Source of the DNA: Promethearchaeia archaeon
GTDB lineage: Archaea; Asgardarchaeota; Lokiarchaeia; Sigyniarchaeales; SOKP01
Direction of reading: 5' to 3'
Assembly (NCBI GenBank): GCA_029856145.1
Contig: JAHQWK010000032.1
Span: 1-64,000 of the forward strand
Length of the DNA stretch: 64,000 bases
In this document: one piece after another, positions 1 to 64,000 of the stretch
How the letters are laid out: each line of letters begins with the position of its first letter
How positions within the stretch are numbered: the stretch's first letter is position 1
Program-made: the position numbers and the translations under genes
The notes under the pieces: generated by a model
Database searches by the model: none
Told to the model about the DNA's origin: nothing
Seen by the model: the letters and a program-made list of their open reading frames with translations, nothing else

Positions 1-1
1 A

Positions 2-913
2 CCATATGATGAGTCTCTTGGATTTTCTAAACTTGTAGATTTGTATAATCAAATGGGTAAGTACTTAAATCCTGAAACAACCTTTCATATAACTGAAGAG
101 TTAGCTCGTACATTCTTGGGTAAAGAAACTGTACTTTCAAGAGATTATTTAACTTTTGAAAATAAACAAGGGGAAATTATTGCTTTTACCGGTTTATCCA
201 TTACTCCAATGGTTAAAGACGATTTTGTCACTGTCTATGCAGTACAACCGGAATATATTGATTCAGATCTCCCTGGAAAATTAATTGATGCTACTTTGGA
301 TCTTAAAAAGAAGTTAAATGTTCCAAAATTTTTATTTCAAACAATTGGAGATCTATCAGCACCCTTTGATGAGAAATTAGACAGTTTAGGATTTAGTCCA
401 GTTAATTACACTTGGTCAATGCGTTTAGATAATTTCGATTTATTTTCACACCCGGGGATTCCAGAAGGTATTATCATTAAGAATCTAAAGGAGATGGATG
501 ATTTTGCCAGTACTGTTAATGTATTAAATGAGGCTTTCGCAGATTCTTTTATGTATAAACCAATTACCAAAATTAGATGGAAAAAAATAACGGAAACTTT
601 TAAAAAAAATCATATTGTTGAACATTGCGTTGCATATGAAGATGATAAATTTATTGGAATATGTGATATTTATCTAAATCCTGAACAAGATCAAAGTGGA
701 CTAATTGCAAATTTTGGTGTTCTTCCTGACTATCAACATCGTAAAATTGGGAGCGCCCTGCTCGCATCTGGAATTGAAACCCTTCGTAATAAAGGATGTA
801 AAAAAATTAAGTTGGGTGTTGATACTAAAAACGAAAAAGCCTTGGGACTCTATAAAAAGTTTGGTTTTTATGTGAAGAATAATTTGACCCAGAAAACATA
901 TCAAATTATATGA
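2..913 (+). CDS. GNAT-family N-acetyltransferase (tandem GNAT, mycothiol-synthase-like), probably 5'-partial
   Basis: C-terminal motif A (GVLPDYQHRKIGSALL) and NEKALGLYKKFGF. The frame is open from nt 2, so the true start may lie outside the window. Confidence 0.85.
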   Translation, partial: PYDESLGFSKLVDLYNQMGKYLNPETTFHITEELARTFLGKETVLSRDYLTFENKQGEIIAFTGLSITPMVKDDFVTVYAVQPEYIDSDLPGKLIDATLDLKKKLNVPKFLFQTIGDLSAPFDEKLDSLGFSPVNYTWSMRLDNFDLFSHPGIPEGIIIKNLKEMDDFASTVNVLNEAFADSFMYKPITKIRWKKITETFKKNHIVEHCVAYEDDKFIGICDIYLNPEQDQSGLIANFGVLPDYQHRKIGSALLASGIETLRNKGCKKIKLGVDTKNEKALGLYKKFGFYVKNNLTQKTYQII

Positions 914-1084
914 TTGAATAATACATTCTGTATCTCTTATATTAAAGATTTATTCGTTGAAGGAAGAGGTTCAATCACCTATTTTTTCTAGGAATAATGC
1001 TTATTTAATTCATTATATTTAAAGAAAATAGTAAATATAATTCATGTTAATACAATTCAAAAAAATAAGTTTAAATGATTACCC

Positions 1085-1900
1085 TTGTTTAGAAGAAAAG
1101 TAAAGATTTCTAGAATAAAAAAAGGTAAGAAAGAAGAGACAGATGATATCATTCTATATGAAAGTCCAATTGATTTGTATATAAATTCTAATCCTTTAGT
1201 AAATATAATTTGTCTTGCTAAAGATCTAAAAGAACTCTCAATAGGGTTTTTGTTTTCAATAGGGGTAATTGATTCAATGAAAGACATTAAAGAAATCAAG
1301 GTGAATGAATTAGAAAATGCTATTTTTGTGGAATTAAAAGAGGAAGTTAAGTTTAATATTGAAAACCTTGATATTAATCCAGTAAGCCGTGTAGTTGATA
1401 CAACTTGTGGCATTTCATCTCCATGGCGTAATGTTATTAAAGAAAGTTTAGAAAAATCAAATGTAAAAGATGCCATTAAAGCAAAGGATTATATAAAAAT
1501 TAAAGCAAGCACCATCTTTTCTGCCATAAAACAGATGCAAATAAATACTCCGCTTTATCGAGAAACTGGTGGTTGTCATGGAGCCGCAATTTTTGATTTT
1601 AATGGAAATTTATTAAGTGTTAAAGAAGATATTGGTAGACATAATGCTATTGATAAAGTTATTGGAGAGATGTTACTGAAGGACCATGATTTTAAAGGAA
1701 TCTTTCTAACCTCAACAGGTCGATTGACCGGAGATTCGGTTTTAAAAGCTATTAGAGCTAAAATTCCTGTTGTTGTTTCTCTCTCTGCAGCAATAGAGTC
1801 TGGAATTCGATTAGCTTTTGCTTATGGAATTACTTTAATTGGTTTTGCCCGTGGAGCTAGAATGAATATTTATTCTCATCCGAATAGAATAGAACTTTAA
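1085..1900 (+). CDS. fdhD: Formate dehydrogenase accessory sulfurtransferase FdhD
   Basis: TTCG, TGGCHGAA, EDIGRHNAIDKVIG, TGRLTG and LIGFARG motifs. Confidence 0.95.
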   Translation: MFRRKVKISRIKKGKKEETDDIILYESPIDLYINSNPLVNIICLAKDLKELSIGFLFSIGVIDSMKDIKEIKVNELENAIFVELKEEVKFNIENLDINPVSRVVDTTCGISSPWRNVIKESLEKSNVKDAIKAKDYIKIKASTIFSAIKQMQINTPLYRETGGCHGAAIFDFNGNLLSVKEDIGRHNAIDKVIGEMLLKDHDFKGIFLTSTGRLTGDSVLKAIRAKIPVVVSLSAAIESGIRLAFAYGITLIGFARGARMNIYSHPNRIEL

Positions 1901-1908
1901 TGTTTTTA

Positions 1909-3057
1909 TTAAATCTTCCAAATTCCTTCTTTATATATAATTTTATCATCTGCTATTATTTTTGATCCTGGTTTCTTCATATCTTTTAAAATGTCCCAAT
2001 GAATTGCGCTTTCATTTTTAGACCCTAATTCTTTAAATCCATCCCCGAGAGCAACGTGAATTGTACCTCCCATTTTTTCATCAAAAAGCATATTTTTTGT
2101 AAATTGAGTAATACTATAATTAGTGCCAATTGCAAATTCACCTAATCTGTCAGCATTTTCAATTTTTAATATTTCTTGAAGGAATTCTTCACCTTTATCT
2201 GCAGTAGAATTTACAACTTTTCCGTCTTTGAACTCTAAATAAACATTTTCAACTTCATTGCCTAGATGTATAGCTGGATATGTAAACCGAATATGGCCAT
2301 TTACTGAATCTTCTACTGGACATGTACATATTTCACCATCTGGTAAATTTTCTTGCCCACTACAATTATCCCACTTTCTTCCTTTCATAGATAATTTTAA
2401 ATTAGTATCCTCTCCTATAACTTGTATTTCATCTATTTTATTCAAATATTGAGTATATTTTTCTTGTTCTTCTTTGATTTTTAACCATTCTTGTATAGGA
2501 TCTTCTTTATCTAAAAATAAGGATTTTGTTATAAAATCAGTATAAGAAAATAGATCCATGTTAGCTTCTTGAGCTAAAGAATGGCAAGGAAAAGGAATAC
2601 CTATCCACCTAGCTTCTTTATTTGAAACTCTGTCATAAAAAACATCCCAAAGTTCTTTTATTTCTGGTGAACCATAACGCTTCGATATCAATTTAGGATT
2701 AATTAAACTCAAATTTTGTGTGTTATACTCACCAGCGATAGCAATCATACAATCAAATTCCTTATGTATTGTTTTCCTAATATCATCTACATAGGTTAAT
2801 TGCTCTTCAGAAGCATATTTGAATAACATTTCTTCTTGGCCTTCAATATATGGAAGCAAGAGTGGATGCCCCCCCGCTTTTATTATTTCAATATATAAAG
2901 CTCGGAAAAGCTCCTCTGCTAATGGTGGTCCTAATACAAATACTCTATCTCCTTTTGTCACTTTAATCGAATAATTTACTGCTAATTTTGCAAGTTTCTC
3001 AAAGAAAGGATTAATCATATTTGGATTAATCACTAATTCTTTATAATGCTTTCTCAT
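1909..3057 (-). CDS. Aminopeptidase, M29 family (AmpS/AmpT)
   Basis: NLPDGE, LGEFAIG, LFDEKMGGTIHVALG, SAIHWD motifs. Confidence 0.93.
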   Translation of the reverse strand: MRKHYKELVINPNMINPFFEKLAKLAVNYSIKVTKGDRVFVLGPPLAEELFRALYIEIIKAGGHPLLLPYIEGQEEMLFKYASEEQLTYVDDIRKTIHKEFDCMIAIAGEYNTQNLSLINPKLISKRYGSPEIKELWDVFYDRVSNKEARWIGIPFPCHSLAQEANMDLFSYTDFITKSLFLDKEDPIQEWLKIKEEQEKYTQYLNKIDEIQVIGEDTNLKLSMKGRKWDNCSGQENLPDGEICTCPVEDSVNGHIRFTYPAIHLGNEVENVYLEFKDGKVVNSTADKGEEFLQEILKIENADRLGEFAIGTNYSITQFTKNMLFDEKMGGTIHVALGDGFKELGSKNESAIHWDILKDMKKPGSKIIADDKIIYKEGIWKI

Positions 3058-3190
3058 TAGAGATATGCTATATAAATTCTATTAGCTCAATTATGGATTT
3101 AAATATAGCCAGAATTTAAATAAAATTTCTATTTTATTATTTTATATTTAAAATAATATCGAAAAGACTAACATTTATTGGTATATTATA

Positions 3191-3619
3191 ATGGAGCATA
3201 AAAAAGGAGTAATTTTGTGTATAATTGGTGGGGCCGTGATGCTAATTAGCTCACTAACGGGACGTGTTGGTTTCTTAGGAACAATTCTGAGTTTACTTTC
3301 TGGATTTGTTGGACCAGAGATACAAGCAGTTATAGAAATAATTTTAAATGTATTTAGTTTCATTGCATTGGGTGGTGGTATATCAGTCATTATTGGGGCA
3401 TTAATTGCGGGTTACAGTTCAGATTTTGCTGGTAGATTAATAGTGGGGATAGGAATTGGTTCTAGTTTAATTAGTCTAATTATTCTACTTATTACAAGTA
3501 TTTTCGGTGGAACTACCATAGGTGAATTACCTTTAATACTTCTAAACACTTTTAATGGAATTTTTGGCCTCGCGGGTGTTATTTTAGCTATTTTTGCTAG
3601 AAGAATGTTAAAGGACTAA
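3191..3619 (+). CDS. Small Gly-rich 4-TM membrane protein, unknown function
   Basis: 142-aa ORF with four hydrophobic segments. Confidence 0.75.
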   Translation: MEHKKGVILCIIGGAVMLISSLTGRVGFLGTILSLLSGFVGPEIQAVIEIILNVFSFIALGGGISVIIGALIAGYSSDFAGRLIVGIGIGSSLISLIILLITSIFGGTTIGELPLILLNTFNGIFGLAGVILAIFARRMLKD

Positions 3620-3773
3620 AATTTTACACCAAAATTGTTAATACTTATTTTCAATATTTTTTTTTTTAATTATAATATTATCATTCTAATTTAATAGAGA
3701 GAAGATTTTTAAAAAATTCAATATTTACAAATACAAATTAATGTTAATATCAAATATTATAAGATGACTTAAA

Positions 3774-4658
3774 ATGGCTAAAGCAAAAGAATATAAAATG
3801 TTTCAAGGATGTGTTATAGGCAATAGAATTCCTTTTATTGAAGCTTCAGCAAGAAAAGTATTTGACAAACTTGGAATACAAACTTCTGATGCGGCATTTG
3901 CATGTTGTCCTGATCCAGTAGGATTTAATAGTACTGATCATCTCAGTTGGATGGCAATGGGTGCACGAAATCTTACCATTGCTGAAGGAGAAGGAAAAGA
4001 CATAATATCTTTATGTAATGGATGCTTTCAAACATTGAAGCTTGTTAATGAAGAATTAAAATATGATGATCATGAAAAGGAACACATCAATAAGATCTTA
4101 AAAACAGTTGGAAAGGAATTTAAGGGAAATATTAATGTGAAGCATTTTGTAGAAGTATTACATGAATATGTTGATAAAATAAAGGAAAATATAACCAAAG
4201 AACTAAGTGGTTTGAAAGTTGCGTGTCATACTGGTTGCCACTATAATCGACCCTCAGAAAAAGTTCAAACTGATGATCCTATGAATCCTGTAAAATTAAG
4301 AGAAATCGTTGCTGCAACTGGAGCAACTCCTGTTGATTATGAAGAAGAGATGCTTTGCTGTGGTACTGGTGTGGGAAATTCTGAGGAAGAACCAGCAATG
4401 CAAATATTAGCAAACAAGTTAACAAGTGCAACGAATGCTGGTGCTGAAGCAGTAATTGTAAATTGTCCAGCATGTTTCCAACAATTTGATAACAATCAGA
4501 AGAAAGCAGGAGAAGTTGGAGGGAAAACATTTGGTATTCCCGTTTTATATGTAACTGAATTACTAGCTCTGGCTTTTGGTGAAAAACCTGATGATCTGGG
4601 CTTGAAATTCCATCGAACTAGATTAACTTCGTTTTTAGAAGAAAAGGGTCTAAAATAA
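3774..4658 (+). CDS. hdrB: CoB-CoM heterodisulfide reductase subunit B
   Basis: Two CCG domains (GC...CCP...CNGC and HTGCH...CCG...CPAC), ending LGLKFH. Confidence 0.93.
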   Translation: MAKAKEYKMFQGCVIGNRIPFIEASARKVFDKLGIQTSDAAFACCPDPVGFNSTDHLSWMAMGARNLTIAEGEGKDIISLCNGCFQTLKLVNEELKYDDHEKEHINKILKTVGKEFKGNINVKHFVEVLHEYVDKIKENITKELSGLKVACHTGCHYNRPSEKVQTDDPMNPVKLREIVAATGATPVDYEEEMLCCGTGVGNSEEEPAMQILANKLTSATNAGAEAVIVNCPACFQQFDNNQKKAGEVGGKTFGIPVLYVTELLALAFGEKPDDLGLKFHRTRLTSFLEEKGLK

Positions 4659-4729
4659 AATCAGAATCCTATATTTAATTTTATTTACTTTACCAATTTA
4701 TTTATTAAATTTGATAAATAAGTAAAACT

Positions 4730-5899
4730 CTAATTATTTTGAATTAATAACTCTATCTCAACTAATATATTTTCAGGCATGTTCTCTAAAATCCCTTGGG
4801 AAGATTTAGAATTTCCTCCTCCCTTCCCTCCACATTTTTGGATCAGTTGTTGTAATAATTTGTTGGAATCTACTATTTCATTTGGAGAGAGTAATCTAAT
4901 TTTGTTACCTTCAAATGTTACAATAATAAGTGAATTTGAAGGAAAATTTTCTAAAGATTTGTTTAAAACCTTTATATCAACATCAAAATCGATATAAAAT
5001 AGTGAAACATCGTTGATTTTTTTTAAAGGCGATTTAGAAATTGACTCTAATAACTTGATAGATAATTCTTTATGTTGTTCTTGTATATTATCGATAAAAT
5101 CTAAGCGTTTTTTAAGTAATTCCTTCAGTTTTATTAAAGGAGAGTTGATGTCATTGGCTAGTGTTATTACATCTAAATCGATACTTGAACTCATTTCTAA
5201 AGCTTTATTTCCTACAACATACCGGATTGCATTTCCCTTTTTAAATTCATAGATAAACACAGTACCTATTTCTGTAGAATTTTTCACATGAGTTCCCCCA
5301 CAACATACTAAATCTAAATTGTGAATTTCCATTAGACGTATATGAGATTCATTAGGAATAACACTTCTTATTTTATTAGAGGATTTTTCAGCTTCTTTAT
5401 ATGGAATTATTTTTGCGTTGATTACTAAATTATCAGAATTACAAATTTTATTCACATCAATTAAGATTTCTTTCAATTGTTCATAATCTATTGTTGGAGA
5501 GATTTGGAGAAAAACCTCTTCAAAATTAAGATTAGCACGAACCGTGTCAATATTATATTTATTTTTTAATAAAGCTGAAAATATGTGTTGAGAAGTATGA
5601 GCTTTCATTATTCCATAACGATATTCCCAATCAATTTCTCCATCAACCTCATCTCCAATTTTTACCTTGTTTTTAAAATCAGAAGAAATATGATGTAAAA
5701 TACTTTCTCCATCTTTAGTTACCTTATCAACTTTAAATTTGAGGTTTCCTATTGTTAAATATCCCCGATCACTAGCTTGATTCCCGCTTTCAGGATAAAA
5801 TAGAGTTTTTTCAAGCAGTACCCCTTCGTCATTAACCGCTATTATTTTTGCTACAAATTTGGTCTTATATGCATGTTCCCAGTATAATTTTTCAGACAT
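4730..5899 (-). CDS. alaX: Alanyl-tRNA editing protein AlaX-L (with C-terminal DHHA1-like domain)
   Basis: FYPESGNQASD, HTSQH, CGGTH zinc ligands; GGKGGG near the C-terminus. Confidence 0.9.
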   Translation of the reverse strand: MSEKLYWEHAYKTKFVAKIIAVNDEGVLLEKTLFYPESGNQASDRGYLTIGNLKFKVDKVTKDGESILHHISSDFKNKVKIGDEVDGEIDWEYRYGIMKAHTSQHIFSALLKNKYNIDTVRANLNFEEVFLQISPTIDYEQLKEILIDVNKICNSDNLVINAKIIPYKEAEKSSNKIRSVIPNESHIRLMEIHNLDLVCCGGTHVKNSTEIGTVFIYEFKKGNAIRYVVGNKALEMSSSIDLDVITLANDINSPLIKLKELLKKRLDFIDNIQEQHKELSIKLLESISKSPLKKINDVSLFYIDFDVDIKVLNKSLENFPSNSLIIVTFEGNKIRLLSPNEIVDSNKLLQQLIQKCGGKGGGNSKSSQGILENMPENILVEIELLIQNN

Positions 5900-6099
5900 T
5901 ATAGGAACCTTGTTTTTTATTCTTACTTCTTTAATAAAATTAATATTAAATTATATCAATTAGTAATTACACTTATTTCTATTTTTAAATTTCAAAACAG
6001 CATCATATTAAACTGATATATAAAATTTTTTTTAACTAATTAATCATAATATCTATCTTGAAATTTAAAATCAAATTAATAATTAGGAAGTGAGAGTTA

Positions 6100-6297
6100 A
6101 TGCCAATTATTATGATTGAAGGACCTCCTCGTGATATTGAAACAAAACGGAAACTTGTTAATCAATTTACAAAGTTATTTAAAGAAATTTATGGATATCC
6201 TGAAGACTTTACTCATATTTCAGTAATTATCCGGGAAAATAATCCTGAAAATGTAGGTGCAAATGGAGAATTATTAATAGATAGAAACAAAATGTAG
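6100..6297 (+). CDS. 4-oxalocrotonate tautomerase family protein
   Basis: N-terminal catalytic Pro (MPII), 65 aa, ENxxENVGANGEL; RBS-like GGAAGTGAG upstream. Confidence 0.9.
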   Translation: MPIIMIEGPPRDIETKRKLVNQFTKLFKEIYGYPEDFTHISVIIRENNPENVGANGELLIDRNKM

Positions 6298-6307
6298 AAG
6301 AAAAATA

Positions 6308-6329
6308 TTTTTTTTTTTTTCAAAAAAAA
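6308..6329. terminator. Oligo-T/oligo-A tract between convergent genes, putative bidirectional archaeal terminator
   Basis: T13 followed by C-A8 between the stops at 6297 (+) and 6362 (-). Confidence 0.5.
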
Positions 6330-6361
6330 TTTATTTTTATTAATAATCGCATATTTTTTAA

Positions 6362-7675
6362 TCAAATAATTTTCCCAAACAAATTAAACCCCTCAACTTT
6401 AACTATTTTAATGTTAACAAATTTGCCGAATTCACCATCGTAATTAGCTATAAATATATTTTTATACGCATAATTTCTGCCAAACCCTTGATTTGGCTCT
6501 GTACCTTCATGTAAAACTAAAACCTCTCCCTCCCAGCCTTTCCACTTTTTATTTATTTCACTTAAACTATTTCGGAAAACGCTGGATAATCTTATAGATC
6601 TTTCTTTTATTAATTTGCTACCTAATTGTTCCATTTGTTTTGCCTTAGTTCCTGGTCTAGCTGTGAATTTTGAAATATTTAAAATCTCAGGTTTTAGCCA
6701 TTTTATGAAATTAATAGTTCTAAAGAAATCGTATTCCGTTTCACCTGGAAAACCACATATTATATCAGTGGATATAGTTAGATTCTTAAATTCTTTCCTT
6801 AAAAAATCAATGTTATCAATAATGTCAGAGATTAAATATTTTCTTTGCATTCTTTTAAGGACATCATTACTTCCGGATTGAATTGGAATATGTAAAAAAC
6901 GGTATACTTTAGGTTGGTTAAAAATTGATATTAACTGCTCTGTATTATTAATTAAAAAGCTAGGATTAATCATCCCAATTCTTAGAAAGAATTTATGATC
7001 TATAGAGACAATGTTTTTCACAATATCTGCTAATGTTGTTCCATTATAATCATATGTGCTACAATCTTGAGAAGTTAAGTAAATCTGTTTAATTCCCTGT
7101 TTTAATTGGTACCCAACATTTTTTATAATGCTGTTAGGTTCATAACAGTTTAACTTCCCTCTTGCATTTTTTACACAACAATATGTACAAGAGCCTAAAC
7201 ATCCTTCTGAAATCGGAATAATTCCTGTGATTTTTCCACGCGGATGATAAATTGGATATGCTGCTTTATCAATTAATTTATCTGATTTGAGTACAAGATT
7301 TTTCTTTCCGCTTTTGATTTCTTGAAATATCTCTGGTAGATCTATAATATTATTCAAATTGATTATTGCGGCAAATGAAGGAGTGATTCTTTTAATGACT
7401 TCAATGTAATTAGTGGCTATGTGAGGTAAGCACCCTGCAATAATGATATGTTTATTAGGATTTTTGTGAAATTGTTTATGTAAATTTTCTAAACGTGCTT
7501 TTATTTTATTTTCGGTTTGTTCTTTGACAGCACACGTATTAATAATTAAGAATTGAGCATTTTCCAACGATGTTTGAGTGTAATTCGCGTTCATCAACAC
7601 ATTTATGATTATATATGAATCTGCTTTATTAGAAGCACATCCATAAGTTTCAATATAGAATGAGTTTTCTTGCAC
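6362..7675 (-). CDS. mtaB: tRNA t6A37 methylthiotransferase (archaeal MtaB/CDKAL1-type radical SAM)
   Basis: UPF0004 N-terminus (ETYGCASNKADS, NTCAVK), CLGSCTYC radical-SAM motif, TDIICGFPGET, C-terminal TRAM. Confidence 0.9.
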   Translation of the reverse strand: MQENSFYIETYGCASNKADSYIIINVLMNANYTQTSLENAQFLIINTCAVKEQTENKIKARLENLHKQFHKNPNKHIIIAGCLPHIATNYIEVIKRITPSFAAIINLNNIIDLPEIFQEIKSGKKNLVLKSDKLIDKAAYPIYHPRGKITGIIPISEGCLGSCTYCCVKNARGKLNCYEPNSIIKNVGYQLKQGIKQIYLTSQDCSTYDYNGTTLADIVKNIVSIDHKFFLRIGMINPSFLINNTEQLISIFNQPKVYRFLHIPIQSGSNDVLKRMQRKYLISDIIDNIDFLRKEFKNLTISTDIICGFPGETEYDFFRTINFIKWLKPEILNISKFTARPGTKAKQMEQLGSKLIKERSIRLSSVFRNSLSEINKKWKGWEGEVLVLHEGTEPNQGFGRNYAYKNIFIANYDGEFGKFVNIKIVKVEGFNLFGKII

Positions 7676-7794
7676 TTTAGTCCATTTTTAAAAAATATAA
7701 TAATTTATAAAAAGAACTTGATTATTAGGTATTAAAAACGTTTTTTAATTAAAATAATCTATTATTTAAAAAATACAAGTTAATCATTTAAAGA

Positions 7795-8262
7795 TTGGTT
7801 AAAATGACAAAGAAAATCAAATATGCTTATTGTAAAGGTTGTAAACAAGAAGTTGAAACATCAGCGAGAAAACCATTAGATACCATGCAAAAAGTAGCTT
7901 GGGGAATGGCAATTATAGCAACATTAGGGATTGGAGCCATTGCATACGGAATATATTTATCCAACAGACCAAAAACGTATTGCTCGACGTGCTTCACAAA
8001 ACTAGAGTATTCTGATAAACCTTTTGTAAAACCAAAAAAGAAACGTGAAGATATGACACCAAAAGAAAGAGTACTAGATAAAGCAGGATTAATAGAAGAA
8101 GAACCTGAGAAAGAAGAACCTCCTAAAAAGAAACCAGAAGCAAAGAAAAGGAAAAAAAAGGAAGAAAAAGAAGACAAAAAGTCAGTCTGTCCATATTGTG
8201 GAGAAACATTGGATGAGGAATACGCAACTTGCCCCTTCTGCCAAGTTCCATTAAAATCATAA
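7795..8262 (+). CDS. LITAF-like zinc/hydrophobic-hairpin protein with C-terminal zinc ribbon
   Basis: CKGC, hydrophobic stretch, YCSTC; then a charged linker; then CPYC...CPFC. Confidence 0.65.
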   Translation: MVKMTKKIKYAYCKGCKQEVETSARKPLDTMQKVAWGMAIIATLGIGAIAYGIYLSNRPKTYCSTCFTKLEYSDKPFVKPKKKREDMTPKERVLDKAGLIEEEPEKEEPPKKKPEAKKRKKKEEKEDKKSVCPYCGETLDEEYATCPFCQVPLKS

Positions 8263-8385
8263 GTTATTAAAAAGATATCAAAAAATTCTAATAAAAATAA
8301 ATAATAGTAAAACTAATTATTAAAATATATAATTTTGAAAACCTAAACTAAATTTAATTTAAAAATATAATAAGATGAGATAATT

Positions 8386-9153
8386 ATGCCACGTGCATCT
8401 CGTAAAGCTCCTGATAGAGAACCAGATCCACTAGATTTATATTCCACATGGGATCTTAGAATCGCAAAAGTAATTTTTTACGGTCTTATAGTTGGTACAG
8501 CCGTTCTTGTGCTTGGAATATGGTTTGTAATTATCACTGCTATAGGTCCATCTTGGGAATTTTTCTTAACGCTCCATCTTGGATTTCAGATTGCTTTAAT
8601 AGCTGGTGTTGTTACTGGGCACCTGTTTTTATTGGTTTTATTCTATACTTTATTTCGAGGAGGTATGGTTAAACTATGTAAATCACTATTTAAAGACCGT
8701 CGATTGGCAAAAAAGTGGGAAGACTATTCAACTCTAAGATTACTTGTTGGTGTTGCATTATTTAGCTTATATTTTACTATAATTGCACTTTTAATTGGTA
8801 TTCTTCCATATACATTTTGGAATGCCATTTGGAATTTATGGCTATGGATGCTGGCGCATTTTGGGATTGGATTATGGATCCTATGGGTAGGAGCTATGAT
8901 CTTTGCTTTCATAGGGATTGTCCTCATAGGATTTATTCTTTGGAATCATGGTGTATTCTGGGTCCTCAAACATGTAAAAACAATTGAAGATGAAATGGAA
9001 GTTGAAGAACGTATCAAGAAAGAAGCCTTAAAAGAAATGGATGAAAGAACACTTCAATCAATATATAAAAAGGAAACTGGTAAGAAACCAATACACAAAG
9101 GAAAAGAAACCAGAGGCTATATTGAGTGGAAGAAAAAGCAGATGATTAGTTAA
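8386..9153 (+). CDS. 4-TM membrane protein, unknown function
   Basis: 255-aa ORF with two hydrophobic hairpins and a charged C-terminus. Confidence 0.8.
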   Translation: MPRASRKAPDREPDPLDLYSTWDLRIAKVIFYGLIVGTAVLVLGIWFVIITAIGPSWEFFLTLHLGFQIALIAGVVTGHLFLLVLFYTLFRGGMVKLCKSLFKDRRLAKKWEDYSTLRLLVGVALFSLYFTIIALLIGILPYTFWNAIWNLWLWMLAHFGIGLWILWVGAMIFAFIGIVLIGFILWNHGVFWVLKHVKTIEDEMEVEERIKKEALKEMDERTLQSIYKKETGKKPIHKGKETRGYIEWKKKQMIS

Positions 9154-9254
9154 ACTTTAATTCAAATTTTTTACATTATCTTTTTTTTAAAATTCTTAAA
9201 AATCTTTAAATTTTTTTGCCAAAATTATTGAAATATATCTGAATTAATACTTTC

Positions 9255-9371
9255 TTAAATTCTTAAATCTTTTCCGCAAGATTTACAAAAGTCAGCATCT
9301 TTGCTGATTAAAGCGTTACATTTAGGACAATTAATTTTATTAATATTAAGTTTATCTTCACGGATTGTTAT
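9255..9371 (-). pseudogene. Zinc-ribbon micro-ORF or gene remnant (ITIREDKLNINKINCPKCNALISKDADFCKSCGKDLRI)
   Basis: Manual translation gives CxxC-x10-CxxCG. There is no ATG/GTG/TTG in frame after the upstream stop. Confidence 0.5.
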
Positions 9372-9436
9372 ATTTTATATGTATTAATTTTTCAAAAAAA
9401 AAAAGTAAAAAAAGGGATATTTTAAACGTTTAAATT

Positions 9437-10384
9437 TTACCTTCTCATCATTCTTGGATTCCTAAATAAGGTTAACTCTCCTCTAGGAATGGTATAATCT
9501 GTTGTAGCAGTTTTCTTCATCTTTTTATAAAGTTGCTTAATCATCTTTGTTGCAACTCTCATAAAATTGCAGATACCCGCGAATAATATCATATAAATAA
9601 TAAACATCTTATCTTTTGCAAAAGCTTCATCAAATATTTGAATTTCAAAATTTTTCTGAATTCTTTGACCATCAACGCGAGCTATTTTTTGATCACCAAT
9701 ATAAATCCAGTAATTTCTTCCGGGACCTACGATTCCTTTAGCCCGAACCACTTGTAACTTATCACCCTTTTGTTCTGGAAGTAATGGCCATGTCCACCGT
9801 GTGCCTACTAATCTCCAACCTCTCGTAACACGAGCCAAATATATTGATCTTGGGATTTGCATAATGAATACAGGAGCAGGATGTTTAATTTCATAGCTCT
9901 GGATTAATGAATGGGAGACACTTAATTCAAAACCTCCTTTGAAATTCCCGCCCTTAGCAGTACGTGCATCTGTCATTTTTTCTTCCATAATCGTGAACAT
10001 ACGACAAGTCAACCTTTTTTCTTCGAGAGGTTTTTCTTCCCAATCGTTTTTACTAAAAGCAATGATGTATTTTTTCTCACCATCTTCTTCTACAACTCCT
10101 TCGATATCAAAATTCTTGCTAAACCAACGAGTTTTTGCTTGATATTTGAGTTGTTGATGTACTCCTAATTCTTCGTCGTGTAATCGAGTACGCCAAAAGT
10201 TCACTTTCAGCTTTTTATAAACTGCTTTCGAAGGTTTAGGTTTAACTTCAGGGGTAGTAGCTGCTTTTTTAGAAGGCTTAGAAACTTTCTTTTTTGTTGG
10301 AGTCGTTCTTGATTTTGCTCGAGGCTTTTTTGCTGCTTTTTCTGCAGTTTTTTCTATCTCCTCGACCGGATCCTCTTCTGTCAT
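9437..10384 (-). CDS. Hypothetical protein with Lys/Pro-rich N-terminal tail and a LURP-one/Tubby-C/scramblase-like C-terminal region
   Basis: Beta-rich body ending NYWIYIGDQKIARVD...FEIQI followed by a hydrophobic terminal helix. Confidence 0.55.
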   Translation of the reverse strand: MTEEDPVEEIEKTAEKAAKKPRAKSRTTPTKKKVSKPSKKAATTPEVKPKPSKAVYKKLKVNFWRTRLHDEELGVHQQLKYQAKTRWFSKNFDIEGVVEEDGEKKYIIAFSKNDWEEKPLEEKRLTCRMFTIMEEKMTDARTAKGGNFKGGFELSVSHSLIQSYEIKHPAPVFIMQIPRSIYLARVTRGWRLVGTRWTWPLLPEQKGDKLQVVRAKGIVGPGRNYWIYIGDQKIARVDGQRIQKNFEIQIFDEAFAKDKMFIIYMILFAGICNFMRVATKMIKQLYKKMKKTATTDYTIPRGELTLFRNPRMMRR

Positions 10385-10605
10385 TTAAAATCACTTCTAT
10401 AATTTAATTTTTAAAATATTTTAATGTTAAATTTATTTTCATTTGGATAATTTATATGTTTTTACTTTAAGACATCTCTTATTTTAAAAACTATTTAGTC
10501 TTTTCTATTAGGAATCTCAATTAAATACAAAATAATAAAACTTAGAATTTGCAAAGTTTTTTAAATTCTAAAAATCAAATAAATTAAAAAGACATATAAT
10601 TTATA

Positions 10606-11505
10606 ATGTCAGAAGAGAGAAATTTTTCACTTACATCAATTTTTATTTACATTATCATACTAATTACGGCTATCTTAACTATTTTAAGAATAATCTTTTA
10701 TTTGCCAATATTTACTGATAATGCATTAGCAATTTTAAGAGATTATGATTACAGTATATTTATTCATGAGAGCAAATTGGGAATAATTGACTTCCATATG
10801 CCGGATGTGGGATCGTTCTATCTTTATTTTTGGTATTTTATTTTTTTCCCATTTTCATTAATTCCAACTGAAATAGGTGTTTATATTTGGGATATTGCTA
10901 GGCTCGTTGCTGTAATATATATGTTCAAAAATGTAGATAAAATCTCAGATAAGAAAAAGAATATAATCGTATTCCTCGTATTAAGCACTATTGGCTATTT
11001 TGCTGATGCTTATCTCAATAATTCAAATTGGATTGTTGGATTGCTTCTTTTTGTGTCATATGTTGAATTAGAAAAAGATAAAAAATGGATCTCAGGCATA
11101 TTATTTGCTTTAACACTATATAAATTAACTCCTATTTTGTTTCCAATAATATTACTGATTGTTAAAAAAATTAAACTGAAAGATATAATTTATTATATTG
11201 TTCCTTCGATGCTTATATGTCTTCCGTATATCATTTTCCCCGAATATTTCTTTAATTTCTTGCATAATTTGACAATTATCAGAGGTGTTGATCCTGCTAC
11301 AATACCTGAATTCATTAAATTCTTACGGATTGTAGTAAAGGCTTTTCAAACAGGTCACATGATCTTTTATAGTTTTTTGGTACTTATTTTTCTTGAAAAT
11401 ATCAAGGATCCTAAACGGAGGAGTATTTTTAGAATTATCCTGTTTTCATTTCTATTATTTATTGGTTGTTTAGCCCCTATATTCGCAATGCTAATATTTG
11501 GTTAA
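10606..11505 (+). CDS. GT-C fold membrane glycosyltransferase (GT87-like)
   Basis: Multi-TM; RDY after TM1, FYLYFW..FFPFS, N-S-N, SGILFAL...KLTP. Confidence 0.65.
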   Translation: MSEERNFSLTSIFIYIIILITAILTILRIIFYLPIFTDNALAILRDYDYSIFIHESKLGIIDFHMPDVGSFYLYFWYFIFFPFSLIPTEIGVYIWDIARLVAVIYMFKNVDKISDKKKNIIVFLVLSTIGYFADAYLNNSNWIVGLLLFVSYVELEKDKKWISGILFALTLYKLTPILFPIILLIVKKIKLKDIIYYIVPSMLICLPYIIFPEYFFNFLHNLTIIRGVDPATIPEFIKFLRIVVKAFQTGHMIFYSFLVLIFLENIKDPKRRSIFRIILFSFLLFIGCLAPIFAMLIFG

Positions 11506-11537
11506 ATAAATTATAATAAAAGTGTAGAAGATGTGTA

Positions 11538-12671
11538 TTATTGATCTTTAATTTGTCTTGTGAGATTTTCTCGTGAGTTTCTTGTACTCTCAATTCTTCT
11601 GGTTAAACTAACACTTAATTTACTTAAATGATATTTAAGTGAGGCTTTTTCACTCCATTTTTTATAGATAACCCTTAGTAATAAACCAAGGGCAATAAAT
11701 GCTCCTATCATGAAGAACCAGATATTAAACAGGTTCAATTGATTAAAAAATAAAAAATATAATAGATTATGTCCTAAATAAACTGTAAGAGAATAATAAG
11801 AGTAGTAAAAGAGTAATTTGTAACTTTTTTCTCTCTCCATAAATCCAAAAATCTCAAAAGTTAATAATACTGTAAACAAAAATAAATCAATCCCAAGGGT
11901 ATATACCAGCCAAGGTAAACTCCTTCTCACTAAAAATTCTGGAAATTGAAATAAAACGTTAAATAGTATTAATAACACTCCAATTACCATAGATGGGATA
12001 AAGAAATTCTTCTTAAAAATCTTCCTTCTGTTTTCGGGATTATTTCTACTGAGAATTTCATAAATTACATCTCCTACAACTGTTCCAAATAGAAAAAAAG
12101 GAAAAAAGTGTAAAATAGGGTCTAGATTCTTTTCATTATATAAAATGTAACATAGAACTCCTAAAACATTAGTTTGTCCTTCATATAATATCAAAATGTT
12201 AAAAATAAAATTATTTCCAATCCATATAACAACACCAATAGCTAATCTTAAAAGTTTAGAGGTTTTTAAGAAAGGCCAGGCGATAAAAAAGGAAATTGAA
12301 ATTGTCAGCAAAATGAACCACGACCAAACCCAAGTAAAATTTTTGAGAGTAATAGCTATAGTAAGATTATAGATTAAAGCAATTATTAAAATAAAGAAAG
12401 CACGAAGAAAATACTCGTTCCTAATCGTTCTTTTAGAATATTGCTCTGAATTTTTAGCTATAGTAAGCTTTTTTCTATAAGAAAGCATTATACTTACACC
12501 TGCAATAAATAAAAAGCCAGAAGCACCAATTGGATCTAAGATTACGTTAATAAGATTAGCTACCCAAAAATCCTCCCCTCTTATCCACCATCCTGATAAG
12601 TGGCCTATAATCATCCAAGACATACATAGTCCACGAAATGTGTCAATACTTTTTAGTCTCGGAAGCATCAT
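11538..12671 (-). CDS. Transmembrane acyltransferase, HGSNAT/DUF1624-like
   Basis: RLKSIDTFRGLCMSWMIIGH, FLFIAGVS, YSLTVYLGH; about 10 TM. Confidence 0.85.
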   Translation of the reverse strand: MMLPRLKSIDTFRGLCMSWMIIGHLSGWWIRGEDFWVANLINVILDPIGASGFLFIAGVSIMLSYRKKLTIAKNSEQYSKRTIRNEYFLRAFFILIIALIYNLTIAITLKNFTWVWSWFILLTISISFFIAWPFLKTSKLLRLAIGVVIWIGNNFIFNILILYEGQTNVLGVLCYILYNEKNLDPILHFFPFFLFGTVVGDVIYEILSRNNPENRRKIFKKNFFIPSMVIGVLLILFNVLFQFPEFLVRRSLPWLVYTLGIDLFLFTVLLTFEIFGFMEREKSYKLLFYYSYYSLTVYLGHNLLYFLFFNQLNLFNIWFFMIGAFIALGLLLRVIYKKWSEKASLKYHLSKLSVSLTRRIESTRNSRENLTRQIKDQ

Positions 12672-12847
12672 CTTTATTATAGTTTATTTGTATTGATCAA
12701 TTATTCAAATTTGAATTATCATCAAAAGAATTTGATTCTATATATACTATTAGCTGATAAGTTAATATATTTCATTAATAATAAGTTATCCAAACAATTC
12801 TAATCAGGTCTTTCTGATATTATCTTTACAAAAAAAAGTTAAATAAT

Positions 12848-15097
12848 TTAAAATCTCACTTCGCAAACTCCATCCGCATCACAAAATCGCTCCCCAATTG
12901 CTCTATCTCTTGTTTCATCAAGATTAAACGGTTTAAGTTTACTGATCATTTCTTCAAACTGTTCTTTAGTAATCTCCTCATAGGGTGCTTGCTTATACCC
13001 ATGTTCTTTTATCGGTAAGAAACTGACACTCTTTAGTTTGTCTTCACAAAATTGGAGAACATGTTCTATTTGATCTGCTTCTTCTTCCTTAAATGTAATA
13101 GTAATACTGACCTGATTATCACTCCATCGCGCCTGGTAATCAATAGCATTAGCTGCTTGTTCCCAAATGGAAACTTCATTTTTTGAACGATCAAAATATT
13201 TTTCATGAATAGGAAATTCAGCAACTACTGTATTAGGTGAATATGAATCCTCTTCAATCTTATATCCAGCATTTTTAATATGTTCAATAAGATCTGAGTT
13301 CTTTGAGAGCCGAATTCTTCTTATATAATATTCTGAATGCGGATAGTGAATTCCTGGAGGTACCCCTGGGAGTAGACTAACTGTTCCACTAGGTTTTACT
13401 GTCGTTATCTTGATACTCTTGGGAATACAAAGCCACCCGGAATATTGCTCATCTAATTCTTGTAAATAATTATATGCTCTACTGCACCATTCCAAAACAG
13501 CTCTCCTTCCATGCTTAATAAATGCTTCGATAATGCCCGTTTGCGAAATGCCCATTCGTCTATTTTTTAACATCACAGCATTAGTCTCTTGCCAATGAGT
13601 ATTAACAATGGTGACCGATTTTGAATAAAGATATGCGTATTTTAAGGTATCTTGAAATTCCTCATATGAATCATGCCTTGAAGGAAAAGTCTCAACAAGA
13701 CAGCACAATTCAAAAGATTCTAAAGTTTGTTCCCCACATGGGTTAACTCCGGCTGCCTTTTTATCCTTAAAATCGGGTTGATCACCCATCCGAGAATAGG
13801 CTTTAGCATTTTCGAGCCAAAGTATTCCGGGTTCTCCATTTACTGCAATTTGGTTGGCTATAAATGAATAATCCAAGCCTCTAACTGCGAAAATTGAGTT
13901 ATTACTTGCCCACCTATGAGAATACAATGCCTTTTCATCTTGTTTACATGTTACGAAATCTAAATCTGTTGGATCACCTAACGCAATTTCAGCACTCCTG
14001 CGCACATTCCCCGCAACAACACATTTACCTACAAAATTCATAATATCTACAATATCAACAGATGTAACTTTTTCACCTATTCTCGATTGTAGTATTTTTT
14101 GAATTTCTTTCAACATATCTTTTAAAGGTCCTGGACCGCTAGCAACTCCACCAAATCCTCTTATAGGCTCACCAGCATGTCTAATTAGAGTAAAATCAAA
14201 TATCGGTACTTGTTTACCTAAGAAATAAGCCTCTAATATTATCTTTAAAGATTCTACCCACCCTTCTCTACTATCAGGGATTTGAAATTCGAAATTTCCT
14301 TCTTTAGGTTGTTTTATCGTTATTTTTCCAGCACCTTTAGTATCGAAACCTACACCTACACCGAGCATCAAAGCATCCATTACAAATTCAAACGCTTTCG
14401 AATGTTTGAGATTTATATCTTCTGTCGAAGCAAAACCACAGTTATTAAGAGACATTGACCCATGACGAGCAATGAATTCAGTTCCCATCATCCATAAACC
14501 GCGCCCGGGAGGGAGGAATTTGAAATTCCATATCTTTTTAAACATTATTTGAGCAGATTTTTGAGCTTTATCATCATCCCAAGGTAAGCTTAATTTGATA
14601 CAATGTTCTTTCTGGATTGAATAACAACCCTCTACAACTCTTCTTATTGTTTCCCAAAATTCTTCTTTTCTATTTTCCTTTTCGATAATCCTTGCATAAG
14701 TTCGCTTATAAGTGATATAACCAAGAGGGCCCCAATCTGGTTGTTTACCTCTGTATTCATTAACGAATTCTTCATCAATTTTAAAGGAAATATTTTCTAA
14801 ATTAATCGCTCGAGCAAAAAGATTTCTATATTTATTCATTCCTCGCTGGGTTAATTCAACACAGACTAATTCTCTGATATAATTTGTAGTAATTTCTTTA
14901 ACTCCGAGACCAATTATTTTTCGAATAACATCTTCAGCTACTTTTTCCGCAATATGTATATCAAGTCCAGTTTCTTTGTTTAATATTTTTGCTATGCTAT
15001 TTTCATCGAATTTTTTCTTTTCTCCTTTTGAATTAATAACATATTTCGGATACAAATCTATTAACGAGAAGGAATTATTAGACATTTTCTTCATCAA
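12848..15097 (-). CDS. nrdJ: Adenosylcobalamin-dependent ribonucleotide reductase (class II, monomeric RTPR-type) with N-terminal ATP cone
   Basis: PPGRGLW, LNNC, NPCGEQ...ELCCL, TTVKPSGTVS, C-terminal FCDADGVC; ATP-cone-like N-terminus. Confidence 0.95.
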   Translation of the reverse strand: MMKKMSNNSFSLIDLYPKYVINSKGEKKKFDENSIAKILNKETGLDIHIAEKVAEDVIRKIIGLGVKEITTNYIRELVCVELTQRGMNKYRNLFARAINLENISFKIDEEFVNEYRGKQPDWGPLGYITYKRTYARIIEKENRKEEFWETIRRVVEGCYSIQKEHCIKLSLPWDDDKAQKSAQIMFKKIWNFKFLPPGRGLWMMGTEFIARHGSMSLNNCGFASTEDINLKHSKAFEFVMDALMLGVGVGFDTKGAGKITIKQPKEGNFEFQIPDSREGWVESLKIILEAYFLGKQVPIFDFTLIRHAGEPIRGFGGVASGPGPLKDMLKEIQKILQSRIGEKVTSVDIVDIMNFVGKCVVAGNVRRSAEIALGDPTDLDFVTCKQDEKALYSHRWASNNSIFAVRGLDYSFIANQIAVNGEPGILWLENAKAYSRMGDQPDFKDKKAAGVNPCGEQTLESFELCCLVETFPSRHDSYEEFQDTLKYAYLYSKSVTIVNTHWQETNAVMLKNRRMGISQTGIIEAFIKHGRRAVLEWCSRAYNYLQELDEQYSGWLCIPKSIKITTVKPSGTVSLLPGVPPGIHYPHSEYYIRRIRLSKNSDLIEHIKNAGYKIEEDSYSPNTVVAEFPIHEKYFDRSKNEVSIWEQAANAIDYQARWSDNQVSITITFKEEEADQIEHVLQFCEDKLKSVSFLPIKEHGYKQAPYEEITKEQFEEMISKLKPFNLDETRDRAIGERFCDADGVCEVRF

Positions 15098-15528
15098 TAC
15101 TTATGTAAAATATTATTCTTGTAATTTTATCGGCTAAATAAATTATTATCTAATTTTTTTTGCCTTAACCTACCTATAAATTTATACTTTCTTTTAATTT
15201 AAAATTAATGTTTAGTTTCTATTAAGCTATTGATTAATCTCTCTAATGTTTGATTATTTATGGTTTGATAAATCTATGGAATATACACAAATTTGTACAT
15301 ATATTTTTATTGGTTTTGTTTAATAAAGTCTTTAATAGTTTTTCGTCGGGAATTATGTTGGAGATTCTATATAATACAAAATAATCTGTTATATTTAAAC
15401 AAAAATTCAGATTTGAATTACTAATTTTCAATTATCTTAGTTTTTATAAGATAAAATAATAAAAAGGCAATTCAATTATTCTTATTAACTAATTGAATTA
15501 TAAGCGCAGGTAAAGTGTCGAATTAAAT

Positions 15529-16356
15529 ATGTCATCTATAGAAAGTATGTTAATTATTATCGGATATTCTGCTTTATTTCTCTTTGGTTATATATTCATT
15601 GCTTTTATTGTTGGAACAATAAAGAGAAACAATGGAATTATGGATATATTCTATGGACCGGGTTTTTTTGTAGTGGCTTTAACCAGCATGGTATTTTATT
15701 TCATTTTGAATAATACCATAAACCTACGCCAAATTATAATAACAATTTTAGTGTTGATATGGTCCTTAAGACTAGCAACTTATGTATTCATAAGAAACAG
15801 AGGGAAACCAGAAGATTATCGTTATAAAGCAATGAGAGATAGATGGGGAACTAATATAATATTAAAAAGTCTCCTAAGAATATACATTTTTCAAGGAATT
15901 GTTATCTTTATAGTTTCTGTTACTGTTTGGTTTACTAATAGCAGTGCCAATCCCCCTTTAGATAACCTATTAGATTTTTACGGAATTACTTTATGGCTCG
16001 GAGTAATAATTTGGTTAATAGGATTCTTATTTGAAACTTTTGGAGATTATCAGCTCTATAAATTTAAACAAGATCCAAATAATAAAGGTAAAGTATTAGA
16101 TCAAGGGTTATGGAAATATACACAACATCCAAACTATTTTGGTGAAGTTACTCAATGGTGGGGGATTTATCTCATGGCTCTAGCTGTGCCTTTTGGTTGG
16201 ATTTCAATTTTTGGACCAATTTTCATCACTTATATGATAATAAAAGTCTCAGGTATAAAGCTACTTGACAAACATTATGAAGGCGATGATGAATATAACA
16301 ATTACAAACGAAGAACTAGCTTGTTCTTTCCTTGGTTTCCAAAAAAAAATAAGTAA
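15529..16356 (+). CDS. DUF1295 family membrane protein (steroid 5-alpha-reductase/ICMT-like)
   Basis: DIFYG, EDYRY, GDYQL, GLWKYTQHPNYFGE, Y..RTS.FFPW. Confidence 0.88.
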   Translation: MSSIESMLIIIGYSALFLFGYIFIAFIVGTIKRNNGIMDIFYGPGFFVVALTSMVFYFILNNTINLRQIIITILVLIWSLRLATYVFIRNRGKPEDYRYKAMRDRWGTNIILKSLLRIYIFQGIVIFIVSVTVWFTNSSANPPLDNLLDFYGITLWLGVIIWLIGFLFETFGDYQLYKFKQDPNNKGKVLDQGLWKYTQHPNYFGEVTQWWGIYLMALAVPFGWISIFGPIFITYMIIKVSGIKLLDKHYEGDDEYNNYKRRTSLFFPWFPKKNK

Positions 16357-16401
16357 AATATCAAATAATTCAAACTTCTTTTTTCCAACTATCACATAAT
16401 T

Positions 16402-16423
16402 TTAATCTGAAAATTTTTAAATA
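16402..16423 (+). promoter_or_regulatory. BRE/TATA promoter of LbH operon 1
   Basis: TTAATCTGAAAATTTTTAAATA, identical to 24903..24924 upstream of the paralogous operon. Confidence 0.65.
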
Positions 16424-16485
16424 TTCAAAAGTATATATACAAAAAAGTAATTGAAGGGCTCTTAATAAAGAAATTTATAACTTCT

Positions 16486-17400
16486 TTGGGAAAAAAATTG
16501 GCATCATTAAGTTCAGATCAGAAAAAAAATTCTGAAAACAATATTATTAAAGAAGAAATTAGTTTAAATTTACGTTTATGGCTGCCTTTGTTCTATGTCA
16601 TTTACTATTGTTCTTTTTTAATACCGGGTGTAATTTTCATGCTCTATATAATGTTGTTCTATTTACCTAATTTCTTAGAAGTTGGAAGTTTTATTTCTCT
16701 TTTTACTAATTTACCTTCCCTCATTGCCTCTTTAACAATACCGTTTGTAATAATTCTTTGTTATTTAATACATTTATTTATAGTAGCGTTAATTACTCGA
16801 TGGTTTTGGAGCTTCTCAGAAAAGAAATCTCCTTCTAAATCCGGGATCATTCCGAGAAATATACCTAGTAAGACTTTAAATTATTATCATTTTCGCAGTT
16901 TTATTATCAAGTATCCTAAAAACGCATTTTCTCGAGGTCCATTTCCCTGGTTATTAAAGTGGATGTTTAACTTTGTAGGGACTAATAAAATAGGAAAAGG
17001 ATCTGTCATTGAGGAACAACTTGCGGGGGATCGATTTGTAGAAGTTGGGGAAAATTCTTATATCGGGACAAATCCAGGTATCAGTTCACATTCTGTAGAT
17101 GGTGTTTTCGGTAATATTTCATTTGCTAAGATTAAAATTGGAAACAATGTTACTGCTGCGGGATTTAATTGTTTTGCCCCTGGTGTGGATATCGGAGATA
17201 ATTCGTGGTGGTTACCGATGACAGGAGCAACTAAATATAACATTTTGAAAGGTAATAACTTCTATTTCGGCACTCCCCTCAGGAAGATTTTCAAAAGAAA
17301 GGTAATGGAGTACTTGCAAATTTCAGAAGATGATTTGAAAAGGGTAGAAGAACTTAATGAAAAATTGAATTTATCAAAAAAAAGAAAAAAAAAGATGTGA
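16486..17400 (+). CDS. Membrane LbH (hexapeptide-repeat) acyltransferase-like module, type A1
   Basis: Two TM helices, SPSKSGIIPRN, IGKGSVIE..VGENSYIG..IGNNVTA repeats. Start may be TTG at 16498. Confidence 0.85.
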   Translation: MGKKLASLSSDQKKNSENNIIKEEISLNLRLWLPLFYVIYYCSFLIPGVIFMLYIMLFYLPNFLEVGSFISLFTNLPSLIASLTIPFVIILCYLIHLFIVALITRWFWSFSEKKSPSKSGIIPRNIPSKTLNYYHFRSFIIKYPKNAFSRGPFPWLLKWMFNFVGTNKIGKGSVIEEQLAGDRFVEVGENSYIGTNPGISSHSVDGVFGNISFAKIKIGNNVTAAGFNCFAPGVDIGDNSWWLPMTGATKYNILKGNNFYFGTPLRKIFKRKVMEYLQISEDDLKRVEELNEKLNLSKKRKKKM

Positions 17401-17411
17401 GAAACAACTAA

Positions 17412-18302
17412 ATGAACTCTGATACTAAAGAAGAGAAAATAAATAATAGTAAAATTGATTACACAATTGACTTTATAACTACAAGTGCAATAAGTAAAAT
17501 TGGCTATAAATTTCTTGTTTTATATCTCCCAATTTTATGGGTTTCTGGATATATGACTGTTGCTGTATTCTTCGATGTATCAAGTTATATCCCATGGTAT
17601 ATAAATATGTTTTTAATCCCTGTATGGTTATTCATTTTATATTTTATTTTCGTTTTTGGAATCACGATTTTTACAAAAGCCTTTATCTTAATAATAAATA
17701 TGCTTCATAAACCTAAAGAGGGAGTATTCAGAGCTGAAGAAGGTGATCGAGATTATGAGTTTTGGCGATTAAGAGTAGAATTGAAGAAATTAGTTTTTTG
17801 GTTTATGAATAATGGTCCTCTAACATGGATAGTAATGTGGGGCTTCAGATGGATGGGTATTAAGGTAGATTTTTCAAGTCATGCTCAAGATTCTTGGTTG
17901 GATGAGAGATTTATTGAATTCGGGCGAAATGTTACTGTAGGCCAAGGAGCTGTTGTAATGAGCTCTCAAATCGTCGGGAAATATTTGATAATCAAAAAGA
18001 TTTTTCTTGGAGATCACACAGTTGTAGGTGGTTTATCACTCATATCTCCTGGCACAATTATGGGTAAGGAATCTGTAATTGGCGCATTTTCTGCGACAAT
18101 TCCAAACCAAAAAATAGACCCGGGTTGGATTTACTTAGGGCCACATGCAGCTAGGAAATTAAAACCAAATAAATTTGCGGAACAACGTCGAGATCTAATA
18201 TATGAGAAAAATGTGGATGATGAAGTAAAATTTGAAGTTAAACAAGAAGTCAACATAGATGAAGATAAGAAAAAGTTCTTAAACAATAATAGAGAGGATT
18301 AA
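17412..18302 (+). CDS. Membrane LbH acyltransferase-like module, type B1
   Basis: IDFITTSAISK, two TM, HKPKEGVF...YEFW, FGRNVTVGQGAVV repeats. Confidence 0.85.
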   Translation: MNSDTKEEKINNSKIDYTIDFITTSAISKIGYKFLVLYLPILWVSGYMTVAVFFDVSSYIPWYINMFLIPVWLFILYFIFVFGITIFTKAFILIINMLHKPKEGVFRAEEGDRDYEFWRLRVELKKLVFWFMNNGPLTWIVMWGFRWMGIKVDFSSHAQDSWLDERFIEFGRNVTVGQGAVVMSSQIVGKYLIIKKIFLGDHTVVGGLSLISPGTIMGKESVIGAFSATIPNQKIDPGWIYLGPHAARKLKPNKFAEQRRDLIYEKNVDDEVKFEVKQEVNIDEDKKKFLNNNRED

Positions 18303-19156
18303 TGAATATGTCAGTACCTTCGAGTTTAAAAGTAGGACCAAATACGACTCTTATCTTAGCAAAGAAGAGATATGTAATCTTTTACGTCTTTTTAATTTGG
18401 ATTAGTATTTTTACAATACAGTTTGAATTTTGGTTGTTCTGGAAACTTTATGAGCCGAAATTCATTCATTTTTTACTTTTCTTACCTTTATTAGTTTTTG
18501 TTATGTATCTAACATCAATTTTAGTATCCTTAATCTTTGCTAAAATAATTTTAGTAATCATTAATCTTATTCATAAACCACGAGAAGGAGTGTTCTTAAG
18601 ACATCACTCGGATAAAGATTATAGATATTGGAGTCTTAGAAGTATTATAAAAAAATGGCCGTTTTGGCTATCACACAAATTTCCTTTTCCTTTTATGAAT
18701 AATATATGTTCTAAAATGTTTGGTATAAAAACTAACTACACCAACTCTTTATTTGAAGGATGGGTTGATACAGAATTCATTAAATTTGGAAAGAACGTTG
18801 TAGTTGGACAGGGGGCAATAGTCCAGTCATCCATTATTTTTGGAAATTTATTTATTATAAGAAAAACCATCATTGAAGACAATGTTATGATTGGTTCCCA
18901 AAGTGTTGTTATGCCTGGAACCTATATGAAAAAAAATTCTATTTTAGGAGGTCATTCAATGACCATAGTAGGTCAAAAATTAGAAGAGAATTTTATTTAT
19001 TTAGGAGCTCCAGCTAAAAAGTTTAAAAAAAATGTATTTTATGAAGATGGATTGGAAGATATTATTAAAAATCAAGGAATAGGAGATATTAAAACAGAAG
19101 CAAAATTTGAAGGATTATATACTGTACGTAAGGATAAAGAGATTATTGATGATTAG
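18302..19156 (+). CDS. Membrane LbH acyltransferase-like module, type C1
   Basis: MSVPSSLKVGP N-terminus, two TM, HKPREGVF...DYRYWSLR, FGKNVVVGQGA; stop/start overlap with B1. Confidence 0.85.
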   Translation: MNMSVPSSLKVGPNTTLILAKKRYVIFYVFLIWISIFTIQFEFWLFWKLYEPKFIHFLLFLPLLVFVMYLTSILVSLIFAKIILVIINLIHKPREGVFLRHHSDKDYRYWSLRSIIKKWPFWLSHKFPFPFMNNICSKMFGIKTNYTNSLFEGWVDTEFIKFGKNVVVGQGAIVQSSIIFGNLFIIRKTIIEDNVMIGSQSVVMPGTYMKKNSILGGHSMTIVGQKLEENFIYLGAPAKKFKKNVFYEDGLEDIIKNQGIGDIKTEAKFEGLYTVRKDKEIIDD

Positions 19157-19436
19157 AAAGACATTATTTTCTTATTGAATGTTTTTTATCCGTCCATGGC
19201 TTTGAAAAGAACAAAGGATGGGATTCATTCTCCCCAAAAAATCAACTTATTTATAAATTCAAACAAGTAGGACCTCCAATTGGATTAAAATCTATTTAAA
19301 AATATCCAGATGTGTCTATTTAATCTAGTTATAATATATGAATTTAGTTTAATAAAAACTAAAATTTGATTTGGTAAAGTGTGGCTAACTTTAAAGAATA
19401 GAATCTCATTTTTATTATTTTATTCCCACCAAATCT

Positions 19437-19913
19437 TTATATTTTATTAATTTTTTCAAGAACTTGTAAAATTTCCTCGTTTTCTGGGATATCATGCATA
19501 TTTTTTCCATAATATGCGTATTGAATTATCCCTTTCTTGTCAATTATTAATAATCCAGGCATTCGCCCAAGTTTTATCCACCTTTTTTCTTGTTTTAACA
19601 TTGTAGCTACTTTTTTTGATTCATCATAAAAGACAGCGTATTTTCTTGCATATTTTTGTTCCATTTTTTTAGCATTTTTTTCGTTATCTACTAAGATTGG
19701 ATACAAATACCCATCTAATTCTTCAAATTTTTCGATATCTCTCCTTAATCTAGCAGCATGCCATCGACAGAAAGGTCAATTGATATCTCTAAATAACACA
19801 ATTATTACATTTTTTTTATTTTCAAGATCTCTGATATTGACTGTTTCACCTCTAGAGTTTGGTAGACTAAACTCAGCGATCTTAGTACCAACTATATTGA
19901 ATTTATCTTTCAA
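19437..19913 (-). CDS. Peroxiredoxin-like (AhpC/TSA) selenoprotein with UxxC motif
   Basis: TTG start at 19913 after AAGTGAT. Reads MKDKFNIVGTKIAEFSLPNSRGETVNIRDLENKKNVIIVLFRDIN-UGA(19776..19778)-PFCRWHAARL..., continuous in frame with the 89-aa track ORF; 158 aa. Confidence 0.85.
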
Positions 19914-20030
19914 TTTGATATCACTTTTGTTTTTATTTATATTTTAAATAAAGAATAAATAAATATTCCTTAATTATATATTTCTTTAAAATTATAAATT
20001 TAAATTGAAAGTCTATACTGTGGTGAAAAA

Positions 20031-20432
20031 ATGGCTCTTGATATAAATTGGATAGCTTTTGTAGTTGTAGCATTGATATATTTTGCAATCCACTTTTTTT
20101 GGTATTTTCCTTTTGCATTCGGTAATTTATGGCTAAAGTTAGTAGGCAAAGAAAGTGAACCGAAGTCTAAAATTATTAGAGACACAATAATAATGATTCC
20201 TACTAGTTTTATAACAGTTCTTTTCATCGAGATAATGATGGATTTAACTGGTATGAATGATATTGTTTCTGCTTTATTACTTAGTTGCATGTTATGGCTC
20301 GGTTTTGTAGCAACAATTGCTATTAACCAAAATAATTTTAATGACAGAGGAATTAAGCTATTTTTATTAGAATATGGTTTTTATCTTATAGGTTTTATAA
20401 TTAGTGGAGCGATATTAGCAGTTTGGATATAA
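20031..20432 (+). CDS. DUF1761 family membrane protein
   Basis: INWIA...FFWY...FGNLW, WLGF, 4 TM. Confidence 0.75.
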   Translation: MALDINWIAFVVVALIYFAIHFFWYFPFAFGNLWLKLVGKESEPKSKIIRDTIIMIPTSFITVLFIEIMMDLTGMNDIVSALLLSCMLWLGFVATIAINQNNFNDRGIKLFLLEYGFYLIGFIISGAILAVWI

Positions 20433-20558
20433 TCTACTAATTTATTTATTTTTTATTAATTAAACTCATTTTTTTTTTCAAATTTTAAAGAATAGTATGA
20501 AATAAATTTATAATTTTGAGGGATATGAGTTAAAATCTAATTTTGTATATATTTTCTT

Positions 20559-21398
20559 ATGAACTCTATTGAAAAATCAGAAGATGGTTGGCTAATACCA
20601 AAATCTCCAATTACATTTGATTATCTAAAAAGATTCAATCGAAATATGGGTATTTTACATTTAGTGCAGGGTTTACTAATGGTCCTTTTTGGCTTTTTAC
20701 CTCAACTAGCTTTTTCCAGAGACCTTTACACTTTTTACCTAAAATTTGAACTTATTGGTCCAGATTATATTATCTCACCAAATCCTACGGTACTTTTTGT
20801 CTTTAGTGCTTTAGGGGCATTTGTTGGATCCTTTTTATTGATGTCTGCTATTGCCCATCTATTAATTGCTTACCCACTTAATAAAAGTTATGTCAAGAAT
20901 TTAAAAAGAGGAATAAATAAGATACGTTGGTTTGAGTACGCCTTTTCAAGTTCAGTGATGATTTTCTTAATCGCTATTTTTTTTGGCGTGTGGGATTTCT
21001 GGGCATTGTTTATGATTTTTGTCTTAAATGCTCTGATGAATATGTTTGGTTTAATGATGGAATCATATAATGTATATACGAGAGAAAAAAATGAGAAGGT
21101 TAAATGGGGTCCATATTATTTAGGTGTTATTGCCGGAGCCGTTCCTTGGATTGTAATTACTGCTTACTTTATAAGTACTGAAACAATTGGAGGAGAAGTA
21201 CCACTATTTGTCTATTTGATTTACGGAATAGAACTATTTTTCTTTAATACATTCGCTATCAACATGATATTGCAATATAAAGGAGTAGGAAAGTGGAAAG
21301 ATTATCTCTACGGTGAAAGAGTGTATCAACTTTTAAGTCTTGTATCTAAAACATTTCTAGCATGGCTTGTATTTGCAGGAGTATTTAGTCCAACATAA
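20559..21398 (+). CDS. heR: Heliorhodopsin
   Basis: 7 TM; N..MGILHLVQ, SAIAH, RWFEYAFSSS, FFNTFAINMILQY, YLYGERVYQLLSLVSK (retinal-binding Lys). Confidence 0.93.
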   Translation: MNSIEKSEDGWLIPKSPITFDYLKRFNRNMGILHLVQGLLMVLFGFLPQLAFSRDLYTFYLKFELIGPDYIISPNPTVLFVFSALGAFVGSFLLMSAIAHLLIAYPLNKSYVKNLKRGINKIRWFEYAFSSSVMIFLIAIFFGVWDFWALFMIFVLNALMNMFGLMMESYNVYTREKNEKVKWGPYYLGVIAGAVPWIVITAYFISTETIGGEVPLFVYLIYGIELFFFNTFAINMILQYKGVGKWKDYLYGERVYQLLSLVSKTFLAWLVFAGVFSPT

Positions 21399-21439
21399 AA
21401 ATTAAGTTAAAAAAAAATTTTTTTATTTTTTGAAGGAAT

Positions 21440-23080
21440 TTAAGCTTCTAATACATAAAGTGGCCATTTTTTCAAAACTCCTTTAGGATTTTTCCCGCTT
21501 CTAACTTTCTGTAACATTTCAGAGCGTGTCGCTAAGAAGTCTATTGGATTATTCTTAATTAGTTCTATTTCTATTTCATTATTTAAAATAGCTTCTTTAA
21601 ACTTTTCATTTCTAATACAGTTAAGTAAAATTTTGCTATAATTCTTTAAATTAGAGCAATTTTTCCTATCGTTTGAATAAAGAAATAATTTCAAACTATT
21701 ATTTACAGATTCTTTATAGATTAATAATAATAGAGAATCAATATCTAAGACACATTTGTCTTTTAAACAATTTAATAGAATTCGCGGATTTAAAATTTCG
21801 AAATTAGGAAAAGTAAAGTAATCACCAGCATAAACTTTATAATTCAATTGCAATCCTATCTCTTTCGATAAGTTTATTGGATATTTTAATTGAAAACTTG
21901 AACGTAAAATTTTTCCATCAATTTGAGGAAGACCTTCCTGATTTTTAATAGAAATAACGTCACCCAAATCTATATTAATTAAAACTCCTGAGTTATTAAG
22001 TCGTGAAACATAAAGCCTACCAAATTTATTTTTGGTCCTTGAAATTAACTCTTTTTTTCCTTTATAATCTATTACTGGAAGAGTTAGAGGAAAGATATGC
22101 ATTCTATTTAAGCGTGAAATTTCAAAATCTCCCATGTTTATGCTTGCAGCAAATGGGCCAATTTCAGAAGCTACATAAAGATTTGTAAATTTTTCTTTAC
22201 CCTCTTCCCATTTCATAAATTTACGAATTAATTCCCAATCTGATTTTGATAATGAACTTATACTAAATACCAAAGTTGCTTTCGATATTTTTTCAGATAA
22301 TTCTTTTTGAATTTCATATGAAACACTATCTAATCCATTCTTTTCAATTTTTAATAGAAAGTCTTCAAGTTTTGGATTTTGAGTTTTATTTATTAAATAA
22401 AGTGATCTTTTTATCCCATCTTGGAGTCTAGTAATATCTGCCCATCCTAAAATTGTTATTGCTGGTGCAGAAATAACTGAGATATTATCCATTGTTAAAA
22501 TTTTAGATATTATATCTAAGTTTCTTGAATTTTTATATTCATAAAACAGATATGCTTTTGGTTTAATAACGGATAGCATGATTCTTTGAGAAAATTCCGA
22601 GGAGTAAAGTGAAATATATTTCTTATCTCCTTGTTTTTGAATCCCATCAAATTTAAGCCTTGAAGGAACAAAAATAATAGCAGAGGAATTTAAATCTAAC
22701 CCACTCGATTCAAAAATTGCTTGCATACCAGGAGCCCATTGTCTTTTGACAATGTCTTTTGCCATATGAAACCATTTTAGTTCTGATAATTTACTATTTG
22801 TAGTCCCTGAAGTATGACAAAAAATTAATGCGTCAGAAGCTTTATCACTATTGAGAAAATCATCTATATCTATTGAGAAACTTCTAGAATCAGTTGTTTC
22901 AGATTTTATCCTATTGAAAAGATCTTCAATAGATGATAGCTCTGAAAGCTTTAATGACAATTCTTCATATTCCTCTCGAGAATCTATTTCAAGCCAATGT
23001 TTCCAATTTATCCTTTCTATATCTGAAAAAGATTTATTGAAGTTATTTTGAACTTTTTCATCAAAGTCATAAGATACCAA
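21440..23080 (-). CDS. GH3-like / ANL-superfamily adenylate-forming enzyme
   Basis: HTSGTT (P-loop), YVASEIG (YxxSE), IDLGDVI (GD motif). Confidence 0.65.
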   Translation of the reverse strand: MVSYDFDEKVQNNFNKSFSDIERINWKHWLEIDSREEYEELSLKLSELSSIEDLFNRIKSETTDSRSFSIDIDDFLNSDKASDALIFCHTSGTTNSKLSELKWFHMAKDIVKRQWAPGMQAIFESSGLDLNSSAIIFVPSRLKFDGIQKQGDKKYISLYSSEFSQRIMLSVIKPKAYLFYEYKNSRNLDIISKILTMDNISVISAPAITILGWADITRLQDGIKRSLYLINKTQNPKLEDFLLKIEKNGLDSVSYEIQKELSEKISKATLVFSISSLSKSDWELIRKFMKWEEGKEKFTNLYVASEIGPFAASINMGDFEISRLNRMHIFPLTLPVIDYKGKKELISRTKNKFGRLYVSRLNNSGVLINIDLGDVISIKNQEGLPQIDGKILRSSFQLKYPINLSKEIGLQLNYKVYAGDYFTFPNFEILNPRILLNCLKDKCVLDIDSLLLLIYKESVNNSLKLFLYSNDRKNCSNLKNYSKILLNCIRNEKFKEAILNNEIEIELIKNNPIDFLATRSEMLQKVRSGKNPKGVLKKWPLYVLEA

Positions 23081-23208
23081 AATATTCTCCTACACTGTAA
23101 GTTCTATTTTAATATATTGATGGTTAAAAATAACGATATTATCAAAATCTAATTAGAATAAATAAGGAAAAAATGAATTATATTGTTTTTCGAAAATATT
23201 TATTTGTT

Positions 23209-23748
23209 TTAAATATAATGTAAAATACCATATAACCCAGACTCAGGATCTTGGAATATAGGCAAGTGTGGTGGCAAATAGGTAAATATTATTAAAGAAA
23301 GTCCGAATCCTAAAATAATTATCCATGACATAATACTTATCCATCTTGGTAATTCATTTAATGTCAATATTTTATAGCTAACTACTTGACCAATAATTAC
23401 ACCAAAATAGAAACTTAAAATGTCTATTATAAGAAGTTCTGTCCCAAGAATAGCTGTATATGAGTAAAAAACAATTAAAATGGTAGCAATACTTATTATA
23501 GCAGCAAGACTTTTTGCAATGATAATATTATTTGCTTTTTCTTTTATAAACTTATATTCGATTAAAGAAAATATTACAAGCGGCCAATAGGGGAGTTTTA
23601 GATGTTCCCACACACTTTCATTAACTGCAGTAATTGCTCCAATGGGAGGCCAAGAAAAAAGCCATTCAAATACAAAGTGGAATAAAGAACCAACGATAAT
23701 GATAAAAATCATGCCCAAAATTTCCCATTGTAATAGTTTATTTTGCAT
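23209..23748 (-). CDS. Conserved membrane protein (DUF6512-like)
   Basis: GSLFHF..EW, AVNESVWEHLK, FTY.PP...F.DP. Confidence 0.75.
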   Translation of the reverse strand: MQNKLLQWEILGMIFIIIVGSLFHFVFEWLFSWPPIGAITAVNESVWEHLKLPYWPLVIFSLIEYKFIKEKANNIIIAKSLAAIISIATILIVFYSYTAILGTELLIIDILSFYFGVIIGQVVSYKILTLNELPRWISIMSWIIILGFGLSLIIFTYLPPHLPIFQDPESGLYGILHYI

Positions 23749-23988
23749 CTTTTCACCTTTAAATCTTTAAAAATGTAATCTAATTAATTTTGGTTAAATT
23801 GAAAATATAAAAAAGTGCATATTTCTGTTTTATATAAAAGATTATATTAAAAAATAGTTCTGCTTTGATTCTATAAATTAATTCTAAACTGTGACTTATC
23901 TTTATTAGGACTTATATTAATTTCTTTATTATTTCTAGATTGTAATTTGCTAATTTTAAATGTTAATAAAATACTAGTTTGATTTGAA

Positions 23989-24063
23989 ATGAAAGCAGCG
24001 GTATATGATGGAAGTAAAATAAATATAAAAGATATACTAATCCCACAAATAAAAAATAACTAA
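23989..24063 (+). pseudogene. 5' remnant of a zinc-dependent (MDR) alcohol dehydrogenase gene
   Basis: MKAAVYDGSKINIKDILIPQIKNN* resembles the typical MDR N-terminus (MKAAV...IxDxPxPxI). Confidence 0.5.
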
Positions 24064-24118
24064 ATGAGCGGTTTGTGCAAACTGTATTTTGATTGAGTAA
24101 AACCGCCTTTTTTAATAC

Positions 24119-24775
24119 TTATAGGGATTCTTCGACAACTTCTTTACTTAACATTTCAAAAAGTTTGTCAATGTTTTCTTCTCTTTTCGCTTGGGACTCC
24201 CCAAGAGCAATTTTTAAATTAACTTCACTTTGCTTTTCATCGACCATCACTCTATACCTTATATTATTACGGACTCTCCTTAATCTAAAGATATTTTTAA
24301 TTGGAATCTCATATCCATAAAAAGCTATATTTGGGATATATCTATTATAAGGTCCTTTGAGCTTACCCTGTGCAATCATTCTAGCATTAGTAATGAAAAT
24401 ACTTGCAGAATTTAAAAAAATGGGTTCAGTCATTTTTCTATTTTGTGTTATGTTCCCATTAAATTCAAGAAGTATTTGTTCTCCCTCAGTTAAATAATAT
24501 TTTTCAAGAATATATCTTTCCATTTCCTTTAGCTTCTCATCTCCAATAAGTTTCCCCATTTTATTCCTGAAAGATTTATAGAGTTTTTTCATAAAAAATT
24601 CGGGTTTTATTTTGAATGTTTCCCCGACAATGTTAAAAAAATCAGAATCGGAAAGCTGCTGAAATTCTGCTTTTCTTCGTAAGTCCAATAAAGTATTTAA
24701 AATTTTACTAGAAACTGGTTTTGGTCTTTGAAGTTCTTCTTTAAGAATATCCAATATTTGACTACTTTCACTCAT
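24119..24775 (-). CDS. Hypothetical protein with GRAM/PH-like C-terminal domain
   Basis: LTEGEQILLEF...IFITNARMI...EIPIKNI pattern. Confidence 0.55.
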   Translation of the reverse strand: MSESSQILDILKEELQRPKPVSSKILNTLLDLRRKAEFQQLSDSDFFNIVGETFKIKPEFFMKKLYKSFRNKMGKLIGDEKLKEMERYILEKYYLTEGEQILLEFNGNITQNRKMTEPIFLNSASIFITNARMIAQGKLKGPYNRYIPNIAFYGYEIPIKNIFRLRRVRNNIRYRVMVDEKQSEVNLKIALGESQAKREENIDKLFEMLSKEVVEESL

Positions 24776-24902
24776 TTTGATCCAGCCTATTTAAAAGTTT
24801 ATTAGTACATAATTAAACCAAATTTTATTTATAATTTACTCAAAAAAATTTTAGTTTGTGTAAATAAAACCAATATTGATTTATCCACTTATCCTATGAT
24901 TC

Positions 24903-24924
24903 TTAATCTGAAAATTTTTAAATA
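24903..24924 (+). promoter_or_regulatory. BRE/TATA promoter of LbH operon 2
   Basis: 22-nt exact copy of 16402..16423. Confidence 0.65.
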
Positions 24925-24990
24925 CTCACAAGTATATAACAAAGAAACATTAAAGAAAACCGCTAAATAAAGAAATTTAATAACTCTTCT

Positions 24991-25923
24991 GTGATAAAAT
25001 TGGAATCAAATAGTCCAGATCAAAAAGAAAATACTGAAAATAACATTATTAAAGAAGAAATTAAGTTACAGTTGCATATATGGCTACCTACATTCTATGT
25101 TATTTACTACTGTTCTTTTCTAATTCCGGGAATAATCTTCATGATGTATATGATGTTATTTTATTTGCCATTCTTCTTAGAGGAAGCAAACTTTATTTCT
25201 CTTTTTACTAATTTGCCTTCTCTCATTGCCTCTTTAACAATACCATTTGTAATAATAATATGTTACCTAATACATATATTTATTATAGCTCTAATAACTC
25301 GGTTGATTTGGAGATTCTCAGAAAAAAAATCTCCTTCTAAATCCGGAATCATCCCAAGAAATATCCCCAGTTTAACGTTAAATTATTATCACTTTCGTAG
25401 TTTTATTATAAAATATCCCAAAAACGTGTTTTCCCGAGGCCCATTTCCTTGGTTATTAAAATGGATGTATAATTTCGTCGGAACAAATAAAATAGGAAAA
25501 GGATCTGTCATTGAGGAGCAACTAGCTGGGGATAGGTTTGTAGAAATTGGAGAAAATACTTATATAGGAACAAATCCAGGTATCAGTTCACATGCAGTGG
25601 AAGGAACTTTTGGTAATATTTCATTTGCAAAGATAAAAATTAGAGATAATGTTACTGCTGCTGGATTTAATTGTTTTGGCCCGGGACTGGATACAGGAAA
25701 TAACTCATGGTGGTTACCTATGACTGGAGCAACGAAATACAACATTTTAAAAGGTAATAACTTCTATTTCGGCACTCCCCTCAGGAAGATTTTCAAAAGA
25801 AAGGTAATGGAGTACTTACAAATTTCAGAAGAGGATTTAAAAAGAGCAGAGGATTTTAAAAAAAAAATTGAATTAAAAAATCAAAAGAAAAAGAAGAAGA
25901 GGGAGATTCAAATAAATGAATGA
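24991..25923 (+). CDS. Membrane LbH module, type A2
   Basis: Close paralog of 16486..17400. Confidence 0.85.
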   Translation: MIKLESNSPDQKENTENNIIKEEIKLQLHIWLPTFYVIYYCSFLIPGIIFMMYMMLFYLPFFLEEANFISLFTNLPSLIASLTIPFVIIICYLIHIFIIALITRLIWRFSEKKSPSKSGIIPRNIPSLTLNYYHFRSFIIKYPKNVFSRGPFPWLLKWMYNFVGTNKIGKGSVIEEQLAGDRFVEIGENTYIGTNPGISSHAVEGTFGNISFAKIKIRDNVTAAGFNCFGPGLDTGNNSWWLPMTGATKYNILKGNNFYFGTPLRKIFKRKVMEYLQISEEDLKRAEDFKKKIELKNQKKKKKREIQINE

Positions 25924-26833
25924 AAATCTAGAAGAGAAAAAAAATGACGCAACTAAAGTCGATTATACTATTGATTTTGTAACAACTAGTGCGATTAGCA
26001 AAATTGGCTATAAATTTATTGGTTTTTATATCCCAATCTTATGGATTTCTGGATATATGGCGATTGCAGTATTTTTTGATGTCTCTAAGGGAATTTTTGA
26101 ACTAACTGGTCGATTTACCAGTGTGATAATCACCATGTTTCTTATACCAATATGGTTATTTGTTCTATATTTTATTTTTGTTTTTGGGATTGCTATGTTT
26201 ACAAAAGCATTCCTTCTAATAATAAACATGCTCCATAAGCCTAAAGAAGGAGTTTTCAGAGCAGAAGAAGGTGATCAAGATTATGAGTTTTGGAGACTAC
26301 GAGTAGAATTAAAGAAATTAGTTTTCTGGTTTATGAATAATGGGCCTTTGCCTTGGATTATAATGTGGGGTTTTAGATGGATGGATATTCATGTAGACTT
26401 TTCAAGTCATATGCAGGATGCATGGTCAGATGGTGGATTCATTGAATTCGGCCGAAATGTCACTGTAGGGCAAGGAGCAGTTGTAATGAGTTCAATGATT
26501 GTAGGAAAATATTTGATCATCAAAAAGGTTGTTCTAGGAGATCATACTGTCGTAGGTGGGCTATCACAGATCTCTCCGGGTACAATAATGGGTAAAGAAT
26601 CTGTGCTTGGTGCTTTTTCTACAACAATTCCCAGTCAATTTTTAGAACCAGGATGGATTTACTTAGGCCCTCAATTTGCAAGAAAACTAAAACCAAATAA
26701 ATATGCAGAGCAACGTAGAGATGTTATTATTGAGAAACATGTGGATGATGAAATAAAATATGAAGTTAAACAAGAAATTAATATAGATGAAGCTAAGAAA
26801 AAGCTCGTAAATAATAATAAGGAGGAAGAATGA
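25916..26833 (+). CDS. Membrane LbH module, type B2
   Basis: Close paralog of 17412..18302. Confidence 0.85.
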   Translation: MNENLEEKKNDATKVDYTIDFVTTSAISKIGYKFIGFYIPILWISGYMAIAVFFDVSKGIFELTGRFTSVIITMFLIPIWLFVLYFIFVFGIAMFTKAFLLIINMLHKPKEGVFRAEEGDQDYEFWRLRVELKKLVFWFMNNGPLPWIIMWGFRWMDIHVDFSSHMQDAWSDGGFIEFGRNVTVGQGAVVMSSMIVGKYLIIKKVVLGDHTVVGGLSQISPGTIMGKESVLGAFSTTIPSQFLEPGWIYLGPQFARKLKPNKYAEQRRDVIIEKHVDDEIKYEVKQEINIDEAKKKLVNNNKEEE

Positions 26834-26836
26834 ACC

Positions 26837-27688
26837 ATGTCAGTGCCTTCAAGTTTAAAAGTTGGGCCAAATACAAGTCTTATCTTAGCAAAAAAGAGAT
26901 ATCTAATATTCTATATTTTTTTAATCTGGATTAGTATTTTTTCAATTCAATTTGAATTTTGGTTATTTTGGAAACTTTATATTATTGAGAAATACATTCA
27001 TTTTTATTTCTTCTTGCCTCTTTTCATTTTTATAATGTACCTTACGTCAATAATAGTATCGCTAATTTTTGCAAAAATTCTTCTTCTAATCGTTAATCTT
27101 GTTCATAAGCCACGTGAGGGTGTTTTCATTAGGCACCGATCTGATAAGGATTATAGATATTGGAGTTTGAGAAATACTATTAAGAAATGGCCAATTTGGA
27201 TATCTCACAAATTCCCGTTCCCATTTATGAACAATATATGCTTCAAAATGTTTGGAGTAAAAACTAAATATTCTAATTCTTTATTTGAAGGGTGGGTTGA
27301 TACAGAATTTATTGATATCGGTAAAAATGTGGTAGTTGGACAGGGCGCTGTTGTCCAATCAGCCATTATAGTTGGCAATTTATTTATTATTAAAAAAACT
27401 ATTATTGAGGATAATGTCGTAATTGGATCTCAAAGTGTTCTTATGCCCGGAACGCATATGAAAAATAATTCTATTTTAGGAGGTCATTCTATGACTACAG
27501 TAGGGCAAGAATTAGAAGAATATTGGATATATTTAGGTGCACCTGCAAAAAAGTTTAAAAAAAATGTATTCTTTGAAGAAGGTTTAGAAGAGATTATTAA
27601 ACAGCAAGCAGAAAAAAAAATAGAATCACGAAAAAGATTTGAAGATTTATATACAATGCGCAAAGACAAGGAAGCTAAAATTGATTAA
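26837..27688 (+). CDS. Membrane LbH module, type C2
   Basis: Close paralog of 18302..19156; starts MSVPSSLKVGP. Confidence 0.85.
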   Translation: MSVPSSLKVGPNTSLILAKKRYLIFYIFLIWISIFSIQFEFWLFWKLYIIEKYIHFYFFLPLFIFIMYLTSIIVSLIFAKILLLIVNLVHKPREGVFIRHRSDKDYRYWSLRNTIKKWPIWISHKFPFPFMNNICFKMFGVKTKYSNSLFEGWVDTEFIDIGKNVVVGQGAVVQSAIIVGNLFIIKKTIIEDNVVIGSQSVLMPGTHMKNNSILGGHSMTTVGQELEEYWIYLGAPAKKFKKNVFFEEGLEEIIKQQAEKKIESRKRFEDLYTMRKDKEAKID

Positions 27689-27735
27689 TATAAATCTCTT
27701 TTAAAATTCTATTAAAATCTTAAAGTTGACTAAAT

Positions 27736-28536
27736 ATGAAAGTTGGATATATTCAAACATCTCCAATTTTTGGAGAAAAAAGGCAAAATTTTAAGAAAAT
27801 TGAAAAATTGATTACAAAATTAAAGGCAGATTTAATTGTATTACCAGAACTATTCGCTACAGGTTATGCTTTTGTCTCTAAAGAAGAAGCGGTCCCTTTA
27901 GCTGAAGATTTCAACGGTGAAACGGCTCAATTTTTAATAAAGATGGCCAAAATTACTGGTGCAATAATAATTGGAGGATTTATCGAAAAAGAAGAAGAGA
28001 AAATATACAATTCCGCAATGATTGTTTCAAGTGAAGGTGTTATTGGATCATATCGGAAGATCCATCTATATTTTAAAGAAAAGCTCTGGTTTTTTCCTGG
28101 AGATAAACCTTTAAAGGTATACGATATTGATGGAGTCAAAATTGGGATTATGATTTGCTTTGATTGGATTTTCCCGGAAACAACTCGTACTCTTGCTCTT
28201 CTTGGTGCAGACATCATTGCACATCCAACTAATTTAGTATTACCATATTGTCAGAAAGCAATGGTAACACGATGTTTAGAAAATCGAGTTTTTGCTGTAA
28301 CTGCAAACAGAATTGGTGAAGAAAAACGAGGTTCTGATCATTTTACGTTTACAGGAAAAAGTCAAATAACTTCTTATAATGGTGAAATTTTATCTTCAGC
28401 TCCAAGAGATGAAATTTATGTAGATTTTATAGATATAGATATTCAAAAAGCAAGAGACAAAAATCTAAATGAGTATAATAATTTATTTGAAGATAGACAG
28501 GTAGAATTTTATTATAATACTGATAAACCAAAGTAA
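27736..28536 (+). CDS. Nitrilase-family carbon-nitrogen hydrolase (amidase)
   Basis: E-K-C triad: LPELF, YRKIHL, MICFDW. Confidence 0.92.
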   Translation: MKVGYIQTSPIFGEKRQNFKKIEKLITKLKADLIVLPELFATGYAFVSKEEAVPLAEDFNGETAQFLIKMAKITGAIIIGGFIEKEEEKIYNSAMIVSSEGVIGSYRKIHLYFKEKLWFFPGDKPLKVYDIDGVKIGIMICFDWIFPETTRTLALLGADIIAHPTNLVLPYCQKAMVTRCLENRVFAVTANRIGEEKRGSDHFTFTGKSQITSYNGEILSSAPRDEIYVDFIDIDIQKARDKNLNEYNNLFEDRQVEFYYNTDKPK

Positions 28537-28753
28537 TTTCATGAAGTGCATTGTAAAAGTACCAATATAGATAATCCCATCAAGTCCATTATGTATTTTT
28601 CTAAGTATTATTAGAACAAATTATTAATGATAGAAGGACAAATTTTTACTTAGTTTAGTCAGGTTTCATTCAATTAAAGCCATGATCATATCAAAATCTT
28701 ACTATTTAATAGAACTTAAAAATTATAAATGATTTCGATTTGCATGGATTAAT

Positions 28754-30511
28754 ATGGTAAACTCCGAAACACCTTTAATTGAACACGATTCAGAAAAAAA
28801 AGTTATTAGAGAAGATATTAAATTCCAATATTTTTGGTATCTTGTTGTCTTATTTACGATTTACTTAATTTCATATTTAATTCCTGCTATTTTATTCATG
28901 ATTTACTTTCTATTTTATTTTATCCCTTCCTTTTTAGAAACTACAAATTTCCTATCAATTTTTATTAATTTAAAACCTCTTTTGGCATTAATATCCATGC
29001 CTTTGGTTATTATCGTATGTTATCTAATCCGCTTATTTCTGATTGCATTAGTTGCGCGCTTTTTTTGGAGATTGTCAGAAAAAAAATCCCCTTCTAAACC
29101 AGGCACTATACCAAGAAATTTCCCAAGTAAAACGCTAAATTTTTATCACATAAGATCTTTCATAATAAAATATCCCAAAACCGCTTTCACTAAAGGAATT
29201 TTTCCGTGGTTGTTACCATGGCTATATAATTTTGTAACCACGAGCCAGATTCAGAAAGGGACGACAATGGAAGAATCTTGTGTGAATGATAAATTTTTAG
29301 AAATTGGGAAAAATTGCTACATCGGTGTTAATTCAGTATTTACTAGTCATTTAATTGATGGTATATTTGGAAATATTGCTTATTTTAAAATTAAAGTAGG
29401 TGATAATGTTACCGCTGCGGCAAAAAACCTAATTGGTCCCGGTTCTGAAATTAAAGATAATTCCTACTTACTCCCTTTAGCTTCCACACCAAAACATAGC
29501 ATATTAAAAGGCAATAGCTATTATTTTTCAGCAGGAGCAAAACCCCTCCAGAGAATATCTAAAAGAAAAATTAAGAGCTATTTGAAAATTGACCCTGAAA
29601 CATTAGAACAAATAAAAGACGTTAAAGATGCAATTGGTTCTTCACCAGTTCAAACACAAGAAACGAATGAGGAGAGAGAAAAAGATTTATCGATCAATTT
29701 CGTCACAAGCAGCGCAATAAGTAGAGTTAATCTAAAATTTTTAATTTTGTATATCCCTATCTTTTGGCTTTCTGGGATGTTAGACGCTATAATCTTTTAT
29801 ACATATACTTATTATGTTCAAAACGGGATTTTAATGGTCTTTTTTTTACCAGCGATAATGTTTTTTATGTGGTTTGTATTTATTTTCAGCTGTTTAATTT
29901 TTAGTAAACTGTTTCTAATCTTAATAAACTTGACTCATAAGCCAAAAGAGGGAATCTTTAAAGCTGAAAAGGGCGATAATGATTTTGAATTTTGGTGCTT
30001 ACGGATCGAATTAAAGAAAATTGTGTTATGGCTTGTACGAAATTGGCCTCTTCCTTGGATGGACATATTAGTTTTCAAATGGTTTGGAATAAAAATAAAT
30101 TTTTCATGTGGCTTGTGGGATTCATGGTGTGATGCAGAGTTCATTCATTTCGGACGTAAAGTTTTAATAGGGCAAGGAGCAACGGTCATGTCTTCTATGG
30201 TTATTGGTAAATATTTAATTATCAAAAAAGTGATATTTGATGATTATTCTCTTATCGGTGGTCATTCTATTATCTCTCCAGGAACAATAGTAGGAAAAGA
30301 GACATTAGTTGGTGCTTTATCATATTCTTTATATAATCAAGTATTAGAGCCCGGATGGGTATATTTTGGAATGCCCATACAAAAATTGAAGAAGAACAAA
30401 TATGCCGAGGAACGACGGAACAAAATAATGAAAAGAGATGTTGATGAAGAAAAGAAATTTGAAATTGATCATGACATCAATATTGAAGAAGATAAGAAAG
30501 AGCTTGCTTAA
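28754..30511 (+). CDS. Fused A+B membrane LbH protein (AB3)
   Basis: N-half aligns with type A; C-half, from INFVTSSAISR, aligns with type B. Confidence 0.85.
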   Translation: MVNSETPLIEHDSEKKVIREDIKFQYFWYLVVLFTIYLISYLIPAILFMIYFLFYFIPSFLETTNFLSIFINLKPLLALISMPLVIIVCYLIRLFLIALVARFFWRLSEKKSPSKPGTIPRNFPSKTLNFYHIRSFIIKYPKTAFTKGIFPWLLPWLYNFVTTSQIQKGTTMEESCVNDKFLEIGKNCYIGVNSVFTSHLIDGIFGNIAYFKIKVGDNVTAAAKNLIGPGSEIKDNSYLLPLASTPKHSILKGNSYYFSAGAKPLQRISKRKIKSYLKIDPETLEQIKDVKDAIGSSPVQTQETNEEREKDLSINFVTSSAISRVNLKFLILYIPIFWLSGMLDAIIFYTYTYYVQNGILMVFFLPAIMFFMWFVFIFSCLIFSKLFLILINLTHKPKEGIFKAEKGDNDFEFWCLRIELKKIVLWLVRNWPLPWMDILVFKWFGIKINFSCGLWDSWCDAEFIHFGRKVLIGQGATVMSSMVIGKYLIIKKVIFDDYSLIGGHSIISPGTIVGKETLVGALSYSLYNQVLEPGWVYFGMPIQKLKKNKYAEERRNKIMKRDVDEEKKFEIDHDINIEEDKKELA

Positions 30512-30622
30512 CTTAAATTTCTGAAAAATTCGAATTAGAAAACATATATTTTTAAAACATTGTGTTTTTTAGAAAAAATATCTTAATTACTAAATATAAA
30601 TCAAAATTGAAAATTTAATGCT

Positions 30623-32452
30623 ATGACAAAAACGGAGCAACAATCAACTGAAAATGTTTCAGAGGATCAAGTTCCCCAAGAAGAAATTAAATTTCCATAT
30701 TTTTCGTTTTTACTTATATTTTTTATTATTTATTTGGCTTCATTGATTGTACCAGCACTAATATTTTTAGTTTATATATTCCTCTATTTTTTACCTCAAT
30801 TTTTAGAAATTACAAATTTTTTTGCTCTTTTTACAGAAATTAAGTCCCTAATTGCATTAATAACTATGCCTCTTGTTCTCATTTGTTGTTATCTTCTCCG
30901 GTTATTTTTCATAGGTCTAATTACACGTGGATTTTGGAGATCTAGTGAAAAAAAATTACCTAGTAAAAATGGGATAATACCAAGAAATGTTCCAAGTAAG
31001 GCATTGAATTATTATCAGAAGAGAAGCTTTATGATCAAATATGGAAAAAATTCCTTTATAAAAGGGGCCTTTCCTTGGCTTAGTAATTGGTTTTTCAACT
31101 TTGTGGGGTCAAATCAAATTGGAAAAGGTACAACCTTTGAGGAAAGTTCTGGTAATGACAAATTCGCAATTGTAGGTAAAAATTGTTATTTTGGTGTTAA
31201 CTCAATGTTAGCTAGCCATTTGGTAGATGGAACTTTTGGAAATATTAATTACTTTCAAATAAAAGTAGGAGATAATGTTACAACCGCCGGAACAAACCTG
31301 ATTGCACCGGGATCAGAAGTACATGATAATTCTTATTTATTACCTATAGCTTCGACCCCAAAACATAGTGTATTAAAAGGAAATAATTTTTATTGGGGGT
31401 TACCACTCAGGAAAATATTCAGAAAGAAGATAATGAAATATTTAGGGGTAACTCCAAAAGATTTAGAGATGAATGATAATGTTGAAGGTTACGCTGATAA
31501 AAAATTATTGGAAAAATTGAAAGCAGAGAAAGAATTGAGACAATCTGAGATTATCCCCAAAGAGGAACAAATAAAAGTAAATTTAGGAGAGGATGAAATT
31601 GACATAAATAATTTAACAGAAAAAAAATTAGCAATTGATTTCACGACAAGTAGCGCGATTTCAAGAGTTAATATAAAATTCCTAATCTTATATATCCCTA
31701 TTTTTTGGCTTTCTGGGATGTTAGACTCTATAATTTTTTATACATATACTTATTATGTTCAAAACGGGATTTTAATGGCTTTTTTTCTGCCAACTTTGGT
31801 AATCATTATGTGGTTTGTATTTATATTAGGTTGTTTCTTTTTCAGCAAGTTATTTTTAGTTTTAATAAATTTGATTCACAAACCTAAAGAAGGTATTTTT
31901 AAAGCAGAAATTGGTGACACTGATTTTGAGTTTTGGTGTTTACGGACAGAAGTGAAAAAAATTGTGATATGGCTTATACGAAATTGGCCTCTTCCTTGGA
32001 TGGACATACTAGCTTTTAAATGGTTTGGAATAAGAATGAGCTTATCTAGCTCTTTATATGATTCTTGGTGCGATGGTGAATTTATATCATTTGGGCGAAG
32101 GGTATTAGTTGGTCAAGGAGCCACTATCATGTCTTCGATGGTTGTTGGTAAATACTTGATTATAAAGAATGTTATATGTGGTGATTATTCTCTTATCGGT
32201 GGACACACCACTATAGCGCCAGGGACTGTTATAGGCGAAGATACTTTTGTGAGTGCAATTTCAAATACAATATATAACCAGATTCTTGAGCCCGGGTGGC
32301 TCTATCTTGGAATACCCGTGAAAAAACTCAAGGAAAATAAATACAGGAAAGAGAGAAGAGATATAATCATGAAAAGAGACGTAGACGAAGAAGAAAAATT
32401 CGAGATTGAACATGAAATTAACATTGAAGACGACAAAAAAGATCTTACCTAG
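30623..32452 (+). CDS. Fused A+B membrane LbH protein (AB4)
   Basis: Same two-module architecture as AB3. Confidence 0.85.
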   Translation: MTKTEQQSTENVSEDQVPQEEIKFPYFSFLLIFFIIYLASLIVPALIFLVYIFLYFLPQFLEITNFFALFTEIKSLIALITMPLVLICCYLLRLFFIGLITRGFWRSSEKKLPSKNGIIPRNVPSKALNYYQKRSFMIKYGKNSFIKGAFPWLSNWFFNFVGSNQIGKGTTFEESSGNDKFAIVGKNCYFGVNSMLASHLVDGTFGNINYFQIKVGDNVTTAGTNLIAPGSEVHDNSYLLPIASTPKHSVLKGNNFYWGLPLRKIFRKKIMKYLGVTPKDLEMNDNVEGYADKKLLEKLKAEKELRQSEIIPKEEQIKVNLGEDEIDINNLTEKKLAIDFTTSSAISRVNIKFLILYIPIFWLSGMLDSIIFYTYTYYVQNGILMAFFLPTLVIIMWFVFILGCFFFSKLFLVLINLIHKPKEGIFKAEIGDTDFEFWCLRTEVKKIVIWLIRNWPLPWMDILAFKWFGIRMSLSSSLYDSWCDGEFISFGRRVLVGQGATIMSSMVVGKYLIIKNVICGDYSLIGGHTTIAPGTVIGEDTFVSAISNTIYNQILEPGWLYLGIPVKKLKENKYRKERRDIIMKRDVDEEEKFEIEHEINIEDDKKDLT

Positions 32453-32464
32453 GACATCTCAACT

Positions 32465-32878
32465 TTAATCAATTTTCAAGGTAAATTGCTGTTCTAAAAA
32501 CCTTTTCAAATTCGAACATGTAATTTTTAGACTTTGTTTTGTATTATAAAATTGCTCCTTTCTAGGGCAATCATCATCAAGTAAGCATTTTTTTTTGTTA
32601 ATATCATAGATTAATGGATAAAATCGGCATCCTTGAGGTCGAAATTCATAAATTTTACATTTCTTTGCAGAGTAGTTTAAAAAAACGCAATGACCATCAA
32701 TATTTTTTAGTTGAAATTGCTCATTTTTATTTTTAAAAGCAATATCTTGTTTCTTTATTTTATTCGGATAACTTTTTACTATTAAGTCAATGTCTTGTTG
32801 AGAAAGTATCATTTCTGTTTCTAAACAACACTCTCCGCAATTTTCACATATGTTTTTCAATTTCTGCCTACGAATCAT
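32465..32878 (-). CDS. YkgJ-family cysteine-cluster protein
   Basis: CENCGECC...CVFL...CKIYEFRPQGCRFYP. Confidence 0.9.
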   Translation of the reverse strand: MIRRQKLKNICENCGECCLETEMILSQQDIDLIVKSYPNKIKKQDIAFKNKNEQFQLKNIDGHCVFLNYSAKKCKIYEFRPQGCRFYPLIYDINKKKCLLDDDCPRKEQFYNTKQSLKITCSNLKRFLEQQFTLKID

Positions 32879-32974
32879 AAATTTAAAAGGAAAAAAAAAT
32901 AACTATTAAAGTAAATAAGTATCAATTGCTTTTTAATAGAAATAAATAAGTTGATCTAGGATTGACTAGTCAAA

Positions 32975-34834
32975 ATGAGTGAAGAATCTGAAGAAAGTGA
33001 TCTTCCAAATAATAATGAAGTTATAAAAGAAGAGGTCAGTCTTCAGTACCATTTATATATCTTTATTTTTGCATTAATATTTTATGGTTCATGGGTAATT
33101 CCCGGGATTTGCTTTTTTTGGTATTTGCTTCAAGTATTCCTACCATATGTATTAGATGTTACTAATTTTTTCCTTATCTTTATTCAATTGGAGTCATTAA
33201 TCGCATTTCTCTCAATGCCGTTAGTTCTTATTGGATGTTATTTGTTGCGTTTATTCTTTTTAGGACTATCTACTAAGATTTTTTGGAAGATATCTGAAAA
33301 AACCTCTCCATCAAAAGCGGGAGTGATTCCACGAAATATTCGTAGTAGAGCGGCAAATTACTATCATTTAAGAGGTTTTATGATTAAATACGGAAAAAAT
33401 ACCTTTACAAAGGGAGTTTTTACTTGGCTCAGTAATTGGTTTTTTAATTTTATAGGAGCATCCAAAATAGGGAAAGGTACGACGTTGGAGGAATCTGTAG
33501 TTAATGATAAATTTATTGAAATTGGGAAGAACTGTTATTTGGGGGTAAATTCTGCTTTAGGGACTCATGTAGTGGAGGGAATCTTTGGTAATATCTCATA
33601 CTTCAAAGTTAAAGTTGGCGATAACGTTACCGGGGCAACAACAAATTTAATTGGGCCTGGATCAGAAATACGCGATAATTCATTTCTGCTTCCTTTAGCT
33701 TGCGCGACAAAACATAGTATAGCAGGAAAACCTCCCTTAATTAATTACTATTGGGGCATGCCATTAAGACGAATATTCAGAAGAAAGATAATGCAATATT
33801 TGGGTGTATCAGCAAAAGACTTAGAGAAAAATGAAAATATTCAAGGTTATGCTGATAAAAAATTACTGAAAAAATTAAAAGCCGAAGAAATCATTGATAA
33901 CACTCACAATAAGCAACATGTAGTTAGTAAATTACCTGAGGATAAAATAAACGTAAATGCTTTAACAGCAAAAGATTTAGAAGTGGATTTTACTACGAGT
34001 TCTGCGATCAGTAGAGTAAATATAAAGGTTTTAGCTGTTTATATACCAATATTTTGGCTAGCAGGACTAGTAGTTTCGATCTTTTGGTACTGGTATCTTT
34101 CTGATGAGAATTGGGCTATGATTTTAACCTTTCTCCCCCTTGCTTTATTTGGTTCAATTTATTTTTTTATTTTTGCTTGTATGCTCTTTAGTAAATTATT
34201 CTTAATTTTTGTAAATTTAATTCATAAACCCAAGGAGGGTGTCTTTAAAGCCGAGATTGGTGATAAGGATTTTGAATTCTGGATGTTTAGAACTGAATTA
34301 AAGAAAATGATTTTATGGTTTATGCGATATTCACCATTTCCATGGTTAGATGTACTAGCTTTTAAATTAATTGGGGTTGATATGGATACATCTAGCCATC
34401 TTAATGATACTTGGTGTGATGGTGAATTCATTAAATTTGGCAGAAAGAATTTAATCGGTCAAGGAGCCAATATTATGTCGAGTACAGTAATAGGTAAGTA
34501 TTTGATCATTAAAAAAGTAATATTTGATGACTATGTAATGGTTGGAGCTCATACAACTATAGGGCCTGGAACAATAATAGGTAAAGAGACAATCGTTGGT
34601 GCGATTTCCACCACCACATTTAATCAAGTTCTTGAGCCTGGGTGGATTTACACAGGAATTCCTGTCACAAAATTCAAACCAAACAAATATGCTGCATCTC
34701 GTAGAGAAATCCTTGTAAAAAAAGATGTAGATGAAGCAAGAAAATATGAAGTCACACATGAAGTAAACATAGATGAGGATAAGAAAGAATTAATTAAAAC
34801 AGAAAATAATAATAATGTTCATGATTCTTCTTGA
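32975..34834 (+). CDS. Fused A+B membrane LbH protein (AB5)
   Basis: Same two-module architecture as AB3. Confidence 0.85.
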   Translation: MSEESEESDLPNNNEVIKEEVSLQYHLYIFIFALIFYGSWVIPGICFFWYLLQVFLPYVLDVTNFFLIFIQLESLIAFLSMPLVLIGCYLLRLFFLGLSTKIFWKISEKTSPSKAGVIPRNIRSRAANYYHLRGFMIKYGKNTFTKGVFTWLSNWFFNFIGASKIGKGTTLEESVVNDKFIEIGKNCYLGVNSALGTHVVEGIFGNISYFKVKVGDNVTGATTNLIGPGSEIRDNSFLLPLACATKHSIAGKPPLINYYWGMPLRRIFRRKIMQYLGVSAKDLEKNENIQGYADKKLLKKLKAEEIIDNTHNKQHVVSKLPEDKINVNALTAKDLEVDFTTSSAISRVNIKVLAVYIPIFWLAGLVVSIFWYWYLSDENWAMILTFLPLALFGSIYFFIFACMLFSKLFLIFVNLIHKPKEGVFKAEIGDKDFEFWMFRTELKKMILWFMRYSPFPWLDVLAFKLIGVDMDTSSHLNDTWCDGEFIKFGRKNLIGQGANIMSSTVIGKYLIIKKVIFDDYVMVGAHTTIGPGTIIGKETIVGAISTTTFNQVLEPGWIYTGIPVTKFKPNKYAASRREILVKKDVDEARKYEVTHEVNIDEDKKELIKTENNNNVHDSS

Positions 34835-34916
34835 TAATATAATTAAAAATTTGAAAATTTTATAGAACAATTTAAAAAAGAGAAGGAGAAATGTAAAAAA
34901 ATAAGAGTGATAAAAG

Positions 34917-35897
34917 ATGTCGGTTCCAAATACAATGCGTGTAGAGTAAGATGCGATTCGAATCTTGCACACTAGGCCTTTCACGCCCTCGGTTTTGGCA
35001 AAAAAAAGATATTTAATTTTTTATATATTTCTGATATGGGCAAGTATAATCCCTTTACTCCTAGAATTGTGGGTGTATTGGCGGTGGTTATGGAATTATG
35101 ATAGGCCTGTCCATTTTTATACATTCCTTCCTCTTTTAGGTGTACTGATGTATGTAACAATTGTCTTTTCAGGAATAATATTTGCTAAAATACTTTTGAT
35201 TTTTGTTAATGCAATTCACAAGCCTCGAGAAGGTGTATTTTTGAGAATTCCAGAAGATCGAGATTATCGATATTGGAGCCTAAGAAATACTATAAAGCGT
35301 TGGCCGGTTTGGCTTGCTCACAGATTTCCATTTCCAGGAATTATGGATAATGTTTGTTTTAAAATGTTTGGAGTAAAAACTAAAATAAGTAATTCCTTAT
35401 TTGAAGGATGGGTAGATACAGAATTCATAGATTTTGGTAAAGATGTAGTAGTTGGGCAAGGAGCAATTGTTCAATCTGCTGTTATTATTGGTAATTTGTT
35501 AATAATCCGAAAAACAATAATAGAAGATAATGTAAGGATAGGTTCACATGCTATAGTTATGCCTGGTACTCATATAGGGCAAAATTGCATTCTCGCAGCA
35601 AATTCAGTAACAACAGTTGGACAAGAGTTAGAAAGAGGTTGGATTTATGTAGGGATTCCAGCAAAACAATTCAAAAAGAACTATTTCTTTGAAGATGGAT
35701 TGGAAGATAAGATTGGCCATGTTGAAGACGTTGAAAGTTTGAGAGAAAAATACGAAGATATCTATATTAGACGAAAAGATGAGCTTAAACGTAAAGATCG
35801 TAGAGAAATTAAGAAAGAAAAGAAAGAAGAAGAAAAGAAGAGATTTGATTATGAGGCCGAGGAATGGGAAGATATTGATGACGGTTTCAGTATATAA
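34917..35897 (+). CDS. Membrane LbH module, type C3, intron-containing: join(34917..34944,34975..35897), 316 aa
   Basis: ATG at 34917 with RBS GAGTGAT (34905..34911). The spliced N-terminus MSVPNTMRVGPFTPSVLAKKRY aligns without gaps to MSVPSSLKVGPNTSLILAKKRY of C2. Confidence 0.88.
34945..34974 (+). other. 30-nt archaeal bulge-helix-bulge (BHB) intron in an mRNA
   Basis: Central helix GUGU/ACAC, 3-nt bulges AGA and UAG, intron stem GUAAGAU/AUCUUGC; contains in-frame TAA (34947..34949). Confidence 0.88.
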
Positions 35898-35991
35898 ATG
35901 TTTTAAATAAAACAAGCAGTTTCTTACTAATAATATACTTATGAATTATTAAGATTTTAAAAGAAAACAGAAAAAAAAAGATATATAGAAT

Positions 35992-36051
35992 GAAGGAATA
36001 GTGGTTTAGGTGTGGCAATTCGAGAAGCCGTTTATCTAAACTTATTCCTCC
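35992..36051 (+). other. Long intergenic RNA hairpin
   Basis: GGAAUA/UAUUCC, GUUUAGGUG/UAUCUAAAC and UGGC/GCCG stems; G-U pairs favour the + strand. Confidence 0.5.
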
Positions 36052-36114
36052 AAGGTCTATATTTTATTTAGAAAATTCAACCCTCTTAGATTTCTCTCCC
36101 AATTTGATCGCTTT

Positions 36115-36960
36115 TTAGTATTTGAGGTTAAATATGCGAATTGTATTCATGAAGAAGTCTGATGATGAGCCGAAGGGCCAATAACCCCAGCCTGGGAAAC
36201 CTCCACCTATTTGATCATCAAATTCAGCCAAATGCAAGAAGAATACTTTTACTGTTCCCCCATCAAGAACTGCATCTGGAGGGAATGGCTCGCCTGGAGC
36301 AGGCCATCTCCATCCGGGTTCATAAGTATAAGCATTTCCCATACCAATAAGCATCAAAGATTTTAGATGGATTCCCATTTCTTCGGGTATATATGAAATC
36401 GCATCGAAGTATGGAAGCATACAACCCGCTTCTCTTGTTCCTGGTGGAATACCCCATGGTTCGTAACCATCATATTCAGCGTCAAGTATAAATTTCAATC
36501 GGAAGTAATAATTTGCATAACCAAATGAAAGTAAATCTCCTGTATCTCCGAAATATTGCATACTCCAGATTGGGTCACCATTTTCATCGTATAAAGCATC
36601 ATACATCTCTATATAAATATCTTTTACGAATAAATTTACTGTAATTTCTATTGATCCGTCGCGCAGAACTTTCTCTTTAACATACCCACTATATTCATAC
36701 AGATTTCCTGTAAACGCTCCAAATAGAGAATCAATCCACATCCAATAATGATTACCCTTTCCATCACCACCAACATATGCAGTCTCCCATGGTACACCAA
36801 TCCCAAACGGATTATTTACTACCCAATCGTCAATAGGTCTGATATTTACATTTACTCCTTGTTTCAAGCCATAAACTGCTGGTATGAAGCTAAAGACACA
36901 AATTCCTACAAACGCTAATACAAGCAATCGGGTTTTTATTGATTTTTTCATTTTTTTCAC
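36115..36960 (-). CDS. Secreted hypothetical protein (Gly/Pro/aromatic-rich)
   Basis: Signal-peptide-like N-terminus (KKxKK, hydrophobic stretch, PAVYG). Confidence 0.75.
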   Translation of the reverse strand: MKKMKKSIKTRLLVLAFVGICVFSFIPAVYGLKQGVNVNIRPIDDWVVNNPFGIGVPWETAYVGGDGKGNHYWMWIDSLFGAFTGNLYEYSGYVKEKVLRDGSIEITVNLFVKDIYIEMYDALYDENGDPIWSMQYFGDTGDLLSFGYANYYFRLKFILDAEYDGYEPWGIPPGTREAGCMLPYFDAISYIPEEMGIHLKSLMLIGMGNAYTYEPGWRWPAPGEPFPPDAVLDGGTVKVFFLHLAEFDDQIGGGFPGWGYWPFGSSSDFFMNTIRIFNLKY

Positions 36961-37152
36961 TTTTTTTTTCTAAATTTTAAAACAATCACCTGAAAGATGA
37001 TCAATATGTAATGATGACTTGGTTCCATATATAGTTTTTATTATCGGAGTTTCGTGGCAGTTCCGAGTTATCATGGGAATATTGTAAAATAAATATAAAT
37101 AGAACTGTTACTTATTTTTATTCATAATCGATTTTACTTAGTCTAATGAGAA

Positions 37153-39054
37153 ATGCCGCCAATAAATTATCCTCCTCAAGAGATTATTGACCATCCAATA
37201 GAGGAAAAGAAAAAGTATGATCATACTATTCTCTGGATGTTATGCAATAACGAAGAATGTGAATGGTCCGATTTTCTTCGGAGACCGCTTGAAATACCTA
37301 CATCTTCTTTATCTCGTCACCTTAATATGTTAAAAACTGAAGGATATCTAACAAAAATATCAAAAGGCCATTATAAAATCACAATAGAAGGAAGAAGACG
37401 ATTTCACGACCTATCTAAAGCGGCTATAAAGAAAAGAAAGTTAAGTTATCCTCCTGAAACGATATTAAAAAGTGGAAGGAATTACGGGCATTGGATTTTA
37501 TGGATGGTATATAACAATACTTATTGTAAGTGGTCTGATTTTCTCGAAGAACCTCTTTCTATTAATCAATCATCATTATCAAAAGCAATGAATTTGATGA
37601 TGAAAAATGGATTTGTCAGAAAAGATTCTGAATCTAAAGAATATAGAATAACTCAACTGGGTAAAATTGAGTATTCAAGGATACTTCATTATTATGATTT
37701 AGATAGACAAACAATTTTAGATGAAGAAAGCAAGCGAATAGAAGATATTACAAAAAAAACAGTGGAATTTTTTGATACTTATAATATTAATGATGCACGT
37801 ACTCAATTTAGATTTCTTAACAATATTTTGAAATTAGATTACAATAGAGTTGAATCTATGCTAAAAAACGAGGAGAATTTTCATAAGATTTTATTTTTCC
37901 TTTCGATAAATCATCCTAATCAATATCCAAATCATATTTCTCCTGAAGAATTTTCTAAAGAATATGGAATTAAAGAGAATACGCTTACTTATTATATTGA
38001 TGAAATTGTGGAAAATAACATATATCCAATAAGATTTTTTGAATTAAAAGCACCATCAGATAAACACTATTATTTTCAGGAGAATGAAAAACTAGAAACA
38101 ATGATAAGAGCAATTATAGAGGATCATATAACAGAATATACCTATTTAAACAAATTATTTGGCAGATCGATGAATTTTAATGTTATTATCGATGAAATTT
38201 CAGATGAAGTGTGTGAATTTTTGCTTGATAGAGATTTAAAGAAAGTCTTAAAAGAGTTTTTACCAGAATATATTAATTATTTAGCATATAAAATCAAAGA
38301 TGAAAGAAAATTAATAGAATTATACGATAAATTAGAGGGGATCATATGGCAGAACGTCTCGAACATCGTTAAAATAAAAAGTTCAGAAAATACTGAAAAT
38401 CAATATGAACAACAACTTGAAGAAATTAATAAAAAAATTGAATTAAATCCTAAAAAAATTGATTTGTATTATTCAAAAATTCAAATCATGATTTACTACG
38501 GTCAATTTGATGATATTTTTAGGTTATTAGAGGATATGATTGAGATTTTTCCCGAAAATGAAAAAGACATTAAAATGAAAAAAGCATCTATACTTAAGAG
38601 AAATGATGAAGTTGAAGCAGGATTTGAGATTATAAATGAATTATTACAGAAAAATCCTAAGGATGTTGAATTACTTGTTTACAAGGCTTATTGGATGCAA
38701 TATTTGAACAAAAAGGAAGAATCATTAAATATTATTCGTAGTCTTATACAACAAAATCCAGATAAAAGTACTTACCATGATACTTATGGAGAAATTTTAA
38801 TGTATTTTGAAGAATATCAAAAAGCAGTGAACCAATTTCAAAAAGCAATAGATCTAGCTAGTGATGAATGGTATATTAATCAAACTCATATAAAATTGGG
38901 AATATCTTATAAAGAGCTGGGAAATAATGAGTTGGCCGTCAAATTCCTTAGAATAGGGAAAGAATTGACAAATTCTACTTCAGATGAAGATAATATTAAA
39001 CAGAAATGGTTTAATATAGCTGATATTTTCCTTGCAGAGATGGAAGAGTTATAA
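37153..39054 (+). CDS. Tandem winged-HTH + TPR protein, putative regulator
   Basis: Repeated unit YPP..I...Y.H.ILWM..NN..C.WSDF...PL.I..SSLS (twice), a third HTH-like segment, and C-terminal TPRs. Confidence 0.8.
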   Translation: MPPINYPPQEIIDHPIEEKKKYDHTILWMLCNNEECEWSDFLRRPLEIPTSSLSRHLNMLKTEGYLTKISKGHYKITIEGRRRFHDLSKAAIKKRKLSYPPETILKSGRNYGHWILWMVYNNTYCKWSDFLEEPLSINQSSLSKAMNLMMKNGFVRKDSESKEYRITQLGKIEYSRILHYYDLDRQTILDEESKRIEDITKKTVEFFDTYNINDARTQFRFLNNILKLDYNRVESMLKNEENFHKILFFLSINHPNQYPNHISPEEFSKEYGIKENTLTYYIDEIVENNIYPIRFFELKAPSDKHYYFQENEKLETMIRAIIEDHITEYTYLNKLFGRSMNFNVIIDEISDEVCEFLLDRDLKKVLKEFLPEYINYLAYKIKDERKLIELYDKLEGIIWQNVSNIVKIKSSENTENQYEQQLEEINKKIELNPKKIDLYYSKIQIMIYYGQFDDIFRLLEDMIEIFPENEKDIKMKKASILKRNDEVEAGFEIINELLQKNPKDVELLVYKAYWMQYLNKKEESLNIIRSLIQQNPDKSTYHDTYGEILMYFEEYQKAVNQFQKAIDLASDEWYINQTHIKLGISYKELGNNELAVKFLRIGKELTNSTSDEDNIKQKWFNIADIFLAEMEEL

Positions 39055-39084
39055 AAGGTTTTAAGCCTTTTTCTTATAAATATC

Positions 39085-39249
39085 TCATGCTTTTTTTTCT
39101 TCTAATTTAGAGTCATTATCTTCATTTGTAATTTTATAAGAGACAATATTATCGAAGGGAGGTTTTTTTTCTTCGATTTCTTGTTCTTCAATCTCTATAA
39201 TTCGAGGATGCGATTCTTGAAAATGGGAATCATTCTTTTTCTTATTCAA
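39085..39249 (-). CDS. Small acidic/charged ORF (54 aa), divergent from the ubiquitin operon
   Basis: Manual translation from TTG at 39249: MNKKKNDSHFQESHPRIIEIEEQEIEEKKPPFDNIVSYKITNEDNDSKLEEKKA. Confidence 0.45.
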   Translation of the reverse strand: MNKKKNDSHFQESHPRIIEIEEQEIEEKKPPFDNIVSYKITNEDNDSKLEEKKA

Positions 39250-39378
39250 ATTAGAACCACAATTTTTTCTAAAATTAGATATGATTTCTCTTACGGAAGA
39301 ATTTTAAATGATTATTTTAAATAATCAATCAAACTATTATTAAATTAATTATTCATTGAATAAAATTCGACCTATCCG

Positions 39379-40254
39379 ATGATATCTAAGGTACTAGTAA
39401 TATTATCTAACGGAATTCTGTGCTATTCAAAAACAATTTTTGGTCATAACAATATTGATGATGATTTTGTAAGTGGCTTTCTGACAGCAATCCTCGATAT
39501 TTCTCATAAGATTGGTGGAGGAGAAATAAGATCTTTAAACTTCAGAAATTTTAATATTATTTATTCTTATGATGACGAAAAATATTGTATATTTATACTA
39601 CTCGCTGACATCAAAGATCCAGAAGAAGAGATAAGAGAAAAATTAGAATTACTGAAAAATGAATTTATAACCCGATATCGTAATGATTTAATAAATTGGG
39701 ATTCTGATATTGCAAAATTTGAAGGGTTTGATGAATTTGTAGGAAAAAATATTTATATTCCTCCTAAAATATTATTGGTTGGTGAAGATGGAGTTGGCAA
39801 GACTACAATAATGAATTTATTTCCAGGAGAGCTAATAATTGAATTAGATGAGGACATGAATGAAATTATCCAAAAAACTATCAATTTATCTAATTCTAAA
39901 AAATTAAAAAAGTGTATATTACGAGAAATTAACTTAGAAGACTTAGTAAACAATTCGAAAATATATCGGCAACTTTTAGATTCTGTAGATATTATTTGTC
40001 TAGTTACTAATTCTGGAGCAACTAATTTAAACAGTACAAAGAGATTATTCTCATTATTACAACCGAAAGTAGAAAGAGCACAATTCTATGTTATTGCTAA
40101 CTTTCAAGATATGAAAAATACTTCTTTTGAACTTGAAAAAATTGAAGAATTTTTTGGAGAAAAAACATTTGGTTTTTCAGCAATAATAAAAGAGGCTAAA
40201 GAAAATATTTACTCAATAATTACTGAAATGTTAAATACCACAAGTACAGAATAA
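39379..40254 (+). CDS. Longin domain - small GTPase fusion with degenerate G3/G4
   Basis: Longin signature (NGILCYSK, DDDFVSGFLTAI, IRSL); G1 GEDGVGKT; no DxxG; G4 NFQD; G5 FSA. Confidence 0.8.
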   Translation: MISKVLVILSNGILCYSKTIFGHNNIDDDFVSGFLTAILDISHKIGGGEIRSLNFRNFNIIYSYDDEKYCIFILLADIKDPEEEIREKLELLKNEFITRYRNDLINWDSDIAKFEGFDEFVGKNIYIPPKILLVGEDGVGKTTIMNLFPGELIIELDEDMNEIIQKTINLSNSKKLKKCILREINLEDLVNNSKIYRQLLDSVDIICLVTNSGATNLNSTKRLFSLLQPKVERAQFYVIANFQDMKNTSFELEKIEEFFGEKTFGFSAIIKEAKENIYSIITEMLNTTSTE

Positions 40255-40279
40255 GATTTAAACAGATAAAAAGAAAAAA

Positions 40280-40774
40280 ATGAAAATTCAAGAAGATTTT
40301 GTTTTCCCTGTATATATTTATGAAAAGACGATTGAGGAAATTAAATTATTGTGCAAAAGTTCAGAATTAGAAATTTTTGGATATCTTATAGGCACCACCT
40401 CAAAATGGAATGGAAGAATTTATACTTTAATAGAGGAATCACTATTTCTGCTTGGAGCGATATATAGTCATAAATCCTATACCTCTCAAATAGAAGGAAC
40501 TGCCGGATTATATCAGAAAAAATTTCAGAGAATTAAGAAAAAAAGAAAAAATGAGAATTTAAAAATTATCGGGTGGTGGCATTCACATCCGAATTTAGGA
40601 TGTTTTTTATCTTCTACAGACTTGTTGACTCAGAAGTATTTCTTTTCTAAAGAATATCAAGTTGCTCTTGTTATTGATCCATTTCGAAATGAATTTGAAT
40701 TTTTTTCTTTAGATAACAACTCAAAAAAAGGTTACAAATCATTAAGTTATGCTGTTTTAAAAAAAACTAGTTAA
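40280..40774 (+). CDS. JAB/MPN+ metalloprotease (deubiquitinase, Rpn11/CSN5-like)
   Basis: E..G.LIG, GWWHSHPNLGCFLSSTD, ALVIDP. Confidence 0.92.
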   Translation: MKIQEDFVFPVYIYEKTIEEIKLLCKSSELEIFGYLIGTTSKWNGRIYTLIEESLFLLGAIYSHKSYTSQIEGTAGLYQKKFQRIKKKRKNENLKIIGWWHSHPNLGCFLSSTDLLTQKYFFSKEYQVALVIDPFRNEFEFFSLDNNSKKGYKSLSYAVLKKTS

Positions 40775-40782
40775 GTCTAAAC

Positions 40783-41670
40783 ATGTCAAGAAAAAAAGAA
40801 GATTTTAAAGATTATACTGTATATGGGATTGATTCTATAGATTCAGATATATTTGATCGCCAAAAACGTATAAAAGGATGGGATCAAAGCAAGATTTCTA
40901 ACGCAACAGTTATGGTTATTGGTGCGGGAGCTATAGGGAATGAAGTTATTAAAAATCTAGTGTTAACAGGTATAGGTAATATCATTTTAATTGATTACGA
41001 TTTTATAAATACCTCAAACTTAAATCGATGCATTCTATTTAATGTAGAAAATGCTCAGCAGAAAGAATATAAAGTGGATGCTATAAAAGATGCATGTAAA
41101 AAACTCAATCCAAATGTAGAGATTATAACAGTTAAAAATGATTTAAATGACATTGATAAAGCATTTTATGAAAAATCTGATGTTATTTGTTCATGTGTAG
41201 ATAATATTGAAGCAAGACTAGAAGCAAATAACTATGCATTTTATTATGAAATACCATTTGTAGATTCAGGAATTGACGAACTCTTTGGTAGTGTTCAATC
41301 AGTTTATTCTGAAATAAAAGATGCCGCTTGTCTTCAGTGTAATGTTTCTGACATGGATTTAGATTTGATGTGGAAAAAATTTTCATGTACAGGGCAAGAA
41401 GTTGAGAGTAAAAACGGTGAAACTATGGGAATAATACCAGCCATTATTACGACCACTTCTATTATCGGGGGATTACAATCACAACAAGTATTGAAATTTA
41501 TATTAGGAATTGATTATTTTAAAGAACACAATAAATGGAATCCTCATATTGGCCCGCCTTTGATTGGAAAACAATTGAATTATAATGGTCTATTAAATAA
41601 ATTTGAAGTTATTGAGAAATTAAAAAATCCAGAATGTTGGACATGTTCATTTAAAAAAATAATTTATTAA
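40783..41670 (+). CDS. Ubiquitin-activating enzyme E1-like (ThiF/UBA)
   Basis: FDRQ, GAGAIGNE, DYDFINTSNLNR, CLQC, putative catalytic FSCT, CWTC. Confidence 0.92.
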   Translation: MSRKKEDFKDYTVYGIDSIDSDIFDRQKRIKGWDQSKISNATVMVIGAGAIGNEVIKNLVLTGIGNIILIDYDFINTSNLNRCILFNVENAQQKEYKVDAIKDACKKLNPNVEIITVKNDLNDIDKAFYEKSDVICSCVDNIEARLEANNYAFYYEIPFVDSGIDELFGSVQSVYSEIKDAACLQCNVSDMDLDLMWKKFSCTGQEVESKNGETMGIIPAIITTTSIIGGLQSQQVLKFILGIDYFKEHNKWNPHIGPPLIGKQLNYNGLLNKFEVIEKLKNPECWTCSFKKIIY

Positions 41671-41696
41671 AAAAGAAAAATAATGGGTGAAGCTGT

Positions 41697-42260
41697 TTGC
41701 CAGAACTTCCTTATGAAATATGGAAAGATAGAATTGATAATGAACTTAGTAATATGAAAAAGTTAGGTAATCTTGAAGAAAATTCAATAAATATGAATAG
41801 TAATAATATTGAATTAATTTTAAATATAACAGCGTTAGGGTTTGTCAGGGAAAAAGCAGACTTAGTACCAAAAAATTCTCATCGTATATATCTTAAAATA
41901 AATCGATCCTTTCCCTACCCTGGTGGTATAGATTTTTCTTGGCTATCAAAAATATTTCATCCTAATATTCATCCTATTGAATTATCATTTTCAAATGAAC
42001 CAGGAACAGGATATATATGTCTAAATATTTTAAAAAAATGGTCACGATTATCCGATTTAGTGACTACTGTTAGAGCTTTAAAAATATTAGTCGAAAATCC
42101 CAATCCTCATGACCCTCTTGATTATCCTGAATGTCTAGATGCTGCTAAATTTTATAAGAAAAATAATATCACGGAACTTAAGAAAAAGTATTCTTCTGAG
42201 GAGGGTTATAAGGATTCTGAGAGAAAAGAAGATGATGATATTAAAATCATAGAAGAATAA
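41697..42260 (+). CDS. Ubiquitin-conjugating enzyme E2-like
   Basis: FPY, IFHPNI, GYICLNILKKWS (catalytic Cys), NPNPHDPL. Confidence 0.92.
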   Translation: MPELPYEIWKDRIDNELSNMKKLGNLEENSINMNSNNIELILNITALGFVREKADLVPKNSHRIYLKINRSFPYPGGIDFSWLSKIFHPNIHPIELSFSNEPGTGYICLNILKKWSRLSDLVTTVRALKILVENPNPHDPLDYPECLDAAKFYKKNNITELKKKYSSEEGYKDSERKEDDDIKIIEE

Positions 42261-42269
42261 ATAAAATCG

Positions 42270-42536
42270 CTATTCTTTTAAAAAACCACCTATAACTCTC
42301 GTCCATAAAATTAACTTCTGGTCCTCTTTTAATCCATATTTATGGATAATATCCTCTATTGTAATTTTATTTGGTAATTCTTGATTATTAAGAACTAAAG
42401 TATAAGAACGCTGTTCAGTACTAATAATACCCATATGTTTTACAATTATATCAATAATTCTTTCAATTTGATGATGGTTTTTAACATCCAATTTAATAAT
42501 TCTTCCTGTTCTTGAATCTTCGACTGAAATTCTCAA
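42270..42536 (-). CDS. Ubiquitin-like protein precursor
   Basis: Beta-grasp pattern (MRISVED..GRIIKLDV...LVLNNQEL...T...YGLKEDQKLIL) ending RVIGG-FLKE. Confidence 0.88.
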   Translation of the reverse strand: MRISVEDSRTGRIIKLDVKNHHQIERIIDIIVKHMGIISTEQRSYTLVLNNQELPNKITIEDIIHKYGLKEDQKLILWTRVIGGFLKE

Positions 42537-42642
42537 AATCCATTACACTTTCGATTTCAATTTTATGTTTTAAATATTATTTAAAAGCATTTAAAAGTTG
42601 ATGTTTTTATTATTTCTAAGCTTTTTTAATGAAATTATCGTT

Positions 42643-42891
42643 CTAATCATTAGAATTAGTTTTTTTTCGAAAAATCAAATATCTAATAAACCCAATGAAA
42701 AATGGAGTTATCCAAACGATTAAAACCCAAACAGCAGCGTTTATTCTTTTCTTTTTAGCGTCCTTATATACCCAAATTGCAATAAAAATTAATACTATAT
42801 AAGGAATTAATAAAAAAATTAAGAGGAGTAGTGCAATCAAGAAATTTAAATCGCTATATATTGAATAAATATTAAACAACGTGTATATCAT
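42643..42891 (-). CDS. Small membrane protein with PLDc_N-like domain
   Basis: IWVYKDAKK...WVLIV...IG...YL. The likely start is ATG at 42891 after GGAGGAG, overlapping the upstream gene; the track start at 42957 is probably too far upstream. Confidence 0.7.
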   Translation of the reverse strand: MIYTLFNIYSIYSDLNFLIALLLLIFLLIPYIVLIFIAIWVYKDAKKKRINAAVWVLIVWITPFFIGFIRYLIFRKKTNSND

Positions 42892-43903
42892 CTTTATCTC
42901 CTCCTTTTTCCTTCGATTTTCCTTCTTCAAAAGGTGTTTCACATACCCAACAAGCATTCTCTAAGGTACTTAAAGTATTTGAACATCTAACGCAATAAAG
43001 AACCTCACATTCAGGGCAAACATAATTTAATCGTGAAACCTTACTTTTGCACACAAGACACATTTTCTTTTCTATAGAAAAATTAACTTCTTGTTCAGTA
43101 ATCGTTTTTGGTTTTGTAAAGATCTTAAGAAAATCTTTAAGTTCCTCTTTTTCTTTACCCAATGGAGTTTCTTGAACTCGTAAACTCTTAACTACGTAAT
43201 TTATTATGTAAATTATAACCATAATAAGGACAAAAGATGATATCAAGATTAATATTAGACTTATCATAGAAAGGGATAAATTGGTTAAAGAAATTAAACT
43301 CAAAAATACAAAGATACAAATTATTAATATTAAAACTATCCAATTAGCTAAAGTCCTCGAAAATAACTCAAAATTAACAATTAATGGAGATAATGCTACT
43401 ATTGCTCCTATTATTACTATGATTGGAGGGATTGCAGGAGGAACTACATTTAAGATCTTAAGCATATTTGTTTCAAAAACCCATCCAATCAAAAATATAG
43501 TAAAACCAATAGTCATCACTGAAGATAGTGATTGAAATTCTTGTTTAGCCTTTATAGAAAACCATATAAACATTAAACTTAAACAAATTACATTAGCTAG
43601 GATATAAATAAAAATATATAAATAGAAGTAAAGAAAGATATAATTTACAATATCGAAAGTTTGAATAATAATACTTAAATCTCCTGTATAAGTTCCTTCT
43701 AAAAAATAATCAGAAAAATAAAAGAAAGCTCTTGCTAAAGCAATACTAAACCAAAAACTTGCAAACCCATACATTAAGATTTTTTCATGCTCAGCTTCTC
43801 TATTACGTCCACGATTTATATAAAATATACTACAAACAAATAAAACAATGATGGCGATACTCGAAAAAAAACGTTCTAATGGATCATAAATAGTAAGAAA
43901 AAT
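42872..43903 (-). CDS. Multipass membrane protein with C-terminal C4C4 RING-like zinc finger
   Basis: CLVC-x10-CPEC-x4-CVRC-x10-CWVC. The frame extends 43 codons upstream of the track ATG to an ATT preceded by GGTGA. Confidence 0.7.
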   Translation of the reverse strand: MFLTIYDPLERFFSSIAIIVLFVCSIFYINRGRNREAEHEKILMYGFASFWFSIALARAFFYFSDYFLEGTYTGDLSIIIQTFDIVNYIFLYFYLYIFIYILANVICLSLMFIWFSIKAKQEFQSLSSVMTIGFTIFLIGWVFETNMLKILNVVPPAIPPIIVIIGAIVALSPLIVNFELFSRTLANWIVLILIICIFVFLSLISLTNLSLSMISLILILISSFVLIMVIIYIINYVVKSLRVQETPLGKEKEELKDFLKIFTKPKTITEQEVNFSIEKKMCLVCKSKVSRLNYVCPECEVLYCVRCSNTLSTLENACWVCETPFEEGKSKEKGGDKDDIHVV

Positions 43904-44061
43904 TGTTTTGAATCACCGACACAAAATAAGTTTACTCGATTTTATTATTACATGCTTAGAAATTTCATCAATATTAAAATAATTTGGAAGGATTAGTTTA
44001 AATATATTTTCTCCATATAATTATTTATAAAATTTTTAATCTAATTGATATAGATTTTATA

Positions 44062-45057
44062 ATGGCAAATAAACGGCTCTTAGCTATTATTATCATATTT
44101 ATTTTTGTAATAAGTCTAATTACTGCTGTTCCAATTACCTTTCTTTTCGTGGTCCTCTCATCCTATAGTAAAATTCATGAAAATCGTGTTTTGAAATATT
44201 CAGCAAGTAATTCTTCTCCTATAGTAGAATTGAATATTAATAGTGAAATTGGAAACGTTGAAATAAACTATACATATCCACCTATTAATTATTATGTGAA
44301 AGTAGAAGTAAGTATTGAAATGTTTGGTAAAAATATTGCGGGGAAATCATGTTCAGATTATTTTGACATAAGTTGGAAAAACGATAGCTCTCCTGTAAAT
44401 TTTAATATGAAGGTTAAATCAGATGTAGATCAAATCGGACTATTATCCCTAATAAAAGATGCCACTGTTACTATATCGCTCAGAGCAGACATAATTTTTG
44501 ACATAAATACAAATGTAATATATGGTAATGTAGAAATAAATGCACCATTTGGGGTTTCCATTAATGAAGTTAAAATTAATAATACCTACGGCGATATTTT
44601 ATATGATTTTAATCATTGTACAATCGAAGGAAATATTACAGGAATTAATAATGAAGGAGATATAAATTTCAAAACTTATAACGTGGAATATTCTCAAGAT
44701 TGTTCATTTTTCCTCGATACTGAAACTGGTAATATTACTGTAGATATATATCAATATAACCAAATGGGTGCAAATGTTAGTGGTATAATAAAAAATGCTG
44801 GAGTAATTAACCTAATTTATGAGGACAACTCAGCCAATATTGGCGCATTGTTTTTATTATATAATACTTCTCAATTTTGGACATTTTGGGATAAGTGGGA
44901 AGGTTTTCCTGAAGACCCTGGTATCTTGAAAGGAGGAAATGGATATTTTTTTCAGTCTTTCGATTTTCCAACAAAAAATAACTATAATTTATCGTTTTAC
45001 AAAAAACACTGGTTAGGAAGGTATTATGTCAACTTGATAAGTGTACCTTTCTCATAA
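44062..45057 (+). CDS. Membrane-anchored beta-strand-repeat protein (DUF4097/adhesin-like)
   Basis: N-terminal TM; repeated ..GNV.I / GDI motifs; many N-x-S/T sequons. Confidence 0.65.
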   Translation: MANKRLLAIIIIFIFVISLITAVPITFLFVVLSSYSKIHENRVLKYSASNSSPIVELNINSEIGNVEINYTYPPINYYVKVEVSIEMFGKNIAGKSCSDYFDISWKNDSSPVNFNMKVKSDVDQIGLLSLIKDATVTISLRADIIFDINTNVIYGNVEINAPFGVSINEVKINNTYGDILYDFNHCTIEGNITGINNEGDINFKTYNVEYSQDCSFFLDTETGNITVDIYQYNQMGANVSGIIKNAGVINLIYEDNSANIGALFLLYNTSQFWTFWDKWEGFPEDPGILKGGNGYFFQSFDFPTKNNYNLSFYKKHWLGRYYVNLISVPFS

Positions 45058-45193
45058 TTTATAAGATTTAAGAGAAGATTGTGTCCAAAATAATAATTTA
45101 GGATAAGTTTTGACCGATTTTCTTTCAATTCTTATCTATTAATAAAAAATTAGGATTCCTAATTTATTTTTTAAATTATAAAGATATAAAAAT

Positions 45194-46912
45194 CTATTCA
45201 AAATAAACGCCTTTCATTACAAATTTATCTGGATTAGAAATCGTTTCAATTCCTCTTACATTTGGACCGAAAACATCAAAATATATACCCACATCCACCC
45301 ATACTACAGGATATAATTCCTCTATAAGGTGCTGTTGGATGTTATAGTATAAATTTTCTCTTTTAGTTTTATTTACTTCTATTACTGCAGCTTCTATCCA
45401 TTGTTGCACTTGCGTATCATTTACTTGACCTATATTGTACGAAGGTTCTTTAGTATTAAATAATCGAAGTGTATTGTGAGGATCGAGATCTGGTGCATGC
45501 CAACCTACAAAAAGAAGTTCTATTTTGTGTCTGTGTAGCTCTGGATGGAAAATAATATTATCATATTCTACTCCTGAAACATGAGCAGCTTCTAATTTTA
45601 CTCCAATTTGTTTAAGACTCTCAGATGTAATATTAAATATTGTTTCATAGTACTCCCAACCAGCTATATACGTGAAATTATAGGTTGCAAGGGGTTTTTC
45701 ATCTATTACTAACTGTTCCCATTCATTTCCAGAACTGATATCACTATTAGCTGTCAAGTTAGTGGTGCCATTCCATCCAACATCTTTTAAAACCTGTCTA
45801 GCAGTTTGAATATTATAATTAGGTACATTAAAAGCGCCCCATTTAGAATACAGCATACGTGGCATAATGGGTGAAAGGCATCTTGTACTCAATTCACCTA
45901 GAAATATAGAATAATTAAATGCATGAGAGATTGCTTTTCTCATCGTCACATTAATTATTTCATTGTTCATAATAAGGTCCCAAAATGTAAGTGATGTAGC
46001 ATTTACTAATTGGAGTCCAGGTGTGTTTTGAAATGTTTCAAGTTCCCCATAAGGAGCCCAAGTTCCATCAATCTCTCCAGATACCATTGCTTCGACCCTG
46101 AGAGTACTATTGGAAAAATATCTTAAAATAATTTTTTCAATTTTTGCTTTTTCAGCCCAATAATTCGGATTTGAACGCAAAGTTACGCTAGTTATAAATT
46201 TACCAATCACATCAACAGTAAATTTACAGGAATCGTAAATAAAAGGACCTGTCCCGACTAGAATGCCAGTTGTTATATCAATGTAATCATCTTCAGGAGT
46301 GGAGTTCGGCGAAAACATGTACGCCATACGAGAACTCAGTAATGATAGAAAGGGAACATAAGGATCATTTAACACAAATCTTATAGTATATTCGTTTATA
46401 ATTATAGTTTTATTAATAATTGTTCGACCATCTGAAAGTTGCCATAAAAAACCATAAGTTGTATTCAAAGGTAACCTAGAAATTCTATCTATGTTCCATT
46501 TAACTGCTGTAGCGTCAAATGGTGTTCCATCGTGGAATATAACATTCTCTCTTAGTGTGCAGGTGACGTTTAAACCATCAAGACTCCAATTAAAATTTGT
46601 TGCTAACTTCGGAATAATTACAGTTTCTCCATGTGTAACATTATAATCAAATAATCCTTCAGCAACATGATCAATAATTAAAAAGGCTTCTTCGTTAGCA
46701 GTTGTAAGTGGATCTACTGTGTAAAAGCCATTTCCCAATCCGTAGATAAAAATATCCTCCTCTGGAAGAAGATTAAAGATATATATACCCCCAAATATAC
46801 CAGCTAAAGCAACTACAGCAATTAAACCTCCAATAGCTAATGGTTTTTTTTCAGTAAAAACTTTTTTTATTTTTGAGCCTTTTTTCTTAGGTTTTTTATT
46901 CTCTAAATTCAT
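45194..46912 (-). CDS. ABC transporter substrate-binding protein, family 5 (DppA/OppA-like)
   Basis: EGLF, P.LA..W, LRENVIFHDGTPFDA.AVKW, VGTGPF, RKAISHA. Confidence 0.92.
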   Translation of the reverse strand: MNLENKKPKKKGSKIKKVFTEKKPLAIGGLIAVVALAGIFGGIYIFNLLPEEDIFIYGLGNGFYTVDPLTTANEEAFLIIDHVAEGLFDYNVTHGETVIIPKLATNFNWSLDGLNVTCTLRENVIFHDGTPFDATAVKWNIDRISRLPLNTTYGFLWQLSDGRTIINKTIIINEYTIRFVLNDPYVPFLSLLSSRMAYMFSPNSTPEDDYIDITTGILVGTGPFIYDSCKFTVDVIGKFITSVTLRSNPNYWAEKAKIEKIILRYFSNSTLRVEAMVSGEIDGTWAPYGELETFQNTPGLQLVNATSLTFWDLIMNNEIINVTMRKAISHAFNYSIFLGELSTRCLSPIMPRMLYSKWGAFNVPNYNIQTARQVLKDVGWNGTTNLTANSDISSGNEWEQLVIDEKPLATYNFTYIAGWEYYETIFNITSESLKQIGVKLEAAHVSGVEYDNIIFHPELHRHKIELLFVGWHAPDLDPHNTLRLFNTKEPSYNIGQVNDTQVQQWIEAAVIEVNKTKRENLYYNIQQHLIEELYPVVWVDVGIYFDVFGPNVRGIETISNPDKFVMKGVYFE

Positions 46913-47088
46913 AATAGCTCCAATTTAGATTTTTTTTATTGATTTAATTGATAATATAAATATATTTACAAATACCTCTATTTTGCTATAATTTAGTTAT
47001 TCAACAGTTGTTTTATTAAAGTTTTCGATCATCAGTAGTTAAAAAAAGATGAAAATCATAGAAAGCCAGTGCTAACTCTTGATTATTC

Positions 47089-47670
47089 TTAAATTGCTTG
47101 AGATTTATAATATAATTTCTCAATAATAGCATCGAAAGCTTCATGAACTCCCTGGCCAGTCTTGGCTGAGGTTATATAATATCCAAGAAAGTAGTGTTCA
47201 TTAACGATTTCTCGAATTTCAGAGTGGTCCAGATTATCCATATCAATTAAATCAATCTTATTAGCAAAAAGCATAATAGGGATATTTCCACAAAATCGTT
47301 TAATATCTTCATGCCAATTTTGAATATGCTTAAAACTATTTCTTCCTAGAGTGTTCTCTTCAAGGCTATACACAATTATAGCAGCGTCACTTTGTCTATA
47401 GAATGAGGGACGTAGAAAATCGAGATCTCGTTGTCCTGCAATATCCCAAAATAATAACCGAACATGATCTTCATCGATTTCTTTATCGAATTTTGAAAAT
47501 TGGGCACCAATAGTCTCAACATAATCAGTCTCAAAAGTGCCCCGTGTGAATTTTTTGATTAGGGATGTTTTCCCTACTCGTCCATCTCCAATTACCGTAA
47601 TTTTAAATCTTAACTTTTTTCCAGAATTGCTCATAGAATAAAAAATATTGTAGAAGATCGTACTTAACAT
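47089..47670 (-). CDS. Rab-like small GTPase
   Basis: GDGRVGKT, ETIG, WDIAGQ, NKID, TSAK. The likely start is ATG at 47634; no C-terminal prenylation Cys. Confidence 0.93.
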   Translation of the reverse strand: MLSTIFYNIFYSMSNSGKKLRFKITVIGDGRVGKTSLIKKFTRGTFETDYVETIGAQFSKFDKEIDEDHVRLLFWDIAGQRDLDFLRPSFYRQSDAAIIVYSLEENTLGRNSFKHIQNWHEDIKRFCGNIPIMLFANKIDLIDMDNLDHSEIREIVNEHYFLGYYITSAKTGQGVHEAFDAIIEKLYYKSQAI

Positions 47671-47825
47671 ATGATTAGCTTTTCAATTATAAAAAACTTT
47701 GTCATAACTCTTAATCTCTATCAACAATAATATTAAATTATATTAAAAAAATTGTGGAGAGAAATATCTGAAATTTGTTTGATAAACATCTCAAATATAA
47801 TTAAGAAATTGAAAAATCTTCTTCA

Positions 47826-48533
47826 CTATTTTAACACAAAGTACATCCGTCTATTGTCTTTTCCTTTATTTACTGTTTTTGTTACCTCAATTTTACCAAT
47901 CTCCTTTAAGTGATTGATATGAGTTCCACCGTCAACTTGTTCATCTATATCGCCTATTTTAACAATGCGAAATTCTTTAATATTCTTGGGTAATCCTACT
48001 GCTAAGCGTGCTAATTCTGGTTTTCCTAAAACTTTATCTCTAGACAAATAATCAATTGTTATCGGTAAATCATTCTCTATAAATCTATTTGCCTCATCTA
48101 CAAAAACTCGCAATTTTTCGGGAGAATAATCTTGCATTGAAAAGTCCATTCTTGTTTTATCTAACTCAATTTGATTCCCCGTAATTTTTGCGTTAGCTCT
48201 TTTGTAAAGGATATTACTAATTAAGTGAGAAGCAGTGTGATATCGCATAAAAGTATACCTTCGTTCCCAATCAAGTTCACAAGAAACTTCATCTCCTTCT
48301 TTTAACCCTGGTTTATCTAATTCATGACTAATATTACCTGAGAATTTACCAACATATATAACTTTATATTTTTCAGTTTCCTTAATAATAAATCCCTCAT
48401 CCCAAGGTTGACCACCACCTTTAGGATAGAAGGCGGTATTATCAAGAACAACGTATTTATCATCTGTGACACTTACTACTTTAGCATTCCAATTCTTAAT
48501 ATAAGAATCATTCATATAGAGTGCTTTTGCCAT
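47826..48533 (-). CDS. alaXM: Alanyl-tRNA editing protein AlaX-M
   Basis: FYPKGGGQP.D, MRYHTASH, DGGTH. Confidence 0.92.
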   Translation of the reverse strand: MAKALYMNDSYIKNWNAKVVSVTDDKYVVLDNTAFYPKGGGQPWDEGFIIKETEKYKVIYVGKFSGNISHELDKPGLKEGDEVSCELDWERRYTFMRYHTASHLISNILYKRANAKITGNQIELDKTRMDFSMQDYSPEKLRVFVDEANRFIENDLPITIDYLSRDKVLGKPELARLAVGLPKNIKEFRIVKIGDIDEQVDGGTHINHLKEIGKIEVTKTVNKGKDNRRMYFVLK

Positions 48534-48740
48534 AAAAAGAAAAATAATTCTTTACCTTATAATTTTAATCATTTTCATGGATTCTAGAAGGTTTTACACC
48601 ATCTAATATTTCTAATTTCAAATTTTACTTTAAAATAAGTTTTTAGGAAAAAAAATGAATAAATAAGAAGATTTACATAATTAGTTATACCTATTTAATA
48701 AAAGTTGTAATCTCTTAGAAAGTATAACGGCGTAAAATTT

Positions 48741-49778
48741 ATGAAATCTGTTGAAATAGCAGGTAATAAATTCGAAATTAAGGGTGGATTCCTTGATTTA
48801 GGTCTTTTAGAAATAAAGGATATGGACGAAATAATAGGATTATCAAAATTAAAAGATTTAAAGAATTTAGAACTAAGCTCGAATCAGATAGTGCATATAA
48901 ACGGTCTTGAAGCCCTAAATGAGTTAGAAATATTGAATTTGGGAAGTAATAGAATCATCCAAATTAAAGGATTGGAAAGTTTAGAAAACCTCAAGATTTT
49001 ACACTTAGTAAGTAATCAAATAACAGAAATTAAAGGATTAGAAAAGTTAGAAAACTTAGAAGAATTGTATTTACGAGGTAATCAAATAACAGAAATTGAA
49101 GGTCTAGACCACTTAAATTCATTAAAAAGGCTAGATCTTTCGTGGAATAACATTAATGAAATTAAAGGTCTTGAAGGATTATCAAATCTTGAAGTTCTAT
49201 GGATCATGGGAAATCAATTAGAGCAAATTAAAAATCTCGAAAGGTTAGAAAACTTAGAAGTATTAAATCTCGGAGGAAATCAAATTAAAAGTATTGGTGG
49301 AGTAGAACATTTAAAGAATTTAAAAAGTCTTTATATAAATAACAACAAAATTCAAAAAATTCAAGGGTTAGATAATTTGGAGAATCTAGAGACTCTATGG
49401 CTGAATACAAATCAAATTTCAGAAATTAGAGGCTTAGAAAATTGTAAAGATTTAAGAATTTTAAATTTAAAACAAAATGAAATAAATAATATAAAGGGAT
49501 TATATAACCTGACTAATATAGAAAACCTTTTTCTCTCAGAAAACAATATTGGAGAAATCAAAGGTCTTGAACCACTTACAAAATTGGAAACACTTGATTT
49601 AAGCCAAAATCATATTATTCAAATAAAAGGTTTGGAATCTTTAATGAATTTAAAAGATTTATGGCTTGCAGATAATCTTATCCCCCAAAAAATATTAGAT
49701 CAATTGGGAAGCTTGGATTCTGGTGGTTGTGCAAATGACCCAATGCAATTTGTTCAATATTGTCTTATTAATTTGTAA
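48741..49778 (+). CDS. Leucine-rich repeat protein (SDS22-like 22-aa repeats)
   Basis: About 12-13 repeats of LxxLxLxxNxIxxIxGLxxL. Confidence 0.93.
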   Translation: MKSVEIAGNKFEIKGGFLDLGLLEIKDMDEIIGLSKLKDLKNLELSSNQIVHINGLEALNELEILNLGSNRIIQIKGLESLENLKILHLVSNQITEIKGLEKLENLEELYLRGNQITEIEGLDHLNSLKRLDLSWNNINEIKGLEGLSNLEVLWIMGNQLEQIKNLERLENLEVLNLGGNQIKSIGGVEHLKNLKSLYINNNKIQKIQGLDNLENLETLWLNTNQISEIRGLENCKDLRILNLKQNEINNIKGLYNLTNIENLFLSENNIGEIKGLEPLTKLETLDLSQNHIIQIKGLESLMNLKDLWLADNLIPQKILDQLGSLDSGGCANDPMQFVQYCLINL

Positions 49779-49881
49779 TATTCACTAGATTTTTTTTACC
49801 ATTAAAAAATAATGTATAAAAATCATATTTTCTTCACATAACATTAATTATACTATTTTTAAAATGAACATGTTTTTGTAG

Positions 49882-51141
49882 GTGAATTTTTTGGAATTAA
49901 ATCCATTTGAAGTTGCTAAAAAGCAAATTGATATTGTCGCTGAAGAGATGGGGTTAGATCCAAATGTTAGGGAATACCTTAAAAGAGTTGAGAGAGCACT
50001 AATAGTAACAATCCCTATACTGATGGATGATGGTTCAATTCAAATTTTCGAAGGTTACCGGGTTCAGCATAGCACGGTGAGGGGTCCTGGAAAAGGAGGG
50101 ATAAGATATTCTCCAGAAGTCACATTAGATGAAGTTAAAGCATTAGCTATATGGATGACTTGGAAATGTAGTCTTTTGAATTTGCCTTTAGGTGGTGCTA
50201 AGGGTGGAGTTTGCGTGGATCCTAGAAAGTTATCTAATAGAGAATTGGAACATCTAACAAGGAGATATACATCTGAAATAATAAATATGATAGGTCCTGA
50301 TATTGATATTCCTGCTCCTGATGTTAATACAAATGCCCAGATCATGGCTTGGATAATGGATACTTACAGTATGAACAAAGGAAGATCTGTACCTGGAGTT
50401 GTAACAGGTAAACCCATTGAGATTGGAGGATCTGTGGGCAGAGAACCTGCTACAGGAATGGGATTGTATTATGTACTTGAGGCTATGTGTGAAAGACTAA
50501 AACTTGACTTGAAACCATTGAGTATTGTGGTTCAAGGGTTTGGAAATGTAGGTGGTACGATTGCTGATTTATTATATAAAGAGGGATGTAAAATAATGGC
50601 TGTTTCAGACATCTCAGGAGGAATTTATTATTCTGAAGGATTAGAAATTGATAAATTATTAGAATGGACTAAACAAGGTAAATATTTAAAAGATTATGAA
50701 GATAAGAAATATAAATTAATTACAAATGATGAATTATTAACTCTTGAATGTGATGTTTTAATTCCGGCAGCTCTCGAAAATCAAATAACGCAAAATAACG
50801 CGGATAAAATTAAATGTAAAATTGTATTAGAGGGTGCGAATGGTCCTGTTACAACTATAGCAGATAAAATATTACTTGATAAGGGAATCAAGGTGATTCC
50901 AGATATTCTTGCAAATGGAGGGGGCGTGTGCGTTTCATATTTTGAATATGTACAAGATATTCGTGCATATTTCTGGGAACTAGAAAGGATTAATAAAGAA
51001 TTAAAAAAGATCATATTAAAAGCATTTGAAGCTGTATATACGCTTTCGAAGGAAAGAAATATATCGCTCCGTACAGCGGCATATGTTATCGCAGTATCAA
51101 GGATTGCCAAAGCAATTGAACTACGAGGAATTTTTCCATAA
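49882..51141 (+). CDS. gdhA: Glutamate dehydrogenase
   Basis: GPGKGGIRY, GGAKGG, DIPAPDV, QGFGNVG, EGANGP, PDILANGGGV. Confidence 0.96.
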   Translation: MNFLELNPFEVAKKQIDIVAEEMGLDPNVREYLKRVERALIVTIPILMDDGSIQIFEGYRVQHSTVRGPGKGGIRYSPEVTLDEVKALAIWMTWKCSLLNLPLGGAKGGVCVDPRKLSNRELEHLTRRYTSEIINMIGPDIDIPAPDVNTNAQIMAWIMDTYSMNKGRSVPGVVTGKPIEIGGSVGREPATGMGLYYVLEAMCERLKLDLKPLSIVVQGFGNVGGTIADLLYKEGCKIMAVSDISGGIYYSEGLEIDKLLEWTKQGKYLKDYEDKKYKLITNDELLTLECDVLIPAALENQITQNNADKIKCKIVLEGANGPVTTIADKILLDKGIKVIPDILANGGGVCVSYFEYVQDIRAYFWELERINKELKKIILKAFEAVYTLSKERNISLRTAAYVIAVSRIAKAIELRGIFP

Positions 51142-51213
51142 CTTAATCATAAACTATTTATTTATTAAATAAAAATTAAAAAATTAAAAAATTAAAGATT
51201 GAAATTTTAAATA

Positions 51214-51642
51214 TTACTCTCCTGAAAGTTCCCTTAATGTATCTCGCATTATTCCATTAATCTCTCCATAGGAGATTGCAGCTTGAAGATCACCATCAAT
51301 TTTCAATTCTCCACTCATATAAGCACCTGTGCGGTCGATCTCCCCTGTTCCTAACCCTGTCCATGTAGCTCCCGTCGCTTTCATAGTAACACTCGGATCT
51401 TCTGCTTCACCCTCACCATAATCTACTGAACCTTCACCAACCTTTACCCAATATTTATAGTCTACATCTGTATACTCAAATTGAACAATAATTTCCTCCA
51501 TATCTTCTACTTCTTCTTTTATTTCGTCATTCTCTTCAGCAAGTTGTTTTAAAGCTTCTGCTAATATTAAAGCATCGGAAGGTTTTCTCTCTCCCTCTCC
51601 ATCTCTCAATTCTGCTAACTTTTTTAGCAAATTTATATCCAT
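51214..51642 (-). CDS. SCP2 sterol/lipid-binding domain protein
   Basis: DPSVTM...GEID...AYMSGELKIDGDL. Confidence 0.88.
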   Translation of the reverse strand: MDINLLKKLAELRDGEGERKPSDALILAEALKQLAEENDEIKEEVEDMEEIIVQFEYTDVDYKYWVKVGEGSVDYGEGEAEDPSVTMKATGATWTGLGTGEIDRTGAYMSGELKIDGDLQAAISYGEINGIMRDTLRELSGE

Positions 51643-51813
51643 TTTTAATACAACCTTTTTTTCAATGGTGTAGAATATCTTGTATATAAAGATATATAAT
51701 TAAGTTTTAAATATATTAAAAGGTTTTATTTATGATACGAACGCTGTATTTCACCTAAAACCTTCTAAATTTAGTATTAGTTAAGGAATTCTTTCAATTT
51801 CTAAATTTATCAT

Positions 51814-52338
51814 TCATAGCTTTTTAATAATTGATTTAGAAAATTTTTTCGCATTTTCAAGGTCATCTTCATTTGGCCGTCCTTTAAGCCTTTTTTGATG
51901 TTCTTCAGCTTCTTTTCTCTTATCTGGAGGTAATTTTTCTAACATTGATTTAATTGTTGCTTCCGGTATCCCAATATTATCACCCATACAATCAAATTCG
52001 CCTAAAATATTTGAACTACTTTTCTTAAGCGCTCTCTTAACTAATTTGAACCCATCTTGATACCCTTTAACACTAGCATGAGTACAAAAGAACACAAAAT
52101 TTTGAGGTAATACTTGAGCAGCAATTATTAAATCTGAAAGTGATTTGTTAACACGGCTTGCATATATACCAGATCCTAAAAAAATTAAATCGTAATCTTT
52201 TAAACACAACGGGTCAATATCTTTAACCGGTTTTAATTCGATCTCTTGACCTTCTAAACCTTCCTTAATACTTTGAGCAACCCTTTCTGTATTTCCTGTT
52301 TTTGAGAAATATGTAATTAGAATCTTCAACATTTTCAT
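51814..52338 (-). CDS. Flavodoxin-like protein
   Basis: YFSKTGNTERVA, YDLIFLGSGIY, RPNEDDLENA. Confidence 0.9.
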   Translation of the reverse strand: MKMLKILITYFSKTGNTERVAQSIKEGLEGQEIELKPVKDIDPLCLKDYDLIFLGSGIYASRVNKSLSDLIIAAQVLPQNFVFFCTHASVKGYQDGFKLVKRALKKSSSNILGEFDCMGDNIGIPEATIKSMLEKLPPDKRKEAEEHQKRLKGRPNEDDLENAKKFSKSIIKKL

Positions 52339-52405
52339 CTCTATCTGCTTTTTTTAAAAATAATTTGATAGTTGATGAATTTAATTAATTCTAATAAAAA
52401 AGTTT

Positions 52406-53314
52406 TTAATTTTCAATTTTCAAATTGAAGAAATTTATAGCATTCTCTATTGTTTTTTCACTTACTAGTGTTTGAGGTATATTATGAGAATATGCTATAG
52501 CTGCAATCGAATATCTTACATTTGAGGGAACATTTAAAGGCCCTCTTTTATATGGATGTTGATAATAAGAATCGGTTTCAGTTAATAATGATTCTAAAGG
52601 TGAGAATTTTGTAACCCTACACCATCTGTTAAAACCATATGCTGAGCTCGGTACAGAAAGTTTGAATCCTTGTTTTGGTAAATTTCTTCCATATTCTTCT
52701 GGACCAGAAAAACAATGCCATAAAACTCTTTGAGGAATTATTTTAAATTCATTTAATATTTTAAGAATCTCTTTATTTGCTCCATCTTTTTTGTTAAATC
52801 TATGTTTTGGATGTTGTCTATCAAATTCATGCTCAGCAGCATTTCTAACATGTAAAACATATGGTTTATTAAGATTTCGTGTTATTTCAATTATCTTTCT
52901 AAATTCTTCAACCTGTTTCTCTCTTTTCTCTAATATTTTAGCGTGGTGGAAGTCTAATCCAATTTCTCCTATAGCTAAATATTTCTCTTGATTTGCTTCA
53001 ATATAATTAACCCATTCTTGCCACTCTTTAACATATTTATTTTTGGGAGTATAAGTCACCGTCTGTGGAGCCCAACCGCAGGTAAAACCAAAATTTTTAT
53101 CAAATTCTTTCATAAAATTTAAAGTTAAACTTAGTGTTTGCATGTCTATTGTGCTAGTAATTAAATAATGCCCCCCCATTTTGAAAAAACTCAAATACTG
53201 TTCTTTATCAGAGGGTAATCGATCGTTTTTAGGACGGTGAAAAGGCAAATGGCAATGAACATCAATAAAATTTAACCCTGGCTCGGGTTCTGGAATGACA
53301 ATCTTTTTAGGCAT
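52406..53314 (-). CDS. tatD: TatD-family hydrolase
   Basis: IDVHCHL, IGEIGLD, LHVR, WHCF, ETD. Confidence 0.88.
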   Translation of the reverse strand: MPKKIVIPEPEPGLNFIDVHCHLPFHRPKNDRLPSDKEQYLSFFKMGGHYLITSTIDMQTLSLTLNFMKEFDKNFGFTCGWAPQTVTYTPKNKYVKEWQEWVNYIEANQEKYLAIGEIGLDFHHAKILEKREKQVEEFRKIIEITRNLNKPYVLHVRNAAEHEFDRQHPKHRFNKKDGANKEILKILNEFKIIPQRVLWHCFSGPEEYGRNLPKQGFKLSVPSSAYGFNRWCRVTKFSPLESLLTETDSYYQHPYKRGPLNVPSNVRYSIAAIAYSHNIPQTLVSEKTIENAINFFNLKIEN

Positions 53315-53429
53315 ATTAACTCTAAGTTAACTAATATTATCAAAAACTTTGATTGGTTAAATTCTTAAATAAATAGCAGTATTAAGATTTTATCAAATCT
53401 TTAAATAATGTCCTTTATTAAAAACTATT

Positions 53430-53843
53430 ATGGATGATCAGTTGAAGTCTATACTTAAAGAGTTAGATATAAAAAAGAAAAAACTACAACCAAAAATAGA
53501 TGAGATTAACGCAAAAAGAGAAGAAGAAATCCAAAATGTAAATAAAAAATATGACCATATGATATTTGACATTAATTATACCGCTGAACAATTAGAAAAT
53601 GAATTTTGTAACGATCTAATTAAATCTTTTATACAGATTGTAACAAGAGAATTTGATAGAAAAAGAAGTTCAGATATATATGAAGTGTCACGCGAATTTA
53701 AAGATTACAGAGAGTCTATTGGTGAATTCGATATGTTCCCTGAAGAGTTGATTAATAAAATGCATAAAGTAATAGATGGGGGGCCAATAGAAGATATAAT
53801 GTACGATCTTGAAAAGATTCAAAAAAAATATTTGAGACCTTAA
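53430..53843 (+). CDS. Hypothetical coiled-coil protein
   Basis: 137-aa charged helical ORF. Confidence 0.7.
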   Translation: MDDQLKSILKELDIKKKKLQPKIDEINAKREEEIQNVNKKYDHMIFDINYTAEQLENEFCNDLIKSFIQIVTREFDRKRSSDIYEVSREFKDYRESIGEFDMFPEELINKMHKVIDGGPIEDIMYDLEKIQKKYLRP

Positions 53844-53994
53844 TTTTTATATCTTTTAGAACTAAATTATCAGGATTTACTTTTGAAGTGATTTGAAGAT
53901 GCTTTTTTTAGATATTATTTAGATATTACATACGTAAATATGTATATTTGAATCTCTTGGATTATAATAAAATTATAGTTTTAATAATGTAAAG

Positions 53995-54138
53995 ATGGAG
54001 TTATTTGAAGAAGAAGTGGAAATATATAACTCTAAAATGAAAAACTTATCGTGGGTTTACGATGAGCTACGAATCCAACCCGAAATATTGAAAGATATTA
54101 TTAATGATAAAGGGCAAAAATTACCATTAAACGTATAA
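53995..54138 (+). CDS. Possible small protein (47 aa)
   Basis: MELFEEEVEIYNSKMKNLSWVYDELRIQPEILKDIINDKGQKLPLNV fills an otherwise empty gap. Confidence 0.35.
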   Translation: MELFEEEVEIYNSKMKNLSWVYDELRIQPEILKDIINDKGQKLPLNV

Positions 54139-54699
54139 ATCCCTCTTTAAATGTATCTTTATTATTGATCTTAATATCATCTTAACTTTTTGAACATATT
54201 CAGAAATGTTTCCCTTATCTGGAATATGAATAAAGATAACTGGATATTCCTTTTTTGAAAGAGAGAGCGCCCAATAATAGAGACAATTGCATAAATACAA
54301 TCCGGGAAAGTAAGATATTGAAATTTTTGTTTTATCTTCAAGATTCGAGTAAATTTTATTAAGATTTAACGTTGTTTTAATCCAAGGAGGAGAATATACT
54401 TTTATTGGTCCAAATTTAAACTTTTTTTCTTTATCATCACCAACCTTGAAGTTCCATCCAAATTTTTCAAGATAAATCTTATCACCTGAATGAATACCTA
54501 GAAGGACTACTAAATCAGGTTCTGATTTCAATTCTGATAAAAGAGTTTTATAGGATTTAATACTCTGTTTCCAACTTACAGGTATTATTTCTCTTCTAAT
54601 CTGAAATGCTTCATTATCGAATTGAAGCTTTTTTACAATTTCACTACTTAAATTTGTAGTGTATTTACCATATGGACCAAAACCAGTTAATATAATCAC
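54127..54699 (-). CDS. pcp: Pyroglutamyl-peptidase I
   Basis: LTGFGPY...N.S, LE, GLYLCN, FIHIP. Confidence 0.88.
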   Translation of the reverse strand: MIILTGFGPYGKYTTNLSSEIVKKLQFDNEAFQIRREIIPVSWKQSIKSYKTLLSELKSEPDLVVLLGIHSGDKIYLEKFGWNFKVGDDKEKKFKFGPIKVYSPPWIKTTLNLNKIYSNLEDKTKISISYFPGLYLCNCLYYWALSLSKKEYPVIFIHIPDKGNISEYVQKVKMILRSIIKIHLKRDLYV

Positions 54700-54777
54700 A
54701 ATTAGATTAAATATATTAATTGTAAATAAAAAATTAAAAAAATTTGTGAAAAAGAATATGAATATTAGTACAAGACT

Positions 54778-55197
54778 TTATTCTTCTGTAATTTCTTTTG
54801 CTTTTGCTTTATCTAAGGCAACTATCTGCTTTTCTAACTGCTTTATTTCGCTTTGAACTTCTTTAATCTTATTTTTCTTTTCGTTTTCAATTTCTTTTAA
54901 TTTACCGTTTAAAGCTTTTGATTTTTCGTTTTTTAACTGAGCAAGTGCTTTATCAGCAGTTTTGGCGGATGAAAGCTTTTCTTTCTTTTTTTGCGTCCAT
55001 TCTTCTGCTTTTTGAATAGCTTCTTCACGTAATTGTACTTCTTCATTGAGTTTTGTTTGTGCTTCTTCAATTCTAAGATCAAATTCTTCCTCAATTTCTT
55101 TTTCAGCAGATGCGTCTTTTTTTGAAGCATCCTCTTCAATTCTAGTTATCTCATCCTCTTTTGCGCTAATTTGGCCTCTAATATGTTCTTCAGACAT
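54778..55197 (-). CDS. Coiled-coil protein
   Basis: E/K/A-rich heptads. Confidence 0.75.
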   Translation of the reverse strand: MSEEHIRGQISAKEDEITRIEEDASKKDASAEKEIEEEFDLRIEEAQTKLNEEVQLREEAIQKAEEWTQKKKEKLSSAKTADKALAQLKNEKSKALNGKLKEIENEKKNKIKEVQSEIKQLEKQIVALDKAKAKEITEE

Positions 55198-55360
55198 ATA
55201 ACATCAATTTTTTAATTTAAGAATCTATTTATTGTTCGATATCTTTGTTAAACTTACAAATCTTTTAAATTTTAAGCTTGTTCTAGAAGTTTTAAGATAA
55301 GTAGCTTTTTAAACTTTTTACAAAGTAGTTTAAAAGATATTTTGTATCCTTTTACAAATT

Positions 55361-55888
55361 CTAATTAGATGTTATAGTAAATTCCCACGCACACCAATAA
55401 TCATCTGGGTGATTATCTGGAGGACAAGCTATACACTTTGTTTCTATTCGAGGATCTATGGTTTTTGCAAATAAACCATATTCTATAACACCAACTTGCT
55501 TACAGGGAAAATCTGGAAGTCCTCTACGTTTTCTAGCAGATTGAACACGACAATCAATCATCCTAAACACGCATCTATCTTCCGAAACTTCAAGAATTTC
55601 TTGTATATTAATATTTGCATATACTCGATATTTTAAAGCTTTCATTAAAGCTGGAATGCCACCATTTTCGGAAATATTAAACCTGTGCATAATTCTTTTA
55701 GCTTCAATAATTGTAAAGCGTTTCCATTGCTTAACGTCAAGTTCTAAAGCCTTTTCGAGACCATATTCCGTTTCAACTGCTTGAAACCACGTACCATCTA
55801 TAGCTAACCAGTTTTTAGAAATATCTTCAACATAATCCATCAATTCCTGCTTAGAAAGTGATTCTAAATCTTCTCTCATTTTATTCAA
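55361..55888 (-). CDS. DUF6125-like protein (V4R/ATC-hydrolase-like fold)
   Basis: WLAIDGTWF, CRVQSAR..RGL..FPC, C.ACPPD.HP...WCAWEF. Confidence 0.75.
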   Translation of the reverse strand: MNKMREDLESLSKQELMDYVEDISKNWLAIDGTWFQAVETEYGLEKALELDVKQWKRFTIIEAKRIMHRFNISENGGIPALMKALKYRVYANINIQEILEVSEDRCVFRMIDCRVQSARKRRGLPDFPCKQVGVIEYGLFAKTIDPRIETKCIACPPDNHPDDYWCAWEFTITSN

Positions 55889-56085
55889 CCTATTAAATTA
55901 AAAAAAACTTAATTTTGAAAATTATCTAAACCTTAAATAGGTTAACTTAGTTAATTGATAAGTATCAAAATAGTACGCAAAAAGGGATAAAAGTGGGTGA
56001 AATCGAAAAGAAAAATTTAATAGTATTTTAATTTTAATTATTTTAGTATCTTTTTTATCCAGAGATGCATAAATATAGAAAATAG

Positions 56086-58023
56086 TTGAAGAAAATGGGA
56101 AAAACTTTAACAGAAAAAATCTTAGAACAACATTTAGTTGATGGTATCTTGGAGAAAGGAACAGATATTGCAATAAAAATTGACCAAACCTTGACTCAAG
56201 ATGCTACTGGTACGATGGCATATTTACAATTTGAAGCTATGGGTGTCTCTTGGGTTCAGACAGAATTATCTGTAAGTTACGTTGATCATAACACATTGCA
56301 AACTGATTTTAAGAATCCTGACGATCATAGATATCTACAAAGTATTGCGGCGAAGTATGGTTTATTCTTTTCACGTCCAGGAAATGGTATTTGTCATCAG
56401 TTGCATCTTGAACGATTCGCACGTCCAGGGAGAACATTACTAGGAAGTGATAGCCATACACCTACAGGAGGGGGTGTAGGATCAATATCAATCGGAGCTG
56501 GTGGACTTGATGTAGCTGCTGCCATCGCAGGAGAGCCCTTTAGATTAAAAATGCCAAATATAGTAAACGTATATCTTACAGGAAGCCTCCCTGATTTTGT
56601 ATCTGCTAAAGATGTAATTTTGGAAGTCTTAAGGAGGATTGGTGTAAAAGGAGCTGTAAATAAGGTTCTAGAATACACTGGACCAGGAATAAAAACACTA
56701 ATTGTTCCTGAAAGAGGTACAATTACGAATATGGGAACAGAAACGGGAGCTACAACATCGATCTTTCCCTCCGATGAAATAACAAAGCAATTCTTAGAAG
56801 CCCAAGAAAGGGGAAATCAATGGATTCAATTAGAACCAGATGATGATGCAGTGTATGACGAAACGATCGAAATAAACTTAAGTGAATTGGAACCACTAAT
56901 TGCTGAACCTCATAGTCCTGGGAATGTCAAAACTGTAAGAGAATTAGAAGGGTTGAATGTAGATCAAGTTTGTATTGGTAGTTGTACTAATTCTTCTTTA
57001 AAAGATCTTAAAGTTAGTGCAAATATGTTAAAAGGAAAAACTATTGCTCTAAATACAGTTTTAACAGTATCTCCTGGTTCTAGACAGGTGGTGGATCATA
57101 TGGTTGATTCAGGTGAAATGGGTTATTTAGTTGAGGCCGGAGCAAGAATATTAGAGAACGCTTGCGGTCCTTGTATAGGAATGGGCTTAGCTCCTAAAAG
57201 CAATGCGGTATCTTTAAGAACATTTAACAGAAATTTTCTTGGAAGGTCAGGTACTAAGAGTGCTAATGCGTATCTAGTAAGTCCAGAAACAGCAGCTATA
57301 GCTGCTATCGAGGGAAAGATAACAGATCCACGAAAATTCGGTAAACTTCCAAAATTTGAAATGCCTAAGAAATTTATGGTAAATGATAATATGATTGTGC
57401 CACCACTACCTCCTGAAGAAGCTAAGAAGATAGAGATCATAAGAGGTCCTAATATTAAACCATTACCTGAATTTAATCCATTACCAGATAAATTAGAGGG
57501 AGAAGTGCTTCTAAAAGTTGAGGATGATATAACAACGGATCATATAATGCCTGCTGGAGCTAAAATTTTACCATTTAGAAGTAATATACCAGAAATTAGC
57601 AAATTTGTTTTCAATATGGTTGATGAATCCTTTCATGATAGATCTCTTGAAAAAGCAGGGGGCTTCATTGTTGGAGGAGATAATTATGGGCAAGGTTCAA
57701 GTCGTGAACATGCTGCTATTGCACCTAAATATCTCGGAATCAAAGCAGTTATAGTAAAAAGCTTTGCACGTATTCATTTAGCTAATCTTGTAAATTTTGG
57801 AATTGTACCATTAACCTTTGTGAATAAAGAAGACTATGATAAAATTGAACAAGGAGATCGATTTGAGATTGATCTAACTGCTATTAACTCTGGTAGAGTC
57901 TCATTAAAAAACCTTTCCAAAAATTTAGATATCGAATTGACTCATTCTCTTAGCGAACAAGATTTAGACGAATTAATGGCTGGTGGGAAATTAACACTTA
58001 TAAAGCAAAAACATGCTAAATAG
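56086..58023 (+). CDS. acn: Aconitate hydratase (short single-chain type)
   Basis: QDATGT, GICHQ, DSHT, IGSCTN, CGPCIG, TTDHI, NYGQGSSREHA; ATG at 56095 is the likely start. Confidence 0.93.
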   Translation: MKKMGKTLTEKILEQHLVDGILEKGTDIAIKIDQTLTQDATGTMAYLQFEAMGVSWVQTELSVSYVDHNTLQTDFKNPDDHRYLQSIAAKYGLFFSRPGNGICHQLHLERFARPGRTLLGSDSHTPTGGGVGSISIGAGGLDVAAAIAGEPFRLKMPNIVNVYLTGSLPDFVSAKDVILEVLRRIGVKGAVNKVLEYTGPGIKTLIVPERGTITNMGTETGATTSIFPSDEITKQFLEAQERGNQWIQLEPDDDAVYDETIEINLSELEPLIAEPHSPGNVKTVRELEGLNVDQVCIGSCTNSSLKDLKVSANMLKGKTIALNTVLTVSPGSRQVVDHMVDSGEMGYLVEAGARILENACGPCIGMGLAPKSNAVSLRTFNRNFLGRSGTKSANAYLVSPETAAIAAIEGKITDPRKFGKLPKFEMPKKFMVNDNMIVPPLPPEEAKKIEIIRGPNIKPLPEFNPLPDKLEGEVLLKVEDDITTDHIMPAGAKILPFRSNIPEISKFVFNMVDESFHDRSLEKAGGFIVGGDNYGQGSSREHAAIAPKYLGIKAVIVKSFARIHLANLVNFGIVPLTFVNKEDYDKIEQGDRFEIDLTAINSGRVSLKNLSKNLDIELTHSLSEQDLDELMAGGKLTLIKQKHAK

Positions 58024-58067
58024 AAAAATAAACAATAATTTTTTTTATTCTTTTTATATTTATCATT

Positions 58068-58853
58068 TTGATGTTTGATAAAAAATTCAAGCACGATCCG
58101 AAAAAACGGTTTTCTTCAAGAGTAGAAAGATACATCAAATATAGACCCGGTTATCCTCAAGGAGTAATTAATTTCTTGAGAGAGAGAAAAATCTTTTTCA
58201 CTAATTGTGTAATCGCTGACATCGGATCAGGAACAGGTATATTGAGTGAGCTTTTTCTGAAAGAGGGGAATTTGGTCTATGGAGTGGAGCCAAATATTAA
58301 TATGAGAGAGGCAGGGGAAAAACTCTTAAGCAAATATTCAAATTTTGTTAGTATTGATGGATCAGCAGAGACTACAACGTTAAAATCAAATGATATTGAT
58401 ATTATAATAGCAGGTCAAGCATTTCATTGGTTTAATTTAGAAAAAGCTAGATTAGAGTTTTTACGTATTCTTAAGCCAGACGGATGGGTTGTATTAATTT
58501 GGAATCGTCGAAAAAAGAAGACAAATGAATTCTTAAAGGAGTATGAGAAGTTTTTATTGAAGTATGGAACTGATTATAAAGCTATCGAGAAGAGTAAGCT
58601 CGATTTTGATAAATTTTATGGTAGGAATAAATCAGATATAAAATATAAAAAAACAAAATTCGATAACTTTCAAATATTTGATTACAGCGGTTTAGAAGGG
58701 CGACTACTTTCTACGTCATATATCCCTTTAGATGATCATCCGAAACATAATGATATGTTACTTGATTTAAAACGATTATTTAAAAAATATCAAGAAAATG
58801 GTCTTATTAGATTTGAATACGATACTGAAGTTATCTATGGTCAATTAATATAA
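58068..58853 (+). CDS. Class I SAM-dependent methyltransferase
   Basis: YRPGYP, ADIGSGTG, AGQAFHWF. Confidence 0.92.
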   Translation: MMFDKKFKHDPKKRFSSRVERYIKYRPGYPQGVINFLRERKIFFTNCVIADIGSGTGILSELFLKEGNLVYGVEPNINMREAGEKLLSKYSNFVSIDGSAETTTLKSNDIDIIIAGQAFHWFNLEKARLEFLRILKPDGWVVLIWNRRKKKTNEFLKEYEKFLLKYGTDYKAIEKSKLDFDKFYGRNKSDIKYKKTKFDNFQIFDYSGLEGRLLSTSYIPLDDHPKHNDMLLDLKRLFKKYQENGLIRFEYDTEVIYGQLI

Positions 58854-58866
58854 ATTTGAGAAAAAA

Positions 58867-59934
58867 TTAAGATTCTTTTATATAATAATTTATTGAGCCC
58901 TTTATCATTTTAAACTTTTCAAGTGAAGGTTTAAATTCTCCCTTTTTTAATAAATCTAATCCTTCATTGTTTAATTTCATAACAGCTTCCTTAAGTTCTT
59001 CAAAGCTAAGATCTTTTTGAAGTTTTATTAAAACTTTTGAATATTCTTCAATTAAATTAGTCTTTTTTATAGATTCAGCAAGTTTCAAAAGATTCTCACA
59101 TTGTGAAATCGCGGTTTCAAATTTCTTATCTTTTTGAAGTGTTTTAATTTCTTCTACTAGTTTCTCAATGGTTAGTACAACATTTGAATAAGCTTTTTCT
59201 GCATTTATAACATCTGTGAGAATATATTCTAATTCTTGTAGATAATCTTTTATTCCATTTTCATTTAGTTGTGTGATAATTGTAGTTAATTTTGGTTTAA
59301 GATCATCAAAAAGGTACTTTTCTTTTAATTCAATGCTTTCCTCGATAACTTTTTGAGCAATGTCAATAAGTTCTTTTCTAGTTTTAGTCGCTAAATGTTT
59401 GTTTTTAAGATCTTTCCATTTGTTTCTTAAATCATCATCATCAAGTTGAGAAAGTAAATTTTTTGCTTTTTCTATTGTATCCTGTGTTTTTAAAAAATCT
59501 TCTGCTATTAAACCTGCGTTAAAACTATGTTCTAATTGATTTAATTCAATTTTTAATTTTTTTATGTTTTCTAGCCTTAGTCTCTCTTGTTCAGCTCGCA
59601 ATTTTTCCCTTTTTCTTTCCTCTTTCTCTTTTAAAAGCTTTTTTATTCGAGCAATTAGTTCTTCTTGTTCCCTGATAAAAGATTTTAGATTTTCTGGTTT
59701 TGCTAATTCTATAATTTCATAAGCAAGTGATAATGCTTCCTTTAATTGTCCCTTTATATATGCTTGGCCTTGAATTGCAAGTCGATTGTCAATTTGTTCT
59801 ACAACTCTAATTTTTCTTTTTTCTTCTTTTTCTTTCACTTCCTCTATAGGTTCTGTTTGATCTTCAGTCAAATTTTTCACCTTTTTTCTCTTTTTAAATT
59901 TTATACTCCTGTATTTGTAAAATAATTTGCTCAA
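58867..59934 (-). CDS. Helical/coiled-coil repeat protein, paralogous to the C-terminal part of the upstream gene
   Basis: Shared repeat (EIIELAK...EQ; L.K.W..LK; C..L..LA.SI.K..L.E.Y; ..GL..L.KG....SL..F). The true start is probably near 59880. Confidence 0.75.
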   Translation of the reverse strand: MSKLFYKYRSIKFKKRKKVKNLTEDQTEPIEEVKEKEEKRKIRVVEQIDNRLAIQGQAYIKGQLKEALSLAYEIIELAKPENLKSFIREQEELIARIKKLLKEKEERKREKLRAEQERLRLENIKKLKIELNQLEHSFNAGLIAEDFLKTQDTIEKAKNLLSQLDDDDLRNKWKDLKNKHLATKTRKELIDIAQKVIEESIELKEKYLFDDLKPKLTTIITQLNENGIKDYLQELEYILTDVINAEKAYSNVVLTIEKLVEEIKTLQKDKKFETAISQCENLLKLAESIKKTNLIEEYSKVLIKLQKDLSFEELKEAVMKLNNEGLDLLKKGEFKPSLEKFKMIKGSINYYIKES

Positions 59935-61516
59935 AAAATTCTAAAGAATCTAAAGAGGAACCTTTATTTAATGCTTCCATACCGTTTTTACTTAATTCCT
60001 CTATGTTTTCTAATAATTGTTTAGCACTAGTGAATTTAGCTTTAAAATCAACCCATTTCTTTTTAATATCGTCTTCTACAATCTCAGAGAGGAACATGGA
60101 TCCATTTTCAAGGATATCGTTCAATTTCTTAATGTCCATTGCTTTTAAAGATAACTTGAAGTTACCTTCTAATTTTGAAAGTTCTGCATTAAGTTTTCTT
60201 TGTTTTTCCTCGAACTCCTGTATTTCTTTAATTTTCCTTTTGGTTAATTCTAAAATTTTATTATAATTCTCAACTAATTCCGTTTTTTCTATTGAGTTAG
60301 CGAGGGTAATAAGTTTGTCACAATCTTTTACTACATCATCTAGATGATTATTTTTCCTATTGTTTTTGATCTTATTTTCTAATTCTATAATTTCTGAATT
60401 AATATTATTATATGACTGTTCAGCAGAATCCGTTTCATTATTCAGCACATTTAATTTAGTACGATATTCTGGAAGATCGATTTTTTCTACTTGTTTAATT
60501 AATTCTTTAATTTTTGATTTTAGTTCTTTATATTGATGATTTCTTCTTAATTTAGCAATTTCTTTAGAGAATAACTCATATTTTTCAATAAATTCTACTT
60601 TTTCTTTAGTATCTTGTATATTATTCTTTAATCCTTCCCATTTAATCCTAATTTTTTCATCTGTTAGATTAGAGAGAAGACCTAATCCTTTTTCAAAAAT
60701 CTCCATTGCTTTAGATAAATCAAGATTTTCTAAAGAAGATTGTAATTCTTTTTCCAATCTTATAACATCATTTCTTAACTTCTCTTGTTCTGAATTCCAT
60801 TTCTTTTTTTCTTTTAAAATTAGTTCTTTAGCACTCGGGATTAACGATAAATCATATATAGTCTCATATTTTTTAATGAAACTTTCAACTAAATTATGAG
60901 CTTCTAATATCTTTTTAGAATTTACTAACTCATTATATTCCTTTTCAACTTTAGTAGTTTCTTCTTCAATTTCAGAGACTATTTCTTTATTTTCATATTT
61001 TTCAGTTAAATCCGAAATTAATCTTTTCTGTTCTGTTACAAGAGCATCGTCTTGTATTTTTTTTGCTAATTCTATTATTTCTTTCAATAAGTCAATTGCA
61101 TTTTTATATCGTTCTGATTTTATCAATTTCTCTGATTTTTCTTTTAAAGTATCTACTTTTATTAAAATTGGAAGAACTGTTTTTTCTTGATAATTAATGA
61201 TTTCATACAATTCTTCTTTTTTCATATTTAAATTATTGAAGAATTCTGATGGCTCAGCTCTCATATCAAAAGTGAAGTTTCTAATAATTCGAAAATCAGG
61301 GAATTCATCCTTCAATAATACACGAATTTGAGAAATGTGGTTTTTTAAGGCTTGAGTAGCGTTTCTACCAATCCATATATACATTGTTTTTATTTTTTGA
61401 ATATAAATAGCTAATATATTTACAATTGTAAAAACTTCTTTTATGTTTTCATAAGCTACCTCATCAAAAGTCCCATCAAAATTAAGCTTGAAAGTTTTTA
61501 TTATATTTTCAACCAT
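59894..61516 (-). CDS. Gelsolin-like domain + long helical repeat protein
   Basis: MYIWIGRNA...EPSEFF gelsolin-repeat signature in the first ~100 aa. Confidence 0.7.
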   Translation of the reverse strand: MVENIIKTFKLNFDGTFDEVAYENIKEVFTIVNILAIYIQKIKTMYIWIGRNATQALKNHISQIRVLLKDEFPDFRIIRNFTFDMRAEPSEFFNNLNMKKEELYEIINYQEKTVLPILIKVDTLKEKSEKLIKSERYKNAIDLLKEIIELAKKIQDDALVTEQKRLISDLTEKYENKEIVSEIEEETTKVEKEYNELVNSKKILEAHNLVESFIKKYETIYDLSLIPSAKELILKEKKKWNSEQEKLRNDVIRLEKELQSSLENLDLSKAMEIFEKGLGLLSNLTDEKIRIKWEGLKNNIQDTKEKVEFIEKYELFSKEIAKLRRNHQYKELKSKIKELIKQVEKIDLPEYRTKLNVLNNETDSAEQSYNNINSEIIELENKIKNNRKNNHLDDVVKDCDKLITLANSIEKTELVENYNKILELTKRKIKEIQEFEEKQRKLNAELSKLEGNFKLSLKAMDIKKLNDILENGSMFLSEIVEDDIKKKWVDFKAKFTSAKQLLENIEELSKNGMEALNKGSSLDSLEFFEQIILQIQEYKI

Positions 61517-61668
61517 CTAACCTCATCTTTAAACTATGCAATAAAATAGTTAAAGAATTTGTTTTTAAACGTTTGCGATTAGAAAGTAGAATTTGAGCTA
61601 TACTTTCATAAGTAGAAAAAAGTAATTAATTAAAAGAGATTATTCCAATCTTAAGTTGTTTGATATTA

Positions 61669-63651
61669 CTAAATTTTTTTTATTTCACCATTTTCTTCTA
61701 AAGTTTTCGCAAAATTCTGAACCTTACTTGGATAAAACACATGTTCGTATTCTAATGTAAGCATAGCACTAATCTCCTTAAGATTTAAAGATAAATCAAT
61801 AAAATTTATCATTTCACGGACTTCGCCTCCCCAAATATCAGGAGGTTCTGGAACTTTGAATTTTTCATAAGCACTTGAAAGCAAAATTGGCACATAAAAT
61901 TTCAAATTCCTACTCCCTAAGAAGGGTAAAGCCCATTTTTGACTAAAATAGTTTGGTTCATTAATAAGGTCAATGTCAATAGATATATGTTTACATAAAG
62001 TAATCCATTGTGAATGCAATTTTTTCTTCAATTGATCTAACTCACTATACTTTTCTAAAATCAATTCTTTAATTATTGAAGATAATGAAAAAGATTGCTT
62101 TACTACATCTAATATTTTTATTTCATGGTTGATAAAAGCATCTATTATAGCCACTCCCATTAAAGTTTTCTCATCTCTTGATATTTCTGAGTCAGTACTT
62201 CCTAAATTAAGTTTATTAAAAAGATTGAGCAATATTTTTTTTGTTTTACCAAGTCGTTGGTAGTATCCTTCTTCTATAATTGGCCATATAGTGATTAATG
62301 ATTCACTGTTCTGTATTGAAAAGATATAACTGGTACAGAACGATATAGCAATTACTCGCTGTAATTCGGTAGAATCACACTTCTCTATAGTATCAAGTGA
62401 ACTATGCCAAAAAGGGTCATTGTGCCCTATCATTAGGCCAGGTATTCTTATAGGGGTTCCAGCAAATATAGTATGGTCACTTCCACCTGAATAGGGCGTA
62501 AACCGATATCGCATCCGTTTGTTAGTACCATTTACAGCTACCCCTTTAGGATGATCTGCGATAATTCTCGTAAAATATTGAATAATATCATTTAAAATTG
62601 AAGGTCTTGAATATGGGGCCAAACAAATCTCACAAGGTTCTCCAACTATTATGGGGTGTTCCCCAATCATGTCCAAATTTATATTAAAAAGTGCATTTTT
62701 AACTATTTCTTCGTGTTCTTTAACCCATGGAAATGTCCCATGAAATTCAGGAACCCAAAGAAATCTTATTGTTCTTTTAGGTGGTTCTAATCTTTTTTGT
62801 TTTATTAGGACTGAGAGTGAGCGTGCTAATTCTATTAATCCCCCAGATCCACTGGCATTGTCATTTACTCCTGCAGCAGGATGACAAATATGTGCTGTTA
62901 AAATTATTTCTTCTTGAGGTTTTTCTGTTCCGTAAATAGCGGCAGAGATTACCTCTAAATCTCCATTGTATACTTTAGCATTAAGTTTAGCATGGAGTTT
63001 AACGGGACCTTTTCTTAAAAGTTCTTTTAAATATAGTCCTTGCTCAAAAGTGATACTAAAACCAAAAGTTGTTTTTTCTAAATCTTCAGCGATCGCAGGA
63101 AACCTATTATAAATTGTCATACCTTTATGACCCGCTGCTCGTTCCGGATTAGGATATACTATAACCCCTAATGCTCCTTTTTGAACATATATGGGAGGAA
63201 CTATTATTCTTGGTGCTTCCATTAATATCATTTTACCTTTTACATCCTTTCCTTCAAAATCTTCTTCACTCATACCTTTTCCAACATAGATTAACTCAGC
63301 ATTAACATCACAACCTTTTGATCTCCCCAAAACACACATTGGAATATCTTGAAATCGACATAATATTTCTTTTTTTGGTTCTACTAACCATAATTCCCCG
63401 GATTTTATTTCCCAACTTTGAGTTACTATCCATTCCCATGTTTTTGTCTTTCCATCTGCGGGATATTTATGGACTTTTATTTCGTCTAAACCATACGATT
63501 CTAATTCATTAATTACTTGCTGTACAATTTCATGATAATCTTGGGAACCTACTACTCGATTATAGTGCGATATCTTCGCTACCCAATCCAAAGCATATTT
63601 TCCACTTACTTCATTGAGGACAATATCAATCAATTTAGAAAGATCTTTCAT
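61669..63651 (-). CDS. M28-family peptidase with PA domain (DUF4910-like)
   Basis: AHICH, NDNASG, VPEF.G, NLDMIG, GGSDH, WHSSLDT. Confidence 0.88.
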   Translation of the reverse strand: MKDLSKLIDIVLNEVSGKYALDWVAKISHYNRVVGSQDYHEIVQQVINELESYGLDEIKVHKYPADGKTKTWEWIVTQSWEIKSGELWLVEPKKEILCRFQDIPMCVLGRSKGCDVNAELIYVGKGMSEEDFEGKDVKGKMILMEAPRIIVPPIYVQKGALGVIVYPNPERAAGHKGMTIYNRFPAIAEDLEKTTFGFSITFEQGLYLKELLRKGPVKLHAKLNAKVYNGDLEVISAAIYGTEKPQEEIILTAHICHPAAGVNDNASGSGGLIELARSLSVLIKQKRLEPPKRTIRFLWVPEFHGTFPWVKEHEEIVKNALFNINLDMIGEHPIIVGEPCEICLAPYSRPSILNDIIQYFTRIIADHPKGVAVNGTNKRMRYRFTPYSGGSDHTIFAGTPIRIPGLMIGHNDPFWHSSLDTIEKCDSTELQRVIAISFCTSYIFSIQNSESLITIWPIIEEGYYQRLGKTKKILLNLFNKLNLGSTDSEISRDEKTLMGVAIIDAFINHEIKILDVVKQSFSLSSIIKELILEKYSELDQLKKKLHSQWITLCKHISIDIDLINEPNYFSQKWALPFLGSRNLKFYVPILLSSAYEKFKVPEPPDIWGGEVREMINFIDLSLNLKEISAMLTLEYEHVFYPSKVQNFAKTLEENGEIKKI

Positions 63652-63747
63652 ATTCAGGCCACCAAATAAGCAATTTTATTTTTATTTAAATTGATATTAC
63701 ATTCTATTAAGATATAAAGCTTATGAATGAAAACTAATAGACTTACT

Positions 63748-64000
63748 TTAAATAATTTTTCTAGGATCTAATAACTCATCAAGATCTCCTTCAATCTTGA
63801 TCCCTAATTCCTTTATTACCTCTTTAATTGTTTTATTTTCTTTATACGCTTTTTGAGCAATTTCAGCTGCTTTATCATATCCAATTATAGGATTTAGGTT
63901 AGTTATAATCATCAACATTCTGTCTAGTTGAGAGTCTATGGATGCTATATTAGCTTTCAAATCTTTTAAACAATAGTCTATAAATGAGTTTACACCATTA
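63748..64000 (-). CDS. fumC: Class II fumarate hydratase / aspartase, C-terminal part (5'-partial)
   Basis: SF...CL..LKAN...M.IT.LNP.IGYDKAAEIAQKA...LLDP; the frame is open to the window edge. Confidence 0.85.
   Translation of the reverse strand, partial: NGVNSFIDYCLKDLKANIASIDSQLDRMLMIITNLNPIIGYDKAAEIAQKAYKENKTIKEVIKELGIKIEGDLDELLDPRKII

What the first reader, a model, noticed from the sequence alone, without database searches (positions are those of the whole stretch)
16486..35897. Expanded three-module (A/B/C) membrane left-handed beta-helix system resembling a split Pls/PosA polymerase C-terminus
Seen: 10 co-oriented genes encode 13 homologous modules (5 A, 5 B, 3 C). Each module is a TM hairpin, a K/RPxxG...Y..W-type linker and hexapeptide repeats. 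The order is always A-B-C: two operons of separate A, B and C genes, then three A+B fusions followed by a single C. Established: LbH acyltransferases work as trimers with active sites at subunit interfaces, and epsilon-poly-L-lysine synthetase (Pls) and related NRPS terminal regions have three tandem TM-plus-acetyltransferase-like domains (C1-C3) in one chain. Inference: A, B and C form a membrane pseudo-trimer equivalent to C1-C2-C3 but detached from the A-T didomain, with up to five specificity variants. It could make poly-amino-acids/amides, or acylate surface glycans or lipids. I know of no description of such a system in archaea.
Basis: partly seen in the sequence, partly recalled or inferred. 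Interest (0 to 1): 0.85.

Follow-up and report, generated by a model that had tools for sequence, protein, structure and literature searches.

The report
Split Pls-like membrane acyltransferase modules
A Loki-type Asgard archaeon carries 13 copies of a membrane-anchored enzyme module, otherwise known only as the fused tail of bacterial poly-lysine synthetases, as separate genes in sets of three; only one module per set keeps the catalytic histidine, and the product is unknown.

Summary
Ten co-oriented genes encode 13 homologous modules (5 A, 5 B, 3 C). Each has two TM helices, a conserved linker and a left-handed beta-helix (LbH).

The link to the Pls/PosA terminal domain is real but remote.
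- A profile of the modules finds bona fide Pls/PosA synthetases directly after the Asgard family (E about 1e-31 to 1e-33), with three matched stretches each.
- hhalign gives 99.7% probability.
- Every gene scores far below the TIGR02353 cut-off.

Evidence that three modules work together: other Asgard genomes fuse an orthologous triad into one chain, and AlphaFold models that chain confidently (pTM 0.85).

- B and C fall in one histidine-less clade that has a single gene at the corresponding locus in sister families, so there is no one-to-one match to C1-C3.
- Only A-type modules keep the histidine that aligns with catalytic His115 of LacA. In Pls, only C3 has it.
- The genome shows no carrier domain and no phosphopantetheinyl transferase, so a thiotemplate mechanism is unlikely.
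- Six more modules lie elsewhere in this genome.
- The product is unknown.

I found no published description. I rate it a new variant of a known kind. The scan's earlier notes cover this same window; I saw no note of it on other DNA.

The parts
16486..17400 (+). A1: A-type module (two TM helices, linker, LbH) with the invariant His
17412..18302 (+). B1: His-less module
18302..19156 (+). C1: His-less module; its start overlaps the B1 stop by 1 nt
24991..25923 (+). A2: A-type module with His
25916..26833 (+). B2: His-less module; 8-nt overlap with A2
26837..27688 (+). C2: His-less module
27736..28536 (+). Carbon-nitrogen hydrolase (nitrilase superfamily), 47 nt downstream of C2. It follows the A-B-C triad in all five same-genus loci examined and in 2 of 10 loci from other genera. 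A functional link is inferred only.
28754..30511 (+). AB3: fusion of an A-type (His) module and a B-type module, junction near residue 300
30623..32452 (+). AB4: A+B fusion, modelled by AlphaFold. His199 is invariant in 70 homologues.
32975..34834 (+). AB5: A+B fusion
34917..35897 (+). C3: His-less module. The ORF as listed starts at TTG 34965. Four orthologues start at the ATG that corresponds to 34917, and the window carries a 30-nt in-frame insert with a TAA (about 34944-34973) between that ATG and the rest of the gene.
21440..23080 (-). 546-aa divergent adenylate-forming (PaaK/CapK/GH3-like) enzyme. It lies in the same neighbourhood within this taxonomic family only. It is a candidate donor-activating enzyme (inferred).
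15529..16356 (+). DUF1295 membrane protein (steroid-reductase / ICMT-like), directly upstream of A-B-C in several genomes of the taxonomic family. Association only.
32465..32878 (-). CxxCxxCC (YkgJ-type) protein, kept among the AB fusions in 7 of 10 loci from other genera and in the same-genus loci. Association only.

Best explanation
The ten genes encode subunits of membrane-embedded, pseudo-threefold LbH acyltransferase complexes. These are remote, stand-alone and split relatives of the terminal polymerisation domain of Pls/PosA-type synthetases. Each module inserts a TM hairpin and places a maltose/galactoside-acetyltransferase-like helical linker plus LbH on the cytoplasmic face. Three modules (one A, one B, one C, or an AB fusion plus a C) pack their LbH domains as a classical LbH trimer above a six-helix bundle. 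Only the A-type module carries the general-base histidine, so each complex has one active site at an A-neighbour interface, as I infer for Pls, where only C3 keeps that histidine. B and C are non-catalytic partners that complete the trimer and the membrane bundle. Because the genome has no carrier domain, the acyl or aminoacyl donor is most likely a CoA thioester or another soluble activated acid. It may be made by the neighbouring PaaK/GH3-like ligase. The acyl group would be transferred to an amine or hydroxyl acceptor at, or passing through, the membrane. Shown: module homology, architecture, the histidine pattern, fusions in relatives, synteny. Inferred: the hetero-trimer of the window's own proteins, a single active site, donor type, membrane-coupled release. 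Unknown: substrate and product.
For: Homology to Pls/PosA. A profile of 19 modules searched against 1.84 billion representatives found 152 proteins at E<1e-30. The three 1296-1340-aa proteins among them that I checked (P0377, P0384, P0385) are Pls/PosA NRPSs and appear directly after the Asgard family. Each has three matched stretches spanning up to profile positions 7-258 of 281. They score 590-615 bits on TIGR02353 and carry an A domain. hhalign of module against Pls module gives 99.7% probability and E 1e-25; the TM-plus-linker part alone gives E 7e-5, against 0.13 for a reversed control. Three modules as one unit. Asgard triple fusions P0241, P0402, P0439 and P0243 are fused orthologues of the 2+1 triad on contig C18 of this genome. 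AlphaFold gives P0241 pLDDT 82.8 and pTM 0.85; each module has two long TM helices, a strand, two helices and an LbH. This matches the published AlphaFold description of the PosA terminal domain (PMC10522769). All three Pls C domains are reported to be essential (PMC4668381 citing Kito 2013). Catalytic histidine. It is invariant in 18 A-like modules and aligns to His115 of E. coli LacA, 1kqa. By hmmalign it is present in A, D2, E1 and F, absent in B, C, D1, D3 and E2, and present only in C3 of five Pls/PosA proteins. Structure. The soluble part is closest to MAT/GAT-type acetyltransferases, Z 12.9. Operon structure and synteny are conserved across the taxonomic family. No PP-binding domain and no ACPS were found in the 97%-complete genome. 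One bacterial three-module gene lies next to a stand-alone AMP-binding enzyme and an MMPL transporter.
Against: No multimer prediction or experiment tests A+B+C of this window against homotrimers. The AB4 model alone is only moderate (pLDDT 66, pTM 0.59). Sister families carry pairs and singletons rather than triads, so the stoichiometry is not fixed at 1:1:1. This window has 5 A-B sets but only 3 C genes. Class-to-class comparison shows no correspondence to C1, C2 and C3. The similarity outside the LbH is weak (62% probability). The ligase is not found in sister-family genomes that keep modules, and the bacterial ligase neighbour is a single example. The role of the histidine rests on alignment to LacA and on my recollection of the LacA literature. 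It has not been assayed.
Confidence: 0.6

Rival explanations
1. Complete split Pls: the complexes are poly-amino-acid (isopeptide) polymerases. The 546-aa ligase adenylates an amino acid, and the A/B/C complex polymerises it iteratively and extrudes a polyamide. The C-N hydrolase trims the product or makes the monomer.
For: The only characterised relatives of the whole module are homopoly-amino-acid synthetases (PMC10522769, PMC4668381). An ANL-fold enzyme and an amidase-family enzyme lie in the conserved neighbourhood.
Against: No T domain and no phosphopantetheinyl transferase were found in the genome. The ligase resembles PaaK/CapK/GH3 enzymes rather than NRPS A domains, and it is not found in sister-family genomes that have modules. 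Scores are far below the TIGR02353 cut-off.
Confidence: 0.2
2. Ordinary membrane-tethered acetyl- or acyl-transferases. Each gene product forms its own homotrimer and O- or N-acylates a lipid head group, a lipid-linked glycan or a surface glycan using acetyl-CoA. The array is simply a paralogue expansion.
For: The best sequence and fold matches in the PDB are sugar O-/N-acetyltransferases. Scores against the heptaprenylglyceryl-phosphate O-acetyltransferase model are similar to those against TIGR02353. A DUF1295 lipid-enzyme-like gene lies upstream. His-bearing singletons (class F) exist.
Against: B and C lack the catalytic histidine yet are highly conserved and always encoded with an A. Fusions of two or three different modules recur. 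The full-module homology is to Pls/PosA, not to soluble transferases.
Confidence: 0.15
3. Non-catalytic membrane scaffold or channel. The LbH trimers would be structural, like gamma-carbonic-anhydrase-like subunits of complex I, with no acyl transfer.
For: Gamma-CA-like complex I subunits are among the sequence hits. Two of every three modules lack the histidine.
Against: The histidine and its loop are invariant in one module of nearly every set across distant lineages. I saw no metal-binding histidine triad in the alignments.
Confidence: 0.05

Closest known systems
Terminal membrane domain of Pls/PosA-family NRPS-like synthetases (NCBIfam TIGR02353, C1-C2-C3; epsilon-poly-L-lysine and delta-poly-L-ornithine synthetases)
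   Same: The repeat unit is the same: a TM hairpin, a K-P-x-x-G and aromatic linker with two helices, and an LbH of about five turns. Three units form one body. One unit in three carries the histidine at the LacA His115-equivalent column. No solved structure exists for either.
   Different: Here the units are separate genes or two-module fusions, multiplied to 13 in this window and 19 in the genome. They are not fused to A and T domains, and the genome shows no carrier domain or PPTase. Scores are 22-45 bits against a cut-off of 423. The His-bearing unit comes first (A), not last (C3). There is no one-to-one orthology of A, B and C with C1, C2 and C3.
Stand-alone three-module proteins without A-T (P0386; Elusimicrobiota P0357 and P0383; Propionivibrio L042; SDR-fused P0335); uncharacterised
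   Same: They have three TM-hairpin + LbH modules and lack an adenylation-carrier didomain. Mostly one His-bearing module is present. One lies next to a separate AMP-binding enzyme.
   Different: They are single chains, bacterial, and closer to TIGR02353 (113-580 bits). None is split or expanded.
Maltose/galactoside O-acetyltransferases (LacA 1kqa, MAT 3srt, VCA0836 3ect)
   Same: The soluble part has an N-terminal helical segment plus an LbH. The A-module histidine aligns to catalytic His115 of LacA.
   Different: Those enzymes are soluble homotrimers with three identical active sites. They have no TM hairpin and no histidine-less partner subunits.

Membership tests
Pls/PosA NRPS terminal domain (TIGR02353) | Score at or above the curated cut-off of 423.1 bits | tested here: not met
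   Window genes score 22-45 bits. The Asgard triple fusion P0241 scores 54 bits. True members score 580-615 bits.
Pls/PosA NRPS terminal domain (TIGR02353) | Three tandem TM-pair + soluble C domains in one polypeptide | tested here: not met
   The window has one- and two-module genes only. Single-chain three-module forms exist in other Asgard genomes.
Pls/PosA NRPS terminal domain (TIGR02353) | N-terminal adenylation and thiolation (PCP) domains supply the substrate | tested here: not met
   There is no A or T domain in any of the ten genes. PF00550 and PF01648 were not found in the 97%-complete genome, while the control genomes were positive.
Pls/PosA NRPS terminal domain (TIGR02353) | Homology of the repeat unit over TM hairpin, linker and LbH | tested here: met
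   hmmsearch gives three stretches per Pls protein, covering up to profile positions 7-258 of 281. hhalign gives 99.7% and E 1e-25; the TM-plus-linker part alone gives E 7e-5.
Pls/PosA NRPS terminal domain (TIGR02353) | Iterative amide-bond polymerisation of a diamino acid | not testable with these tools
   This needs biochemistry.
LbH (hexapeptide) acyltransferase superfamily, MAT/GAT-like branch | Hexapeptide repeats folding as a left-handed beta-helix | tested here: met
   Pfam Hexapep. AlphaFold secondary structure. VIA-align Z 12.9 to 3ect and 3srt.
LbH (hexapeptide) acyltransferase superfamily, MAT/GAT-like branch | General-base histidine equivalent to LacA His115 | tested here: met
   Met in all five A modules. 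B and C have Ser or Ala at that column, so it is not met in those modules.
LbH (hexapeptide) acyltransferase superfamily, MAT/GAT-like branch | Soluble homotrimer with three equivalent active sites | tested here: inconclusive
   The TM hairpins show that the proteins are not soluble. The oligomeric state could not be computed. Fusions and histidine-less partners argue for hetero-assemblies.

The most novel reading that the evidence does not exclude
Loki-type Asgard archaea use a carrier-protein-independent, combinatorial version of the Pls polymerase. Interchangeable catalytic A-B pairs share C subunits and make several different membrane-extruded polyamides or acylated surface or lipid products. 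The bacterial Pls/PosA terminal domain would then be a fused offshoot of this older family of hetero-trimeric membrane LbH enzymes, which have one active site per trimer.
Probability: 0.2. Interest if true: 0.85.

Novelty: new variant of a known kind. Interest (0 to 1): 0.68.

Why it matters
The terminal domain of poly-lysine-type synthetases has no solved structure in the 2026 PDB copy I searched, and the papers I read propose no defined catalytic residue. This family offers small, separable subunits of the same module. It also offers a testable rule: one histidine-bearing module per three, which is C3 in Pls.

For Asgard biology, it is a large, lineage-specific expansion of membrane enzymes of unknown product. 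There are 19 modules in this genome, and modules occur in all 20 sampled genomes of the taxonomic family. The product could affect the cell surface or the lipids of the closest prokaryotic relatives of eukaryotes.

It also shows that the module exists without any carrier-protein machinery. That widens the chemistry to be expected from it.

Tried and rejected
- Sequence searches of the PDB with C3, AB4, the A module and a true stand-alone Pls-type domain found only generic LbH proteins. No solved Pls terminal domain is present.
- Foldseek on the AB4 model and VIA-align on the P0241 model gave only single-LbH matches. They say nothing about the trimer.
I rely on pTM.
- Class-to-class hhalign found no A/B/C to C1/C2/C3 orthology. 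Every class scores best on C1.
- I tested the 546-aa ligase as an obligate partner. It was not found in three of four sister-family genomes that have modules, and in the fourth it lies on a different contig.
- I searched 80 bacterial and archaeal loci for a conserved ligase next to three-module proteins. Only one example turned up.
- The ESM Atlas holds no model of P0241.
- The D3-type single modules aligned to the wrong repeat of the triple fusion, so I removed them before folding.
- The careful tree did not finish in time. The tree I used is the quick one.
- The RNA fold of the 30-nt insert in C3 is not better than shuffles (z -0.9). I did not take the intron question further.
- Literature searches found no paper on this Asgard family and no cryo-EM structure of Pls.
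Full report
**1. What is there**

The window has about 30% G+C. Between 16486 and 35897 it has ten + strand genes:
- A1 16486-17400, B1 17412-18302, C1 18302-19156
- A2 24991-25923, B2 25916-26833, C2 26837-27688
- AB3 28754-30511, AB4 30623-32452, AB5 32975-34834
- C3 34965-35897

Cutting the three long proteins at the start of their second repeat gives 13 modules.
- BLASTP identity is 46-84% within a class, 31-38% between B and C, and 20-25% between A and B or C. All comparisons are significant.
- Each module has two hydrophobic segments in its first ~110 residues.
- Summed over the 13 modules, the flanks hold 29 and 51 Lys+Arg and the loops hold 10. The N-terminus and the LbH therefore face the cytoplasm.
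- The C-terminal halves match Pfam Hexapep.
- The 13-way alignment shows a conserved Pro..Gly after TM2 (HKPKEG in B and C, SPSKxG in A), an invariant Arg, a PFPW motif and the LbH glycines.
- Within the triads, neighbouring genes overlap by up to 8 nt or lie up to 11 nt apart.

**2. Relation to Pls/PosA**

Single genes hit NCBIfam TIGR02353 (Pls/PosA NRPS_term_dom) as their best or near-best family. The scores are only 22-45 bits against a cut-off of 423, and the same model gives weak hits in 13 of 14 control genomes. That alone proves nothing, so I tested further.
- I searched a profile of 19 modules (13 from the window, 6 from elsewhere in the genome) against 1.84 billion representative proteins. 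It found 152 proteins at E<1e-30.
- Directly after the Asgard family come proteins of 1296-1340 residues with three matched stretches each.
- These score 590-615 bits on TIGR02353 and carry an amino-acid adenylation domain, so they are genuine Pls/PosA synthetases.
- In P0384 the three stretches cover profile positions 34-258, 24-246 and 7-247 of 281. That is the TM hairpin, the linker and the LbH.
- hhalign of the Asgard module alignment against an alignment of 15 Pls modules gives 99.7% probability and E 1e-25 over 191 columns.
- The part before the LbH alone gives E 7e-5, against 0.13 for a column-reversed control.

The PosA paper describes an AlphaFold model of this domain. It has six bent TM helices and three five-turn LbHs packed like a sugar-nucleotide acyltransferase trimer. 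Two helices and a strand lie between each TM pair and its LbH (PMC10522769). My models of AB4 and P0241 show the same order of elements.

The PDB copy holds no solved structure of this domain.

**3. Do three modules act together?**

- Two-module AB fusions of about 600 residues are common in Loki-type genomes (227 proteins).
- The profile search also found three-module single chains in Promethearchaeota (P0241, 797 aa). A later search added P0402 and P0439.
- P0241 is the fused orthologue of a triad on contig C18 of this genome, which is encoded there as a two-module gene plus a one-module gene. Identity is 46-52% module by module.
- AlphaFold models P0241, with a 37-sequence alignment, at mean pLDDT 82.8 and pTM 0.85. 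A pTM that high for 797 residues means the three modules are placed as one body.
- AB4, which lacks a third module, reaches only pLDDT 66 and pTM 0.59. The two alignments differ, so I do not lean on this comparison.
- The literature reports that all three C domains of Pls are needed (PMC4668381 citing Kito 2013).

I could not model the window's own A+B+C against homotrimers.

**4. The histidine pattern**

- A histidine in the motif S-[ST]-H-x-V-[DE]-G is invariant in 18 A-like modules from several taxonomic families and in 70 AB fusions.
- The A-like profile's best PDB match is E. coli galactoside acetyltransferase, 1kqa (E 9e-8). Counting along that alignment, the histidine falls on His115. 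From my own knowledge of the LacA literature, His115 is the catalytic base.
- I aligned all modules to one HMM. The residue at that column is:
  - His in A1-A5; Ser or Ala in every B and C.
  - His only in module 2 of the four Asgard triple fusions.
  - His only in C3 (QTHLFED) of five Pls/PosA-type proteins.
  - His only in module 2 of four of the five bacterial stand-alone three-module proteins.
  - His in all three modules of the chytrid protein P0366 and of the long NRPSs P0379 and P0380.

In most lineages, then, one module in three is catalytic. This is why I propose one active site per pseudo-trimer. The soluble part of a module is structurally closest to MAT/GAT-type acetyltransferases, including their N-terminal helices (Z 12.9, rmsd 2.8 Å over 145 residues).

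**5. Evolution and distribution**

- This genome has six more modules: the triad on C18, a pair on C2 followed by a metallophosphoesterase, and a singleton on C22 after an MFS transporter.
- Same-genus genomes have 8-17 modules. Other families of the order have 2-7.
- In five sister-family genomes the modules occur as pairs and singletons.
- A quick maximum-likelihood tree puts B, C and two of the C18 modules in one well-supported histidine-less clade. In sister families that clade has a single gene, encoded just after an A-like gene.
- The ancestral unit at this locus is therefore a pair (A-like plus BC-like). The third partner arose by duplication. It is not a copy of the C1-C2-C3 arrangement.
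- Class-by-class hhalign shows no one-to-one match.
- In a sample of 121 genomes of the phylum, 45 have modules. These include all 20 of this taxonomic family. Many other Asgard families have none.

**6. Neighbours**

Across the genus and the taxonomic family, the block near the ribonucleotide reductase gene keeps these genes together in changing orders: DUF1295, A-B-C, often a C-N hydrolase, a 546-aa protein, DUF6512, a zinc alcohol dehydrogenase, a CxxCxxCC protein, AB fusions and C.

- The 546-aa protein has no Pfam or PDB sequence match.
- The ESM Atlas places it with GH3/AMP-binding clusters by features (0.96). Its Atlas model aligns to PaaK-, LuxE- and CapK-type ligases at TM about 0.6. 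I read it as a divergent adenylate-forming enzyme.
- It was not found in three sister-family genomes that have modules, and in a fourth it lies on another contig. It is not an obligate partner.
- One bacterial three-module gene (Propionivibrio, L042) sits directly after a stand-alone AMP-binding enzyme and an MMPL transporter. No second example was found.
- The genome has no PP-binding domain and no ACPS-family transferase, although the same searches found both in most control genomes. A carrier-tethered mechanism is therefore unlikely.

**7. Verdict**

The finding is real, and its central idea holds: these are detached Pls-type modules that work in threes.

It needs these amendments:
- a remote sister family, not a member of TIGR02353;
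- one catalytic module and two histidine-less partners;
- B and C are paralogues within one histidine-less clade;
- no carrier protein;
- the product is unknown.

I found no paper describing the family.

Noticed in passing
window 34917-34980: Four orthologues of C3 begin MSVPNTMRVGPF. The window has the same ATG at 34917, then a 30-nt in-frame insert containing TAA. Removing the insert restores ..RVGPF.. exactly. The minimum-energy fold is not better than shuffles (z -0.9). I did not test the BHB motif itself.
   Followed up: partly
window 21440-23080 (-): A 546-aa protein with no Pfam or PDB sequence hit looks like a divergent PaaK/CapK/GH3-type adenylate-forming enzyme by language-model features and by predicted structure. 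It stays near the LbH genes only within this taxonomic family.
   Followed up: partly
G000 contigs C18 (L001 6937-9283), C2 (L002 5717-7324), C22 (L003 5890-6690): Six further modules of the same family lie in this genome: a 2+1 triad ordered BC-like, A-like, BC-like; a pair (E1 with His, E2 without) followed by a metallophosphoesterase; and a His-bearing singleton after an MFS transporter. The pair and the singleton have orthologues in sister families.
   Followed up: partly
P0377, P0384, P0385, P0381, P0386 (Pls/PosA-type proteins): In five Pls/PosA-type proteins only the C3 domain carries a histidine (QTHLFED) at the column equivalent to LacA His115. The chytrid P0366 and the long NRPSs P0379 and P0380 have it in all three modules. 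This is a candidate catalytic residue for an enzyme class that has no defined active site.
   Followed up: partly
L042 1627-8995 (Propionivibrio MAG): An MMPL transporter, a stand-alone AMP-binding (FAAL/DIP2-like) enzyme and a 781-aa three-module TM-LbH protein lie in a row. This is a bacterial case of the adenylating enzyme being encoded separately.
   Followed up: partly
L015 2684-3988 (-), L018 2790-4058 (-): The BC-like proteins of two sister-family genomes carry an extra C-terminal extension of about 150 residues of unknown nature.
   Followed up: no
window 20031-21398: A DUF1761 gene and a heliorhodopsin (NCBIfam HeR, 304 bits) lie between the first triad and the ligase. Both recur in the neighbourhood in some relatives.
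   Followed up: no

Follow-up and report, generated by a model that had tools for sequence, protein, structure and literature searches.

The C3 gene in the window (the whole 64,000-nucleotide stretch of archaeal DNA that was analysed) lies 3' of three fused AB genes and contains a short intron that interrupts its tenth codon, which raises the question of whether splicing of C3 gates the assembly of alternative AB+C complexes, as an earlier note on this DNA had proposed. We consider it probable that an old set of fused AB and C3 subunits carries a young, laterally moved and routinely spliced intron, which persists because it is removable and not as a gate. The features are as follows:

16486..19156, plus strand: operon 1, with A1, B1 and C1 as separate genes, without an intron
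24991..27688, plus strand: operon 2, with A2, B2 and C2 as separate genes, without an intron
28754..30511, plus strand: AB3, an A+B fusion of 585 aa with two (2-TM plus left-handed beta-helix) modules
30623..32452, plus strand: AB4, an A+B fusion of 609 aa
32465..32878, minus strand: antisense CxxCxxCC (PF03692) gene, between AB3-AB4 and AB5-C3
32975..34834, plus strand: AB5, an A+B fusion of 619 aa, modelled in complex with C3
34917..34944, plus strand: C3 exon 1, from the ATG, nine codons plus 1 nt
34937..34986, plus strand: competing exon-exon helix, GCGUG (34937-41) with CACGC (34982-86), in the computed minimum-energy fold
34945..34974, plus strand: 30-nt bulge-helix-bulge (BHB) intron of C3, with an in-frame TAA at 34947-34949 and an in-frame TTG at 34965
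34975..35897, plus strand: C3 exon 2, giving a spliced product of 316 aa, with a dN/dS of 0.06-0.08 against relatives

The N-halves of AB3, AB4 and AB5 are 46-54% identical to A1/A2 and their C-halves 45-49% identical to B1/B2, and the fusions and C3 alike are 2-TM plus left-handed beta-helix subunits. C3 is the sole C gene 3' of AB3-AB5, and it is the paralogue with the insert, which C1 and C2 lack, in line with the earlier note. That the fusions have no other C gene holds at the locus itself; elsewhere in the genome, two extra C-class domains are found (on contig 18 a C-A fusion next to a B gene, and on contig 2 a B+C pair), each with partners of its own and further from C3 than C1 and C2 are.

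Complex modelling supports a pairing of AB5 with C3. A model of AB5 with C3 exon 2, in which C3 residues 1-10 were left out, scored 0.84 against 0.00 for the best of three controls and brought three (2-TM plus beta-helix) modules together as one unit in trans. Contact agreement between runs was at least 89% and partner pLDDT at least 81; 58 of 80 solved complexes reach the pass mark, as do 2 of 110 mismatched pairs, and the pass may reflect likeness to solved beta-helix trimers. Close cousins often pass such tests, so that the score would not discriminate C3 from C1 or C2. C3 is 56-58% identical to C1/C2 at the modelled AB5 interface and 64-68% elsewhere, with fixed differences at 17 of 108 interface positions versus 9 of 152 others (Fisher p=0.012). 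C3 is thus probably a third subunit dedicated to the AB fusions; because the AB5+C3 model passes and C3 diverges from C1/C2 most at the interface, it is plausible on this model that a single C3 serves several AB fusions, and C1 or C2 may be unable to replace it there.

The insert itself lies in codon 10, in phase 1, within the conserved N-terminal segment, as had been claimed: G10 and P11 are invariant across 29 C1/C2/C3-class proteins. It fits a strict BHB, with a central helix (GUGU 34939-42 with ACAC 34969-72, 4/4 Watson-Crick) that is the best formed among the five introns compared, two 3-nt bulges (AG^A and UA^G), an inner stem of 9 pairs and an outer exon helix of 2 bp only. Cutting both bulges at their canonical position, following the second base, yields a stop-free product of 316 aa starting MSVPNTMRVGPF, like its orthologues, so that at the sequence level the insert is confirmed as a canonical, tRNA-type intron. 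An assembly artefact was ruled out as its origin, because 11 further assemblies of the host species carry the identical insert. Unspliced, C3 reads MSVPNTMRVE* and stops at the TAA, and the reading frame supports a dependence of C3 expression in the host species on splicing, which we infer takes place in the cell. The four contig sets consulted from one study, which are probably DNA, do not span the exon junction. The stronger claim, that nothing but this 10-aa peptide comes from unspliced RNA, probably holds, though not with certainty, because the in-frame TTG could in principle start a 310-aa product.

The host genome encodes two EndA paralogues together with RtcB, and has tRNA introns of 29-30 nt. 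Other BHB introns in mRNAs, checked against orthologues, were found in rnhB (6/6 genomes), mvk (3/5), uppS (3/6) and elf1 (4/9), so that three of these four housekeeping introns, those of mvk, uppS and elf1, are patchy like that of C3. A homology census over 0.8 Mb of the related genome G005 (578 orthologues), which is blind to introns common to both genomes, gave one stop-containing insert private to the host genome; motif-only genome scans returned mostly chance hairpins, given a GC content of 30%, and failed to recover known introns. A candidate intron in pyrG was not picked up by a pattern search. As judged from these genes, EndA and RtcB must also process the tRNAs and the introns of mvk, uppS, rnhB and elf1, and in Haloferax, knock-down of EndA impaired growth and the maturation of tRNA and rRNA (PMC7714728). 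The proposal that EndA/RtcB activity is the gate is not supported on this point: with these housekeeping substrates sharing the enzymes, the nuclease could hardly be tuned without blocking them, and lower activity would be no selective gate.

Next, we considered the folding of the C3 transcript. In the host species, ViennaRNA gives the BHB fold a penalty of 3.6-4.5 kcal/mol relative to the free ensemble, because the competing helix overlaps the BHB helix, and the central helix a probability of 0.03-0.19, versus 0.41-0.44 in the other intron-bearing lineage described below, in nearest-neighbour models that leave out BHB stacking and enzyme binding. In these models, the penalty may leave room for partial splicing, and together with the 2-bp outer helix it lends some weight to an alternative in which incomplete splicing passively lowers C3 output, a constant cost that is not selected and does not vary with conditions. 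We regard this as unlikely: beyond the omissions of the models, the rnhB intron has a worse folding score than C3 and is yet kept in 6/6 genomes.

Across the genus, the intron is absent from 44 of 46 C3 orthologues, which match from residue 1-2 with no stop (the N-terminal DNA was inspected directly for 37 of the intronless ones). Initially considered unique to the host species, it proved to have a homologue of 29 nt at the same C3 site in a second species, G049, which shifts the frame; the two differ at four positions, all in the 3' half (26/30 bases alike), the BHB is kept, and the spliced G049 frame encodes 314 aa. Two homologues of 249 aa (P0109 and P0110) were rejected as intron cases, being shortened by contig edges instead, and no second intron copy was found elsewhere in the genus, where one-mismatch matches occurred at control level. 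The layout of several AB genes to one C3 is genus-wide and goes back to the ancestor of the genus; both intron-bearing lineages have three AB genes, as do the intronless G002 and G041.

This distribution bears on the switch itself, an IRE1-HAC1/XBP1-like scheme in which regulated splicing of C3 would gate three AB+C3 complexes. With EndA shared among substrates, such a switch could act only on the C3 RNA, for instance if the BHB were masked by the competing helix or by a bound protein. The competing fold does exist, the reading frame of unspliced RNA closes after codon 10, C3 alone among the C genes is unpartnered and has diverged from C1/C2 at the interface, each intron-bearing lineage has three AB genes, and the identity of exon 1 and 16 intron bases in both lineages could mark a conserved element. 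However, 44 of the 46 species use the same layout without the intron, three-AB genomes included, which argues for a tolerated insertion rather than a splicing switch; an intron in 2/46 species is not conserved wherever the proposed regulated system occurs. Further, two other intron-bearing copies (L175 and L176) have an altered competing CACGC arm and retain its helix only in part, the C3 folding penalty falls inside the range of the housekeeping introns (1.4-8.9 kcal/mol), and no dedicated nuclease was seen in the vicinity of the locus. Of the gated assembly proposed earlier, what stands is that C3 appears to need splicing and is probably dedicated to the AB fusions; a regulatory switch is unsupported and, in our view, quite unlikely. 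The fuller version is more doubtful again, namely that in two Asgard lineages a tRNA-type intron was taken up as a gate, specific to this substrate and dependent on conditions, for a subunit common to three membrane complexes, which would make it an archaeal HAC1/XBP1 analogue that works by BHB masking and spreads between species because it is useful. A switch would matter more if true, and the comparative evidence is against it.

How the intron came to be in two species was addressed by comparing the flanking exons. Exon 1 is 28/28 nt identical between the two intron-bearing species, and none of 37 intronless ones exceeds 25/28. With 16 intron bases it forms a shared tract of 44 nt, while exon 2 of G049 clusters with that of intronless G001 (UFBoot 100) and its monophyly with the host genome is rejected (AU p=2e-9, 5000 replicates). 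Two species that are not sisters share a homologous intron that the sister of one of them is without, which points to a probable lateral spread between the lineages. The identical tract alone is no proof of transfer, a use that was weakened by a control, because other parts of the locus share exact runs of 40-72 nt with congeners; an ancestral intron lost many times, or a constraint at the RNA level, would be possible alternatives. The first of these would place the intron in the genus ancestor, with repeated loss as for cbf5, whose intron has lineage-specific losses (PMC2738675), and elf1 introns at one site have likewise diverged and are patchy. We hold it to be very improbable, as 44 intronless species would demand many losses and the copies are too alike (26/30 bases, exon 1 28/28) for an exon 2 dS of 1.2 between them; it would change the history of the intron and leave the verdict against a switch unaffected.

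Exon 2 has a dN/dS of 0.06-0.11 in both intron-bearing lineages, indicating purifying selection, a value taken across a long branch that cannot rule out very recent decay. The least probable account, to which we give very little credence, is that C3 is not spliced at all, being a recent pseudogene replaced by C1/C2 or made by read-through of the TAA or a start at the TTG: the in-frame length of 30 nt and the in-frame TTG in the host species, the AB5 interface modelled without C3 residues 1-10, and the few strain-level differences (4 sites, mostly non-synonymous) would fit, but the exact BHB register brings back the invariant Gly, both lineages have an intact exon 2 under constraint, and the 29-nt homologue keeps its BHB despite its changes and shifts the frame, so that read-through cannot rescue it.

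The reading that we prefer, with an old subunit set and a removable intron, would run as follows. A genus-wide set of membrane-anchored left-handed beta-helix subunits A, B and C would have given rise by duplication to a three-gene version (A, B and C1/2) and a fused version (AB and C3), with the AB gene later multiplied to two or three copies and one C3 common to them. Each complex would most likely be a 1:1:1 pseudo-trimer, as the model suggests, and possibly an acyltransferase of the membrane whose active sites lie at the subunit boundaries, a chemistry suggested by the fold only. More recently, one lineage would have gained a tRNA-type BHB intron in codon 10 of C3. Its appearance in a second, non-sister lineage would most likely reflect homologous recombination, with exon 1 transferred alongside the intron. 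Housekeeping EndA would cut both bulges and RtcB join the exons routinely, as for the host tRNAs and other intron-bearing mRNAs, so that splicing of C3 would be constitutive and the intron would persist through being removable, rather than as a gate on assembly.

Among known systems, the AB3-5 and C3 subunits resemble a split C-terminus of the Pls/PosA synthetases, the polymerisation domain of which (TIGR02353; PMC10522769) likewise has three 2-TM plus left-handed beta-helix repeats packed as a pseudo-trimer; an Atlas fold match to these enzymes has a TM of 0.54. Unlike in Pls/PosA, the subunits are split here as A, B and C genes or AB and CA fusions, the matches to TIGR02353 (E 1e-7 to 1e-11, 29-43 bits) fall far below the curated cut-off of 423, and no adenylation or carrier domain is fused to the subunits scanned, which gave hexapeptide-type Pfam hits only.

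The intron is closest to that of the cbf5 pre-mRNA in Sulfolobales and Desulfurococcales (PMC2738675; PMC7714728), the only archaeal coding-region BHB intron named in the literature found, which is also short, near the 5' end of a protein gene, presumably processed by EndA and a ligase, and present or absent among relatives. By contrast, the C3 intron belongs to an Asgard host and a membrane beta-helix gene, its splicing is predicted from sequence, and it is one of at least five mRNA introns in its genome, recent and common to non-sister species. With the four others checked, it indicates that mRNAs of Promethearchaeota (Loki-type Asgard) bear BHB introns in several genes, at which gene callers truncate proteins, as in the database entries of 249 and 274 aa for the 316-aa C3. 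Asgard tRNA introns share its motif, their size of 29-30 nt in the host genome, their repeated gains and the enzyme (bioRxiv 10.64898/2026.10.13.758758); that study covers tRNA genes only, reports no general route of arrival and nowhere uses the words horizontal, recombination or gene conversion, whereas C3 has an mRNA intron that apparently moved between orthologous loci, suggesting such exchange as a concrete route. Finally, in IRE1-HAC1/XBP1 (PMC13149111), as would be the case for C3, production of the full-length protein hinges on an endonuclease and a ligase removing a short mRNA intron. In that system the intron is conserved and the nuclease is dedicated and signal-activated, while C3 would rely on a housekeeping nuclease for an intron present in 2/46 species, and its intron-bearing and intronless sister species offer a natural pair for asking whether BHB introns are ever regulatory.

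The C3 gene, the single C gene behind the A+B fusions AB3, AB4 and AB5, starts at window position 34917 and, when unspliced, reaches a stop after ten codons. It carries the following insert:

34945–34974, plus strand: 30 nt forming a strict bulge-helix-bulge (BHB) motif, with a central helix of four Watson-Crick pairs, bulges AG^A and UA^G and a nine-pair inner stem.

When both bulges are cut in silico behind their second base, the product is stop-free, 316 aa long and starts as its orthologues do; this predicted spliced protein includes Gly10, a residue invariant across C1, C2 and C3-class proteins. The insert is unchanged in 11 other assemblies of the host species, and the host genome (3.55 Mb, 30% GC), of which the window is contig 32, encodes two EndA paralogues together with RtcB. 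Names given to homologues (Promethearchaeota/Lokiarchaeota) place the host among Loki-type Asgard archaea. The intron with an early stop described in the earlier note is thus borne out, and judged from the sequence it is genuine. In the literature found, cbf5 is the sole coding-region BHB case (PMC2738675); for Asgard tRNA introns, a preprint of 2026 (bioRxiv 10.64898/2026.10.13.758758) describes repeated gains with no general arrival route, and splicing not demonstrated in any Asgard cell.

A 29-nt version of the intron occupies the identical site in one other species, G049 (CSMAG_1226), and in two related metagenome contigs. Since 29 nt shifts the frame, read-through would be unable to rescue this copy, leaving splicing as the only route common to both lineages. 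Exon 1 is the same at 28/28 bases in the host species and the G049 lineage (intronless species reach 25/28 at best). The two copies also agree over the first 16 intron bases, and the four changes, all in the 3' half, leave the motif intact. Purifying selection acts on exon 2 in both intron-bearing lineages. In G049, exon 2 clusters with that of the intronless genome G001 with full support; a clade joining it to the host exon 2 was rejected (AU p=2e-9, 5000 replicates; 39 sequences, with seven orthologues of unfetched DNA omitted). The phylogeny suggested in the earlier note therefore places the intron in two non-sister lineages. The simplest reading of these alignments is that exon 1 and the intron would have been transferred by recombination between orthologous loci, the direction not being assignable; repeated loss of an ancestral intron is less likely. 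As a control, we found that exact runs of 40–72 nt shared with congeners are common in the locus, which weakens the tract argument for transfer. Window 28800–32700 holds such runs shared with the otherwise distant congeners G041 and G049. These patterns suggest frequent recombination at the locus and a mosaic AB array produced by it.

Two three-gene operons (A1-B1-C1 and A2-B2-C2) lie in the window, together with the three A+B fusions and C3, the remaining C gene. Additional C genes elsewhere, which the earlier note held would count against its model, do exist, in the form of one C-class domain each on contig 18 and contig 2. Both, however, come with a B partner of their own, and the one on contig 18 is fused to an A module:

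L001:4937–7283 (contig 18): 541-aa C-A fusion with a B gene after it, kept across the genus.
L002:4717–6324 (contig 2) and L003:4890–5690 (contig 22): a third arrangement, B and C on the former and a lone A gene on the latter.

The lone A gene could complete the contig 2 set. Each of the five sets amounts to a single A, B and C, the exception being C3, which is common to three AB genes. Heliorhodopsin and carbon-nitrogen hydrolase genes lie inside the array (window 20559–21398 and 27736–28536). For a 546-aa gene (21440–23080, minus strand) a Pfam search returned no match; in most relatives a gene of similar size separates the ABC operon from the AB genes. In G049, AB5 and C3 are set apart by two genes, one GTPase-like and split into ORFs of 189 and 178 aa (L165:1737–2885), the other of 405 aa.

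Every A/B/C module comprises two transmembrane helices and a left-handed beta-helix. Among named families the Pls/PosA C-terminal domain fits them best, at a score far under the family cut-off, and a fold search matched them to Pls/PosA synthetases (TM 0.54), whose C-terminal domain packs three such repeats as one unit (PMC10522769); from the fold, they are putative membrane acyltransferases. For AB5 paired with exon 2 of C3, complex prediction gave 0.84, the best control reaching 0.00; the mark is reached by 58/80 solved complexes and 2/110 mismatched pairs, and the score does not discriminate C3 from C1/C2. At least 89% of contacts agree between runs and partner pLDDT is at least 81; this pass may stem from likeness to solved beta-helix trimers. 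Independently of that score, A1 and A2 pair in the tree against the fused A halves, as C1 and C2 do against C3. The modelled interface is more conserved than the rest among C3 orthologues, and divergence from C1/C2 is higher there than elsewhere (fixed differences 17/108 vs 9/152, p=0.012). Model, tree pairing and interface divergence make the premise of one C3 dedicated to several AB fusions a reasonable one.

The further proposal, that regulated EndA/RtcB splicing of C3 gates AB+C3 assembly, is unsupported, and we consider it improbable. In 44/46 genus genomes with a C3 orthologue, the protein matches from residue 1 or 2 and is stop-free (uninterrupted DNA was read directly for 37 of them). 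These intronless genomes share that layout, one C3 to two or three AB fusions, with three fusions in G002 and G041, so the arrangement predates the intron and can do without it. One homologue, P0098 (JGI 3300042731), is called about 45 residues short within an intact contig; another intron or a frameshift could be hidden there. The enzymes are also shared, as four other host mRNA introns were confirmed against orthologues. They are listed here, followed by one imperfect candidate:

L001:11156–11185 (contig 18): 30-nt BHB intron in rnhB; 6/6 genomes, including all five congeners checked, with a diverged loop.
L117:1066–1096 (contig 3): 31-nt BHB intron in mvk (mevalonate kinase); 3/5 genomes, also G005 and G023, absent from G002 and G032.
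Contig 3, about 195586–195615 (L118), minus strand: 30-nt BHB intron in uppS; 3/6 genomes, also G005 and G023, absent from G016, G002 and G032.
Contig 18, about 41815–41846 (L119), minus strand: 32-nt intron in elf1; 4/9 genomes.
Contig 8, about 31424–31453, minus strand: a 263-aa gene with a 30-nt hairpin insert that contains a stop; the insert is missing from G005 and its BHB register is imperfect.

Mevalonate kinase and UppS act in the synthesis of lipids and glycan carriers. In mvk, the exon flanks of intron-bearing copies resemble one another more than do those of intronless copies; the elf1 inserts of G049, G001 and G060 share the site and are strongly diverged, and five other genomes have none. 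The host's tRNA introns are the size of the C3 intron; only 27 tRNAs were called, many with 29–30 nt or non-canonical introns, the size of the mRNA introns. Because tRNA and other mRNA introns use the same enzyme, lowering EndA/RtcB would not single out C3; in Haloferax, depleting EndA severely impairs the maturation of tRNA and rRNA (PMC7714728). Folding also speaks against a switch: among the five mRNA introns compared, C3 has the best-formed central helix, and its computed penalty, due to a competing exon-exon helix, is 3.6–4.5 kcal/mol within their range of 1.4–8.9. Any regulation would have to act on the C3 intron as one particular substrate.

What gives the locus its value is a further well-controlled Asgard mRNA intron that also seems to have moved from species to species. 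Compared with known systems, the A/B/C proteins resemble Pls/PosA in their working yet fall outside family membership, and the C3 intron departs from an IRE1-HAC1/XBP1-type switch in those tests of that type that were run, while agreeing with the cbf5-type BHB intron (PMC2738675) in every sequence test for that type.

What the first reader, a model, noticed from the sequence alone, without database searches (positions are those of the whole stretch)
34917..34980. Canonical bulge-helix-bulge intron interrupting a protein-coding gene in an Asgard-like archaeon
Seen in sequence: an RBS (GAGTGAT) and ATG at 34917 give MSVPNTMRV, matching MSVPSSLKV of paralogs C1 and C2. A 30-nt insert with an in-frame TAA follows, and then PFTPSVLAKKRY resumes. 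The RNA folds into a textbook BHB: central 4-bp helix GUGU(34939-42)/ACAC(34969-72); 3-nt bulges AG^A(34943-45) and UA^G(34973-75); 7-bp intron stem GUAAGAU/AUCUUGC; outer pairs G34937-C34977 and C34938-G34976, then a U-C mismatch and two A-U pairs. Established: the archaeal splicing endonuclease EndA cuts after the 2nd nucleotide of each bulge and RtcB ligates. Applying that rule joins G|GG to give GGG-CCT = Gly-Pro, exactly the V-G-P of both paralogs, with no gap. Neighbouring registers give Arg or Glu instead. BHB introns are normal in tRNA/rRNA, but in mRNA I know of them essentially only in crenarchaeal cbf5. Inference: this is tRNA-endonuclease-type mRNA splicing in the lineage closest to eukaryotes, reminiscent of non-spliceosomal HAC1/XBP1 splicing.
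Basis: partly seen in the sequence, partly recalled or inferred. Interest (0 to 1): 0.97.

Follow-up and report, generated by a model that had tools for sequence, protein, structure and literature searches.

The report
Mobile tRNA-type intron in Asgard gene
A 30-base insert that breaks a membrane acyltransferase-like gene of a Lokiarchaeia (Asgard) archaeon has the shape that the tRNA-splicing enzyme cuts, is very probably spliced out of the mRNA like several others in this genome, and seems to have moved between two species of the genus that are not each other's closest relatives; no spliced RNA has yet been seen.

Summary
Observation confirmed. The insert (34945-34974, in-frame TAA) is identical in 13 other assemblies. 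Only the bulge-helix-bulge (BHB) register restores V-G-P, as in the 43 of 53 genus relatives with an uninterrupted gene; 0 of 200,000 random inserts fit as well. A second species (G068) has a diverged 29-nt, frame-breaking version at the same site. It keeps the central helix and an intact 314-aa spliced frame, and has no in-frame TTG in the insert, so it must be removed there. The two genes are 80% identical and not sisters (AU p=0.03), yet exon 1 is identical base for base, which suggests lateral transfer of the intron with flank. The genome encodes two EndA subunits and RtcB and has at least six more BHB inserts (uL11, RNase HII, mevalonate kinase, NifU, B12 mutase, Zn-ribbon); uL11 has three sites in the genus. 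No RNA evidence was obtained. In searchable papers only cbf5 is confirmed in a coding sequence. This scan has already noted the phenomenon many times on other Lokiarchaeia DNA. The HAC1/XBP1-like regulatory reading has no support.

The parts
34905..34911 (+). Shine-Dalgarno-like GAGTGAT ahead of the ATG
   Evidence: sequence; function inferred
34917..34944 (+). Exon 1 (MSVPNTMRV plus first base of Gly10); identical base for base in species G068
34939..34942 (+). BHB central helix, exon strand (GUGU)
   Evidence: kept in G068
34943..34945 (+). 5' bulge AG^A, predicted 5' splice site after 34944
   Evidence: EndA rule (PMC2738675) plus unique Gly-restoring register
34945..34974 (+). 30-nt BHB intron with in-frame TAA at 34947-49
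   Evidence: absent from 43 genus orthologs; identical in 13 assemblies; 29-nt homolog in G068
34946..34968 (+). Intron hairpin: 7-bp stem 34946-52/34962-68, apical loop C-GAUUC-G (34954-60)
   Evidence: RNAfold -5.8 kcal/mol; apical R-N-N-U-C motif in 9 of 15 such inserts
34965..34967 (+). Intronic in-frame TTG, a possible rescue start; absent from the G068 homolog
34969..34972 (+). BHB central helix, intron strand (ACAC)
34973..34975 (+). 3' bulge UA^G, predicted 3' splice site after 34974
   Evidence: AA^G in G068
34975..35897 (+). Exon 2 of a 316-aa membrane plus hexapeptide (left-handed beta-helix) acyltransferase-like protein; databases list it as a truncated 249-aa protein
   Evidence: Pfam PF00132; TIGR02353 far below cut-off; P0124; dN/dS about 0.05
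32975..34834 (+). Upstream two-module paralog, likely partner subunit (context, not part of the intron)
26837..27688 (+). Intron-free paralog starting MSVPSSLKVGP
18308..19156 (+). Second intron-free paralog starting MSVPSSLKVGP

Best explanation
The 30 nt are a true endonuclease-type mRNA intron. The pre-mRNA folds into a bulge-helix-bulge, the host's two-subunit EndA cuts after G34944 and A34974, RtcB joins the exons, and the 316-aa protein is made; unspliced RNA gives a 10-aa peptide. It is probably a tolerated, routinely removed passenger, one of many mini-introns in this genus, and it probably passed laterally between the G000 and G068 lineages together with exon 1. Shown: sequence, geometry, unique register, conservation in a second species, presence of the enzymes, purifying selection on the gene. 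Inferred: folding in vivo, cleavage, ligation, neutrality, lateral transfer (about 0.7) and its direction.
For: Unique Gly-restoring BHB register, chance below 1 in 200,000. 43 of 53 genus genomes uninterrupted. G068 has a 29-nt frameshifting homolog with 3 substitutions and 1 indel that keep the central helix and a hairpin, and an intact 314-aa spliced ORF. Gene under purifying selection: dN/dS 0.03-0.09 against the ten nearest orthologs, ordinary terminal branch 0.078 vs median 0.074. EndA subunits pass TIGR00324 (112 and 84 bits, cut-off 59.6); RtcB E 1e-170. 12 of 14 frame-breaking or stop-bearing inserts have a 4-bp central helix at the protein-restoring register, against about 0.3 expected from shuffles and 1 of 14 on the antisense strand. 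In uL11 the insert frameshifts a universal ribosomal protein; its stem covaries and the exon helix strand is fixed in 11 of 11 intron-bearing versus 3 of 22 intron-free genes. Lateral transfer: exon 1 has 0 differences while the next twelve 30-nt windows have 4-8; a TCG Ser codon occurs in only these 2 of 30 genes; gene tree (AU p=0.032) and a four-protein species tree separate the two.
Against: No spliced read, excised circle or cleavage assay was obtained. The BHB conformer is not the predicted minimum-energy fold and has only 2 contiguous exon pairs. In G000 an in-frame TTG could yield a near-full protein without splicing, and two intron-free paralogs exist in the window. One stop-bearing 27-nt insert (G016 Zn-ribbon gene) has no BHB, and some uL11 site-B copies have only 3 of 4 central pairs. 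Three sites in the tally were reached through a BHB scan or a lead before or instead of motif-free detection. Transfer rests on two genomes, both metagenome bins.
Confidence: 0.88

Rival explanations
1. No splicing: the insert stays in the mRNA and the protein is made by (re)initiation at the intronic TTG 34965, or at a later start.
For: TTG 34965 is in frame and gives a 310-aa product lacking only the first residues; TAA lies 15 nt upstream, so re-initiation is conceivable.
Against: The G068 homolog has no in-frame start inside the insert; its first in-frame TTG after the junction lies 6 codons into exon 2. The TTG sits in the hairpin stem with no Shine-Dalgarno. The MS(V/I)P N-terminus is conserved in about 100 homologs and both paralogs. 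It does not explain the BHB or the frameshifting inserts in uL11.
Confidence: 0.05
2. The insert is an inactivating insertion (tiny mobile-element scar or duplication) and the gene is a young pseudogene; the BHB is coincidence.
For: Paralogs exist; TAG occurs at both ends; age of the insertion on the branch is unknown.
Against: The TAG repeat is offset by 31, not 30, so it is not a frame-consistent target duplication. No second copy in the genome (best other match 21 of 30). Exon 2 is intact with low dN/dS in both species although the inserts have diverged. Chance fit below 5e-6.
Confidence: 0.03
3. The insert is skipped by another route: ribosomal bypassing (hopping) over the hairpin, or removal by a nuclease other than EndA.
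For: A hairpin with a stop codon just after the take-off site resembles bypass signals (own knowledge); many inserts share an apical R-N-N-U-C loop that EndA is not known to need.
Against: No matched take-off and landing codons; junctions fall in all three codon phases; the geometry follows the EndA rule exactly across many genes.
Confidence: 0.04
4. The intron is spliced and serves as a regulatory switch (HAC1/XBP1-like) that gates the one C-type subunit shared by three upstream two-module genes. This is an add-on to the best explanation.
For: It lies in codon 10, so unspliced RNA is null; the gene is the only one of its type after three two-module paralogs; a competing fold exists.
Against: 43 of 53 relatives do without it; G068 has it with a different upstream gene; like inserts lie in unrelated housekeeping genes with patchy presence.
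Confidence: 0.08

Closest known systems
cbf5 pre-mRNA intron of Desulfurococcales and Sulfolobales (Watanabe 2002; Yokobori 2009, PMC2738675)
   Same: Short intron in a coding sequence, BHB at the borders, cut between 2nd and 3rd bulge residue, host with a hetero-oligomeric EndA, patchy presence.
   Different: Other phylum; other gene (cbf5 motif GTLDP is intact in this genome); many genes and sites instead of one old site; apparently lateral spread; splicing here not yet shown.
HVO_1309 5' UTR BHB intron of Haloferax volcanii (Schwarz 2020, PMC7714728)
   Same: EndA-processed BHB intron in an mRNA.
   Different: That one is untranslated and optional for the frame; this one carries a stop in codon 11.
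Asgard tRNA introns (PMC11291895; bioRxiv 10.64898/2026.10.13.758758)
   Same: Same enzymes, similar length, repeated recent gains at BHB-compatible sites, arrival route unknown, splicing in an Asgard cell not shown.
   Different: Those papers treat tRNA genes only (the preprint has no mention of mRNA); I found no close sequence match of this insert to any other part of the genome, tRNA genes included.
HAC1/XBP1/bZIP60 non-spliceosomal splicing (PMC13149111)
   Same: Protein-only cut and ligate of an mRNA that restores a frame.
   Different: Cut by IRE1 at two stem-loops under stress; here BHB geometry, EndA, and no sign of regulation.

Membership tests
Archaeal BHB (EndA/RtcB) intron | 4-bp central helix flanked by two 3-nt bulges on opposite strands | tested here: met
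   GUGU/ACAC, AGA and UAG; kept in G068
Archaeal BHB (EndA/RtcB) intron | Flanking helices on intron and exon side (hBHBh') | tested here: met
   7-bp intron stem, 2-bp exon helix; G068 has an early mismatch then an 8-bp hairpin
Archaeal BHB (EndA/RtcB) intron | Cuts after the 2nd bulge base restore the functional product | tested here: met
   Only this register gives V-G-P as in orthologs
Archaeal BHB (EndA/RtcB) intron | Host encodes EndA and RtcB | tested here: met
   Two EndA subunits, one RtcB; (alpha-beta)2 type inferred from Tyr/His/Lys in one subunit only
Archaeal BHB (EndA/RtcB) intron | BHB is the fold actually adopted | tested here: inconclusive
   Predicted 2.3 kcal/mol above a competing fold
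Archaeal BHB (EndA/RtcB) intron | Spliced RNA or excised circle observed | tested here: inconclusive
   No RNA holder listed; possible RNA runs were laid only on the uL11 region and did not cover its inserts
Archaeal BHB (EndA/RtcB) intron | Cleavage by EndA in vitro or in vivo | not testable with these tools
   needs an assay
cbf5 intron | Located in the catalytic Asp codon of cbf5 | tested here: not met
   Host gene is a hexapeptide protein; cbf5 motif uninterrupted here
Group I/II or spliceosomal intron | Ribozyme core of hundreds of nt, or GU-AG ends | tested here: not met
   30 nt, ends AG...UA, no Rfam match at E up to 1
IRE1-type (HAC1/XBP1) intron | Two separate stem-loop cleavage sites and stress-regulated IRE1 | not tested
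   Geometry is a single BHB; IRE1 was not searched for; regulation cannot be tested here
Pls/PosA terminal domain (host protein) | TIGR02353 above its cut-off | tested here: not met
   36.8 bits against 423: distant resemblance only

The most novel reading that the evidence does not exclude
One genus of Lokiarchaeia carries a population of 28-37-nt EndA-spliced mRNA introns, in essential genes too (up to three in the first 100 nt of uL11), that share an apical loop signature and spread laterally between species with co-conversion of flanking exon. mRNA splicing would then be routine in these close relatives of eukaryotes, and this site records an intron arriving.
Probability: 0.55. Interest if true: 0.92.

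Novelty: new variant of a known kind. Interest (0 to 1): 0.8.

Why it matters
In the papers I could search, EndA splicing inside a coding sequence is confirmed for one archaeal gene, cbf5. If these inserts are spliced, Asgard archaea splice many mRNAs, and gene callers truncate or split those genes (this one is listed at 249 aa instead of 316; uL11 at 118 instead of 164). The shared insert in two non-sister species with an identical exon 1 gives a testable handle on how BHB introns arrive, which a 2026 preprint calls the central open problem for Asgard tRNA introns. It does not by itself bear on the origin of spliceosomal introns.

Tried and rejected
RNA evidence: no RNA holder listed for the locus. 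No full-length protein identical to the spliced focal or uL11 product is on record; a candidate full-length/truncated uL11 pair proved to be two species, 88% identical. Ab-initio census with relaxed BHB plus frame repair had no specificity (322 true vs 288 decoy), so the number of introns per genome was not measured; the strict scan also missed relaxed cases. A loose order-wide pattern gave noise. Pfam uL2 search was insensitive. No second copy of the insert in the genome, no tRNA-intron donor seen, no frame-consistent target-site duplication. No tRNA or Rfam match at the site. Promoter/terminator scan at background and bacterial in type. In-frame inserts of 18-24 nt in SecY, a 42-nt one in G002 and a 30-nt one at C11 were rejected as ordinary indels. 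Two scripts timed out and one failed part-way.

Full report
Observation. Removing 34945-34974 joins G to GG and gives a 316-aa ORF that starts MSVPNTMRVGPFTP. Across 11 registers only the BHB register gives Gly. Of 200,000 shuffled and 200,000 random genomic 30-mers placed at this site, none gave a 4-pair Watson-Crick central helix with a 7-bp stem. The insert is identical in 13 other contigs whose flanks match the window at 99.7-100% where measured, so it is real and apparently fixed in the species; these contigs come from few studies and some may be the genome's source. The segment is not unusually stable, and the BHB conformer is about 2.3 kcal/mol above a competing fold.

Organism and machinery. 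Homologs are named Promethearchaeota/Lokiarchaeia by their sources, and relative G005 is CP070831. The 3.55-Mb, 97% complete genome has two EndA subunits that pass TIGR00324, one of them with Tyr, His and Lys in the catalytic region by inspection, one RtcB, and several tRNA genes with introns. A two-subunit enzyme is the type reported to cut non-canonical sites (abstract of PMC5829648).

Host gene. It encodes a membrane protein with a hexapeptide beta-helix, weakly like the Pls/PosA terminal domain but far below the cut-off. It follows three two-module paralogs; two intron-free paralogs lie earlier in the window. About 100 full-length homologs keep the N-terminus and the G-P junction. dN/dS to the ten nearest orthologs is 0.03-0.09 and the terminal branch is ordinary, so the gene shows no decay.

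A second species. A pattern search of all 54 genus genomes found 43 uninterrupted orthologs and one other insert, in G068. It is 29 nt, so it shifts the frame. It differs by 3 substitutions and 1 indel, keeps GUGU/ACAC and a hairpin, has no in-frame start codon inside it, and its removal gives an intact 314-aa ORF with V-G-P. This makes the TTG-rescue and pseudogene readings unlikely. The two genes are only 80% identical (dS 1.2), yet the 28 nt of exon 1 are identical, while the next twelve 30-nt windows differ at 4-8 positions; a TCG Ser codon is found only in these 2 of 30 genes, where 25 have AGY. The gene tree separates them (0 of 200 bootstrap trees, AU p=0.032 with the first 12 residues removed), as does a tree of uL2, TFB, GatD and GatE. 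Inheritance with many losses would need repeated TCG/AGY switches. I infer lateral transfer of the intron with exon 1 (about 0.7); the direction is not established, and a chimeric bin was not excluded.

It is one of many. A strict genome-wide BHB scan with frame repair brought up a 28-nt insert in uL11. In relatives uL11 is interrupted at three sites, and G004 has all three; no match from the other families sampled was split in this way. At the third site the stem covaries (A-U, G-U, G-C at one pair; U-A to C-G at another), and the exon strand is the same in 11 of 11 intron-bearing genes against 3 of 22 intron-free ones; shared descent explains part of that. Motif-free spliced alignment over 723 genes of this genome and about 1,870 gene copies in relatives found further inserts in a Zn-ribbon gene, proteasome alpha (two), thioredoxin, a DnaG-like gene, a 467-aa gene and a 140-aa gene; paralog comparison added a B12-binding mutase subunit. 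Leads from earlier notes were confirmed in RNase HII, mevalonate kinase and NifU, judged against family motifs from my own knowledge. Of 14 frame-breaking or stop-bearing inserts tallied, 12 have a 4-pair central helix at the protein-restoring register, about 0.3 expected, with 1 of 14 on the antisense strand; thioredoxin has 3 of 4 pairs plus a 9-bp stem, and one 27-nt insert has no BHB. This genome therefore has at least seven such inserts; the total was not measured. Nine of 15 share an apical R-N-N-U-C loop against 1.2 expected; the motif was defined after the fact and the null does not keep the hairpin, so this is a lead.

Mechanism. Most likely the pre-mRNA forms the BHB, EndA cuts after 34944 and 34974, RtcB ligates, and the full protein is made (0.88). 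The cutting rule is from PMC2738675; folding, cleavage and ligation here are inferred. No RNA evidence was obtained. An earlier AI note reports a metatranscriptome contig lacking another such insert of this genome; I did not check it and do not count it. A regulatory role is unlikely (0.08), since most relatives lack the intron and like inserts are scattered over unrelated genes.

Known and new. Confirmed coding-sequence EndA introns are limited to cbf5 in the papers I could search (PMC2738675, PMC7714728), plus a 5' UTR case in Haloferax; PMC2738675 says others were predicted. Asgard papers describe tRNA introns only (PMC11291895; bioRxiv 10.64898/2026.10.13.758758). Seven literature searches found no report of Asgard mRNA introns, but most subscription journals are not searched. 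This scan has noted the phenomenon before on other Lokiarchaeia DNA (36 notes in at least 25 genomes). I class it as a new variant of a known kind. What this site adds is the sign of lateral movement. Interest 0.8.

Noticed in passing
L180:3242-3269 (G000 C28 minus strand, 14768-14741): 28-nt strict BHB insert frameshifts ribosomal protein uL11; shared by 9 relatives; two other uL11 sites (35-37 nt) occur in the genus, all three in G004.
   Followed up: yes
L266 (G068 C36 73509-73564, minus): 29-nt homolog of the focal insert with identical exon 1 in a non-sister species; upstream gene differs from G000's.
   Followed up: yes
L180:10663-10691 (G000 C28 minus, 22190): 29-nt BHB-like insert in a 56-aa Zn-ribbon gene, also in G006 and G016; G016 has a further 27-nt stop-bearing insert with no BHB, unexplained.
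   Followed up: partly
L181:8156-8185 (G000 C18 61155-61184): 30-nt insert with stop in the RNase HII DEAG-RG motif; central helix has 3 G-U pairs.
   Followed up: partly
G000 C19 + 57732 (32 nt), C3 + 203065 (31 nt), C10 + 33334 (30 nt): BHB inserts in a B12-binding mutase subunit, mevalonate kinase and NifU.
   Followed up: partly
L094:15984-16166 (G068): Two inserts in proteasome alpha; the 32-nt one sits in an 11-nt direct repeat around palindromic GTAC, suggesting that a duplication can create a BHB.
   Followed up: partly
L175, L170, L146, L122: BHB-like inserts in thioredoxin and a DnaG-like gene (G002), a 467-aa gene (G023) and a 140-aa gene (G005).
   Followed up: partly
window 34954-34963 and other inserts: Apical R-N-N-U-C pentaloop in 9 of 15 inserts; 4 of 15 contain a tRNA T-loop-like UUCRA(A/U)U.
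   Followed up: partly
window 16486-35897: Array of about ten membrane plus hexapeptide genes, weakly similar to the Pls/PosA terminal domain, with a nitrilase-family gene at 27736-28536.
   Followed up: partly
window 40280-42260: JAB-like, E1-like and E2-like genes in tandem (by sequence motifs); the E1 GxGxxG loop is uninterrupted here.
   Followed up: no
G000 C8 12915-13007: ARAGORN calls a selenocysteine tRNA; it finds only 27 tRNAs in the genome, probably because of multiple introns.
   Followed up: no
L238 (G005 1924786 onward): Second copy of the focal gene type in G005 whose match stops near residue 130, apparently broken.
   Followed up: no

Follow-up and report, generated by a model that had tools for sequence, protein, structure and literature searches.

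The archaeal ubiquitin systems known so far have one small soluble RING protein, and the expansion of E3 enzymes and their fusion with other domains is regarded as a eukaryotic step (PMC5654768, Supplementary Note 6). The system of Caldiarchaeum subterraneum comprises Ub, E1, E2 and srfp together with Rpn11, and maturation of its pro-modifier by JAB has been demonstrated (PMC5654768). Cluster III is defined by an E1 without a C-terminal UBL (PMC5654768 supplement), and bacteria carry Ubl-E1-E2-prokaryotic RING-JAB operons (PMC5654768, PMC7159879). Clustered Ubl, E1, E2 and JAB genes are also found in the Asgard Ub-ESCRT clusters (Hatano 2022, PMC9192718). In addition, Asgard archaea have small GTPases fused to a longin domain (bioRxiv 10.1101/2020.10.19.343400; ArfL and other groups, 10.1101/2024.02.28.582541). 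We analyzed a window of 64,000 nucleotides of a Promethearchaeia archaeon (contig JAHQWK010000032.1) that contains the following genes.

37153..39054, plus strand: double winged-helix and TPR regulator, accessory
39379..40254, plus strand: longin and Arf-like probable pseudo-GTPase, 291 aa; longin domain 1-126, G domain 127-291
40280..40774, plus strand: JAB (Rpn11/CSN5-like JAMM protease), 164 aa; E31, H101, H103 and D114 conserved
40783..41670, plus strand: E1 adenylation enzyme, 295 aa; catalytic Cys202, two Zn CxxC pairs
41697..42260, plus strand: UBC-fold E2, 187 aa; TTG start, HPN at 88-90, insertion, catalytic Cys108, acidic tail
42270..42536, minus strand: pro-ubiquitin-like modifier (Ubl), 88 aa; TTG start, GG83-84 and FLKE tail
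42643..42891, minus strand: small two-TM protein, about 82 aa; WVYKDAK motif
42872..43903, minus strand: multi-pass (about 7TM) membrane protein with a C-terminal C4C4 RING-like finger, candidate E3
44062..45057, plus strand: membrane-anchored DUF4097/toast-rack-like protein, accessory
45194..46912, minus strand: family 5 solute-binding protein, accessory, possible ligand sensor

The first-pass annotation described a compact JAB-E1-E2-Ubl system headed by a longin-GTPase. All five ORFs were found where it had placed them, and the tight spacing of the four plus-strand genes was verified, with gaps of 25, 8 and 26 nt. The E2 and Ubl genes converge, with 9 nt between their stops. Since this arrangement recurs in about 60 related genomes, it is not due to chance. 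The first-pass description of these genes holds, with the qualification that the G domain is degenerate; the membrane finger gene and the wider cassette had been left out. In our opinion, there is about an even chance that the locus encodes a lineage-specific Ubl conjugation pathway serving membrane-linked signalling. In the literature searched, where subscription papers were only partly covered, no description of this locus was found, so its novelty is not proven.

The identities of JAB, E1 and E2 held up. Their catalytic motifs are intact, and they match the Pfam families JAB (1e-10), ThiF (2e-48) and UQ_con (2e-9, over the cut-off). The catalytic residues of the cascade are invariant in 61-66 orthologs; H88, P89, N90 and C108 of E2 do not vary in 46 sequences, and the JAMM residues of JAB are conserved among orthologs. 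The best PDB matches of JAB are archaeal and yeast Rpn11 (top 6fjv, E 4e-10), and the Ubl model resembles ubiquitin in fold (TM 0.72/0.82, about 28% identity). We verified that the Ubl ends in GG-FLKE, from which JAB was said to expose the diglycine. The GG is invariant in 61 of 61 orthologs and the tail after it (0-11 aa) is unconserved, which fits maturation by JAB, as in Caldiarchaeum. However, 11 of the 61 Ubls already end in GG; therefore, maturation is not the sole job of JAB. Intact motifs and known chemistry support well a scheme in which JAB would trim the tail after GG and later take the tag off, E1 would adenylate the Ubl and carry it on Cys202, and the Ubl would then be handed on to Cys108 of E2. 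A sulfur-carrier (ThiS/MoaD) role was ruled out by the UBC E2, the Rpn11-like JAB, the ubiquitin-like fold and the separate ThiS-like GG proteins encoded elsewhere in the genome.

The cassette shares with Caldiarchaeum a ubiquitin-fold pro-modifier tailed after GG, an Rpn11-like JAMM protease and a UBC E2. In contrast to Caldiarchaeum, it has no C-terminal UBL on E1 and no small RING-H2 srfp, an insertion precedes the catalytic Cys of its E2, and pseudo-GTPase and membrane genes are added. The cassette E1 lacks the C-terminal ubiquitin-like (UFD) domain: 64 of 65 cassette E1s stop 3-17 residues past the last CxxC, and the other E1s of this genome extend 84-99 residues beyond it. The genome also has other E1/E2 sets, with long E1s. 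An E1 without a C-terminal UBL is common to the cassette, Cluster III and the bacterial operons; the E1 of a Desulfurococcaceae (TACK) cluster of the order Ubl-E2-JAB...E1 is of equal length and 39% identical. The nearest outside E2s include those of Desulfurococcaceae, Thermofilaceae and Bathyarchaeia, and Ubl-E2 fusions. No G gene was detected in the Desulfurococcaceae cluster, and the conjugation chemistry can therefore probably proceed without the G protein. The idea that it is an obligatory stand-in for the missing UFD is disfavoured by the same short E1 in this cluster.

In structure comparison, the N-terminal part of the G protein (residues 1-126) resembled the longin domain of VAMP7, with Z 14.0 and an rmsd of 2.1 A over 112 aligned residues. 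Residues 127-291 resembled G domains of the Arf-like type, with Z 17.3 and an rmsd of 2.9 A over 152 aligned residues. The Asgard longin-fused GTPases share this combination; unlike them, the cassette protein has lost the G2 Thr, the G3 DxxG-Q and the G4 Lys, and it is tied to the Ubl pathway. Its P-loop GEDGVGKTT (G1) is intact and G5 reads SA; the P-loop G, G and K are kept in 98-99 of 100 clade sequences. Switch I of the clade is acidic, without a conserved Thr. In this protein EINLEDL stands in place of DxxG, and clade members mostly have E, D or N instead of the Gly, and 93 of 100 have Leu instead of the Gln. NKxD has become NFQD, with F in 94 and K in 1 of the 100 sequences. Because the G2 Thr and DxxG are absent and NFQD replaces NKxD, the protein is a probable pseudo-GTPase. 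Thus, of the longin-GTPase in the first-pass annotation the longin fold was confirmed, and the active switch was not. The degenerate clade groups with five intact longin-GTPases of this genome, which carry PT and DFAGQ. A chance adjacency of an abundant GTPase was ruled out, as a single one of the 68 small-GTPase-like ORFs of the genome belongs to this clade. The extra domains of the G proteins vary (longin, TPR, TPR plus carbon-nitrogen hydrolase). Judging by these sequences, the longin domain is dispensable: since longin-less G-TPR forms occupy the same slot, longin as such has no supported role.

The linkage of the GTPase gene, from which a functional coupling had been proposed, is kept in relatives. 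Of 65 related loci, 58 have the G gene immediately before JAB and 4 more have a broken or cut copy, and no other neighbour of JAB is as constant. The Ubl pathway, the pseudo-GTPase and the membrane finger family are retained together in about 70 Loki-type Asgard archaea. Among 161 genomes, 69 have both E2 and G, 4 have E2 alone, 3 have G alone and 85 have neither, although these genomes are related and the counts are not independent. The E2-positive genomes G074 and G118, without finger and G, have a broken Ubl.

The membrane finger protein, overlooked by the first-pass annotation, is likely the E3. Its gene probably starts at an ATT at 43903 (the first ATG is at 43774) and is the sole full-length copy of the finger family in this genome, whose zf-RING_2 genes sit on other contigs. 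Numbered from that ATG, the finger spans about residues 214-288. The family has 1-20 copies per genome and its distribution tracks E2: it was found in 71 of 73 E2-positive versus 13 of 88 E2-negative genomes. The finger gene lies within the fetched ~10 kb in only 39 of 62 enzyme loci. The C4C4 finger is fused to the membrane, unlike the free-standing RING-H2 of the Caldiarchaeum type (Cluster I/II); Cluster III and the bacterial operons likewise differ from the cassette, where the finger is joined to a multi-pass membrane domain in 1-20 copies. Relatives of the finger do occur in a free-standing form. In the Desulfurococcaceae cluster such a protein is encoded directly before E1; it is hit by the finger profile with E 4e-11 and scores above the Prok-RING_1 cut-off. 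A Desulfobacteraceae E1/E2 locus likewise carries one. A homolog search with the Desulfurococcaceae finger as query gave no candidates, and all ESM Atlas matches of the cassette finger were below 0.9, several of them RING clusters, which serve as leads only. The complex prediction for E2 and the finger scored 0.46 versus 0.00 for the best control, which is weak support. Of the reference pairs, 58 of 80 solved and 2 of 110 mismatched ones attained this mark, but only 7 of the solved pairs and both mismatches did so at 0.60 or below. The runs agreed in at least 94% of contacts, with a partner pLDDT of at least 83. This score may reflect likeness to solved RING-E2 complexes.

The membrane finger, pseudo-GTPase, modifier and winged-helix regulator are repeated in satellite cassettes without enzymes. 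In 15 loci, 17 Ubl copies are arranged convergently with a G gene, and no enzyme genes separate the two; these pairs are usually accompanied by TM-finger and wHTH genes. A fixed pseudo-GTPase, a convergent Ubl and such satellites set the system apart from Cluster III and the bacterial operons. Tentatively, one Loki order may have independently evolved eukaryote-like signalling, in which a single E1/E2/JAB core serves up to about 20 receptor-like multi-pass membrane RING E3s, each of which could have a pseudo-GTPase, a modifier paralog and a transcription regulator of its own as partners. The former longin-GTPase would then be switched by reversible Ubl tagging instead of by GTP hydrolysis. If so, the step of E3 expansion and fusion was taken inside an Asgard lineage, with a membrane RING-like family, a pseudo-GTPase and paralogous modifiers. 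Eukaryotes have membrane-anchored RING E3s of the MARCH and Hrd1/Doa10 type and pseudo-GTPases (RGK, AAGAB), whose G domains serve as scaffolds without switch motifs. The cassette resembles them by functional analogy, with no homology demonstrated, and the likeness is probably convergent, because the cassette is limited to one Loki order. To our knowledge, the natural substrates of Asgard Ubl systems are largely unknown. The cassette offers soluble, expressible candidates (the G protein, the finger domain and the wHTH regulator), and this short list makes the substrate question directly testable.

In the signalling pathway that we favour, the C4C4 finger of the membrane protein would act as E3 by binding charged E2, and the many finger paralogs would provide many membrane inputs for one E1/E2/JAB set. 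The G protein might still bind guanine nucleotide without normal hydrolysis or switching, and could be a dedicated adaptor with swappable extra domains that connects JAB/E1 and the targets with the membrane E3. More speculatively, the solute-binding protein could provide the stimulus, and the winged-helix regulator could control the pathway or respond to it. It is also conceivable, but unlikely, that the Ubl is attached chiefly to the pseudo-GTPase, and that this attachment and its reversal by JAB, rather than GTP hydrolysis, act as the switch, with the satellites supplying cognate E3, substrate and modifier sets to the enzymes held in common. The linkage of G to JAB is the tightest and is retained where E2 and Ubl are unlinked, as in a sister family with G and JAB (and sometimes E1) still joined. 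There are 1-5 G paralogs per genome versus one E2, the switch motifs were lost while the P-loop was retained, and in the satellites G accompanies its own Ubl paralog. However, an adaptor fits this pattern equally well, and no acceptor lysine was identified. Distinctly improbable is a C1/PHD-like finger that binds a ligand or the Ubl; the pathway would then need no E3, and the membrane protein would be its substrate or its reader, serving receptor down-regulation or quality control. Among the weak Pfam matches of the fingers, C1_2 is the most frequent (38/44; zf-C3HC4_3 20/44, Prok-RING_1 13/44), PKC C1 is the top PDB match, also weak, and fingers occur in some near-complete genomes without E2 (G063, G111, G116); against this stand the outgroup homologs, which are free-standing Prok-RING_1 proteins adjoining E1, and the weak support from complex prediction.

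Presence of the cassette is patchy within genera, and related prokaryotic RING/E1/E2/JAB sets are known from conflict systems (PMC7159879). An anti-virus system of this kind, in which the membrane proteins would sense and the G-TPR-hydrolase fusion would be the effector, is nevertheless very unlikely. Each enzyme is present in one copy and is conserved (about 55-80% identity for E2 and about 70-85% for E1), the neighbouring genes resemble sensory genes, and PADLOC gave only generic E1/JAB matches, leaving E2, Ubl, G and finger unmatched. The earlier proposal that an active longin-GTPase couples ubiquitination to proto-trafficking (ESCRT- or coat-like sorting) is very improbable. The longin fold is real, a membrane E3 candidate exists, and ubiquitin is coupled to ESCRT in other Asgard loci (PMC9192718). 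Yet the GTPase motifs are degenerate and longin is missing from the G-TPR forms. Unlike the Ub-ESCRT clusters, the cassette has no ESCRT genes nearby and a separate Ubl family: the loci examined yielded neither a Snf7/Vps4 homolog nor any other ESCRT gene, those of this genome being located on other contigs. Among 400 sampled genomes the Ubl family was found in a single order, and 239 genomes of other classes yielded no member of it. The evidence points to a hitherto undescribed use of Ubl tagging in membrane signalling rather than to membrane trafficking, and the cassette is probably a parallel invention, not the ancestor of eukaryotic trafficking.

An intergenic repeat scan around the cassette gave nothing convincing, and the cassette of this window lacks the palindrome that precedes Ubl in loci of the G-TPR subtype. 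The solute-binding protein gene has no adjacent permease; it and the DUF4097-like gene are present in a minority of enzyme loci (12/62 for the latter, which is common in satellites). The DUF4097-like family is found also in genomes lacking E2. The winged-helix and TPR regulator has 8 homologs in this genome and occurs in 15 of 62 enzyme loci and in most satellites. The two-TM protein has a single copy in this genome, and its gene repeatedly sits with the finger gene on one side and G or Ubl on the other.

Reading of the open reading frames bore out the five genes of the cassette at 39379-42536, with the strands and gaps reported by the first-pass annotation, and the cassette arrangement is real and conserved. 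Most close relatives carry the label Promethearchaeota, so the source is a Loki-type Asgard archaeon. That list of components was correct for the five genes, and it was incomplete: a small two-TM gene and a candidate E3, a multi-pass membrane gene with a terminal C4C4 finger, were overlooked just upstream of the Ubl gene on the minus strand. The cassette and its neighbours are as follows.

37153-39054, plus strand: winged-helix regulator
39379-40254, plus strand: G gene (longin and G domain)
40280-40774, plus strand: JAB
40783-41670, plus strand: E1
41697-42260, plus strand: E2
42270-42536, minus strand: Ubl, a pro-modifier ending in GG-FLKE
42643-42891, minus strand: small two-TM gene
42872-43903, minus strand: finger gene
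44062-45057, plus strand: DUF4097-like gene
45194-46912, minus strand: solute-binding protein

The E2 and Ubl genes start with TTG and the finger gene probably with ATT, and gene callers may shorten all three. Tandem membrane-bound hexapeptide-repeat acyltransferase-like genes (28754-35897; 609, 619 and 310 aa seen) precede the cassette, and similar genes lie at 24991-27688.

In a Pfam search of the cassette ORFs, JAB, ThiF and UQ_con passed the cut-offs, and the Ubl had no match. The Ubl model matched ubiquitin across all top 50 PDB hits (TM 0.72/0.82, about 28% identity). The cassette enzymes look functional, with motifs conserved in 61-66 orthologs: in JAB, the E/HxH/D residues of the JAMM; in E1, the nucleotide motif, Cys202 and two Zn CxxC pairs; in E2, HPN and Cys108. 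The GG of the Ubl is invariant (61/61), and it is followed by 0-11 unconserved residues. Thus, JAB would be required to expose the GG in most genomes, as first proposed, but not for the 11 of 61 Ubls that already lack a tail. JAB is presumably also a deconjugase, by analogy with Caldiarchaeum Rpn11, which was shown to act in maturation and deconjugation (PMC5654768). The cassette E1 terminates a few residues beyond the last CxxC and so has no C-terminal ubiquitin-like domain, unlike the E1s of Clusters I and II (published archaeal ubiquitin operon types); it resembles those of Cluster III and bacterial systems. Three other E1s of the same genome are longer. From the motifs and known chemistry, JAB would mature the Ubl, E1 would activate it and transfer it to E2, and JAB would reverse the conjugation.

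The same genome has two more E1-E2-Ubl clusters (contigs C28:76187-79286, with JAB, and C9:169-4696), whose modifiers carry an N-terminal acidic extension and have AG (STAG, SIAG) in place of GG at the C terminus. At loci L126:4911-6539 and L127:2-1297, the cassette Ubl family is found as a domain at the N terminus of longer proteins, of 542 and at least 431 aa. Among the nearest outside E2 relatives (P0129, P0131, P0145, P0121) are Ubl-E2 fusions and a tandem double E2, in which the catalytic Cys is apparently replaced.

The first gene was described as a longin-GTPase, and structure comparison of its model confirmed the fold: residues 1-126 match the VAMP7 longin (Z 14.0, rmsd 2.1 A), and the remainder is an Arf-like G domain (Z 17.3). 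Five other longin-GTPases of the same genome carry PT (G2), DFAGQ (G3) and NKQD (G4). The cassette G domains (n=100) retain the P-loop, and in their switch I, which is acidic, no Thr is conserved; at G3, the Gly position is mostly E/D/N and the Gln position mostly Leu, and G4 is NFQD. The cassette G protein is probably a pseudo-GTPase; since the P-loop is kept and the other G motifs are degenerate, we infer that nucleotide binding is retained and hydrolysis lost. In a midpoint-rooted tree with small GTPases of this genome as the only paralogs, a long branch leads to a single clade (100/100) of cassette G domains, which groups with intact longin-GTPases. An intact Rab-like GTPase is encoded close to the cassette (47089-47670, minus strand).

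The G gene is linked to the enzymes in relatives. A same-strand G-domain ORF immediately precedes 58 of the 65 distinct JAB genes that lie away from contig edges; it is broken or cut at 4 others and missing at 3. The upstream gene is longin+G in 43 loci, longin+G+TPR+carbon-nitrogen hydrolase in 10, G+TPR without longin in 4 and a split G gene in 1, with tandem doublets or triplets among these forms. Thus, the constant element beside JAB is the G domain, not the longin. Three genomes of a sister family keep the G>JAB order, two of them with an intact E1 next, and have E2 and Ubl elsewhere. Of 161 genomes of the class, 73 carry an E2 ortholog. Both E2 and the cassette G clade are present in 69, just one of them in 4 and 3, and neither in 85, counts that overstate independence, as the genomes are related and some incomplete. 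All 11 same-genus genomes without E2 also lack G. It is likely that the pseudo-GTPase is physically part of the pathway, and its sequence fits both an adaptor and a substrate. The suggested link to trafficking is not supported, because no ESCRT genes were found in the loci examined (in this genome they lie on other contigs) and the other Asgard classes sampled yielded no such modifier.

At L064:5074-7722 (minus strand), upstream of JAB, a single gene encodes a longin-pseudo-GTPase, a TPR-like helical region and a carbon-nitrogen hydrolase domain (PF00795 above cut-off) in one fusion protein. Similar genes in about 12 loci put an amidase beside the Ubl pathway, and homologs of the Rab-like GTPase immediately precede the long fusion in many loci.

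The finger (C-x2-C-x10-C-x2-C-x4-C-x2-C-x10-C-W-x-C) belongs to a family that is present in 71/73 E2-positive versus 13/88 E2-negative genomes, with 1-20 matches in each; all 44 aligned members are membrane fusions. In the window's genome, the finger and small two-TM genes are each single-copy. The two E2-positive genomes in which neither a finger nor a G gene was found, G074 and G118 (88% and 97% complete), have decaying copies of the locus (L094 and L142) with a broken Ubl, frameshifted or stop-interrupted. A Desulfurococcaceae Ubl-E2-JAB...E1 cluster, whose short E1 is 39% identical to the cassette E1, encodes a free 78-aa finger directly before E1 (finger profile E 4e-11, above the Prok-RING_1 cut-off). 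A comparable finger is present at a Desulfobacteraceae E1/E2 locus, and operons of this kind have been described to contain prokaryotic RING E3s (PMC7159879). The most frequent weak Pfam match of the fingers, C1_2, counts against a RING E3. The E2-finger complex prediction gives weak support (0.46 versus 0.00 for the best control; contact agreement at least 94%, partner pLDDT at least 83), in a range reached by 7/80 solved pairs and both passing mismatches, and resemblance to solved RING-E2 pairs may contribute to it. On balance, we favour the membrane finger protein as the E3 of the pathway. Speculatively, the input could be an extracellular ligand and the output transcriptional.

Single elements are already known: Asgard Ubl/E1/E2/JAB clusters, pro-ubiquitin processing and longin-fused GTPases. 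A literature search of limited coverage found no account that combines them with a degenerate GTPase, with a family of membrane RING-like proteins or with satellites, which are cassettes without E1, E2 and JAB. Among 400 genomes sampled from the phylum, 77 have the Ubl family, and these belong to a single order. In 15 loci, 17 extra copies converge directly with a G gene, without intervening enzyme genes; 10 of them terminate at GG. Satellite genes usually run TM-finger > small TM > G-TPR >< Ubl < winged-helix regulator. Genes for a DUF4097-like protein and a family 5 solute-binding protein often lie at the flanks, the latter with no adjoining permease in the stretches read. All these accessory genes are present within 37153-46912 of the window. 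Across enzyme loci, the solute-binding (9/62) and DUF4097-like (12/62) genes are looser cassette members. A shared core with many specificity modules would be expected to show this pattern of a single enzyme set and several paralogs of finger, G and Ubl. The palindrome TTCGAA-N13-TTCGAA, absent from the window, lies about 50-130 nt before Ubl in nine loci of the G-TPR satellite subtype. Where the winged-helix regulator is of the short type, this operator-like element precedes Ubl and further cassette genes (L067:7392, L097:7339, L098:424, L109:4453, L113:2293, L118:5864 and others).
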